Assembly: GCF_006345805.1 (NCBI RefSeq)
Contig: NC_043001.1
Span: 121,086,001-121,150,000, forward strand
Reading direction: 5' to 3'
Length of the DNA stretch: 64,000 nucleotides
DNA from: Octopus sinensis
Taxonomy: Eukaryota
The position numbers were made by a program, and so were the translations under genes. The first letter of the stretch is position 1, and each line of letters begins with the position of its first letter. The notes beneath the pieces were generated by a model that saw only the letters and a program-made list of their open reading frames with translations, was not told the DNA's origin and searched no databases. This document shows, one piece after another, positions 1 through 64,000 of the stretch.

Positions 1-957
1 GTATCTTTCTTTTCTAAAATGGTAGGAGTTGGATTTGAGAGGAATTTGGTTGCTATTTCTAACAGATCTAGCGACCATACAGATCTGCTATTAATCCACT
101 CGTTATATATTCTTGTTAACGTTTAGTACCAAAAGCTTTAAGGACTACCTAAAGAAATTCAGAAATATAAAAAAGTATCTAGTTGTTGTTGATTGACCCC
201 AGGTCAGCTCTGCTAAAGCAAGACAACGTTCAAAAACCTTTAAGCATTGACCGTCTTGTCATTTTTATAAATCAGGGACTGAGCAGTCTAATAAACCTTT
301 CATTATTGAGGATGACCGCGTGTAATTTGAGAGTGATTTGTTAGCTATTTCTAGCAAAGTCATTGTCTCGATTTGTAAGATGATATAATGTATGCATACT
401 TGTCCCTGATGAGCAGTTAATTGATTCTTGTTGTCTAACCGGAACTTCATTGAGTCACCTGACACGCATGACGTTTCACATATATTATGTATGAAACAAG
501 GGGTGATGGACAGTTTCTCACCTTTTACGTTTAATGCTTTGTGTGTGTGTGTGGTGGCGGTGGTCGAAAATCATGGCGATGGAGGGTTATTGATGGCGGA
601 GATCGATTGATTGTGGTATGGTGGAGGGTAATTGATGATAGTGGTGGTAGCGCAGTAGTGCAGGTGTTGGCGGTAGTGAAGGTGATGGTACTACTCGGTC
701 TCGGTGGTCCCTGGAGGTGGTGGCGGTGTAGTGATAGAGATGCTGGATAGTGGGTGTTTTCTTTTTTTTTTTTTTAGTAACTCAATGCCAGCTCTGATCG
801 AACATACAAAGGCCAGACCATGTGTGAGGGACTTAGGATCCTATTACCCAACCTGCCTGTTTTTAAGTCGGTTGGGGTGAAATTTTTGAGATTTAGCTAT
901 TATTTCTAGCAGATCCGGTTCCCTGGGTAGAAATGATGCCGGTAGTAGTAGTAGTAA

Positions 958-1017
<60 letters not shown>

Positions 1018-1251
1018 ATGATGATGGCAACGGTTATAGAGGAAATGGTCGTTCTGGTTAGCGCAAGTCAATACGGATCCGGATACATAATGCATGTTTC
1101 AACAATTGATTAATTGGATGGCTGCTTTGTTGTTTGATTACATGGCTTTTTGTCTTCTATTGTCCTTTAATTATCTTCCAATTAACAGAGCTATTAAAAT
1201 ATGTTAACTAGCTACAACTGTTCAAAGAACACAAATGCAGACGCCGCGCAT

Positions 1252-1287
<36 letters not shown>

Positions 1288-1333
1288 AGAGACAGACCCA
1301 TAAAATTAAAGTATCATATATATATATATATAA

Positions 1334-1500
1334 ATAATTATAACAATGAGGGTCTTTGCAACAAGTTGCTAGTTACAAATACTGTTGTCTGTGGGGACAT
1401 TTTTGTAGTAAAAGAAATAACAGTCCTCTGGCTGCTATTTCTAATACTTTCGGTGTGTGGTCTAGCAACTCGTTGCAAAGACCCTCATTGTTATAATTAT
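1334..1500. repeat. inverted repeat, ~39 bp arms, in a TA-flanked unit
   Basis: ataattataacaatgagggtctttgcaacaagttgctag versus ctagcaactcgttgcaaagaccctcattgttataattat. Confidence 0.88.
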
Positions 1501-1763
1501 ATATACTTTTACCGAATATGGTCCTTTTCCATATCGAAACACTACTTGGTGAAATTTGTTGACTTTATTAAATTAATTATATATCACCCTTTATCTGTAT
1601 TGTATATATATATATAAGAGCAAAGTTTTGGTCAGTTAGCATCTGAACCACACGACCTCATGTTTCTAAGATTCATATCTACATCTTTATCTGTATATTT
1701 ACCTTCCCTAAGATGTTATTAATTGATTTGAAAACTTTTATATTATTGGAAAACCTATATAAA

Positions 1764-1849
1764 TTAGCTGAAGGTTACTCGGCATCTTAAATCTGCTGTA
1801 ATATTTACAGCTTTTAATAAAATGTTGTAGTATGAAACAATTGTACTAA
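1764..1849 (+). ncRNA. hammerhead-like motif, diverged relative of 57247-57337
   Basis: ttag-CTGAAGG-ttactcggcat...atgttgtagtat-GAAA-C-aatt-G-TA^ctaa. Shares loop sequence (tgctgtaat...cttttaataaaa) with the 57 kb copy. Confidence 0.7.
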
Positions 1850-1879
1850 ATTACCGGTTTCATTCTCGTTGCTTATTTT

Positions 1880-1939
<60 letters not shown>

Positions 1940-1963
1940 TATATGTATGTATATATATATGTG

Positions 1964-2053
<90 letters not shown>

Positions 2054-2548
2054 GCGCGTGCATACACACACATACATGCACAGACAACATGCATTACGTG
2101 TATGTATATGTAAGCGTGTTCGCACGCATATAAATGTATGTATGTTACCAAATAGCACCTTACTTTAGCCGCCATCCCTGGTGCAGTATAAGGGTATTCT
2201 AGCCTTTTGTATTCATCTGTCCCTCACATTAGCAGTAAATTTTTAAGGTTATACAACCTTCCACACTCTAATTCTCTATTTCAAATTATTCCTATTTATA
2301 TTCTCTTATTTATATACGTTTCTTCGAATATTGAAAGTTAAAATATAAAAGAGTTACTTCCCTTATCATCCCTCTTCCTTTAATATTAAGTAGAACACCA
2401 AAAGTTATCAAGCTACTATGCTACTTGCGCTTCATCTGATTTTCTGGTTACATTGACCGGTGATTTTTTCAGTATGTCTATATTATAGTGAAACGCTGAC
2501 AGGCCGTTTAGTTGGCTGAATACTGAAGAATAATGTACACAAGTTTAC

Positions 2549-2603
<55 letters not shown>

Positions 2604-2720
2604 TTTATGTTGCATAGAACTGAATCAAACTTATTAAATAATATATATATAAATTTTACCAAATGTGATGTCACTTTCTTTCGTTGTCCAGTCACTCGTA
2701 TTTCTGTATGTGTGTATATA

Positions 2721-2795
<75 letters not shown>

Positions 2796-3611
2796 CAGGG
2801 GAGAAAGAGGGTGTGGTATAATTATGTACATTTTAATTTTCTGTTAACTGATAAAGATTAACATGCCATTTTAATCAATTATCTTCGAATACATTTTGCT
2901 GCAGCTAATTAACTATAAAACTGAATATTTTTCATCCGTAAATTTTCCAAAGGTACTGACCAGTTAGTTATAATGTGTGTGTGTGTGTTTTAGTAACTAC
3001 ACTTATACATGCTTTGTAATTATAACGAAGGTAATTTTCCTGCTAAGCGATCAGTAGAGCGCTCAATGGAAGTAGAAATAAATCAGGTTTAGTTGTAATA
3101 ATATGATATTTAATACAGCTTAAAACAAAGACATATGTGCAAATATAATCAACCATATAATCAAATGGCGGTGCCCCAGCATGGCCACAGCTCGTGAGCT
3201 GAAACTAGAATCAATCAATCATATTTTGAAATAAATGCATTACATGCTTTATACCTTTCCTTGGCACGGTCGTAGCAGGTATCACAGATGAAGACGGCGT
3301 ATGTCCATAGATTTCTTTAAACGCCTGACTGCTAGAAATCGTTTTGACTAGATTTTATTTTTGTTCCTTTGCCCTTGATATCATTACTCTAAACTTGATT
3401 CCTTGCAACATATGTTGAACTCGCTGCTAATGGCTTTGTTCCAAATGAAATATTTTCTTCATAATTGCCAGGCATTTATTTCTATTAACAACTATTGCTG
3501 CTCATTGAAGTACAATATGGAAACATGCATGGTAGATACGTACACAAATGTATATATGTGTACATATATACATCTGCGAATGCGTGTAAACATGAATATA
3601 TATATATATAT

Positions 3612-4008
3612 CGTAATGAGGTAAAAAAAACCCAAGGCAGTGTAGATTTTAGAACATTTATAAATAGGTCTTACAGCTGTTTCCAGGATATTTATTATAT
3701 CCCTTCACTGGAGACTGTGTCAGAAGATGGTTAAGCAATAGTTATTCTAGATAAGATATGAAATAGAGAGTGAGGTGGAGGAATGGAAATAGATGTGAGA
3801 TATGCAGGGATACTGTATATATCTATTTTCATTGCTCCACCTCACTCTCTATTTCGTATCTTATCAAAAGTAACTATTGCTTAACCATCTTCTCACAACG
3901 TCTCCAATGAAGGGATATAATAAATATCCTAGAAACAGCTGTAAGACTTTATATTTATAAATGTTCTAAAATCTACACTGACTTGGTTTTTTTTTTAATC
4001 TCATAACG
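3612..4008. repeat. diverged inverted repeat, ~185 bp arms
   Basis: 3612-3794 versus 3821-4008, with many substitutions between arms. Starts at a (TA)n tract. Confidence 0.9.
3900..3947 (+). ncRNA. degenerate hammerhead motif inside an inverted repeat
   Basis: gtct-CCAATGA-agggatat-aataa-atatccta-GAAA-C-agct-G-TA^agac. Mirror copy at 3668-3715 (-). Confidence 0.6.
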
Positions 4009-4146
4009 CTGATATATGGCCTAAGTTGGATCACTTATTCGCATAATCACCGAACCTGGAACTTAACTATGGTCTATCCGTAGCACTTATTCAGCATTGC
4101 CTGACATCTTTGGCTCTCACTGACACATTGCCTCTCACAACCTCTA

Positions 4147-4245
<99 letters not shown>

Positions 4246-4970
4246 ATATATATATCTATCTATCTATATATATATATATATATATGCGCATAGACACATA
4301 TATGCACAAGCATGTATAGATGTGAGTGTATAAAAGCATTTATATGTATGCATATATATGTATGAGCGTATTTATGAATGCACACACACATATATATATA
4401 TGCATTTACGAGCACTCGTGTGTGTGTGTGTGTGTGTGTATATATTTATGTTTGTATGCATGTATTTATGTGTGCAGTAGTAGTAGAAAAGAAAAACGAT
4501 TAAATACCCCAGGCTTTTTATATGTCTGTGTAATTAGCAAATGTTAAAATTGTGGTTTAGTTTTTTAATTATATTATTTTTGTCCATTTTATTTATTTCC
4601 GGCGAAAGTAAAATGACGTTACTATCTGCTGTTTTATTGTTTAAGATGTAATTTGCGTTTAAAATTCTCCAATCTTTGTATCATTCATCGTATTTTAAGG
4701 CCTTTTTCTCCCTATTCATTATCCCTTCTGGAAATTTTTACCATTTCTCCGGTAAATTCACCGCCGTATCATGACGTCACAGCGTGCAAAAGAAGAGGGG
4801 ACATAGAGGGAGGGGGGGGAGAGATCTTATTAACATTTATTATTTGGAAAACTGCTGCTAAATCTTTATGCTGCTACTGCTATGACTCAACTATGAGTTC
4901 TACTATTGGTTAGAATAGCTTGACATTTCTCTTCCCTCCCATACATACCTCATAGATTTGCGCTGTCTAG

Positions 4971-5052
<82 letters not shown>

Positions 5053-5309
5053 TGCAACCGCGTGTTATCGTGTCACAATGTCTGCATCTGCGGCGGCTTT
5101 ATTAACACATGACTCATCAGACGACTTTTTGTCAAGCTTTACTTGTTTATAAAGACTATTACTTACTGAAAGAAATGTTTTAAAAAAAAATATTATTTAT
5201 TTTATTTGGGCGATGTAAGTTCTATATATATATATATATATATATTCATACATATATATATACATATACATACATAATACATATAGATAGATGGATAGAT
5301 AGATCTATA

Positions 5310-5389
<80 letters not shown>

Positions 5390-6249
5390 CAGAGAGGGGG
5401 GGAATAAGTACAATCAGACTGAAGTAAGGTTTGGGGTTGATACAGTTGACTAAAACTTTGAAAGCAGAGTCCCAGGGATGGCCACTGCCCAACGGTTGAA
5501 ACAAGTTAAAGATATACATCCTATACATATATTATAGCTTTGTCTACTTTCTCATGCCGGCAATGGTTGGACGGTTTCCTACCCTTTTAGTCTCTTCTTA
5601 TGACATTTAGTGATACATTTTATCTTTTTTAAACCTGGATTTAGAAAAGTTCCCCTATCTTCAGGGCTAGAAGATACGTCACCTCACAACAATTATTCTA
5701 CAAAGCTCGGATGAGTCTTCTACAAAGCTCGGATGAATCCTACAGTGGAGTATTACTTTCGTATCTAGATTGGCGATGTTGCCGTTGCATGTGCAGTCAT
5801 CCTAGACTATATCTAATAAAGGGGTCACTTGACTGATTAACATAAAGTCACTTAGCCACATTCCAGACTCCGGTCTACAGCTGTGCCGACTCGTCTCTTT
5901 CTATCTTTTATGCCATTACTCTCAATTACTATCATGACATATCCAACCTATTTTTCTCCTCCTTTCGTCACCCTTGTCACTCCGCAGGCTCCTCATTAAT
6001 TCCTACACCTAGTCCTTCATTACTAGAGCGCCGGCCCCCTGCAATTTGCTCTTAACGTATACCTTTCCTGCAGATGTTGACTTAAAGATTCAAGAGGAAC
6101 AATAATGACGGCGATCTCAACGGTCCAGGAAGGCCTGCGATAGCTTGGGCACTTCCCCTTCCTCCTATGTGAGTGTAATCGGCAAAACTCAGTGGTTTTT
6201 GAGCTTCTTCTCATTTCATTTGTTAGTTCAGGATGAAAGAGTGGTGCCA

Positions 6250-6720
6250 AGCCGTTCGAGATCAATGAGTTAATATCATTGCCATTAACTTTCTGTTTAA
6301 ACTGTTGCAAGTTGATGCGTGTATGAAAATCATCAGCAGGGAGGGATTTCAGTGGACCGACATGTTCTGAGAAGGCAAAACTAGGTGAAGTTGTTCATCT
6401 GGGGCCTAAAGTGATGAGGTAAGACGAGTGAGTGAGATTATCTGAGTGGAAGCAGCGCGGGACCAACTAGCTCCGAGGAATTGAGTCCATTATCGCCAGG
6501 TACCATTAAAGAGACAAAAAGATTTCAACACAAACGGGCTTGAGATTTGAAACTTGTAAGGATAACTTGGTCAGGGACAATTTGGTAGAGGAACAATTTA
6601 CAATCCAATTGAACGTGTTACCTTGAGAGAATTTGTAGAATAAATATGATATGCCATTGGGTACAATTAATCTGACGCTTCGGACCTTAGACTTTCGTTA
6701 AAGAGCGAGGAAGATAAAAT
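6250..6720 (-). mobile_element. possible old LINE ORF2 C-terminal remnant
   Basis: Minus-strand ...TRINLQQFKQKVN resembles the conserved end of APE-type LINE ORF2. Heavily decayed. Confidence 0.35.
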
Positions 6721-9347
6721 ATCGTCTTGGTAACAAGCTAACCAATGGAGGACAGATGCAACTGTAGTAATGGATGACAAATGCAACTGTAATAAGTAGA
6801 GATACAAATGTTTACTTATCCTACCGTGTGGAATTCAAAGAATTTGGATTAGCGTTAATTTAATCGATCAATATCTGCTATTTTATATTGGTTCAAAGCT
6901 GATGATTCACTCCGACACCAATATGAGTTTCTCGGTTTATGCGTCTGTTCAGATGACATGGAGATTCGTAGTAGCGGAGTGAATCCTTATCTTCGAACGG
7001 AGAAATAAATTCTCTCTCTCTCTCTCTTTCTATCTATCTATTTATCTATCTCAAGAATGGCAACAAACTCCGACATATCATACTTGATACTTAGTTTGCA
7101 CTTCCTCCCTCTAATCCCGGGAAAAAAATCGCTGAACGCATATTAAGTGAGCGAACGTTTTCTAATACCGTCTGTCATCCAAGTCTTCAAAGTTAGAAAT
7201 AAATCACATGCTGTAAACTGTTCGGTCTCACTCGCCTCTCACATCATTTACATATTTAAAAGAGTGTTGAGTTTAAGAATAAATGACCTGAAAAGCAACA
7301 ATCTCTTACATTTGAATTCGATGTCAGAGACTGCTTAAAACACAGCGCCTTTGATAGTTTAAATGTTTTTGTTGAAGGTTCAAATACGGTTGTAATATAT
7401 ATTGGACAAGATTCTTTTGAAAAAAAAAACTGTCCAGCATTGGAGTCAGGAGAACGCTACTGCACTGTATGAAGTGTTATCTGGCATGCAAAACCCAACA
7501 TGTGATCGACAGGGTCCGCTCTCGAGTCTCTTAAAGCCGCTAGTGGTGTCCATAAGGCACTGTGTTGGATTCACTTCTTTTTATAATTTACATACAACTG
7601 CACCCCAGATATACCGCCAGCTACACCAAAATTAAAATATTTGCAGATAACTCTTAAGCTTTAGCAAGTTGTGGGCGGAATAGGTGACCGGATAAAACTT
7701 CAACGTTCTCTGCACTCAAAAGACGTCTGCATTCAATAGAGAAGACAAAAACGAAAAAGAGAAAAGAGAGAGAGAGAGAAATGGAGAGGGAGAGTGCTTA
7801 AACGATCATATTCTCTTTCCTTAGGAGAATCTCTTATGGCATGTAACAATATCAAAAACTTCGAAACAATTGTCCACAAAAACCTTAGATATTAAGTCCA
7901 CATCGATAATATACTTGAGATGGCTCGCATGACGTTACACTTTTCGTTTCAAAGATAGTTATCATCATTGTATTCTCTGCCTTTGTGTGATTTCATCAAG
8001 AATAATGTTGCCACTCGCTCTCGTCTGCGTTTTCTACATACCAAAGGACACATTAGGAGAACTGAGGCATTTTAGATGACAATTAACAAGAAAGAAAGGA
8101 AAAAAGGAAGAGAGAAAGGAGGAGGAGGAAGAGGAAGATATGGCAAGTTTTGAGTATAGAATCAACTCAAAACTCAAATTCCATTGTTTCCAACACAGCT
8201 ATATCATTTGTACAAAGTGGAACATGTACTGTTTATTTAGCAGGTAGACATTTATCAAGGCTGGGTTCTAACCCCTTTTTTAATTTTAACAGAATAGTTT
8301 AAGATGGCTATTCGTAGTAAGTCCTGATTTCTGTATGCTCCTAATCTGGCTCAGGTGAATTTGTCGAAGAATTAGAAAAGCTGGAAACAAAATCTAGAAT
8401 CGAGATGTTTCAAAGTAAACCTAATAATGACAAATGCAGTATAATCTTGTCCGTGACCAAGCCGCAATCAGCGCAACGAAAATTTTGACACTGTTTAACA
8501 ATGAATATTTAAGTGAAGTTAACAGCTTGTGTGTTTTTGAAAGGCTATCATGTATCTTCCAGGCTGCAGTCGTTTTCAACTCACGGTCTCAGATCAAGTC
8601 ATTTGCCTGGCAAGTACACCTCACTAATGTTTTTAGTTGGAAAGATGCTAGGACTCTTCTGCCCTCATAAAGTTGGTCATGTTCTGTATACCGAAAAGGG
8701 TTAAGTAAGAACTCGATATTGTGTATCAAATGTCAGTTGTGAGTGCATAAGAGATGCATTGATGTTACAGGCAAACTGACATAGACGAAAAACTTGCGTT
8801 TAGCAGATACACGAGTGTAATTAGCAGGAGCACCAATGAAATAAATGCATTCAAATGCTCAGATGGATCCCCAGAAACAGTTGTTATCTTCTTACACTGA
8901 CGTAAAAGCTAAGTAGCCAAAGTAAAAGCAAAGTGAAAAAGGTTCAGGAAACTATTACATCAGCTGGACAAAAATGTGGATCTTCTCTAATATATATACA
9001 TGTTTGCTTAAGAATGGTGAAAAATTTGCTTCACAATCACGAGCCCACTACATTAGCATCTCGTGCAAAGGATTTTTCTCTTTAGTTTCGAGTTGTTCCA
9101 AGTTTTGCCAGTTTGAATTGGGTACATGGAAATTGTGTGGATGCCCGAAGGATGAACTGTACAGGTAAATTAAAGGTGCAAACTTTTCATATATTGTGTC
9201 AGCCTGATTCTAACTGAGAATTACGTTGAGTCCATGTAAATGCGGAATACACAGCCTAATACATGCTAAATCAACGAGTAGGGAGTACAACTGACTGAAT
9301 GTGTTTGTCTCTCCGCCTTCTCTTCCTTGGACCTTTCCTTTTTCTAT

Positions 9348-9382
9348 GTTTCTGACGAAGAGCTCCGCTCGAAACGTTAAAC
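9348..9382 (+). ncRNA. minimal hammerhead ribozyme of the Penelope type
   Basis: gttt-CTGACGA-agagc-tcc-gctc-GAAA-CGTT^aaac. The palindrome AACGTT replaces stem III. Confidence 0.8.
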
Positions 9383-9475
9383 CCTCCTTCTTTACTTCTT
9401 TCCTGAGCGTCTAATAACACTATACTTGTTCCACGCCCTCGCGTTGGTGTGTTTTCTCTTTGTTCATGTTTGGAT

Positions 9476-9593
<118 letters not shown>

Positions 9594-12364
9594 AGAGAGA
9601 GAGAGAAAGAGAGAGAGAATCCCATGCTAAAGATTCAAATGAATACAAACGAAGTGAATAATAATTACTCTTGCCAAACACACAAGTACACGCACACACC
9701 CATGAATGTGTATGTATGTATGTATGTATGTATGTATGTATGTATGTATGTATGTACGTACGCACGCGCATTTATAAAAGAACCCTAAGTTTGCTGTTCG
9801 TTATATTACATTAAAAAATGGGACTTCTGAATTCTTGCTTGAATTCTTGCTGTTCGATAGTTTATTGTGGCTTGCAAAAATATCAGCTTTTCGACTTGCC
9901 GACTCTACATTGATTGATGTTCCAGACATAATCCGTTTGAAGCAATTCCAATTCCATCACACTACTACTTAGAGAAAGATATTACCATCATTCTTATCCG
10001 ATTCCACTCGCTTGTTTAGGCGGTTACTCTGCTAGAAATAGTAGCCAAATCTCCTTCAAACCACATACTGCTGTATTTTCAAAAAATAGTCACATGACAT
10101 TATGTCTGGGGGAAAAGCAGCAAAGAAGACACGAGAGTCATGGTTGGACCACCTTTTTATTATAGATCAGTGCAGACAAGGATAAGAGTTTTCAACCTGG
10201 GATTATACAAAGAAAAACTAGGGGTCTGTGAACTGAGTTCAAAATTTGCAAAATAGACAGAATTGTTGGCATTACAAATTAGAAGTCGCATACTTTAGAG
10301 GAAAGGAAAAAGTTACGGAATTGAGTGGTAAAAATATAGAAATAAATAAACTGAAATTTTTGGTCAAAAATATTTTTCCAAATATGAAACTTGGAATGCT
10401 TTAAAAAATATAACTGAAGGAAAAAAGCTGTCCTTTTCTTTCTGCCTGTGGTATGAAATCCTGGCTAAAAATTGTTGAAAACATCGGGAGGGCATTGGAA
10501 AATTCTTTTAAATAAAAAGGATCTTTGGAAGTGAAAAGGTTGGGATCCGTTGGGGGGGGGGGTTAAACGACAACAGCAGCAACAGCAACTCATAGGTTTG
10601 TGCGTGACCTTGTGTCTCGGAGAGAAATCGATTACTTGTACTTTTATTTTTTTTTTCTCTCTCTCTTTTTATTCTTCAGCGGTCAAAGATTTATTGATCC
10701 AAAGTATTGATATGAAAATGATCGGGCTCATCTCGCTACATGTTGCATTGCGGTTTAGATAATAACATACATATATTTTTTGTATTGTTAGTTTCCCAAT
10801 TGCAGATGCTGATATCAATAGGTTGCCGGATCGAACTAACAGCCGAAAATCGAAAATCCGTATCCTGTTAGCACTATACTGTACAAAAAGAAATTCTCTA
10901 CTAAGAACCGATTTAATTAAATAGGTTTAATTTCCTTCCAGGGCTATTCTGTCAGTGTCTTCAATGTCATCAACTGACCAGGAAAATGTTGCCGTACTCT
11001 AGTTTACGAACTTATTCTATTATTTTATTTGTTTGGGCTATAGCAAAAGAGGTTATGTGGTAGCCGAGGTTGAAAAAACTGAAGGCAGACACTTTCCTTA
11101 TTCGGTCAAGCCCTCACTGATTTTCTTAAGTTCCCCTTGAAAAAGAGAGTGAGGACGGAGATCTGGTACCTCTTCTCCGGAATGTTTGCAAAACAACCGG
11201 CCGAGGTGAATGAATCTACTTTCAGCATACGTCTGTGAATCGGTGAACGACGGTCAGGAGAAGGGTAATTCTGAATTAGTGGACTTTCCTTGCCTGATTC
11301 TAAATCAGTGGACTTTCCTTGCCTGATCCTTGTTGGAGATGCTCTTCTGTAAAGTGGGCAGCATTGTCACTTATTTGTATATTGATTACTTTTTGTCTCA
11401 TTCTATATATTTTTTCATTCCATTTTTGTGTAACCTGTACTTTTATATAACCTGTTTTTGTAATGTACTCTTTATTAAATGGCGCTGTGGTAAATAAAAG
11501 AAATTATTATGATTATTATTATGCCGCTCTAAGAATACGTCTGTAGCTGGGAGAACGACATCCACACAATTTAGTGATCAGGGTGATTTTGGCTTTCTGA
11601 GCTTCTTCGAATTCGACCTAGCTGGAGCTCCTCTTGCATCAGGAGGATTGCATGATCATCTTTCATTATTTGTATATTATGTATACTTATATTTCGCGCG
11701 CGCGTCTTCTCATTCGATTTTTTATGTAAATCCCCACACTTTGTCTTGTCTTGTATTTATCTTCTTCGTGTGTCCCCCTGGTGGAATTAAAAGAACGTCT
11801 TGGAAAAGAAAATGCCTTTCACCATTTATTCCAGTAGTTTCCATCTGCCCAAATTTGCTCACATGCAAAATATGATAAAATCCACTGCCCGAGATGGGAT
11901 CGATCTTGGAATCTTAAGACAGCTGAACGAACTTCGTAACCACCTATCCATGCTTGCGCTCATATTATACACTTCAATAAATTTGAACGCGAAAACATCC
12001 TCACTCCTACTTTTTTTAGAATATCGGTTCTTTGTGACTATATGAAAATTCGATTATAGAATGACTAATCGCATAAGCTGGAGACAATTCATCTTGCTCT
12101 CTTGCTGCATAAACGTCACCAGTTAATTTGTCGGCTTCTCGTTCAAACCACACTCTTTACTCATCACAACGGTCGATTTATATCCATCTATTACTCTACC
12201 TATCTTCGAGTTAATGATGGAGTCTCTGTATGGACGCTCGTTTCGGTCGGTTAAAAAAAGCAGTCAAGCAAACATCATCTAAAACAAAACCCAAGAAACA
12301 TGAAAACTGAAAAAGTTAAACATCTTATTGAATCTAATAACATCCTTATAACAAATCATACCAT

Positions 12365-12593
12365 TATAGCTTTGTTAAGCTGTACACAAACAAACTAGTG
12401 GAGACATACATTTACCAAACGTTTATAACTTTAGGTACAATAGGGTTTAAGTCGTCAGTTATTTTTGTATAGTTCACTCAGAATCGTCCCAAGCTCGCTG
12501 CTGACATTCTTCTGTCTTCATTCTCCTCCCAGAGGTCCTTTTCTTTCCTGCTGACCAACTTCCTAGCTAGCCCGCAGCGAATCCTTCCCTATA
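12365..12593 (-). repeat. 3' LTR of the Gypsy element
   Basis: Direct repeat of 16414-16604, with about 80 bp of extra internal sequence. Confidence 0.88.
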
Positions 12594-12828
12594 TAGCTCC
12601 GAACCGGAACTGTAGACTGTGATTGGAAACGGGGAAGGCGTTTTAATTGTCCTGCTCCTGCGTGTGATTACTCGATTCTTTGGTGACTGTTCCTTGTCAA
12701 TGGTTGGTGTGATCTGTCTAGAACGACCCGTTCGGTGGTTGGGCCACATGGACGGGGTTGTCAATATCGAGATGGGCCAGTTTCAATCTATCGATGAAGA
12801 CTGTGTCTTGTCGTCCACCTATTAGGAG

Positions 12829-15800
12829 TTAGAATGTTTTATCTCCCGGATGTATGACTTGATATGGATCATCATAGGGTGACTGGAAGAGTCTTCGTCG
12901 TGTGTCACGTCGAACGAACACAAAGTTAGCCACGCGGAGGTGATTTGGTACGAATGATCTGGGTGTACCGTGTGTCGTCATGGGAACAGGGCGCAACTGG
13001 TCCACGCTGTCTCTCAGTTGAGCGAGGTACCTTTTGACATCTGGGTCTGAATTCGTATTCGGAAGGAACTCTCCTGGCACTGTGAGGGGAGCACAGTACA
13101 CCATTTCCGCGGAGGAAGTGTCGAGATTTTCTTTTGGGGTAGTGCGAATTCCCAGCATTACCTATGGGAGTTGGTCGATCTAATTTGGCCCGTTAAGTCT
13201 GGTTGTCAGTGATTCCTTCAGGCGGCGATGAAATCTCTCCACTAATCCGTTGGCCTGTGGGTGGTAGGCTGTTGTGTGGTTCATTGTGATTCCGAAATCA
13301 CAAAACGCATGTCATTCCACAGCTTTGAGGTGAATTGTGGATCCCGATCGGATGAGATGCTGTTTGGGACGCAGAAACGGGCGACCCAGTTCGCGATGAA
13401 AGCTCGGCTGACTTCTTGTGTTTCTGCGGAGAGGGATAGGTTCAGGCCAACAGGTGTAGCGGTCCACCAACGTCAGTAGTTACGAGCAGCCCTGTGAATG
13501 TGGTAGGGGGCCAACAAGGTCGATGTTGACATGGCTGAATTGGCCTAGGTGGTTCATAGTTGCCGAGGGGTGCTTTGGTGTGTTGATGGCCATGGTTTGT
13601 TGACAGGGGGTGCAGGACATGGTCCAGTCCCCGATTTGCTTGGCCATACCGTACCAGATAAATTTGATTGACAGCAGCCGCCGTGTGGCTTTAGTACCTG
13701 GGTGGGAAGTCCGTGAATGATGTCGAGAACTTTCTTGCGCCGGGCTGATGGGACGATCGGTCGTGGCTTGCTAGTGGATACATCACACAGAAGGGTTGTG
13801 CCGTTGGAGCTAATGTGTACATCCTGCAAAGAAAGTGATGTGATGGCAGTGCGGTAGGCCCTGATCTCATCATCTGTCTCTTGAGTTGCAGCCATAGCTT
13901 CGTAATCCAAGTCTTCCGTTATTGGTGTTAGGTAGGTGTGAAAGCAGGTAAGAGCACGAGAGAGTGCGTTGGCAACTGGGTTGCCCTTGCCGGCTATGTG
14001 TTGGATGTCTGTGGTGTACTCGGAAATTACCGATAGCTATCGTTGTTGGCGTGCAGACCAAGGCTCCGAGAGCTTGCTCATAGCAAAGGTGAGTGGTTTG
14101 TGATCTGTGAATACTGTACACATGAAGCCTTCAAGGAAATACCGAAAGTGGCGGACACCTAGATGGACAGCCTGTAATTCCCTGTCGAAAACACTGTATT
14201 TCTGTTCAGGGGGTCGTAGTTGTCGGCTGAAGAAAGCGAGCCGTCGCCACTGACTGTTGATGTAATGTTCCAAAAGGCCCCCAATAGCTGTGTCGGATGC
14301 GTCAACTAGGAGTGCAGTCCGAGCTGACATGTGAGGATGTGACAGCATGGTTGCTTGGGCCAGGACTTGTTTTGTGGATTCGAAGGCTGAAGTCATTGTA
14401 ATATCTCACTCCACCTGTCTTTTTGTACCTTCTTTTGACAGTGCCTTGTGTAGGGGTCTCATCACTTTTGCTCCAGAAGGGATGAAGCGATGGTAAAAGT
14501 TTACCATGACCACGAATTGATGTAGAGCCTTGCTTGTGGTGGAGCGTAGAAAGGATAGGATAGCTTTTACTCTTCCTGGCAGAGGTGTAGCGCCGGCACT
14601 TTTGATTCGATGTCCCAAGAAGTCGATTTCTGTTGCACCAAAAACGCACTTGGCGAGGTTGATTACTAAAGCATACCGTTCCAGCCTCTCAAAAAGAGTC
14701 ATTAGGTGCTTCTTATGTAGCTCTGTGTTTGGGCTTGCAATGAGGATATCATCTAAGTATGCAAAGACAAAATCGAGACCTCTACACACAGTATCCATCA
14801 GGCATTGGAAGGATTGTGCCGCGTTTTTCATCCCAAAGGGTGTACGTAGGAATTCGTACAGACCGAAAGGAGTGATCACAGCGGTTTTCGGTACATCGTC
14901 ATCTTGTACTGGTATTTGGTGGTATCCCCGGATGAGGTCAACCCGGCTAGCTGGGCTGAAAAATCTTGTATATTTGAAATGGGGTAACGGTCAGGTGTCG
15001 TGTCGTATCCGCGTTGAGATGGCGGTAATCTCCGCAGGGTCGACAACCTCCGTTGGATTGGGGGGAGGCACATGCAGGGATGATGACCAGGACTGCTTGA
15101 TTGGCCAACTATACCCAATGCCTCCATATTGTCGAACTCGGCCTTTGCGATTGAAAGTTTGTCTGGTGATAGACAACGTGCGCGGTTGTGCACGGGGGGG
15201 GCGGTGGTGGAGATGTGGTGTTGTACCCCGTGGCGGGCTGTAGGTTTGGAGAATCTCGGAGTGGTGAGATTGGGGCGACTAACAAGAAGATCCGAGAATT
15301 CGTTCTTGGTCTGCGAGATTATTACTATGGGGAAGGGGGCGTGACATGTGCAGATGTTGCAAGAGGCACGGAAGCGTATGTGTTGTTGCCGAGGAGTCGT
15401 CTTCTCCGCAAATCCACCAGTAACAAGTGTGCTCGAAGAAAGTCTGCACCGATTATGGGCTGATGGAGATTATGGGCGATGGTGAATGCCCATGTGTATT
15501 TTCGTGAGCCGATGTTGAGGGAAAGGGTGCGACGACCGTATGCCTCGATTGTGGACCCGTTGATGGCTGTTAAAGTTGGCTACGCTTTCCGTAATCACGG
15601 AATCACGCTGACATCTGCTCCTGTGTCGATGAGGAACTTGCATCCGGAGCTGCGATCGCGGACAAAGAGGAGCATTTGGTCATGTCTGCCGACCACCAGG
15701 GTGTTCAATGGCAGCCGGCCCTAGAGTTTCCCTAGGTCACTGGTGAAGGGGTCCTGAAGTTACATATTGTTTACATTTTGTCGCCTTTTTTCCAAACTTT

Positions 15801-16366
15801 GCATGATAGAAGCACAGGTCATCATGCTTAACCCTACCCCGTCTCGGAGCTGACCCTATGGCGTTGACCTGCACACCACTAGATAAAAAATGCCTGTCGG
15901 CTGCCTTTGCTACTTGCCGCAGGTCCTTGATTTCGGTCTGAGTTATGAGGACCTGGACCTGGGGTGGCAGCTTGCGGAGGAATATTGCTTTAAACAAAAA
16001 GGAAGGTGACTCACCGGATGGGGGGGGGGGAACTAATGCCAACATCTTGTCCATCAGTTCTGAAGTCTTGGAATCGCCTAATTCCTCCTCCATTATCCTG
16101 GCAGCCGCTTCTCTTTCCCTTCGTCGGAATGTGTCCACTAGCCTCTCTTTCAATATGGCATATTTTTCTGGTGGTGGGGGATGGGTTAGAGTATCCAGCA
16201 CCCTCGTTGCCGTGTCTTCCTCAAGTGCCGCAACAACGGGCGAGTACTTTTTTTTGGTAGGCCGTTATCTTGTTTATATCGAATTGAGCTTCGGCCTGCG
16301 CGAACCACAGCTCAGTCCTCTTAGACCAGAACTGTGGTAGCCTCAGTGGTGTTTATTGCTAGCCAT
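12829..16366 (-). pseudogene. frameshifted gag-pol of the Gypsy element
   Basis: gag LPQFW...LWFAQAEAQF and CFYHAKFG; protease FLIDTGADVSVI near 15600-15640; RT PFGMKNA and YLDD (ORF 14406..14879); RNase H DASD...RELQAV (14037..14396); integrase pieces including QANGLVERFHRRLK. Split across frames. Confidence 0.92.
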
Positions 16367-16398
16367 GTTTGTTTCGGTAGCGGGAGCTGTTGTTCTAT

Positions 16399-16411
16399 CG
16401 TCGGGTCACCA
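16399..16411 (-). promoter_or_regulatory. primer binding site, tRNA-Trp-like
   Basis: Minus strand reads TGGTGACCCGACG, 2 nt inside the 5' LTR. This is one C short of the tRNA-Trp PBS TGGTGACCCCGACG. Confidence 0.75.
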
Positions 16412-16413
16412 GT

Positions 16414-16604
16414 TATAGCTTTGTTAAGCTAGACACAAACAAACAAACTAGTGCAGACGAGAATACATTTACCAAAGGATCACTGCTGACATTCTGTTTT
16501 CGTTCTCCTCCCGGAAGTTCTTTTCTTTCCTGTTGACCAACTTCCTAACTAGCCCGCAGCGAAGTATCTGTCTACAGTTCGTCTATCACGAATCCTTCCC
16601 TACA
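16414..16604 (-). repeat. 5' LTR of the Gypsy element
   Basis: Direct repeat of 12365-12593 (tatagctttgttaagct...aatccttccctaca) with indels. Confidence 0.88.
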
Positions 16605-16939
16605 CCATGCCTATTGAGGAAGCCAAACGTCAACAATGTGTTGAAGTATTGAATCAAAAGGATCTAATCTAACCTTTTTAATCCAATCACTTGTCACATA
16701 AACTCAACTTTTTTTGGTGGTGAGATGGCCCAATTTTTTAATGGGAGTGAGATAACCAAAAAGTACCAGCAAAAGTAGTAAATATTTGTTATGATGTGGT
16801 TATGTTATCATTCGGTCGTAAGATGGTCACAATTTGGCTGGGCACAAAGGCCAGAGTAATCCGAGATTACTGTAGCCAGTCATTCATCTCGAATATGTAG
16901 AAAAGCTATCACGTCTGTATACGTCAGTCTCTCTCTATA

Positions 16940-16992
<53 letters not shown>

Positions 16993-16997
16993 GTCTA

Positions 16998-17076
<79 letters not shown>

Positions 17077-17891
17077 CTATCTCTTCCTTTCCTTCTCACT
17101 GTCCTCGTCTCTTTCTCTTCTTTCCTTTCTCTCTGTCATATATTCTTCCTCCCTTCTCTCTATTCTCCTTACCGTTTCGTCTCTATTGCTTTTTTCCTCC
17201 CTCCCTTTCTCTTTCTTTCCCTTTTTCTATCTTTCTCTTCCTTAATGTATCTGTTTTTCTCTTCCTTCCCCCTATTATTTCCTATCCCTTTCACGTCTAT
17301 AGCTTTCTTTTTCTCCCTTCCTTCCACTCTTCCACTTTTCACCTCTCTCTTCCTCTTCCTCGTCTCTGTCTCTGTCTTTCTCCCTCTCTATCTTTTTCTC
17401 ACCCTCTCTCCCTCGTCTCTCTGCCCTTCACCTCTGCTGCATCAGTTAACAGAAGTAGCAGCAATTGTGATAGTGAGTAAGAGTATTACTAAGTGTAGCC
17501 ATCTCTGATCACAGACGCTCCAGCTGTGACCATCCCATCTTTTTACAAACGTAGCGTATCTAGGACTACATTCCCAATATATCCTTCGTTAGCACAGGAG
17601 AGTGCAGTTTGGGGAAGATTTAATTTTAGCACATCTAGGAGCTGTGTAGAAGATCCCTCATTGAGTGAGTAGCAGTCGTAGGTGTTCATGGGAGTAACGA
17701 TCGTCTGCACACAAACGCGCGCGAATTGAAATTAGTTTTCATGCTTGAAATAGCAACCAAATTCCCTCAAGCCACACACTATTGTCTCAAAACAAGAAGG
17801 ACACCGTGGATAACGTGGTCAGTAGTGTACAAAAAGGCAGACTCAATCCGAACTGACCTGGGTCTTAACGATAACTCATTCTCTATCTAGC

Positions 17892-17934
<43 letters not shown>

Positions 17935-18354
17935 AACCCTAACACTGATCTCAAAACTTTGTTTCCTCATAACTTTTTTAATAATTCATGTTGCCTTGCA
18001 CAAAGGAATCATCCAGTATATTTTCTAGTGCAAAAAGTTTGTTTTGGAGCTTAACTCTCCTCATCTTTGGCTGACAGAGATAATTCAATGACATTAGAGT
18101 AGTTGATGCAAAGTTTGAATAGTTACAGGTATATACATAAAATGCTTTTACTGCAGTTTTCAGTTTGTTTGTTTGTTTTTTTGGAGGGGGAGGGGGTTCG
18201 CCTGCGGTTCATTTTGATCCAGCAAACCTATGATTAAAGGAAATCAAGGTATCGAGGATGAAGGACTTGTAGCAGAGCTGTTTAACAGATTAATTTTATT
18301 GTTATCTTGTCAATGTGAGTGGATTTGGTAGACAGAAACTGAAAGAAGCCTGTC

Positions 18355-18388
<34 letters not shown>

Positions 18389-18394
<6 letters not shown>

Positions 18395-18829
18395 CGTAAA
18401 AAGCACCATCCGAATGGGGTTGATGCCAGCCCCCTCGCCCCGACTGGCTCCTGTGCCGATGGCACGTAAAAAGCACTCACTACACTCTTGGAGTGGTTGA
18501 CATTAGGAAGGGCATCGAGCTGTAGAAACATTGCCAGATCAGATGGGAGCCTGGTGCGGCCCCTGGCATGCCTGACCCCAGTCAAATCATTCAACCCATG
18601 CCAATATGAAAGCAGACGTTAAACGATGATGATGATGTTTGTGTGTGTGTTTGTTTCCTCACCATCGCTTAACAACCAATGTTGGTGTGTTTACATCCCC
18701 ATAACTTAGTGGTTTCGCAAAAGAGAACGAGTACTAGGCTTACAAAGAATAAGTCCTGGGGTCCATTTATTTGACTAAAGGTGGTGCTCCAGCATGGACC
18801 AAAACAATAAAAGAGTATATGATATATAT

Positions 18830-18877
<48 letters not shown>

Positions 18878-19325
18878 ATATATATATGGCACGTAAAAAG
18901 CACCATCCGAATGGGGTTGATGCCAGCCCCCTCGCCCCGACTGGCTCCTGTGCCGATGGCACGTAAAAAGCACTCACTACACTCTTGGAGTGGTTGACAT
19001 TAGGAAGGGCATCGAGCTGTAGAAACATTGCCAGATCAGATGGGAGCCTGGTGCGGCCCCTGGCATGCCTGACCCCAGTCAAATCATTCAACCCATGCCA
19101 ATATGAAAGCAGACGTTAAACGATGATGATGATGTTTGTGTGTGTGTTTGTTTCCTCACCATCGCTTAACAACCAATGTTGGTGTGTTTACATCCCCATA
19201 ACTTAGTGGTTTCGCAAAAGAGAACGAGTACTAGGCTTACAAAGAATAAGTCCTGGGGTCCATTTATTTGACTAAAGGTGGTGCTCCAGCATGGACCAAA
19301 ACAAATAAAAGAGTATATGATATAT
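18389..19325 (+). repeat. ~499 bp essentially identical tandem duplication bounded by (TA)n
   Basis: 18389-18825 equals 18888-19325. Confidence 0.9.
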
Positions 19326-19342
19326 ATATCATATATATATAT

Positions 19343-19388
<46 letters not shown>

Positions 19389-20415
19389 CCGAAATATATA
19401 GTATTATATATCCACCATGGCTGATCTTACCAATTGGTTTCACACAAGGAATGCAATGGAGTGTTAGGTAACAATCTGATTATATAAACTTAGGCTCATC
19501 AGAGTTAGCCGATGTGGAAGGGAATATGGCATCTGCTCTCTATTGTTGGAGGTTGATTAACACAGCTGGTCAGCAGCTGCTATGAAAAAGGTGATGAAAT
19601 GAAAAAGGGCCAGAGTATTAGGTTATGTCCCTTGGTTGGGTATATTGTATGCCAGAAAGAGTTATCTTGCAGTGTTTGTGGGGAAAATATGCCTTACGTG
19701 TGGTGCTCTGTGTGAATGGGGTGTGTGATATGTGTAGTGGTGTCATATGCATAATTTTTTTCAAGAGCTGTAGGTATATATAGCTGTGTTTGTTGGTCTG
19801 TTTTCTTTCTGTAAAGGATAAGATCATGAGGGGGGGGGTTATGTTAGCATGAGCGTGCAGTGTGCAATGTGTGTGGGAGTCAATATATGTGTAAGGGTAC
19901 AATGAGTGTGAAAGGGTATATGTTGGGGGTGGTGGGAGACTATTTTGTGGAGTATGCATATGCATAAATTGGTGCTTGGTGAATCTCTGTGCTGGGCCCA
20001 AGTGCATTGATGCAAGGTCGAAGCCGAGGACCTGGGATTGCAGTCAAGCTGGGGTGTGCAGGTACAATAGGATGTACTTCTTTTCTTGTGGGGAAGGATT
20101 AAACACCTCACACCTGTTATTCAGGTAAACGTCTACATATTAGCCACCCTTTAAATTTGCTCTCTTCTCAGTTTGCATTTCTCCAGGATTTCCCACTTTA
20201 TGCTGGACTCTGTGGTGCTTTCTATCAAAGACCAAACATGCTTGGCTACAGTTGAGGTGCTACATCTCTCTCTCTCTCTCTCTTTATATATATTTATATA
20301 TGATATGTGTGATATATATTATATAATATATATATATGTGTGTGTGTGTGTGTTTGTGTGTGTGTGATATGTTTCTGTGTGTGTATATGATATATATATG
20401 TATAAATATATATAA

Positions 20416-20468
<53 letters not shown>

Positions 20469-20517
20469 TATATATATATATATAATATAATATATAATAT
20501 ATATATGTATATATATA

Positions 20518-20554
<37 letters not shown>

Positions 20555-20558
<4 letters not shown>

Positions 20559-20945
20559 CATATTTAAAAAAAAACTATCATTCGATATGTTATACAAAAT
20601 TCATATTTTATACCACTGAAGAGCAGAAGCATTGTCTATAAATGCTTATCAATATAGGATTTCATTATAGGGACAACTTTTCTGTGAAATGATCATAAGA
20701 TGCTCTAATTAATTAATTCAAAACTTTTAAACTGTCATATACATTATATATTTATACTTATACATATTTACATTTATTTATTTATATATCTTTAATACAA
20801 CAATTATTTTCACACGTCTATATCTTTCTGAGGAGTTTTGGTATTAATTTCCTAATATTAATAATAATATATTATTAAAAAATATATATGTATATATATA
20901 TATACACATATATATATATGTATATATATATTATATATATATATT

Positions 20946-20989
<44 letters not shown>

Positions 20990-21334
20990 CATATTTTTAA
21001 AAAAACTATCATTCGATATGTTATACAAAATTCATATTTTATACCACTGAAGAGCAGAAGCATTGTCTATAAATGCTTATCAATATAGGATTTCATTATA
21101 GGGACAACTTTTCTGTGAAATGATCATAAGATGCTCTAATTAATTAATTCAAAACTTTTAAACTGTCATATACATTATATATTTATACTTATACATATTT
21201 ACATTTATTTATTTATATATCTTTAATACAACAATTATTTTCACACGTCTATATCTTTCTGAGGAGTTTTGGTATTAATTTCCTAATATTAATAATAATA
21301 TATTATTAAAAAATATATATGTATATATATATAT

Positions 21335-21340
<6 letters not shown>
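20555..21340 (+). repeat. ~431 bp essentially identical tandem duplication bounded by (TA)n
   Basis: 20560-20900 equals 20990-21330. Confidence 0.9.
20616..20697 (+). ncRNA. degenerate hammerhead motif, duplicated at 21047-21128
   Basis: CTGAAGA-gcagaag...ttttctgt-GAAA-T-gatc-A-TA. Stem I pairing is poor. Confidence 0.55.
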
Positions 21341-21425
<85 letters not shown>

Positions 21426-22345
21426 ATATATATATATATTATATATATATACGGAGTGGTTGGCATTAGGAAGGGCATTCAGCTGTAGAAACTTTGCCAA
21501 ATCAGTTTGGAACCTGGTGCAGCCTTTTTGCTTGCCAGCCCTCAGTCAAACTGTCAACCCATGCCAGCATGGAAAATAGACGTTAAACAATGGTGGTGGT
21601 GATGGTATATAATTATATGATATATATAAACTTTTCTGAAATAGCCATAGGTATGGACTGATTCTTTCAATTGCCTCCATTGATCTATTACGTCCCCGCT
21701 CTTTCTGTCCTTCTCTGTACATTGGACAAAATGGATGCCACTTAGCTACTGGTTCACAGAATACATTCAAGACATTAGACTCAGCAATGACACCCCAGTC
21801 TTGCATCATTTCCGCTCTACTGGTCATTCATTTCAACATCTGTCTGTGTTTGGATTGTCTTAGCACAGGGGCCATCCAGACTTCCGCCTTCACCGTAAAC
21901 AGGAATTAATCTTCTCTCTTTGCTCCTTTGTGCCACATGGGCTCAACTCCCCTTTCCTCTTTATCTGACTCCCCTCCTCTCTCCTCTCCTGCCCTGACAC
22001 CTATTCCTCTCTTCACTCCTACACACCTTCTCCCTTCATTGTTACCCTCCATCCACACATCAATCCACACACTAGCACTAAGCACTTCCCAGCACCCACA
22101 CCACACACCACCACACCAATCATGCCACTAACAGAATGGTAGCAGAGGTGGTTTATTAAGTGGTAAAAAAAAAGAAAAGTAAATAAATAGAAAGAGAGGC
22201 AGATAGAGTGAGGGGGGAAGTTAAGGGTTGGCATTCAGGATAAAGTAAGGTTTATAAAAATATAGTGTCTTTGAATATAATCCATTCCAGCATTAACCTA
22301 GTATACCTTGTCATTGAGATCACCTGTGAAAAACCCCCATATTTG

Positions 22346-22396
<51 letters not shown>

Positions 22397-22946
22397 CATA
22401 CAAACATACATACATATATATATATATAATATATGCACATACATACATATATATATATTATATATTATATATTATGTGGTAAGTAGCTTGCTTACCAACC
22501 ACATGATTCCAGGTTCAGTCTACCTGCATGGCACTTTGGACATCTTCTACTATAGCCTCGGACCGACCAAAGCCTTGTGAGTGAATTTGGTAGACAGAAA
22601 CCGAAAGAAGCCCATCGTATATATATATATATGTGTGTATATGTATGCATATGTTTGTGTGTCTGTGTTTGTCGCCCCCAACACTGCTTGACAACCAATA
22701 CTGATGTGTTTACGTCCCCATTACTAAGCGGTTCAGCAAGAGAGATCGATAGAATAAGTACTAGGCTTACAAAGAATATGTCCTGGGGTTGATTTGCTCG
22801 ACTAAAGGTGGTGATCCAGCATGGCTGCTGTCAAATGACTGAAACAAATAAAAGAATATAAGAAAAGAAAAAAGAAAGAAAATATATATATATATATATT
22901 TATATATGCATACACATATATAATCATATATATATTATATACATCC

Positions 22947-23280
22947 GGGACCCCCTTCGATCACGACACTGACCATGGGATTGCACCTAGAAAGTTACCC
23001 TCCTAGACACAAGTCCGGGCAAGGTTGTTTATGGAAGACCAGCAGTCGCCCATGCATACCAGCCTCCCCTCTCCACGCCACCAGTGTTATCCAAGGGAAA
23101 GACAAAGGTCAATACAGCTTGGCACCAGTGACGTCGCAACTCATTTCTACAGCTGAGTGAACTGGAGCAACGTGAAATAAAGTGTCTTGCTCAAGAACAC
23201 AACACGCAGCCCGGTCCGGGATTCGAGCTCACAACCTCACGATTGTAAGCTCGACGCTCTAACCACTGAGCCATGCGCCT
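22947..23280 (-). mobile_element. tRNA-derived SINE (second family)
   Basis: Minus strand: ggcgcatggctcagtggttagagcg...ctcgaatccc, then gtgttcttgagcaagacacttta. Related copies at ~48555-48877 (-) and ~45670 (+). Confidence 0.78.
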
Positions 23281-23410
23281 TATATACATATATGTTATAT
23301 ATATGTGTGGTGTATATATATATATAACATATATGTATATAATATATTATATATATATGCATACATCATATATATATTATATACCATATGTTATATACAT
23401 ATATATTATA

Positions 23411-23446
<36 letters not shown>

Positions 23447-23488
23447 TTAATATATAGATATATACATATATATTATATACATACATTA

Positions 23489-23524
<36 letters not shown>

Positions 23525-24734
23525 ACATATATGTATATAATATATATAACATTAAATACATATGCATATGTAAGTATGTAAGTATGTATGTATGCATATG
23601 ACCATCCAACATCAATCTGTTGTTTATGTTTGAGCTACATGCTGATTTGGCACTATATATATACATACATTTTTTTTATATATACATACATATTTTTTAT
23701 CTGTCAAAAACCATATCCTCATATTGTAAGCTTACTACTCTGAATTTAACAACACTTACCTAAGACATATTCTTTCTCCTTCCCTATGGCACTTGTAATG
23801 AGATCTTGCAATCAAAATATTGGTTTCAAATTTTGGCACAAGTTCAGGAAGCTCAGGGGAGGGAGTAAGTCAAATATATCAACCCTAGTGTTCAACTGGT
23901 ACTTGTTTTATCAACTCTTAAAGAATACAAGGATAAAAGGCAAATCAACGACCTTGGCAGAATTTGAACTCAGAACATAAAATGGACAAAATGCTGCTAA
24001 GTATTTTGCCCAATGTGCTAATGCTTTGCTGGCTTATCACCTTCTTACAATCAAAGTATTAAATTCTGTAAAAATCACCACAGATGTATGTTAGAAAATG
24101 GAAAGATTTGTTTGTTCCCAAGCAATTGGAGCAAATAAAAATATTTGCAACAAAGAAAAACTGTATTTAAAGATGGTATTTATATATCTCATCCAATAAA
24201 TGTAAATGATTGAAACTACAGAAATTTATTATTTATTTCTTTCTTTGGCCAGAAAATGAAACTCAGTTATTAAAGAGAAAACATGAACATAGTTATCAAA
24301 AGGAAAACATCAACTTGGATGTGTAAAAGACATCAAGTGCATTTTTTACGGACTTTTTTTTTTGTTTTAGAATATAATTTTATTATTTTTGCTGTGCACT
24401 TACTTACATCTCATGGGACAGCATTGTGTTGTGGAACACCATTTGGGAATTGCTAAAACAAGATGTTAGTCAAGACTTGATGACTTTTAACAATCGCAAT
24501 GACTAATATTCAATGAATATTTAATAGATATCATCATATATCTATACACAACTATAATGTTATCCCTTTTGGTATTGATCATGTGAATACTCATAGTTCC
24601 TCTTACTAAACTGGACTTGCCTACTTTCAGTAACTGAGTTAATAAATGTTTAATGGTTATGTGTTTTAACTGTATTCATGTAGGTGTATGTGTGCGTGTG
24701 TTTGGGACTTTATGTATAAATGCAAACAATATCA

Positions 24735-24770
<36 letters not shown>

Positions 24771-25198
24771 ATACATCAGTATATATATATATATATATCA
24801 TCCATATATGTATATAAATTATATAATAATATATATATATATATATCATCATCATCATCGTTTAACATCCACCTTCCATGCTGGCATGGATAGAATGATT
24901 TGACAGGAGCCAGCCATGCAGAAGCCTGCACAAGACTTCTGTGACTGTTTTGGCAGGATTTTTACACCTTCTTAACACCTAGCACTCAACAGGGGGATGA
25001 AAGACTGTCAGTTACCACACTACGATGTGACTACTGCATTAAAATCCAGTAACCTAGCATTTCTACCCAAAAACAGTTCCAAACTGCTGTGTCCACATGC
25101 AATATACACATAGTGTGTACTTGTAATTATGGTCAATGATATCCAGGAAAACGCATGTCATATATAATATGCACTTTTTTGTATCATCATCTTTAAGT

Positions 25199-25230
<32 letters not shown>

Positions 25231-25517
25231 CACACGCACACACACACTTGTTTCTTGTATTTATATTCATGTGGCATCCTGTCTTTGTTTCGTATACATT
25301 CGTCCTCTTTCAAAGAAATCTAATGCCTGTGACTTAGTTCTTGGGGCTGGCCGGTTCGGAGTGATATCGAGATTAAACAGCCGAAATTGCTAAGATGATC
25401 CAGTTCCAACTGAAGATTAGAGGCTTCGAGTGACCCGTCTGTTTTTTTGTGTCGTCTCTTTGTGTGTTTTTGCGTTCTTGTCCGACTTTGTAATTTATAT
25501 TTTATATTTTATATTTG

Positions 25518-25564
<47 letters not shown>

Positions 25565-26622
25565 TTTATATATATGTATATATATGTATGAATATGCATA
25601 TATATATATAATGTACATGTTTATATAGATATACATATATATGTGTGTATATTAATATATATATATATATTATATATATATTCTTTATTTTCTCTCGAAA
25701 TATAAAAGATTTCTCACATTCCCAAGTTCAAACTAATACACCTGCTTGTTTATACACCGATCGTATCCTTTGTTTTTCTGTAAATTTCAATTATATAATG
25801 TGTGAGTGTGTATATGGATGTATATATATGTATGTTATATATATATATATAATATATATATATATATAGAGCATATATATATATATGCATTATATATCTA
25901 TGCATATATATATTATGGATATGCATATATATATATATATATATATATGCATATATATATGCATATATATATATATTACATATATATATATGCATATATA
26001 TATATGCATATATATATATATATACATATATATATATGCATAATATATATATATCATATATATATAGCTATTCTATATTATACATATATATATATGCATA
26101 TATATATATATATACATTATATATATGCCATATTATATATAATATATATATATATATATGCATATATATATATATATTATTATTATATATATATTTATAA
26201 TGCATATATATATAAGCATATATCATATATTATATATATATATATATATATAATTATATGCATATATTATAGATATATAGCATATCATATAATATTATAT
26301 ATATTATATATGCATTATCTATATATGCATATATATATATATATGATATATATATATCATGCATATATATATATATATGCATATCTATATAATATATGCA
26401 TATATATATATGCATTATAATATATATATATAATAGATGCATTATATATATATGCATATATACTAATATATATTATCTATAATATTTATATATATATATA
26501 TGCATATATATATAATATATGTATATATATATATATATATATATAAATATTAGGGAATAAATCCCAAATTACAGGGAAAAATCAGATTTAGGATTGAATC
26601 CATTTTATAGTAAAATATTAAT

Positions 26623-26796
26623 TATATTAAATTAGAAACAAAACCACTATTATGCAAATCAAACAAGAAAGACTTAAGCCAATAATAAAATAATTTATTA
26701 AATTAAATTAATTAAAATTATATAAATTATTTTTGTATGGCTTAAGTCTTTCTTTGTTTGATTTGCATAATAGTGGTTTGTCTCTAATTTAATATA
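26623..26796. repeat. inverted repeat, ~70 bp arms, TA-flanked, ~190 bp upstream of tubulin exon 2
   Basis: aaaccactattatgcaaatcaaacaagaaagacttaagcca versus tggcttaagtctttctttgtttgatttgcataatagtggttt. Confidence 0.88.
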
Positions 26797-26988
26797 TATA
26801 TATATATATTATATATTATTATATATATATACATACATATATAAGTACCAGTTGACCTCTGGAGTCAAAGTAATCAAATTGCTTCCTCACCTGAAATTGC
26901 TGATCCTGTATCAAAATTTGAAACTATTATTATCATCATTATCATCATCATTTATACTGATCCATTTAAATATTTTTCTCTTTTACAG

Positions 26989-27097
26989 TTTTGGGAAGTG
27001 ATCTCCGATGAACATGGCATCGACCCGACCGGCTCTTACCATGGTGATAATGATTTGCAGCTGGAGAGAATCAATGTCTATTTTACTGAAGCATCAG
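26989..27097 (+). CDS. TUBB: beta-tubulin coding exon 2 ([37 protein letters not shown])
   Basis: Manual translation matches beta-tubulin residues 20-56. Acceptor ttttacag ends at 26988 and donor gtaatt starts at 27098. The 109 nt length is the canonical exon size. Not in the ORF track. Confidence 0.96.
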
Positions 27098-27172
27098 GTA
27101 ATTCAAATGACAAAGCGTTTGAGTGAGTGAGTGTGTGTGTGTGTGTGTGTGTGTTGTGTGTGTGTGTGTATG

Positions 27173-27223
<51 letters not shown>

Positions 27224-27389
27224 AAGATTTTTACAAGGAGAAGGTTAACAGTCACCTTGAAGTTTGCTGGTGATTACTGAGCTGAAATCTCACCAAAGCT
27301 CTCAACCTTTTCTTTGTAAAGAAACAAAAACACTTTTGTTTACTTTGTGATCCTTAAATTAAATGTTTCTTTTGTCCTCTTTTTTTTTT

Positions 27390-28965
27390 ACTTGTATAAA
27401 ATGATGTATATACACACATTTGCATAAAATGATGTATATACACACATTTGCATAAAACGATGTGTATATACAACACATTTGCATAATATAAAACGATGTA
27501 TATTACAACATGCATTGCATAAATGATGTAAATACACACATTTGCATAAATGATGTATATACACACATTTGCATAAAACGATGTATATACACCACTTTGC
27601 ATAACGATGTATATACACATGCATTTGCATAAAATGATTTGTTGTAATATACACACATTTGCCTAAAAGGATGTAATACACACATTGCATTAAAACGATG
27701 TATATACACATGATTTGCATAAAATGATGTAATATACACAATTGCATAAAATGATGTATATACACACATTTGCATAAAACGATGTTGTATATACACATTT
27801 GCATTAAAACGATGTATATACACAGCATTTGCATAAAATGATGTAATATACACACATTTGCATAAAATGATGTATATAACACACTTGCATAAAATGATTG
27901 TATATACACACATTTGCAGAAAACGATGTATATACACACATTTGTATAAAACGATGTATATACACACATTTGCATAAAACGATGTATATACACATGCATT
28001 TGCATAAAATGATGTATATGTATACACAAACATTTGCATAAAACGATTTTGTGTATATACACAATTTGCATAAAACGATGTTATATCACACAGCATTGCA
28101 TAAAATGATGTAGTAATATACACCATTTGCATAAAATGATGTATATACACACATTTTGCCAAAACGAGTATATACACATGCATTTGCATAAAAATAATGG
28201 TGTAATATACACACATTTGCATAAAATGATGTATATACACACATTTGCATAAAACGATGTTGTATATACACATTTGCATTAAACGATTTATATACACATG
28301 CATTTGCATAAAAGATGTAATATACACACATTTGCATAAAATGATGTATATACACACATTTGCATAAAAAGATTGTATATACACATGCATTTGCATAAAA
28401 TGATGTATATACACACATTTGCATAAAATGATGTATATACACACATTTGCATAAAACGATGTATATACACACATTTGCATAAAACGATGTATATACACAT
28501 GCATTTGCATAAAATGATGTATATACACACATTTGCATAAAATGATGTATATACACACATTTGCATAAAACGATGTATATACACACATTTGCATAAAACG
28601 ATGTATATACACATGCATTTGCATAAAATGATGTAATATACACACATTTGCATAAAATGATGTATATACACACATTTGCATAAAACGATGTATATACACA
28701 TGCATTTGCATAAAATGATGTAATATACACACATTTGCATAAAATGATGTATATACACACATTTACATAAAACGATGTATATACACATGCATTTGCATAA
28801 AATGATGTATATACACACATTTGCATAAAATGATGTATATACACACATTTGCATAAAACGATGTATATACACACATTTGCATAAAACGATGTATATACAC
28901 ATGCATTTGCATAAAATGATGTATATACACATGCATTTGCATAAAATGATGTAATATACACATGC
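27390..28965. repeat. minisatellite with ~26-28 bp unit (atttgcataaaa[c/t]gatgtatatacacac, plus variants)
   Basis: Roughly 55-60 tandem copies in tubulin intron 2. Source of the repetitive ORFs between 27354 and 28981. Confidence 0.97.
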
Positions 28966-29629
28966 ATATAATGTCATACATGATACAATGTTACTAAATC
29001 TGCATGTGTAAGTGTGTGTAGGTATATATGTTCATGTATATGTGTGTGTATGCACACTCATATATATTAAGATTTCTCTTAGTCATAATGGTGATCTTTC
29101 CCATGTATGTAAAGTCTTTCTTGAATAAAACTGCACTTCATTTTAGAAGCTTTAAAGTAGCTGTAAGGTGATGCACAGCTTTAAGTGCATTTCATCCCAT
29201 TGTAGAAACAGCTGTAAGGAAAGGAAGTCGATTACATAATAACTGTTCTATTGTCATTTATTTAACTTCATATTATACATACCTATATATTTGCATATTT
29301 GCATATTTGACAGGAGCCATCCATGCAGAAGCCTGCACAAGACTTCTGTGACTGTTTTGGCAGGATTTTTACACCTTCTTAACACCAACCACTCAGCAGT
29401 ATATATATTTGGATTATATATATATATATATAATTATTATTAGAATTAGAATTTAGGGTATCTAAGAGATACCACCACACTTGAAATAGCAGCCAAAACT
29501 TGATTCTAAAACCACATTGTTAAAATAATAATTATTACCTTTGAAGGTTTTTATTCCCATGCTGGCCACTTGATAAGTTCGATATTTAAATAACGATCTT
29601 ATCCTTATTTATATAAATTTATATATATA

Positions 29630-30027
29630 CTAGCAGTATCGCCTGGCGTTGCTCGGGTTGTTGTAAGGGACCCAATAACTATTAAGCAGTTTAGAGATGT
29701 AAAGTATAATAGCCATCTCAATATGGCTAACCCAAAGGGGGGGGGTGTTACTGTAGCTTTTTACGTTCTGAGATTTAATAATAAATTTTTAGAGAGTTAC
29801 TTCCCTATATATCCCAAAAATGCATTAAAAATGGGAGAAATTGATGGTAATTTTTTTTTTAAATTGTAGACTCATCGTAGACCGCGCGCTAATACCCAGA
29901 AGGGCTCGATATGAATCACAACTATAAGATATCGGTTTTGGTTTTAAACTGCACCGCAAAATGTGGAGTAGTTAGGAATCTAAATCGTAGGAGACAGACA
30001 GCACACACCCACTTTTATATATAAAGA
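29630..30027 (-). mobile_element. non-autonomous Helitron-like element
   Basis: Minus strand begins A|TCTTTATATATAAAAG and ends with GC-rich cccgagcaacgccaggcgatactgCTAG|T. Confidence 0.7.
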
Positions 30028-30121
30028 TATATATTATATCTATATATATATTAATTATATATATATATAATATATATATATATACAATAAGGCAAAGAAG
30101 AAAATGGGAGAAGAAATCAAT

Positions 30122-30221
30122 NNNNNNNNNNNNNNNNNNNNNNNNNNNNNNNNNNNNNNNNNNNNNNNNNNNNNNNNNNNNNNNNNNNNNNNNNNNNNNN
30201 NNNNNNNNNNNNNNNNNNNNN
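30122..30221. other. assembly gap (100 N) inside tubulin intron 2
   Basis: Run of N. Confidence 1.
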
Positions 30222-30495
30222 TACCAACAGCCACTCCTACGCCTATTGATATAAAAATAATATCTTATTATTTTCGAAATGATGTGTACAATTTTTAATG
30301 AAATTTAGAATCTTACATTTTTTTCAATGGTCTCAGAACTCTTTGATATTGGATTGTCTTTCTTGTTGCATAACCCAACAAGGTGAACATGAGTTGTTGC
30401 CCTTGGTGTAAGATAAGTCAGAGATAAATGGTGTCTGTGAACACTGATGAAAAAATATGTTTCTCTATCTTCTTATATGGTGACTATTACTTTGA

Positions 30496-30727
30496 AGGCG
30501 GCGAGCTGGCAGAGTGGTTAGCACGCCGGGCGAAATGCGTAGCCGTATTTCGTCTGCCGTTACGTTCTGAGTTCAAATTCCACCGAGGTCGACTTTGCCT
30601 TTCATCCTTTCGGGGTCGATAAATTAAGTACCAGTTGCATACTGGGATCGATCTAATCGACTTAATCCGTTTGTCTGTCCTTGTTTGTTCCCTCTGTGTT
30701 TAGCCCCTTGTGGGTAGTAAAGAAATA
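30496..30727 (+). mobile_element. tRNA-derived SINE
   Basis: A box tggcagagtgg, B box gagttcaaattcc, central domain gcctttcatcctttcggggtcgataaattaagtacc. Decayed relatives near 23900-24040 (-), 32350 and 63500. Confidence 0.75.
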
Positions 30728-30842
30728 TATATTACTTTGGTGCTTGTGTGTATGGTTATACCAGTCAAGCAGCTGTAACTATATAGGGATGTGTATTAAT
30801 CTCCCTTTAACAGCTAGAAACTCGTTGGAATTGTTTAGCCTT

Positions 30843-31969
30843 CATCATCATCATCAATTTAACTTTTGTTGTCCATGCTGGCATGGGTTGAACGGTTTGA
30901 CCAAGGCTGGCACACTGGAAGGCTGCACCAAACTGCAGTCTGATTTAGCATGGTTTCTACAGCTGGATGCCCTTCCTAACTCCAACCACTGTGAGTGTGT
31001 AATGGGTACTTTTACATGCCACTGGCATGGGTGCCATTTGCATGACACCAGTATCTGTCACGACTGGGATTTTTCTCAGCTTGATGGGTCTTCTTCTCAT
31101 GCATGACATAATGTCAAAGGTGTTGGTCATTGCCTCCGTGAAGTCCAGCATTCGAAAGGAGCTCAGTCACTTTGCCTCCATGAGGCCCAATGCTCAAAAG
31201 GTGCTTTTTATGTGCTACCTGTATGGATACCAGTTATATGACACTAGCATCAGCCACAACTACAATTTCACTTGACTTGACGGGTCTTCTCAGGCACAGT
31301 ATATCACCAAAGGTCTCAGTCACAAGTTATTGTCTCTGTGAGGCCCAAAGTTTGAAGTTTGAAGATCATGCTTCACCACCGCATCCCATGTTTTCCTGGT
31401 TCTACACCTGCCACAAGTCCTTTCCACAGTCAGAGTTCAACACTTCTTTCCACACCTGTTCTCGCCCATATGCATCACATGACCATACTAGCACAGTCTC
31501 TCTTGCACATCACATCTAATGTCTCTTATGCTTAACTTTTCTCTTAAGATGCTGACACTCTGGCTTCATTTCTCTCAAGCCTACGCATGTCCTCGGCTGT
31601 CACAGCCCATGTTTCCCTGCCTGTTTGCATAGCTGTTTGCTCATAGGCATCATAAAATCAGCCTTTCTCTCTGAGAGAGAGGCCCTTTATTGGCAGCAGA
31701 GGTAGGAGCTCTCTGAACTTTGCCTAGTCTAATCTTATTCTCACAGCTAAGCTCTCGGAGCATCCACCTCCACTACTAATTTGGGTACCTAGATAACAGA
31801 AGCTATCTATTATCTCTAGCTTACCTTGCTGGCAGTTGATGGAGTCTATTTTCTGTGCATTTTCGATGTTTATTATACCTGTGCATCTTCCACATACAAA
31901 AGCTATTTCCCCTGTTAACCTTCCTCTGATATTGCTGCACCTTTTATGTGTCCAAATCCTTATGTCCAA
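30843..31969 (-). mobile_element. RTE-type LINE 3' remnant with (GAT)n tail
   Basis: ORF 31724..31969 HKRCS...CGRC...DSFCYLG...GGCSES...RIR is typical of RTE ORF2 after the RT core. Its 3' end (ttaggaagggcatccagctgtagaaa...aacccatgccagcatgga...gatgatgat) is shared with many short repeats in the window. Confidence 0.7.
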
Positions 31970-32905
31970 AGCCCTATGTCAAAATCCTGTCCAAGCAGAC
32001 TTATGATGGAAAGAGTTCCATCCTTGACCATCCTTTATTTTTCAGACTGTATGTGTGTGTGTACGTGTGTGAGTGTGTGTGTGTTTGTGAGTGTGTGTAC
32101 ACGGTTGCATGCATGCACATGCATGTATGAAATTAGCTGAGTCATTAGTGTTTCTGATTGAACGCCTCATATTATTTGTTATTTTGGCATTAGGAAGGGC
32201 ATCCAGCCATAGAAACCAAACCAAGTCAGACTGGAACCTTGTGCAGTTCTCTGGCTTGCCAGCTCTGGTCAAACTGTCCAACCCATGCTAGCATAGAAAA
32301 TGGACGTTAAAGGTTGATGATGATGATCATGATGATGATTCTCTGTGCTCCAAGTTCAAGTCTTATTGAGGTCAACTTTCGCTTTCATCCTTTTTGAGTT
32401 AATAAAAACATACAGATCTAGATTGGTGTATTGGTAAAAATGTAAAAATATCAAACCGAATACCTTGTGATATTTGTTCCAGCTCTTTGCATTCAGAGTT
32501 CAGCTCTTGCTATGGCTTACTTGGATGGTTGATTTTAATCTGCCACTCGGTTTAACATCACTACCTGGTATCTCAGATATTTTTAATAGAGTACACACTC
32601 TTGTGAGCTTTTGAACCAGGTCTTCATTCTGAGAATACCTTCTTCCCTACTTCCTTCCCATACTTCCTTCTACAAATCTCAGAAGACATGATCATGGGTA
32701 CTACCTTCCTTTCTAATTAAAGGATTAAAAAAATTATTTAAGTGTTTTTTTCATTTTTTTTTTTCATAAGGCTGTGGAAAAGTAGGCATGTTTCTAACAA
32801 GTGCTTTCTACTGTAACCTGCCTAACCAACGCCTTGTGAAGGAATTTGATCTATGAAAACTTAAAAAAAGATTGAGTGTGTACACGCGTGCACGCATGCT
32901 TATGT

Positions 32906-33521
32906 TGAGGTATGTTCAAAAAGTATCCAACTCTATTTTTTATCTTACCAAAACTAATGTTGCGTGGGCAAAATCCTTTGGGTAGGAGGTGACACCACAT
33001 CACTGGAGATCAAGGCACACTCAGGCAGACCATCAACAAGTCAAATTGAGGAGCTGATTGAGACGTTTTTGTGAAAAGTCATGGAAGACAGTCATGTAAG
33101 AATCCAGGAAATTGCTCATGAAATGGATCATTGTATTCCATTTTAATGGAGGATTTGTACATGCAGAGAGCATTGGCAAAATTTGTCCCCAAGGTGTTTG
33201 CAGAGAAGTGGAAGCACATCTGCATAGAAATTGCTCAGGACATGCTGGACTGTGAAAACCATGACCCAGGCTTCATGAAGACCATCATCACTGGTGATGA
33301 GACATAGGTTTATGGTAACTGCTTGGTGCACTTATTTTGTGTGAAAACGAAAATCCAATGTGTGCACACTACACATCTGTACTCTAGACACCAGCCAGGA
33401 ACAAACATTTTCCCACATGTGCAGGGAGGGTGGCTTCACCTCCCACCCATATGATTTTGCCCTCACGGCATTAGGTTTGATGGGGAAAAAATAAAATTGG
33501 ATACTTTTTGAACATACCTCA
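32906..33521 (+). mobile_element. internally deleted Tc1/mariner DNA transposon in tubulin intron 2
   Basis: Terminal inverted repeats tgaggtatgttcaaaaagtatccaa / ttggatactttttgaacatacctca, extending imperfectly for ~90 bp. TA on the right flank. Internal remnant AKFVPK...FMKTIITGDET.VYG. Confidence 0.85.
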
Positions 33522-34454
33522 TATGTATGATTGTATGCATACAAGCATGTATGTCATCATCATCATCACCATTTCACATCCATCTTCCATACTGTTTGAC
33601 AGGGTCCAATGAACTGAAGCTCAACGTTGAGCTTCAGTATCTGCTTTGGTGTGGTTTATATTGGTTGGATGTCCTTCCCTATGCCAACTACTTTACAGAG
33701 GATACTGGGTACTTGTTGAAAAACACCAGCACTAGTGAGGAGGCCAAGTCACTCCCAAGATAAAAGAGATTCTTCCTTGAGTGAGTAGGGTTGTAGTAGG
33801 GAGGGAAGTGGCTTATTGCCAGGTGGTGAGAGGTTAAAGGAGAGAGATACTGGAGTCTTGCTAGAGAAGAGATACATGGTTCCCCCAACCACATTATATA
33901 AGAAGGGAGTAGCTGGATGGATGACAAGCTGGTGACAGGGATTTCCCAGCATACACTCAGGGAATAGGAAAGTGAGTATAAGAGGGAATACAGACAAAGG
34001 ATCAGGAAGGGTGGCTGTGTAAGAGACTGAGAGGAGAGTGACTGATAGGGCAGGGAGTGTAGATATAAGAGTGGTTTATCAAGGAGACCTCTAGCAGTGG
34101 TGGAAGGGCGGTAAACAGCAGTATAATAAGAGATAGGTCAGAAAGTAGGGATATGTATATATAGACGTGTGTGTATTTGTGTGTTTGTGTGCATGTGTGT
34201 GTCTGTATTTGTTTTTGTTATATTATAGAGACAAGTCAAGGGACTACATCACACTCCCTAAGTTTAATTTTGGGTTTGGTTTCTGTGACAGGATGCTCTT
34301 CCTGACAGCCACTTTGCACAGGGTGGGTGCATTTTATCATAACACCAGCACAGAAAAAAGTGGTAAGGATATGATAGATAACAAGGGAGAGATGGCTAGT
34401 GAGTATGCATGTGTGTGTCTTTGTATGACTATATATACGTATAGATAAGATTAA

Positions 34455-34949
<495 letters not shown>

Positions 34950-35802
34950 TAATTTTCACTTTTTTCCTAAAATTTTTCTTAAGTTTCCTAAGATATTTTA
35001 AGCACAAATGACCATCCCCTTTTAAGGTTTGGATATATACGAGAGATACTTTTCTCAGGGTGTCTAGTACATATTATTTACAATTTGGTGAACTGTGCAG
35101 TATCTTGTGCAGGTATCTTCAACCCAAGCATTTGTCAGTTATAATGAACACCTCCAGTTTTTAACCTTTACATATATGAGAGCTAATATTCTCTTTGTCT
35201 ATATCATCAACAAGAATAACATTCCCATGACATCTAGTATGTATTTGTTCCAGATTGATGATGCATGTAGCACTTTCAGCAAGTGCCTTCTACCATAACG
35301 TCATGTAGACCTAAGTTTCATGAGTTAAGTTGGGTAAACAAAACTAAAATTCTGTAGAACTCTACAGGCTGACCTGTATCTGTTGTTGGGTAGTAGACTC
35401 AATCCACGGCATGTTTTAACCCCACCTCTTGGCCTTCGTGTTTCTATTAGCAAAGGCCAATCTGTCACAGACATTTGGACCAGGTTTCTAGTCTGGGGAT
35501 AACTTGATATCTTTATTTGCAGCTTTCTACCATATCAACACATAAATTAAGATTTTCTCTCTGTTTCATTAGAAGAAAGGACATTTCCTTCTCCCCGACT
35601 CCCGGTCCTCCAATTTTTTTTTTTTCAATTGCTACAATATATGATAAAGTTTCTTGCTCAGAAATACAAATTAAGAACCTTCTATGGGTTGAGCAAAAGA
35701 TCTGTGAAGTTGTATCACAAAATATTGTCCTCTTGACCATTTTGCCTGTTGATTAGTTTTCAAATATAACAACTGTTGTTTTTGTGTGTGTATATATATA
35801 TA

Positions 35803-35840
<38 letters not shown>

Positions 35841-36125
35841 GCTTCCTTCAGTTTTCCTCTACCAAATTCCCTTGCAAGACATTTGTCAGACAGGGCTAGT
35901 GCTGTGGGACTGAACCCAAGGTCAGGTTGTTGAGAAACAAATTTCTTAAACCACACGGTTATGTCCATGCTGGAATATGAAATTGTATAATAAACAGTAA
36001 GAAAAGAAGTCTGAGGTGGGAGGCACATCCAACATGTAAAAATTTAAGTAACGTTTCAACCCATACGAATATCTAAAAGAAAATTTAAAAGTTGTTTATT
36101 TTTTTTCTTATATTTTCTTTTTTAA

Positions 36126-36992
<867 letters not shown>

Positions 36993-37113
36993 ATGTCATT
37001 CTATAATCCTAAACTATGTTTGATGTGAAATGTTTCTTGTTTCTATATGAAAATGCTTCCAATACTAAGCCTGAAATTTTTTGGTGTTGCAAAGATGTAT
37101 GTGATGTAATATC

Positions 37114-37119
37114 AATAAA
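37114..37119 (+). terminator. candidate polyadenylation signal of beta-tubulin
   Basis: AATAAA about 120 nt after the stop codon. Further AATAAA copies occur within the next ~210 nt. Confidence 0.5.
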
Positions 37120-37787
37120 TCTCAAATGTTGAGAATATGTCAGACTTTGGTCATATTTTACTTGTCATTTGGTCTGTATTCTTTTCAAATAAATATTATT
37201 TAAATGTATCATTGTTATATTTAATGATGAAATATGAATGAAATGTAAGCAAAGGAAGATTTGCTGGAAGCCATGACAATTCTAAATATATAGAAAAATA
37301 AATTTATTCAATATTTTTGTTTTAATAAAATCTAATCTGGAAATGATTAGAGTTTATTAAAGCTTGTATTGATTTTGGTTGATTTGTGTTTTTCATTTTT
37401 TTCTAAACTGTAACTCAGTAATATGATTGAGTTCAGTATGAGGTTAAATCAGTCAATTATTTCTATAAAAGCTTGCAAATTTATTTCATCTTTGTATCCC
37501 ATGGGGAGACGTGAACTTTGATATTTCAAGTAAAACCCTTCATCAGAGGTTAGAACCTTTTTAAAAAATCTATACTGTCAGTGATATTTAAAAATGTATT
37601 CTTCTTCTGACAAAGAGCTTTGCTCAAAACATCACCATTCTCATCTATTAACAGTACACAATATTATTAAAATTTACAAACTTTGCTAAAAACAAATTTA
37701 ACTGATACAGACCACCATTAATGTTCTTGGAGACTGTATTATTAATTTTTTTTTTAATTTCTAAGATGTGAATGAATATATATATAT

Positions 37788-38082
37788 ATCACTGTGATCA
37801 CCGTGAGTGACCAGGCTATCAGATGTTGCTACACATTGCTGGTTACAATGTGCTTTGCATTGTTTTAGCCTTCAAATGACGCCACCCCGCTGGCTAAGCG
37901 AGCAGGCCAACAGAAGAAAGAGTGAAAGAGCTCAGCAGGGATCGCCACTACCCCCCGTTGGAGCCTTGTGGAGCTTTATGTGTTTTTGCTCAATAAACAC
38001 TCACAACGCCTGGTCTTGGAATTGAAATCGCGATCCTGCGACCGTGAATCCATGCCCCTAACACTGGCCATTGCGCCTCCAC
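37788..38082 (-). mobile_element. tRNA-derived SINE (third family)
   Basis: Minus strand: gtggaggcgcaatggccagtgttagggg...gatttcaattcc, with tRNA-like A and B boxes. Confidence 0.6.
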
Positions 38083-38397
38083 ATGAATGTGTGTGTGTGG
38101 TGTATATATATTATATATATATATATATATACTATATAATGTATATCATCATCATCATCATCATCGTTTAACGTCCGCTTTCCATGCTAGCATGGGTTGG
38201 ACGGTTATAATATATATATATGTATATGTATATGTATATATATGTAGATTGTATGTGTATATGTATATGTATGTATATATATATAATGTATGTGTATATA
38301 TATATATATTTATATATTATATATATAATATATCTTATGATAAACGGCAGATTTTCTCTGCCTGTGACTATATTTTTTTAATACAATGACAATATAG

Positions 38398-38855
38398 AAT
38401 TTCTTCAATTGGAATTACCTATGATTTTTTGAAGTAGATTCGATTGGGTCATGGCATATAAATTTTTTTCAATTTGACCCCCAATTAAGCACAAATTTGA
38501 GAAAACTAAATATTTTACGATTTGCCTCTCTCATTTCAAGTACTTCACTCCTTCTATTACCACACTTTCTCCTACTTTCTCTTAGCAAGTGTACCTTAAA
38601 CCATAACTCAAACAAATTACAGAGGAAACAGAAACAAATAAATACATAACGATTTACTCCTCACACAATTTCTTCAACTGGAATTTACCTATGATTTTTC
38701 GAAGTACATTCCATTGGGTCATGGCATATAAATTTCTTTCAATTTGACCCCCAATTAAACAAAAATTCGAGAAAACTCAATATTTTACGATTTCCCTATC
38801 TCACTCCTCAAATGCTTTACTCCTTCTATTACCAACTTTCTCCTACTTTCTCTTT
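38398..38855 (+). repeat. diverged direct repeat (~185 bp, period ~270 bp)
   Basis: aatttcttcaa(t/c)tggaatt...ttgggtcatggcatataaattt...tcctactttctct occurs at ~38398 and ~38667. Confidence 0.8.
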
Positions 38856-39466
38856 ACACACATAGACACAAAAACGCAACATATACATATTGACAGTGGC
38901 AAGCACAAACACGTTTTCAAACAACTACATAAAAACACTCAAAACACACACACAACACACGTGTGTGTTTGTTATTAGTAAAAAAGGTGCCAAACACAAT
39001 TCACTTTCTCATTCGAACACATTTGCAAACACACACCAACAATTCACTGATATATGGTGAGTAGATGCTAGCCGCTCACATTATGAGTTACACTATTACA
39101 CCAATTGTACTGGTACTGTTGTCTACTTCCTGTTAGTTTTTAGTGTCAAGGAAACAAAACTTTCTCGAGAAATAACAACAAAAAAAAACACTCCTAGATT
39201 TCACAAAGGACTTTAAGAAACGATAGGAACTAAGTTCAGTTGAAGAAAAGAGACGAATTTAAGGAAATCAGACGGTCGAATTGCCATGATAACTCAACAG
39301 AAAAGGTAAATTGGTTTTTAATTTACTTTCTGTTGCTAAGTTTTCATAGTATTAATTTGCGAGCGTACTTCAGTTGTCAATTGTTGAAAGAAAGAAATTG
39401 TAAGCTAAGGAGGTGTGTGTGTGTGTGTGTGTGCGTTCGTGTGTGTGTCTGTGTGTGTGTGTGTGT

Positions 39467-39510
<44 letters not shown>

Positions 39511-39624
39511 GAAGTGAAAGATAAAAATATGGCAAGAAGTGGACAGATGTACATATATACATACATACATTCATACATACATACATGTGTGTGTGTATGT
39601 ATGTGTATTAATGTGTGTGTGTTA

Positions 39625-40014
39625 TCTCTCTATATATAAAGCTGAAGTTGTCTGTGTGCGCCAGGTTTGGTACCCTTCAACTAACACTATCTCCTCCGAG
39701 ATCCTGCGGCGCAAGTTGACCAAAATTGAGAGTATGATAGAAGAAGGCTTGCTCTTCCTTCCGTAGAAGATAAAATTCAAATCGGACCATGTTAACACCA
39801 AACATTATTTACATCAAAAAGGTGCTTTTTTCTATGAAAATCCCTATTTTTTACGATTTTTTCACTGGTGTGTCGCCACTTTTCGGTGTATTTCAACCAG
39901 AAAAATGTTCACTTGAAGAGAATAACAAGCTACATAATGCAAAATGTTTACTTTTCAAAAATTCCAATTCCAGCGGTTCGAAACAAACAGGAGCAATGCC
40001 GGGCGATACTGCTA

Positions 40015-40015
<1 letters not shown>
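39625..40015 (+). mobile_element. non-autonomous Helitron-like element
   Basis: A|TCTCTCTATATATAAAG start and gagcaatgccgggcgatactgCTAG|T end. The 3' end matches the element at 29630 but the interior differs. Confidence 0.7.
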
Positions 40016-40056
<41 letters not shown>

Positions 40057-40733
40057 TCATCATCATCGTTTAACGTCCGTTTTCCGTGCTAGCACAGGTT
40101 GGACGTTTTGACCGGGGTCTGGGAAGCCAGGGGCCGCTCCAGGCTCCAGTCTGATCTGGCAGAGTTTTCTACGGCTGGATGCCCTTCCTAACGCCAACCA
40201 CTCCGCGAGTGGAGTGGGTTGCTTTTTACGTGCCACCTGCACAGGGGCCGGGGGGTGTCCGGCATCGGTCACGATCGGTTCGAGCTTTTCTAGAGTTGAG
40301 TTGGGGGGGGTGGGTCCAGCTGAGAAAGGTTCCACCAGTGAAAGAGAGGGAAAGATAGTGGGGGGGGGGGGGTGCAGGTAATATAGGGAAGCACCAGTGG
40401 GGAAGGTTGGGGTAAGGAGGAACGATGACAGGGAAGGGTTGGTGCAGGTTCGTAAGAAATAAAAACGTAGGATAGATCACGAGGCGGGGAGGGGACTGGA
40501 AGGAGATAGTCGGATTGAGGCAGTGACAGATTCAAACAGGAGAAACGTAAGATCAGTGGGGTGGTTGATGAGCTGCGTGCTAGCAGTTGTCTTGGTGGGG
40601 GGAAGGGGTAGTACACAGTGAAAGCATGTGAGGAGGAGGGGTAGGAGGGAGAGACACATGTAATGGTGGTGGGTGGGGGAGGAGGAAGGGAGAGGGCATA
40701 TCCGGTGTAGATGGTGAGAACAGTGTTCACCGG

Positions 40734-40778
<45 letters not shown>

Positions 40779-41028
40779 TATACACACACATATATTAATT
40801 GTTATAGGATTCAATAGAATCTAGGCGCATCAACACATAGGATGCCAGTAATGGCTAGATACAATAACATAGGGTTCACAGTGAGGTAAACAACAATGAA
40901 GGTATCAAGTGTTGGTTGGATACTGTAGATATATAAGTACTAAATCCAATTTAACCCATAAATCCAACTCTGAGGCTGGTTCTAGGTGTGGCATAGGTGT
41001 AAAAAGAAAACAAATGGAGTTTTTATTA

Positions 41029-41110
41029 TTTATGACAGCTGTTTCAGTATGATTTTATTGATGTATTCATAGATTACATCAAAACATGTAGTACACCATC
41101 TTCAAGTAAA
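41029..41110 (-). ncRNA. degenerate hammerhead motif
   Basis: Minus strand: TTGAAGA-tggtgt...atact-GAAA-C-agct-G-TC^ataa, with inner stem ttgatgta/tacatcaa. Confidence 0.5.
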
Positions 41111-41849
41111 ATTTTAAGCAAGTAAAATATCAAACAGGTAAGATAATACCCCGATTGTGAAAAATCCAACTAATATTGTTGGATAAGTCTTGTTGGTGGT
41201 TGATGGGTAGATAAATAAGTAGACAGACAGAAGTACTAGTCAATAGATAGATAGATAGATAGATAAGTTTCTTTATTGGCCACACAGGGCTGCACACAGA
41301 TGAGACAAGTTACAAGGTAGAGCTTTTCTTTTGGGGGATGCAGAAAACAAAAACCAAAACAAAAAAAAAGGGGGTGGCGTAGGTTTTCGATCAAGAGGGA
41401 TCGTAAAAGGGAAGAAAAGAACAAAAATAAATAAATAAATAAATAAATAAAAAATAAAAAGAATAAAAAGAAAAAAAAAGGAAAAGGAAAAGGAACAAGA
41501 GAGAAGAGAAATGAAAAAAGAAGAAAAAAGGGGGAAAAAAGGGAAGAAGATAGATAGATAGATAGACAGGCAGGCAGGCAGAAAGGCAGACAGACAGACA
41601 GACAGAAAGACAGAGAGTCTATCCTACATGCGATGTGACCCATAGAGAGCCTTGTTGCTGGGTGTTACAGCTTATCTTGTTTGTGCCTTCAAAACAATGA
41701 TTCTTCACCAGACATCCTTAATCCTTATTTTTTTTTCATTCTTTCATGATGATAGCTATCACTGGTGCTAGTTAAAGATCCTGGAAGCAGTAGATATATT
41801 TCTATGCATCCAGTACATTTCGGTAGTTGGGGCTAGGTGCCTTCTTCCT

Positions 41850-43616
41850 AATAAAGTGCACCTCTGTGATCTAGAGGCTAACTGCATGTGTCCCTCACCA
41901 GCATCCAGGTGGAGAAATCCCCACTGCAGCCTTGATGATGTTGATAAAGTTTAAATCTAAGGTAAAGTTGTCTTCTGGCTAATAATATGCATGTCATTCT
42001 GCAAGAGCACATCCTTTGGTACACCATGTTGGAATTAAAATGCAACTGGATGCTGTACATTGATTGCATTGTTCTGATTGGATATTGGTTTAGGTAACAA
42101 GCATCTGATATGTTATTGGTGTGTGAGAGGTAGTGTCTTAGTGTGTGGCCCTGCCTTATGAATCTGACGGAGACACCAGGTCTCTTGATGCAGTTTTTTA
42201 GCTTGTTCTCTACCATCTCTCTGTAGTATGGTAGATTAACATAGACCCAGTGTTTACTCTTCTGTTTCTTTCTTCCTCTGCTATTGATGTTGTTGTTATC
42301 CAGGCTGTCATTGTTGATGCTGTTGCTGTTTTTGCTGTAATTGTTGCTGTAGTAGAATGACAACACTACTCTAGGCACAGATGCTCAACAACAAAGACCA
42401 TCTCAGAGATATTAAACTTTACCCATATGAAGAAGAGTTCAGCAAATCACCAACCACAGAGGACTACTTCAAAAACAAAAGTTGAAAGACTATGTCAGGA
42501 CCTCCTGAGAACCATGATGTCTGCTAACAGACAATGACTGACCTCTAACCTTACACCTAAGATAACCACATTTGACTCTTTAAAAAATTAAAAATTAAAA
42601 AATTATATATACCTTGCCATTGAACAAAGGGGAAGAATTCTGTGCAATTGACAGGGACACCTAAGATGAAGCAGTTAGGTCCCGTCACTCCCAGGATAAT
42701 ATCTACACCTCATGTGAATAAGAGATTGCAAAAAGAGTGGAGAACCAATGGAACAACATATCCGAAGCATACCACCAGCTGATGCCATACGAACCATAGA
42801 GGAACAGCTAGAAAGCAGCCAGAAATTGGCAGCAGACTTTCCACCAACAAATCTCATAACCATCCTTGAATTCTGCTCTGCCAACATCTACTTCCAGAAC
42901 AAAAACCCCACATACCAACAAGGCAGCAGCCTCCCAATGATATCCAGACTAAGAGGGATCTTGACTACTCTTATCTTGGATGACCTGGAATGCAAGGCTT
43001 TCCATGCAGGATGGCACATCTCATTATATCGAAGATACGTCAATGATGTCTTTGCCCTAGCTTATTCCAGAAACAAGCAACCAGGATCCATCATATCTTC
43101 AACAGCTTCCGCTACAGCATCCAATTCAACATGGAACACCCGACCAGATATGGTTCACTAATTCTCTTGGATTTCAACATTGCATTACCTTGGGGCATGC
43201 AACAATATGAATCTTTGAGAAAAAGACAAAGAAAAACATCTTCCTCCATTTGTATTCAGCATATCCAAAGGCATTGAAGTACAACATAGCCTTTAACGAA
43301 CTCAGCTACCACCTAAGCAGGTGTGATGAAGCCAAAACAGAAAGCTCAATATGGATGCATTTCACTATGATACTATATCTAAGTGGATATGAGCCACATT
43401 TTAGAGAGAAAGCATGTGACACACTAAGCATGCAAGCATGAGGGCACCACGAAAAGATTGTCTGTAAGACCAAATGGAATAGCAAAACCAACAACAGCCA
43501 ATATCACAGACTCACTTAAAACATGGCACTGTACAAACACATAGTAGCAACAACTACAGTGACCACAACTACTACTACTACTACTGCTGCTACTACTACT
43601 ACTACTACTACTGCTG

Positions 43617-43653
<37 letters not shown>

Positions 43654-43760
43654 CACATCAAGAACAACGGTCACAGAAACAACATCAGCAGCAACAACAA
43701 CTTCAATAGCAACAGAAGAGTAAACACTGGGTCTACGTTATTCTGCCATACTAAAGAGAA
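41850..43760. mobile_element. decayed Penelope-like element: RT remnant on +, inverted GIY-YIG portion on -
   Basis: + ORF 42748..43161 ILEFC..NIYFQ..TYQQ..LPM.S.L..IL..L...LYRRYVNDVF resembles PLE RT. - ORF 41878..42378 VNLPYY...MVYQ..CSC resembles the linker and GIY-YIG. 43710-43757 is the reverse complement of ~42211-42260. Confidence 0.72.
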
Positions 43761-44739
43761 ATTGTAGCATCAAGAGATTTCATCTCTGGTCTCTGTTGAG
43801 TACCTTTTCTTTCTTTTGTTCACTCACTTGTGTGTGTGTGGTGTGTGTGTGTGTGTGTGTGTGCATGCATGTATGTATGTACTTGTATGTAGGTGTACAT
43901 GCATACATGTATGTATGCTTGCATGCATGTGTGCAAATGCATCACAACTTTTTTTCTGTCTTCATTGCTGTGTGATTTGGGGATTCAGCCCTACTGCATG
44001 GCATGTTGAGCTAGAGTCTTCAATGATAGCCATGAGTCAACTAAAGTCTTAGTAGACAGAAGCTAACAGAAACTTGTCATATATACATGTCATCGGCCGC
44101 CTCAACTCATATCCAAGTAGATCTGTAGACGGTGATTGAGCTTTGTCATCTTGATGGGTGTGATGTATACCATTGCCTTAGGTGGCTGCACAGGCTAAGA
44201 GCAATATAAAAGAGCTGGGGGCATTTATAATATATACATGTATATACACATATATACATACATAGAGTCAACAGATGAAATCCAGAGATGTTCAATATAG
44301 AAAACACTTAGTAGCACTCAAATGATTTGAACTTTCTCGAGGACTATATGTGTGTGCGTGTGTCTGAGTAAGTATACATGTATGCCTGTGCATGTGTGAA
44401 CCATTTTGACATCACATGATAACTGCAAACAAGTATCACCATCATACAAGTGATGTTACTTGTTTTGACTTTCCCATGCAAAAAAAAGCCAGCCATTGGA
44501 AAATATAATTTTGCTTGTAAACAGGTAAGTGTTTGGCGACAAAAGGGCATCAGGCCATTAAAAAACTGCCTCAACAAATTCCATCTGACCCTTGCAAGAA
44601 TGAAAGAGTGAACATATAACCATGAAGATGGTGATACACACACACACACACACGTGTGCCAATATGAATTTTTGGCACTTGTACCGGTGGCACATGAAAA
44701 ACATTCGAGCACGTGAAAAATATTCGAACGAGGTCGTTG

Positions 44740-45013
44740 CCAGTGCTGCTGGACTGGCTCCTGTGCAGGTGGCATGTAAGAAATACCACTTGGAGCATTG
44801 CCGTTGCCAGTACGGCTTGACTGGCCCCCGTGCCAGTAGCACATAAAAGCACCCACTACACTCTCTGAGTGGTTGGCGTTAGGAAGGGCATCCAGCTGTA
44901 GAAACTCTGCCAGATCAGATTGGAGCCTGGTGCAGCCATCTGGTTTGCAAGACCTCAGTCAAATTGTCCAACCCATGCTAGCATGGAAAGCGGACGTTAA
45001 ACGATGATGATGA
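44740..45013 (+). repeat. representative copy of the abundant RTE-tail repeat ending (GAT)n
   Basis: gagtggttggcgttaggaagggcatccagctgtagaaa...gcatggaaagcggacgttaaacgatgatgat. Other copies near 18490, 18990, 21452, 32187, 40055 (-), 48190 and 49384. Confidence 0.8.
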
Positions 45014-46234
45014 TATGTATTATATAAATGTGTTTAGGTATGGTTGCGTGTAAGAAACTTGCTTCCTAACCACATGGTTCTGTGTTCAGTAACTTCTACT
45101 ATAGCCTCAGGCCGACCAAACCTCATGAGTGGATTTGGTAGATAGAAACTGAAAGAAGTCCATCATATATACATACACATATATATGTGAGTGTGTCTTT
45201 GTCTCTATGTTTGTCACCTAACCATTGCTTGATAACCAATGTTAGTGTGTTTACGTCCCCATAACTTAGCTGTTTGGTAAAAGAGCCCAATAAAATAAGT
45301 ACTAGGTTTACAAAGAATAAGTCCTCAGGTTGATTTCTTCAACTAAAAATCCCTTTAGGGCGGTACTCCAGCATGGCTGCTGTCAAATGACTAGGACAAG
45401 TAAAAGGATAAAAGAATATATATATATACACACACACAATTTAATGTAAATAAGGAAAGCTATATACTGAGCATATATGTTAATGCAAACATGTATGCAT
45501 AATTTCTTCCATTCTGGAATTAATACTACATGAAGAAGGTTACGAAACAGCCGTAACCCTATGGAAAACAAGTGGCTAAATAAATATATATTCACCTCTC
45601 ATAGCTTTTGACTTAATGATTTAATGGTTTAATATATACATGTGTGTAGGAGAAAGGGAGAGAGAGTATATGGTCTAGTGGTTAGGGTGTTGCACTCACA
45701 TTCGCAAGATTGGGGTTTTAATCCTGGACTGGGTGGTGCATTGTACTCTTGAGAAAAACACTTCATCTCATGTTGCTCTGTGATCATTCGACACCTGACA
45801 CATGGTACACCATGCACCTGTTCAAACAATGTCGATTTGATGGAGGGAGTAAGCTAATCTACAACGCATACATTTGATCACGATAAACAAATCATTTGTG
45901 CAGGTTATTCGGCAAGAAATTGTAGAACTATTTTTCTCAAATTACTATAGACTACCATCCGTATCTATTATATAAACGAGAGTGTATGTGGTTATGTATG
46001 TGTGTTTAGCTCTGAAAGGATCTGAAACAGTGCATCCTCAAGAAAAAACGAATTTAATTTATGAAATCTGCATCCCAGAGAAGGTTGTCTGAAATAATAA
46101 TGAAAAATATAGTTTTCTACGAGAAATAACTCAACATTTAGATTGATAAATCTCTTACTCTCTATCTGTCACCATCAGGCTCTCTCTCTTTTACACCTTT
46201 CCCTCTCTATGTATATTTACCACAATCTTTATCA

Positions 46235-46274
<40 letters not shown>

Positions 46275-49200
46275 ATGTATCATCTTTCACTTTATTTAAA
46301 ATTTCATCTTTCTAAGGCTTACTTTCATTTTATAATCCACAGCTATCATGCCCAAAATTCTGTTTTCTGATTGGGTAGAAATTATCAAACTTTAAACTTC
46401 TTGAACATTTTCAGAAATTTGATTCAGCATGAAAAAGTACATCAATATACCAAATTTGAAAATTTTCACTTAATTCTTAAATTTCAAAATGTGTTACAGC
46501 AACTGAAAAGATCTCTCTCTCTCTCTCTCTTTTCACTTTTCTCAATGTAAACTTTCTTCCTTTGTGTATTTACTACACTCTCTCTCACTCTCTGCAAATG
46601 AATATTGCAGTGTGTGTGTGTGTGTGTATGCATGGGTATAAGGAATTTTATTTGTGCAACAGTGATTCAAAAAAGGTATGTAAAAATTATTCATTTTAAT
46701 AGCATACTTCTTTGTTAGTAAATATGTTTTTTCTTACACACACACACACATGCGCATTGTCATGCTTGATATGGGGTGGAAATTAAAAATTTAAACTACA
46801 AAATCTTTTATTGGTGTTGCTTAAATCCAAGCAATGGATCACTGCATCAACATTCCATAAAATGAGTTTATAGAGAGAAAAATATTGGAAAACATCAATA
46901 CACGCCAGAATAACAAAGAAATGGGGAAGGTACCAGGTGATCGTGGGATGTGCTAGAAACACCAGCTAAATCTTCCTTAAATCATACACATTTATTTCTA
47001 AAAATTATTTTGAAATTATAAACAGAACCAAATTTCAGATTCAGACTGTCCAAAATTTAAAACTATGATTAAAAAAGCCAAAATTTTATGATTTACGGAG
47101 AGAGCAGGGTTAATGAAAAAAAAATTCTTTTAAATTTTACTATTGCTTTTTAAATTACATTTCATTTTCTGTTTGGAAATAAAGAAAATAGGGATTGTAA
47201 TGGTGATTGCTGATTTCCAAGATATTTTTTTAATCTTCAAGGCTTCTTCCATCATTTTTAAGTGTTTAGGGGAAAAAAAAAAAATGGACAAAATCATGGT
47301 AGAGGTGGGATTCATAAATTTTCAAAAATTTTTTTCATTAGAAGCTTCTCCTTGTTATTTGGTGAAAAAAATTTGAAAAATTCCCATCAAAACAGGGAAA
47401 ATTCAACTTATGTGGGTGTGCTGTTCTGAAAATCTGCAAAGGTATTCTAATGTGAAAATAAAGTAAAATAGGATAAAATACAATAAAAGGAGGAAGAAGA
47501 AATAAAATAAAATAAAGTAAAACAATATAATATACAATGAAATGTAGTTGAGGAGTAGGAAGTTTAATTTTCTGTAATAGGTTGATGGATATGATAAAAA
47601 ATTTCAAAAGTTCATGGATATAAAAGCTTTAAAGGTTCCTCCTCCTCCTCCGCCTCCTCCTCCTCCTCCGCCTCCTCCTCATTTAATGTCCATTTTTCAT
47701 GTTGGCATGGATTGGATGCACCAGGGGCTGCACCAGGTTCCATTGTCTGTTCTGACATAATTTCTACAGCTGGGTGCCCTTCCTGACATGGATATGAAAG
47801 TTAAAGGATGTGTAAAAGGTTTATAGTTATGGAATTAAGTATAAAAGTAGATAGGCAGATAAATAGATAGACTGATAGATCAGTTGATAGCTAGATCTTC
47901 CTCTATCCCCTTTATATCACTTATACTCTCTCTCTCTCTCTCTCATTCCAATGCATCTCCAACACCATCTATTTCTCTCTCTCTCTCTCTCTCTCATGCT
48001 GACTGTCTCTCTATCTACAGGAGTAGTTAAGTATCTCCCCTGTTAAAAGGCACCTATCTCTATCCCTGTGTTATACATTCACTTGGCACAAAGCCACTTC
48101 GCAACCCCATTGGTGTTGGTGTAACATAAAGTACACTAGTGTTGATGTGACACAAAAAGCCTTCAGTACACTCTGTAAAGTAGTTAGCATAGAAACCATG
48201 CTGAAGTAGACAATGTTGCCTGATGCAGCTCTCTAGCTTGCCAGCTCCTGCCAAACTGTCCAACCCATGCCAGCATGGAAGACAGATGATAAATAATGGT
48301 GTTGTTGATGATGATGATGATGGTGATGATATATATTTTTTTGGTTTCAGTCATTAGACTGCAGCCACGCTGGAGCAGCACCTTGAAGGACTTTCAACCA
48401 CATGAATTGACTCCAGTACTTATTTCTTTTTTAAGTATGGTACTTATTTTATTGGTCACTTTTTGCCAAACCGCTAAGTTATGGAGATTTAAACAAACCA
48501 GCACTGGTTGTCAAGCAGTGGTGAGAAACGAACAAACACACGCACACAATTGACTCCTTTCAGTCATGAACGACCATGGGGTTTCACCTAGCAGGTTCCC
48601 CTCTGAGGCACAAATCCAAGCAAGGTTGTTTATGGAAGACCAGCAGTTGCCCATGCATACCAGCCTCCCTTCTCCATGCCATCGGTGTTAACCAAGGGAA
48701 AGGTAAAGGCTGATACAGCTTGGCGTCAGTAACCTTACAAGTCATTTCTACAGCTGAGTGAACTGGAGCAATGTGAAATAAAGTGTCTTGCTCAAGAACA
48801 CAACTCACGGTGCAGTCCAAGAATTGAACTCACTACCTCATGATTGTAAACCCAACACTCTAACCACTGAGTCACAGGCTGTAGAAATGAGTTGCAATGT
48901 CACTGGCACCGAGTTCTATCAGCCTTTGTCTTTCCCTTGGATAACACTGGTATCATGGAGAGGGGAAGGTGGTATGCATAGGCAACTGCTAGTCTTCCAT
49001 GAACAACTTTACCTGAACTTGTGCCTCAGAAGGGAGCTTTTTAGGTGCAATCCCATGAAAATTCCTGACTGAAGGGGGTCTTTTACCCTTTTATATATAT
49101 ATATATATATATATATTATTATATATATATATATATATATAATATAATATATATCAGAAGTATTGGGGGCGATGTACAGATTTAATACATATGAAAGAAA

Positions 49201-49629
49201 AAGGTGTTCAGAATGCTGGATGGTTGTATATAAAAAGAAATATATATTTATTTACAGCACCATCCGACCGTGGCCGTTGCCAGCTTTGTCTGGTCTCCGT
49301 GCCGGTGGCACGTAAAAAGCACTATCCGATCGTGGCCGTTTGCCAGCCTTGTCTGGCACGTAAAAAGCACCCACTACACTTACGGAGTGGTTGGCGTTAG
49401 GAAGGACATCCAGCTGTAGAAACACTGCCAGATTAGACTGGGCCTGGTGTAGCCTTCTGGCTTCCCAGACCCCAGTTGAACCGTCCAACCCATGCTAGCA
49501 TGGAAAGCAGACGTTAAATGATGATGATGATGATATCACATATTATTTCTTCAAATCACATATTTAATTACATATTTAAGCACTTTCAACCACTACTATA
49601 GTTTAATCAGATATATATATATATATGTG

Positions 49630-49673
<44 letters not shown>

Positions 49674-49741
49674 TATATATATATATAATATATATGTTAT
49701 ATATATATTATATATATATATGTTATATATATATTATATAT

Positions 49742-50209
49742 GCTAAAAACTTTTTAAGGCTATTTCTAATACTTAAAGAAAATCTCTCTCATATATAGTG
49801 TTTGCTTAATTCAACTCAAAAAGTTTGGGGGTAAGGACATCGAAAAATCAAATGCTAAGGTTATTCGAGAACGTACGTTTCAAGATTAGTCAAAACAACA
49901 TTTATCTATCATCGGCTCAGAAATTCCTTGGTTTGGATTTGGAAACACTGAAAATAAGAACATGGCCCTTTCGAAGATCTTCGAAAGGGCATGTTCTTAT
50001 TTTCAGTGTTTCCAAATCCAAACCAAGGAATTTCTGAGCCGATGATAGAAATGTTGTTTTGACTAATCTTGAAACGTACGTTCTCGAATAACCTTAGCAT
50101 TTGATTTTTCGATGTCCTTACCCCCAAACTTTTGTGAGTTGAATTAAGCAAACACTATATATGAGAGATTTTCTTTAAGTATTGAGAAAGCCTTAAAAAA
50201 GTTTTTAGC
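49742..50209. repeat. spacerless palindrome, ~235 bp arms
   Basis: Centre gccctttcgaaga|tcttcgaaagggc at 49977/49978. The arms differ by a few indels. Confidence 0.95.
50032..50088 (+). ncRNA. hammerhead-like motif with CCGATGA core
   Basis: ttctgag-CCGATGA-taga...atctt-GAAA-C-gtac-G-TT^ctcgaa. Mirror copy at 49864-49922 (-). Confidence 0.68.
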
Positions 50210-50377
50210 TGCTATTTCTAATGAGTTCAGTATGCGGCAAAGTAATTTATTTTACTAAGCCCTTTTATATAATGTAATAATTTGAATTCGCCTTGAATGG
50301 TCCCTTTGCATACTGAACACTTGGTGAAATTGATTAATAATTAATTAATTTTGCCCTCAATTGTTGAAATTATTATA

Positions 50378-50409
<32 letters not shown>

Positions 50410-50464
50410 GATATATTGTATAGATATATCTATAATATATATATATATATGTATATATATATTA

Positions 50465-50513
<49 letters not shown>

Positions 50514-50514
50514 A

Positions 50515-50548
<34 letters not shown>

Positions 50549-50552
50549 GTAT

Positions 50553-50603
<51 letters not shown>

Positions 50604-50611
50604 TATATATG

Positions 50612-50646
<35 letters not shown>

Positions 50647-50648
50647 GT

Positions 50649-50687
<39 letters not shown>

Positions 50688-50716
50688 GTATATATATATA
50701 TGTATATATATATATG

Positions 50717-50748
<32 letters not shown>

Positions 50749-51107
50749 CTACACCACACCCATTGGGTTTCTTTCAGTTTCTGTCTATAAAAAACCCATT
50801 CATGAGGCTTTAATCAGCCTGAGGCTATAAAAGAAGCTACTTGCCCAAGGTGCCATGCAGTGGGACTGAACCCAGTACCGTGTTGTTTTCTTTTTACCAT
50901 TTCTCTTTTCCACAGCCATACTGGGGTACCACCTTGAGAGTTTTAGTTGAACAAATCAGCCCTATTACTTATCTTATTTTAAAGCCTGGTACATTTTCTA
51001 TCAGTCTCGTCAAAATGAGGGTAAAAAATTGGATATTAATTTAATAACATCAATTTAAACACCAGTGGCCTAGCGTATAAAAGACTGAGATTCAGTAAAT
51101 ATTATTA

Positions 51108-51320
51108 ATACACAACTATGAGAGAAAATCCACTATGTGGACGCTCTTACGCTAGATATAGATCCGCAAAGGGACTCAACCACTTGTTCTCAAGAAATAA
51201 TTCAACACTTGGTGTGATGAGTTATTTCTTGAGAACAATTCTTAGTGGTTGAGTCCCTTTGCGGATCTATATCTAGCGTAAGAGCGTCCATATAGTGGAT
51301 TCTTTCTCATAGTTGTGTGT
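51108..51320. repeat. inverted repeat, ~95-100 bp arms
   Basis: cacaactatgagagaa...gaaataa versus ttatttc...ctcatagttgtg, ending in (TA)n. Confidence 0.9.
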
Positions 51321-51365
51321 ATATATATATATATATAATATATAGATAGATAGATAGATATACAT

Positions 51366-51415
<50 letters not shown>

Positions 51416-51811
51416 ACACACACACACACATGTAATACAAACACACACAATACACACACACCACACACACACACACATTTATGTACGACAGGTTTCTTTC
51501 AGTTTCTATCTACAGAATCCACTCAGAAGGTTTTGGCTAGCCCAGGGCTATAGTAGAAGACACTTGCCCAAGGTGCCACACAGTTACATTGGATCTGTAA
51601 CCATGTGGCCATGAAGCAAACTTCTGATCACACAGCCATGCCTGCACCCATCTGTGAGTGTGTATGTGCGTGTGTGCTTGCGTATATATATATATGTATA
51701 TATATATAAATAAATGTATATGTATATATATATGTATATATATATATGTATGTATACATACACACAAACACACACAAATACATATATATAGTTATATACA
51801 CATATATACAG

Positions 51812-51854
<43 letters not shown>

Positions 51855-52632
51855 TGACTGCTGATAGATAGATAGATAGATAGATAGATATGTACATACA
51901 TACATACATACATACACAACAGGCTTCTTTCAGTTTCTATCTACCAAATCTTCTTAGAAGGGTTTGGTGAACCAGGGTGTTTAGTAGAAGACACTCATCC
52001 AAGATGATGTTCAGTGGGATTGAATCAAAAGCTATGTGGTTGAGAAATAACTTTGTTAACCACACAGCCATGTCTGCTATCATGCATAGAATTTTTGCAT
52101 GTACGCGTACATATTTATGTTTATACATACATGCACACAGACACACGCACAGACACGCACGCATACACACACATGTATACATACCAGTATATCATTACAT
52201 ATGCACCCTCATAGATAATAAGTAAACCCAAAACATATTGACTTCTTTTTTTTTACTGTTTGGAAATGGTGAGTCATAGCTCATCTATTTTATTCTATCA
52301 GTCAAGTCTTGTAATCAGTGAACAGATCTGTACGTGTGTGTGTGCGCGCACATGTGTGTGCATGCATGACCGTGTGTATGTGTATACATATGCATGTGTG
52401 AATATATATATATATACAAAATAAGAAAATGGAGAAATACATCCAAATCAAATATCAACTACCAGATAATACCCAATCACATACTTTATTAAACCACTAC
52501 ATAAGAAACTTTAAGGTCAAACATAATAATATATGACAAAACAGTGTACATAAAGGAGTAATATGATACAATAAGTACAATATGTATAAGAGAATATAAA
52601 TATGAATAAATATAAATATAAATATAAACTAC

Positions 52633-52759
52633 ATCTTACAGCTGTTTCGCCCATGCAGATAAGTATGTCTCATTTTACTTATATTAGCCATGTGTGGTAG
52701 GTCAATATGTAGTTATAAATGAGACATTTACAAAAATATCCTAAGGCCTCTTCGGAGAT
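52633..52759 (-). ncRNA. hammerhead-like motif with CCGAAGA core, 3' of the Neptune-like fragment
   Basis: Minus strand: atct-CCGAAGA-ggcc...atgtctcattt/aaatgagacat...gggc-GAAA-C-agct-G-TA^agat. Confidence 0.7.
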
Positions 52760-54769
52760 AATGAAATACAAACCAAATTACATATATACTCATATAAGTG
52801 TGGGTACATACCCATAATAAATCATATACATATACATGAGTGTATATACTCATACTCCTATACATATACATATTCATATACATAATAATATAAATAATAT
52901 AAATCAATAAACATACATATGTTCCATATTCAATGTTACAGTTTTTCAACTTAATATTGTGATAATTACAATGTAGAAAAACATACACATATTAATACCC
53001 AAATGCAGATATACAGAGTCAAGAGTACATTATATTAATTTATATTAATTTACAAAATGTCATTAATGTTAACATCATTACTATTATCATTACCACTAAT
53101 GCTACCAATATCATTATTCCTATTATTAATAACACTAATACGAGCAAAACAATATATAGATCCCATTATTAGCAATATAATAGCAAAACCAAGGACCACA
53201 ATAGTACTACAGTACCATGCAAAGCATTAAATATCTGCATATACATACAAAATGAGAAATAAAAGCATTCGGTTTACATGATATTAAGTTCCACAGGTGC
53301 ACGGATGTACATATGAGTGCAAATTTATAATTTCAATTGTGACACAAATACAGTATTACGTTCAGAAATAGTTAAGAATCGAACGCTAAAATATGATTGG
53401 CTTGTACATTTAAATTTAAATTACAATTGTCTTCCTTACGGTTGGTTTGTTATGAAACATCCACACACGCACACTTGCAAACGTGCGCCCACACGCACAT
53501 AAACACAGACAAATCACAACATAAGAGATACCAGCCCACACACACACACACATGCTTACATACAAATCTACTCACATATATCCATAAAAATGCATACATG
53601 CAAGCACACAGACATCCATACCCAGTCGAAGTATGTTATTATCATAAGATACATAATTAAAAACACCGTATATTTCGTAAACAAATTATCTTGTCACTGA
53701 AACTTCTATATCGTTACATTTCTACTGTGTTTCTATTCAAACTTTCACCAATAAACCAGCACAGGCATGGGAAAACTATACCAACATTTATACATGCACA
53801 CGCACACACACACACACACACATGCACATCCGCACATATCCATAAACATTTATACACTTGCATGCACTGTGTCTGCAAACATTCACATATACATATATAC
53901 ATATTTAAATATGCATTTGCATACTCATACGTATAAGAAAAACATATACATATATATCCACCCATGAATATACATATACATATGAAAACATACATACACA
54001 TACATATACATATGAACACATTTCGACATATCCACATATCCCCCCTACATGGCCTTGCTATTTGCTTTTGAGCCAAATTAACTAACTAACTAACATATAT
54101 TTACTCAATTACAAAATATATGTCTGCCTATCAAAGGACGTATAAATACATACACAATAAGTTAACAGAAATTACTATTAATTAAGATATAAGTAAATTA
54201 ATTATAAATTAAATTAATTATAAATTAAATTAATTATAAATTAATAAGTGCCAAAAAAATAACTAAATAAATAAGAATGAATGAATAAATAAATAAATAA
54301 ATTTTTAAAAAAGTATAAATAAAAATAAATAAATAAATAGAAATATATATATATATCTATGTATAGATAAATAGATAAATAGAGTAAAATACAAATTAAG
54401 ATGAGTACAAAGATAAACTTAATATGTAAGGCTGCCAAACAAATACATGCAAAAACTTATATGCTCATCCAAAATAAACAATGTATACTAAATATAGACC
54501 CACATTTGTTACATATTGGTATAACAAAAACCCAAACCAGCGCCCTAAGATATGATGTGCATATACACCCTACACCCGTGGAAAACTCCGTGAAGATCAG
54601 AATATCATGTATATATCAAAATACATATATATTTCAGTATATTTTTCAAGCCGGGACAAAAACAATCAATATAGAACATATATATGGAGATACAAAATTA
54701 TAAATTATAAATTATAAAGACCAATAGTACAATCCTATATAGAGGAATGTTAAAAGATTACTGGTAGAG

Positions 54770-55065
54770 AAAATAGGTGCTATTTAAATCTAGAGAAAGT
54801 ATACGCTAATTTGTGAAGGCAAAAAAAAATTCCGCTCGTTAATGTTATTAATAATGGGTAGGCCAGCTTTGATGATGAAGAAAATTTCATTGATACATAA
54901 AGAGCATTTTTTATTTCTACTATTGTATACAGGTACAGAAGTTAGTATTTCCCAATTTAATTTAAAATCTATGTTCTTACTCTTGAGTTCCCAAATATAC
55001 ATACTTAACCCCGTAGAATTCATCCTATTTTTATTTTTAAAAGTATATCTATGATAGTTAAGCCG
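54770..55065 (-). pseudogene. C-terminal GIY-YIG endonuclease fragment of a Penelope-like element (Neptune-like)
   Basis: RLNYHRYTFKNKNRMNSTGLSMYIWELKSKNIDFKLNWEIL...YNSRNKKCSLCINEIFFI resembles the H..ST.LS.YIW.LK...W.IL...CxLC..E pattern of Neptune-type PLE ends. Recalled family pattern, not searched. Confidence 0.75.
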
Positions 55066-55127
55066 TTAGTCGCACCAATGTACACCCTACTGTTATATTA
55101 TGTATTTACAGTGTATTGATAAACTAC

Positions 55128-55163
<36 letters not shown>

Positions 55164-55190
55164 CATACATACATACATACATACATACAT

Positions 55191-55231
<41 letters not shown>

Positions 55232-55302
55232 TAGATAGATAGATAGATAGATAGACAGATATCATTATATCATCATCATTTAATGTCCATTTCCCATGAG
55301 GG

Positions 55303-55334
<32 letters not shown>

Positions 55335-55339
55335 GTAAA

Positions 55340-56237
55340 GAAAAATAAAGAAAAATAAGTTGGCTAGCAGCAAGCTGTTTCACCTCATACCGAAGGAATT
55401 AGAAATGGCAGTCAAAGACCGTTTTTTCCATTTCTATAAGTGGAGGTTCCAAAAACGAAGGCCCTTGCGGCTCACATACACAAAACCGGAGTGGCAAATA
55501 CACGAATTCAGTCACTTACCGTTAATAGCGAACACGGTGTTTCTGGATCACAAACATATAAAAAAAAGGTTGAGTTTGAATTCCTTCATCAGCGCTATAT
55601 TCGTTAGCTTTATCAAATTATTTTGTCGTATTTACATACCGAAATTTACTGGTAAATAATTGTTGGTTACATGAAAATTATTTACCATTTTTATTGTATT
55701 CCTCATTCCATTACGATTACCCAGAAGGCGCGCATGGCAGAATTTTGGAGGGAAAATTTACGTTCCCAGTCGTTACTTGGTTTTAACATCTGCGCACTTC
55801 CCCCCACTATCTGATGTCGCTGGGTCAGAAGTGAGGGCTGGTGGCATTTGATAAAGCTAACGAATATAGCGCTGATGAAGGAATTCAAACTCAACCTTTT
55901 TTTTATATGTTTGTGATCCAGAAACACCGTGTTCGCTATTAACGGTAAGTGACTGAATTCGTGTATTTGCCACTCCGGTTTTGTGTATGTGAGCCGCAAG
56001 GGCCTTCGTTTTTGGAACCTCCACTTATAGAAATGGAAAAAACGGTCTTTGACTGCCATTTCTAATTCCTTCGGTATGAGGCGAAACAGCTTGCTGCTAG
56101 CCAACTTATTTTTCTTTACTATATACTGAACCTTACAAAGGTCTTGACAATTATTTTGTCGTATTTACATACCGAAATTTACCGGTAAATAATTGTTGGT
56201 TACATGAAAAACCACAGGAAAATTATTTACCATTTTT

Positions 56238-56243
<6 letters not shown>
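55340..56243. repeat. ~530 bp unit with ~90 bp terminal direct redundancy and an inverted ~280 bp partial copy
   Basis: 55340-55618 is inverted relative to 55846-56120, which explains the twin ORFs 55360+ and 55703-. 55617-55700 repeats at 56149-56243. Confidence 0.92.
55866..55939 (+). ncRNA. type I hammerhead ribozyme
   Basis: atagcg-CTGATGA-aggaattcaaac...gtttgtgatcca-GAAA-C-accgt-G-TT^cgctat. Mirror copy at 55525-55598 (-). Confidence 0.8.
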
Positions 56244-56280
<37 letters not shown>

Positions 56281-57366
56281 GCGAGAAAGAAGCAACAAGA
56301 ATGGATAGGTTTTTAGTACGATCGTTTCATACAAGGACAGGTTTTATTAAAAGTTGCAAAGATTACAGCATATAAACGAGTCCCGTACTCATCAGCTAAA
56401 ATACATGTAAGTTCTCTAGACATCCTAGTGTTTGAGGCTATACTCATGAAGTAATGTAGATAATTAAACAGATTTCTAAAGTTCATTAAAGTTCCTTAAA
56501 GATGATGTATAGTCTTATCACAGAATTTTAAAAAAGTTTTGATAGCATCACAGAGAAGGTGACCTAATCCATATGAATTTCCATAGATATGATGAGGGAT
56601 TATATACTCACAGAAGACAATTTATCCATTGTTATTAGCATTACAGAGAGGGTGAATTAATCCTTTGTATATATGCACAGATTCCAAAGGTGTAGATGTA
56701 AATTTCCAGAGAAATGGAGATGAATTTCATATTCACAGGCGATAAATTTTACAATGGTTGAACACAATGAGGTAGGTACCAATCCTTGTTATATGATTAG
56801 GTGTTTTGCCTTGTTTATATGATTAGGTGTTTAATATGGCAAACACCTAATCATATAACAAGGATTGGTACCTACCTCATTGTGTTCAACCATTGTAAAA
56901 TTTATCGCCTGTGAATATGAAATTCATCTCCATTTCTCTGGAAATTTACATCTACACCTTTGGAATCTGTGCATATATACAAAGGATTAATTCACCCTCT
57001 CTGTAATGCTAATAACAATGGATAAATTTGTCTTCTGTGAGTATATAATCCCTCATCATATCTATGGAAATTCATATGGATTAGGTCACCTTCTCTGTGA
57101 TGCTATCAAAACTTTTTTAAAATTCTGTGATAAGACTATACATCATCTTTAAGGAACTTTAATGAACTTTAGAAATCTGTTTAATTATCTACATTACTTC
57201 ATGAGTATAGCCTCAAACACTAGGATGTCTAGAGAACTTACATGTATTTTAGCTGATGAGTACGGGACTCGTTTATATGCTGTAATCTTTGCAACTTTTA
57301 ATAAAACCTGTCCTTGTATGAAACGATCGTACTAAAAACCTATCCATTCTTGTTGCTTCTTTCTCG
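56281..57366. repeat. near-perfect inverted repeat, ~530 bp arms, ~27 bp spacer
   Basis: 56281-56810 is the reverse complement of 56838-57366. The spacer partly re-copies adjacent arm sequence. Confidence 0.95.
57247..57337 (+). ncRNA. type I hammerhead ribozyme, intact core
   Basis: ttttag-CTGATGA-gtacgggac...gtccttgtat-GAAA-C-gatc-G-TA^ctaaaa. Stem I ttttag/ctaaaa. Palindromic stem III ACGATCGT. Mirror copy at 56311-56401 (-). Confidence 0.85.
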
Positions 57367-57503
57367 CTTATAATCACCCCACATTACTGTATTGTTAAAT
57401 CAGTATTGTTTTTTTTGGTGCATCTAAGTTAGGTACCATATTCAAGTAAATTTTTTAAATTAACTTGAATCTTTATTGCTCTTTGTATATATATATATAT
57501 ATA

Positions 57504-59692
57504 TAACTTAGAATAACTTAGAAAGGTTTTGACCAGTATTGGCCCAGGCCATGTTTAACTTAATAGCACCACCTGGCGAAGTCTTTCAATTCAGGATTTG
57601 GGCACCAAGGCCCATTCGAGCAGAGAGTTATTGTTTGCGGAGACATATCCGGGTGTGGGTGGTTTGTCCGAGACTGTTTGAACGAATTTGTCCAAAGACT
57701 TCTTGAATTTTGTGTGGTCAGTTTCTTTTTTGACGTGTCCTGGTGTAATGTTGAAGAGAGCGGGTCCAATTGAGGTGAAATAGTTGTGCCGTATTGTCGT
57801 TATGTGATGCAATTTAGATTTTTGTTGTGGACGGATGGCACGTGGTTCAAGCCTTGGATGTATTTTGAAGGTGATGCCAACATCATTCGGACAGATAATG
57901 TAGCGTTCAGTAGTCAAGGTCTGACATGCCATCTATCTTTTTTGTTATTGACCTTTGGGGAGCTTCAATTCTCATAATATTTTGTTTTGTGTAGGGAGAC
58001 CACAGTGGACAGCAGTATTCAAGGTGGGGTCGGGCAAAAGTGAAGAGAAGGATAATAGTGTGGGAATCTCTCGACTGGAAGGTTCTGAGAACCCAGGAAC
58101 ACATTCTGCGGGCCATGTCAACTTTGCTGCTTATATGTGTAGCCCAGCTTATGTTATTGTCCACTGGTACTCCCAAGTCTCTGATGTTGTTGGATGCCAT
58201 GAGAATTTCTCCAGAAGGAAGAGAGTATGGGAGTTTCAGAGCGTCCTCCCTTCCAAAGTGGATCAGTTCGAATTTGTCTTCGTTTAGTAACATGTTATTC
58301 TTTTCCGCCCATTGGACAACAGCCAGTAGGTCTGACTGAAGGCTTATTCGGTCATCCACGCCATTGATGACCTTCTGGAGCTTGGAATCATCAGCGAAGG
58401 TTCTGATGTTACTGTGTTTGATGGTGTCAGTAATATCATTTATGTAGATGATGAAGAGAAGTGGGCCCAACACAGTGCCTTGTGGGACACCACTGCTGAC
58501 TTTGGCTGGGCTGGATTTGACTCCTTCGACTACAACATGTTGGGTTCTGTTAGACAGGAAGCACTTGATCCACTGCAGCAGCTTTCCAGTGACACCAATA
58601 TTGGACAGCTTTCTCAGAAGGATCTTATGATCAACCCTGTCAAAGGCCTTGCTGAAATCAAGGTAGATGACATCAGTGTTGGAACCCTCTCCCAAGGCTC
58701 TCAAAATGTCATCAAAATGATGCAGTAGCTGCGTCAGGCAATCTCCCCCATTACGGAATCCATGCTGGTTGGAGTTCAGCATATTATGACTCTCAAGGAA
58801 GTGAGTCATACGCGATCTCAGCACCCTCTCAAATACCTTGATGATATGAGAGGTGAGTGAGATTGGACGGTAATTCACGGCAAGCGATTTGTTTCCTTTT
58901 TTGAAAACTGGGACAACAGACTGGGATAGAAGGTCTTCTGGTATATATCCAGCATCCAGTGAGTTCCACCACAGATTTGCTAGAGGGCGTGCAAGTTGGT
59001 TTTGACACATCTTCAAGACACAAGCAGGGAACCTATCGGGACCTACTGCTGAATTATGCTTCATTTCCTTTATTGCTGCTAAGACATCAGGAGCGCCAAA
59101 GGTTATGTCCGATAAGTGTATTGGGGAGTAACATCACTGATACAGCCCAGATCAGTCATATCAGGATTGCTGAAAACAGAGCAATATTGTTTCTGCAATA
59201 TCTCCCATGGTTTTGGCATTGTCTTGAAGAGTACCATTTTCATCAATCAGAGGGCCAACAGTAGAACCAGTGACTCTGTGTTTTTTTGCAAATGAAAGAA
59301 CACTTTGGGATTGAGTTTGATCTTCTCAATGGCCCAGGCCTCTCAGCTCTTCGCTGACTATTGATGATAGACATCATGTTGTTTTGGAGTTTATGTTTTT
59401 TAATCTCTAGCGACGAGATGGCAGTCAGGTTGGTGTGTTGCTGTTGACAGTATTTCAGCTTGTTGATCTTTTTGTTAATTCTTTTAATTTTCCTGATGAG
59501 AGATTTTCTATTTCTAGGGATTCAACACTTAGATTTGTTTGCAGATCTTAATGGGGTGTGTTTTGCACATATGTTCTACAAATGACTGCCAGGATTGTTT
59601 GATGTTAGTGGGTGTGTATGTGTGTGTGAAGGACCAATCGACTTGTGCAAGATCATTATTGATTGCTTCCCAATTTGCATTGTGGAAATCCA
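57504..59692 (-). mobile_element. 5'-truncated non-LTR retrotransposon (CR1/L2-group LINE)
   Basis: RT ORF 57907..59064 has YRPISLTS, DFSKAFD, GVPQGTVLGPLLF and FADD. The C-terminus continues in ORF 57591..57932. Short repeated tail (TTCTAAGTTA)2. (TA)n on both sides. Confidence 0.9.
57591..59064 (-). pseudogene. LINE ORF2 reverse transcriptase remnant
   Basis: 385-aa RT ORF plus a frameshifted 113-aa C-terminal ORF. Confidence 0.9.
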
Positions 59693-59709
59693 TATATATA
59701 TATATATAT

Positions 59710-61960
59710 ATCAACAATCAAGGAACGGCCATAATAGGCCATTCACCCACTAGAAATAACAGCCAAAGCTTCAACCGCAAATAAAAGTCAATTCCGTAAA
59801 CCAGGAGAAAATTTAAAAAACATTTACCCTGTAATTTCTTATACGATGCACCGTTTCATCTGCTGTTAATGGTAAACTAACCTGATTAAATTAATCAAGC
59901 CAATCTTCCATAGGCCCTCAGATTCTTCAGTAAGAAATAGCCCAAGTCGGAACAGATATTTTCACGAGGCATTTCCGACCCTGCCAAGGTAATATCTGAC
60001 CTAAAATTTTCAAATCATCGCACTCGCGCCAAATTTATCGGCAGCAAATAAATTTGGCGCGAGTGCGATGATTTGAAAATTTTAGGTCAGATATTACCTT
60101 GGCAGGGTCGGAAATGCCTCGTGAAAATATCTGTTCCGACTTGGGCTATTTCTTACTGAAGAATCTGAGGGCCTATGGAAGATTGGCTTGATTTAATTTA
60201 ATCAGGTTAGTTTACCATTAAACAGCAGATGAAACGGTGCATCGTATAAGAAATTACAGGGTAAATGTTTTTTAAATTTTCTCCTGGTTTACGGAATTGA
60301 CTTTTATTTGTGGTTGAAGCTTTGGCTGTTATTTCTAGTGGGTGAATGGCCTATTATGGCCGTTCCTTGATTGTTGATGTTGAACTTAAAAATGGTCTAT
60401 GACTATTTAATTTTTTCCCACTAGGCCGCTGGTGGCAAAAAAATTCTACAAAATTTTTTTGCCACCCTATATTGATTAATTATGAATTTTCTGGTTAATT
60501 CCGTAATGGAATCGACGGCTTATATTTATTTGCTGCCGATAAATTTGGCGCGAGTGCGATGATTTGAAAATTTTAGGTCAGATATTACCTTGGCAGGGTC
60601 GGAAATGCCTCGTGAAAATATCTGTTCCGACTTGGGCTATTTCTTACTGAAGAATCTGAGGGCCTATGGAAGATTGGCTTGATTTAATTTAATCAGGTTA
60701 GTTTACCATTAAACAGCAGATTAAACGGTGCTTCGTATAAGAAATTACAGGGTAAATGTTTTTTAAATTTTCTCCTGGTTTACGGAATGGACTTTTATTT
60801 TCGGTTGAAGCTTTGGCTGTTATTTCTAGTGGGTGAATGGCCTATTATGACCGTTCCTTGATTGTTTATGTTGAACTTAAAAATGGTCTATGACTATTTA
60901 ATTTTTTCCCACTAGGCCGCTGGTGCAAAAAAAATTCTACAAAATTTTTTTGCCACCCTATATTGATTAATTATGAATTTTCTGGTTAATTCCGTATGAA
61001 TCGACGGCTTATATTTATTTGCTGCCGATAAATTTGGCGCGAGTGCGATGATTTGAAAATTTTAGGTCAGATATTACCTTGGCAGGGTCGGAAATGCCTC
61101 GTGAAAATATCTGTTCCGACTTGGGCTATTTCTTACTGAAGAATCTGAGGGCCTATGGAAGATTGGCTTGATTTAATTTAATCAGGTTAGTTTACTACCA
61201 TTAAACAGCAGATGAAACGGTGCATCGTATAAGAAATTACAGGGTAAATGTTTTTTAAATTTTCTCCTGGTTTACGGAATTGGCTTTTATTTGCGGTTGA
61301 AGCTTTGGCTGTTATTTCTAGTGGGTGAATGGCCTATTATGGCCGTTCCTTGATTGTTGATGTTGAACTTAAAAATGGTCTATGACCTATTTAATTTTTT
61401 CCCACTAGGCCGCTGGTGGCAAAAAAATTCTACAAAATTTTTTTGCCACCCTATATTGATTAATATGAATTTTCTGGTTAATTCCGTAATGGAATCGACG
61501 GCTTATATTTATTTGCTGCCGATAAATTTGGCGCGAGTGCGATGATTTGAAAATTTTAGGTCAGATATTACCTTGCAGGGTCGGAAATGCCTCGTGAAAA
61601 TATCTGTTCCGACTTGGGCTATTTCTTACTGAAGAATCTGAGGGCCTATGGAAGATTGGCTTGATTTAATTTAATCAGGTTAGTTTACCATTAAACAGCA
61701 GATGAATCGGTGCATCGTATAAGAAATTACAGGGTAAATGTTTTTTAAATTTTCTCCTGGTTTACGGAATGGACTACTTTTATTGCGGTTGAAGCTTTGG
61801 CTGTTATTTCTAGTGGGTGAATGGCCTATTATGGCCGTTCCTTGATTGTTGATGTTGAACTTAAAAATGGTCTATGACTATTTAATTTTTTCCCACTAGG
61901 CCGCTGGTGGCAAAAAAATTCTAACAAAATTTTTTTGCCACCCTATATTGATTAATTATA
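59710..61960 (+). repeat. tandem array of ~490 bp hammerhead-containing units (~3.9 copies) preceded by an inverted partial copy
   Basis: aatttggcgcgagtgcgatg recurs at 60051, 60542, 61031 and 61525. 59710-60050 is the reverse complement of part of the unit. (TA)n on both sides. Confidence 0.95.
60149..60253 (+). ncRNA. type I hammerhead ribozyme in unit 1 of the tandem array
   Basis: tttctta-CTGAAGA-atctg...cagat-GAAA-Cggtgcatc-G-TA^taagaaa. Other copies: 60640-60744 (GAAA>TAAA), 61129-61236 (intact), 61622-61726 (GAAA>GAAT), 59835-59937 (-, intact). Confidence 0.85.
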
Positions 61961-62036
61961 TATATATATATATATTATATACATAGAGAGAGAGAAGATA
62001 CACACCACACACATATACACACGCACGCATGCACGC

Positions 62037-62071
<35 letters not shown>

Positions 62072-62084
62072 GCACGCATGCACG

Positions 62085-62124
<40 letters not shown>

Positions 62125-62132
62125 CATATATG

Positions 62133-62185
<53 letters not shown>

Positions 62186-63923
62186 TATATATATATATAT
62201 ATATATATATCGGTATGTGTGTAATGTATATATGTATGTATAAATGTATATATATATATATATGTAGGTATATATAATAGCACCAGCAGTGAGTGGCCCT
62301 GTGTAAACAGCTACAGATACACACATACACAAACACAGACATATGTAGATAAATGCATAAGCATACATACATGTGGATGTGGTTGTCTGTGTGTGTGTGT
62401 GAGTGGGTTCATGTATATATTCATAGCATTCTATTCTCTTTTACCATAATAGTCAGTTCTGCTTTTCCAAGACATCATACATATCTTGTTTGTCATAACT
62501 CATCCTCATCACCTTTATAATCATCGTTGTTATTGTCTCATCATCATCACTGTTGTTATTAGTCAGCATCCATAATCATTGTTGTTCAACATCAATATTT
62601 ATATCATCAATAGCCTCTTCTTCCACAGCATCCTCATCATCATCACCACCACCATCATCATCATCCCCATCACCATAATCACTGCCATCATCCAAACCAT
62701 CAACTACACTGTTCATTGTTTTTTGTTGCTCTTGTGGTTTTGTTTGTTTAGCCACAGGTCAGCCCTGATCCAGTAGAACTTATAATCAAAAGTGCTCCAG
62801 TTGTGACCATCCCATCACATTTTTTTTATTAGGTATGGTGCAATCCAGGACCATATTATCTAATGTATTATTCTCCTCTATGAACACAGCATGGTTAAAT
62901 GGTTAACATGTTCACTTTGCAATCACAAGGTCTTCGGTTAAATCCCACTGTGTAGTTGGTATCTTGAGCGAGTATCTCTTACCATAGTGTCAGGCTGATC
63001 CAGCCTGTGTGAAACTATTTCAGACAGAAAACACACACAAGCTCATCAGGCAGATTCTACCTTTCATTCAAGAGTCTGGCATTGTCACACACAGTGTTAT
63101 GCAAATTTTGCCTGAAGATTACATTAAAGGTACACATGTCTGTGGAATACTCGGCCACTTACTATGCACTGAACAACTGAATGTTAGTCATCAAATCTGA
63201 CAGATATCCATTTACTTTATTCTTTGCTAAGATGACTGTGTGTGATTTGAGGGCGATTTAACAGCTACTTCTACCAGCCTGTGCAATGACATAGAGGCTG
63301 TCTTGTTGGTTTGTTCATCACTCATAATGTAATTACTATTACTCATACTTTGTCATTCCAGTTAATTAGTAACCATCGTTGTCATTCAATGTATTTGCAC
63401 ATCCAATCATCTATTTTCATCCATCACTCAATTTTGTTTTTTATTGACATCCAAATTATTTGTTCATGCCAATCCTTTCCATTATTATTGATTAGATTAA
63501 GGTTTGAGCGTGCAGAACAGAATGCTTAACAGCATTTCATCCATCTTTACATTCTGAGTTCAAATCCCAGAGAGGTTGACGTTGTCTTTCATCCTTTTCT
63601 GATTAATAAAATAAGTATCAGTCGAGTAAAAGACTTCAGGTTTTGTACTTTTAGTAGAAAGGATTAGTATTGGTCAGATTCATTTCTTGTTCACTATCAC
63701 CTTTACTCTTTTACTTGTTTCAGTCATTTGACTGTGGCCATGCTGGAGCAATGCCTTTTGTCAAGCAAATCGACCCCCGGACTTATTCTTTGTATGCCTA
63801 GTACTTATTCTATCGGTCTCTTTTGCCGAACCACTAAGTTACAGGAATGTAACACACCAGCATCGGTTGTCATGCGATGTTGGGGGGACAAACACAGACA
63901 CACACACACACACACACACAGAT

Positions 63924-64000
<77 letters not shown>

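Follow-up and report, generated by a model that had tools for sequence, protein, structure and literature searches.

A 64,000-nucleotide stretch of Octopus sinensis DNA (the window) contains non-coding repeat units that share a structured motif, which raises the question of what this motif is and what it does for the units that carry it. An earlier note had reported five copies in units that it took to be unrelated, and had offered three possible roles: an RT-recognition signal, a processing signal or another ribozyme. We find all five copies present. Their fold covaries and their insertions end at two discrete places, as befits the conserved structured cis-element that the note had supposed. 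On our analysis the motif is probably the covarying 3'-terminal module of retrozymes of the Penelope-like element (PLE) type, recruiting a PLE RT-endonuclease in trans and setting two start points for it.

Fold and covariation of the module

The module is built around a long-range stem, P1, which closes a junction containing a hairpin (P2), an A/U-rich strand and one or two small hairpins, and which is followed by a terminal hairpin, P4. The long-range stem had already been recognized, but the extent originally given to the motif was too small, since P2, the small hairpins and P4 also belong to it. Insertions of the units stop at one of two places ~100-125 nt apart, either just behind P2 (site 1) or just behind P4 (site 2).

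The family A module occupies 1430-1602 of the forward strand, with a 5' sequence box at 1430-1443, P1 (1448-1457 with 1530-1539) enclosing P2 and P3, P4 at 1548-1589, and a site-2 end that passes into (TA)n at ~1602. A short inverted arm covering only the P2 region can be read from the sequence on the reverse strand at 1333-1372, where its site-1 end meets (TA)n. The unit B insertion (49742-50375, forward) comprises a palindrome (49742-50209) plus a direct arm, and its module spans 50207-50375, with the box at 50207-50220, P1 at 50225-50235 with 50308-50318, P4 and a site-2 end. Family E lies on the reverse strand (51010-51165; P1 arms 51155-51148 and 51077-51070, P4 and the site-2 region), and its inverted partner arm on the forward strand (51235-51320) has a site-1 end entering (TA)n. 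The family C module (56028-56242, forward) contains P0 (56028-56064), P1 (56070-56078 with 56168-56176), two small inner hairpins, P4 and a site-2 end, and is accompanied by an inverted arm (55335-55618, reverse) with a hammerhead core at 55592 and a site-1 end. Family D forms a tandem array of 3.9 units of 491 nt (60048-61957, forward), the final unit having a site-2 end at (TA)n, and has an inverted arm (59712-60038, reverse) with a hammerhead core at 59930 and a site-1 end. The family D module (60324-60483, forward) consists of the box, P1 (60335-60342 with 60417-60424), P2 (60344-60365), P3 (60390-60408) and P4 (60431-60466), with site 1 at ~60374-60378 and site 2 at ~60478-60487; it recurs as further forward-strand copies at 60815, 61307 and 61799. 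Short inverted arms are located at 55413 and 59764 (reverse) and at ~51260 (forward).

P1 comprises 8-11 Watson-Crick pairs in 11 of 12 family representatives, a result equalled by 0-7 of 300 shuffles; for the twelfth, family G, 93 of 300 shuffles were as good because the search zone missed its P1 arm. The proposal that the long-range stem changes sequence yet keeps its pairing is borne out, with P1 covarying across 11 divergent families. In a MAFFT alignment of these D/E-type families P1 is 92.9% paired and five of its nine pairs change on both sides, giving 16 both-side cells against 5.7 when shuffled (0/500, in a control that ignores relatedness). Likewise, a five-helix model of 19 A/B-type sequences is 92.4% paired and has 24 both-side cells against 9.7 (0/500, under a control that again ignores relatedness). 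Changes on one side of a stem are, in both alignments, chiefly of the sense-strand G-U kind, the pattern that folding as RNA predicts. A covariance model made from A/B sequences only and run on 616 kb recovers C at 70 bits and D at 45 bits, with a weak match to E (22 bits, E 0.056). The same fold emerges when C, D, G and I, and the window copies of D, C, E and B, are folded as single sequences, and folding is better than for dinucleotide shuffles (z of -7.13 for D, -4.84 for C, -4.57 for B, -3.22 for A and -2.64 for E). When P1 arms are swapped between families, 7 pairs are still reached in 25 of the 114 cross-group combinations; the test discriminates less well because arms are common to A/B and C, and to E and F. 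The position of P3 is not homologous between families, and the inner hairpins vary in number and position. P1 of family A is not cleanly picked by the minimum-energy fold.

An outer pairing of the 5' box with TTGGTGAAA had also been implied. The pairing itself holds up, at 92.5% in A/B, but none of its seven pairs changes on both sides; in D/E-type families it is 95.5% paired with one both-side cell (154/500). Such a stem is possible, yet it shows no covariation in either group, and TGGTG makes more sense as the 5' arm of P4 than as a strand of an outer stem.

Insertion ends and the units that carry them

Among 240 distinct contexts in families AB, C, D and E we located 82 ends at site 1 and 73 at site 2, although a few of those assigned to site 1 are outliers. 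Family G ends, taken from an alignment, fall at site 1 in 11 cases, at site 2 in 12 and between them in one (n=24). Both sites are in single-stranded U/A-rich stretches just behind hairpins, and other A/U-rich stretches between them hardly serve as ends. Junctions into (TA)n at 60374-60379 and 60478-60487 are also present in public runs.

Inverted insertions sit in (TA)n. All 41 scorable tail-to-tail insertions, for which the box and a TA run were required at both ends, pair site 1 with site 2 (AB 10, C 7, D 10, E 14) and none pairs a site with itself, the C and E loci having been collected by queries favouring site-2 arms. Family G follows the rule in two of three tail-to-tail insertions, and E-like families provide two more that do so. 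The exceptions lie outside the 41-pair count: in unit B (49742-50375) the inverted arm breaks off where the box begins, L345 terminates between the two sites, and L299/L300 has both ends on the same strand. The resulting tail of ~100-125 nt is present on one side only.

This anatomy, in which 5'-truncated partial tandems adjoin an inverted copy, is that of Penelope-like elements, and the tandem non-coding units, each with a type I hammerhead, have the organization of retrozymes. Units are ~490-555 nt long across families, and no ORF of at least 120 aa overlaps array D. The motif was originally placed 3' of the hammerhead wherever one is present. Hammerhead-like cores are indeed found upstream in B, C and D, and a correction applies to A and E, whose window copies are cut off before the hammerhead while other copies of both families carry one. 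The unit B hammerhead (50036-50085, forward), identified by eye and missed by a strict hammerhead scan, is a degenerate type I with a CCGAUGA core start and a palindromic stem III. Those of unit C (55863-55950, forward; core 55872, GUU at the presumed cut site) and unit D (60148-60254, forward; core 60156, GUA cut site 60246) are of type I, the cores being damaged in two of the four units of array D. Hammerhead-like cores are also present in C, E, AB and G units.

Because the families intergrade, some are homologous upstream of the motif and all have a common insertion anatomy, the units are related rather than unrelated: they form a single superfamily of retrozymes, non-autonomous Penelope-like elements that carry a hammerhead and have (TA)n as their insertion target. 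This repeat superfamily is very abundant and still young in the octopus genome. A 17-mer from the box has 32,653 genomic matches, part of them from an older repeat, against 5 for a control. The copies of that older repeat that we saw have the 5' box and lack P1 and P4, and it appears to be an old relative. Family G keeps the fold and both end sites without the sequence box, indicating that structure, not the box, tracks the ends.

The motif does not look like a captured SINE segment, a possibility raised by the earlier note, although its box recurs in the older repeat described above. In 11 loci holding whole units there is no tRNA or 5S match. Among 150 of 168 Rfam matches listed for the window, none is at gathering score and no ribozyme lies over the module; the 11 loci likewise gave no match at gathering score, in a test that is insensitive to long-stem variants because the hammerheads were missed too. 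A literature search found no prior description of the module, though repeat libraries such as Repbase or Dfam may list these families by a different name.

No public run containing the sequence is catalogued as RNA. In three small runs tentatively taken to be RNA (X1, X9, X14) there are A-to-G differences at 60331, 60337 and 60356; these are found in 0 of 60 distinct genomic contexts and are absent from deep runs X15 and X16 and from X2, X7 and X3. A further A-to-G difference, at 60423, is present in X15 and X16. Such differences are at most a weak hint of RNA editing. Contigs from the public runs contain no splice joint, which is uninformative either way.

Proposed role and rival explanations

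We favour the first of the three roles originally offered, RT recognition, because the two 3' insertion ends map directly behind P2 and P4. The ends agree with the pair of start sites used by the PLE enzyme of Anolis, and the most likely function of the module is therefore RT recognition and initiation. The link to a PLE protein is drawn from the insertion anatomy and the hammerhead, not from homology. A PLE RT-endonuclease supplied in trans would be recruited by the module and would cleave a (TA)n target on both strands. The two hairpins would be kept side by side by P1, and each of the two target 3' ends would prime a cDNA at a site of its own, site 1 for one and site 2 for the other; the two same-sense cDNAs would later be joined by a template switch, producing a tail-to-tail inversion with the tail on one side only. 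Tandem units would arise by read-through or from circular RNA made by the hammerhead. More tentatively, the module may be a programmed twin-priming platform, in which the start sites on the P1-joined hairpins are presented to the halves of a dimeric PLE enzyme, one per cut strand. Were this true, the tail on one side and the inverted copy seen in Penelope-like elements would both be explained, and a portable signal of ~160-200 nt would allow non-coding RNAs to capture a PLE enzyme by shape rather than by shared sequence. The module could account for the long-unexplained tail of these elements.

Both ends might instead be made by RNA processing or termination behind P2 and P4, with the enzyme starting at RNA 3' ends. 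The sites do lie where processing or termination sites might, in single-stranded U/A-rich stretches behind hairpins, and the whole module is present internally in tandem arrays. However, two independent types of RNA end predict same-site pairs, of which the 41 scorable insertions include none, and the Anolis enzyme starts internally whatever the RNA 3' end (PMC11167929); we therefore regard this origin as unlikely. A signal acting as DNA, with hairpins of the single-stranded cDNA or donor locus recognized by the GIY-YIG endonuclease that resolves the intermediate at both sites, seems to us quite improbable. It would suit stems that can pair on either strand, the attribution of the tail to endonuclease-mediated resolution in PMC8557442, and earlier work, cited in PMC11167929, in which endonuclease recognition depended on the tail. 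It is at odds with the sense-strand G-U bias of one-sided stem changes, and later biochemistry places the tail at RT start sites (PMC11167929).

The multi-helix junction adjoins the hammerhead and has a strongly conserved 5' box that may pair alternatively with the 5' arm of P4, at the levels given above, features that a further ribozyme, self-cleaving or ligating and of a novel class, might also have. Yet the alternative pairing does not covary, family G dispenses with the box, the inner hairpins are inconstant, there is no Rfam match, and our alignments reveal no conserved single-stranded core beyond the box; on this sequence evidence the ribozyme suggested by the earlier note is very improbable. 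Least probable of all is pairing that serves general RNA stability, export or splicing control, with ends that merely follow A/U microhomology to (TA)n. A GT donor-like word in the 5' arm of P1, the A/U-richness of both sites and the 5' UTR introns that PLE pLTRs can hold (PMC8557442) are compatible with it, but the A/U-rich stretches between the sites are hardly used, and the one-of-each rule is left unexplained.

A search for an autonomous partner of the proposed trans-acting kind scored at most 150 of thousands of candidates in each genome search, and no ORF-bearing family that we examined had a match to our models R1 and R2 at its 3' end. Within motif-bearing units (L001-L040 and the window) there is no PLE protein match, one match lying outside the array. 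The autonomous families seen have compact ends and tails of ~45-55 nt without the module. Those module matches near PLE ORFs that we inspected are insertions into (TA)n, as with the copies in L096, L360 and L414; the L410 match ends in (TA)n and resembles a lone insertion, and matches in L382, L425, L424, L359, L256, L065 and L114 were examined less closely. As candidate partners, degenerate Poseidon-like copies all had stops or broken frames where listed, and GIY-YIG matches, several families with long intact ORFs and the L098 family likewise yielded no partner. The single Naiad 3' end has in common with the module no more than a short TGGCTGTT word and an end like CCTTTTGA, and the models gave no match at that place.

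PLE enzymes are the closest retroelement relatives of telomerase. To our knowledge, their template choice and the origin of the tail and inverted copy are partly known, from one in vitro system. The natural variation of more than 10 families now provides a covarying structure and a near-strict one-of-each end rule, opening these questions to direct mutational tests. The module further points to a component that non-autonomous retrozymes may require in addition to the hammerhead, and we suggest its use as a compact cargo signal for PLE-based gene insertion.

Comparison with known systems

In L1 twin priming both target strands prime on the element RNA, giving an inversion. In our model an RNA structure, not chance complementarity, fixes the second site; the octopus arms, unlike those of L1, overlap, duplicating the region upstream of site 1.

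The octopus units share their organization with animal non-LTR retrozymes, which consist of tandem non-coding units each with a type I hammerhead and which have been proposed to be non-autonomous derivatives of PLE pLTRs; the portions of these descriptions available (PMC7229834; bioRxiv 10.64898/2026.07.22.740005) contain no conserved 3' module, pair of end sites or inverted-arm rule. Homology of the octopus units to an autonomous pLTR was not found in the families sampled. Penelope, Neptune and Naiad elements have pLTRs, partial tandems, an inverted 5'-truncated copy at the 5' side, a tail at one end and a preference for (TA)n (PMC8557442), and so resemble the octopus units, which differ in having no ORF.

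In Anolis, the PLE protein both cleaves and extends the two strands, and its start points are two internal sites between which the tail lies; it requires the region 3' of the hammerhead, and a dimer is predicted (PMC11167929). Anolis Poseidon PAc thus parallels the octopus module in having two sites 3' of the hammerhead with the tail between them and an AT-rich target, and its need for structured RNA may be likened to the module itself (PMC11167929). In PAc, however, the region lies in the start of the ORF, the tail is 30-40 nt long and the main site is an AC-rich stem loop (PMC11167929), whereas the octopus module is non-coding, has a tail of ~100-125 nt and ends behind hairpins, in a fold that covaries across many families.

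A folded module common to one superfamily

The five motif strings that an earlier note had read from the sequence alone are all present where it placed them in the window, and all five copies fold better than their shuffles (z from -2.64 to -7.13). The motif, here termed the module, combines a conserved 5' word, the box, with the helices P0 to P4. In the common fold an upstream hairpin, P0, which is clear in A/B, C and G, is followed by the long-range stem P1, a short linker and the terminal hairpin P4, with P1 enclosing the hairpin P2, an A/U-rich strand and one or two small hairpins. P1, P2 and P4 were found unprompted by RNAalifold in the A/B-type sequences, and C, D, G and I, each folded as a single sequence, give the same architecture (G and I being families outside the window).

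The covarying long-range stem proposed in the earlier note is borne out by P1, in which five of nine pairs have both-side changes across 11 D/E/F/G/I-type families. Measured against shuffle controls that ignore descent, there are 16 both-side cells in P1 across these families (5.7 shuffled, 0/500), and the five-helix structure of 19 A/B-type sequences, with 92.4% paired cells, contains 24 both-side changes (9.7 shuffled, 0/500). Sliding the P1 partners in the 11 families drops pairing to 19-46%. The outer pairing that the earlier note implies between the box and TTGGTGAAA is possible but without covariation, and may be an alternative state. The suggested Rfam search gave no gathering-score match over the module among the window matches listed, nor in 11 loci.

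The five units, A to E, had been thought unrelated. Module alignment, model matches and bridging families instead place them in one superfamily. A and B align over the entire module with 17 other subfamily representatives, and in a search of 616 kb with a covariance model built from these 19 sequences the recovered copies score 70 bits for C, 45 for D, 34 for a D relative and a weak 22 for E, with the new family G indicated at 27. Intermediate families from further searches bridge A/B, D, E and G. Homology upstream of the motif is significant for some family pairs (the A/B-type group AB with B and with E, at most 1/200 shuffles), borderline for some others and absent for the rest; D, C, E, AB and G carry hammerhead-like cores some 80-170 nt upstream of the motif. 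The word TTTGGCGCG, common to D and E units near the unit start (window 60055-60065; L183, L185), resembles an E2F site and is a possible internal promoter.

The 17-mer TTTGRCTGYYATTTCTA has 32,653 exact genome matches, against 5 for a reversed control, a count that overstates the number of modules because 8 of 40 further box loci are an older repeat with the box but not the rest of the module; all 30 loci returned for the 17-mer itself are module-bearing elements.

Two insertion ends in (TA)n

Copies stop in (TA)n, runs of which are plentiful in the 2.7-Gb genome, at two places about 100-125 nt apart. Site 1 lies mostly 50-73 nt past the box start, just behind P2 (a few outliers among 82), and site 2 mostly 40-63 nt past the P4 start. 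Among 240 distinct contexts, 82 end at site 1 and 73 at site 2, while 74 continue and 11 are unclassified. In 41 of 41 cases the two arms of a tail-to-tail insertion divide sites 1 and 2 between them (AB 10, C 7, D 10, E 14), a count of pairs with box and TA run at both ends from which unscorable pairs were dropped uncounted, and in which the test for C and E is that the other arm is always at site 1, since their loci were fetched by queries favouring site 2. This one-of-each rule is also obeyed by two E-like pairs and by 2 of 3 pairs of family G, which is without the box and keeps both ends (11 at site 1, 12 at site 2 and 1 between, in 24 copies); L299/L300 break it, with both ends on one strand. 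Of the window units, A, C and D obey the rule, B is an exception, and E pairs a site-1 arm with a full arm that lacks a TA run. The same (TA)n junctions occur in public runs (60374-60379 and 60478-60487). A-to-G differences at window positions 60331, 60337 and 60356, seen in 3 of 6 runs guessed to be RNA and in none of 60 genomic contexts or two deep runs, are possibly editing of sense transcripts.

The old box-bearing repeat has window copies at 48 and 10046, with 895 as a possible third; box-like words, from this repeat or truncated members, lie at 48-61, 895-908, 10046-10033, 17758-17745 and 29494-29481, and two of them, when tested, have weak similarity to family E. In 4 of 10 old-repeat copies the stretch that follows the box matches the family E P2 region (at most 2/300 shuffles), the other six falling short of that level, and inspection by eye assigns 13 of the 29 loci of a second pattern to the old-repeat type. 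The repeat is probably an old superfamily member ending at site 1.

The search for an autonomous partner

ORF-bearing families of Penelope-like elements (PLEs) were sampled by GIY-YIG and protein searches, and Naiad by pattern. Exact matches to a 23-mer of the octopus Naiad consensus in print number 161, and on this basis the animal genome is probably that of an octopus. Several sampled families have long intact ORFs and appear Neptune-like, as judged by the cysteine motif before GIY-YIG (PMC8557442) rather than by a tree. The module was not found at the 3' end of any ORF-bearing PLE family sampled, Naiad included. The inspected module matches that neighbour PLE ORFs are insertions into TA runs. 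Two ORF-bearing PLE families have 3'-end pairs of their own, about 45 and 55 nt apart (L371:7015-7075; L252-L269), preceded by variant minimal hammerhead-like cores. Copies on different chromosomes are 100% identical in C and 96-99% identical in D, so a partner should be active now or have been so until recently. It would be either a family outside the sample or a sampled family acting in trans, and this missing partner is the main gap.

Several other observations were made along the way. A short TGGCTGTT word and a hairpin leading into CCTTTTGA before the TA run are common to Naiad 3' ends (L271-L290) and the module families, a likeness that gets no score from the module models. In several copies of the young Neptune-like family at L105, a 479-aa frame (1174-2610) overlaps a 781-aa RT-GIY-YIG frame (2532-4874), which suggests a programmed frameshift or an intron. 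The GIY-YIG matches at L090 and L091 are not PLE fragments and look to us like an SLX1-type nuclease gene; L091, on a small contig of dense gene-like sequence, may be a contaminant. The window itself holds a degenerate PLE reverse transcriptase fragment (42718-43330) and a short inverted repeat within 41878-43767, the fragment's genome relatives all being broken; a LINE reverse transcriptase ORF piece adjoining the D array (57907-59133, minus strand, 408 aa); a broken LTR retrotransposon (13554-16264, with a reverse transcriptase Pfam match) and its probable terminal repeats (12360-12581 and 16408-16563); and another palindromic element (56276-57372) that carries type I hammerhead cores, one at 56395 (-) and one at 57253 (+), and has a weaker relative at 1791-1878. 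The host gene is beta-tubulin-like (exons within 34455-36992).

Proposed role and likeness to known elements

We consider it probable that the motif, which is real and covaries, forms the 3' module of a superfamily of non-autonomous PLEs; its likeliest role is that of a reverse transcriptase recognition and dual-initiation signal. The one-of-each rule suggests separate priming sites, one for each cut target strand. P1 would set P2 and P4 side by side, the arms would be joined by a template switch, and a dimer could have a role in dual initiation.

That retrozymes, non-coding hammerhead-bearing units, are non-autonomous PLE derivatives has already been published (PMC7229834; bioRxiv 10.64898/2026.07.22.740005; both in part), and hammerheads go unmentioned in the portion of the main text available for the octopus repeat annotation (PMC13282606). 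The module and the one-of-each rule were undescribed in our literature search, whose coverage took in few subscription journals. PLE hallmarks are partial tandems, an inverted truncated copy, a one-end tail, a hammerhead and (TA)n targets (PMC8557442, in part). For the Anolis PLE protein, PMC11167929 describes cutting and extension of both strands, a tail bounded by two internal start sites, a requirement for RNA downstream of the hammerhead and a predicted dimer. On the simplest reading of our analysis, the module is the putative equivalent of the Anolis PLE recognition and initiation signal.
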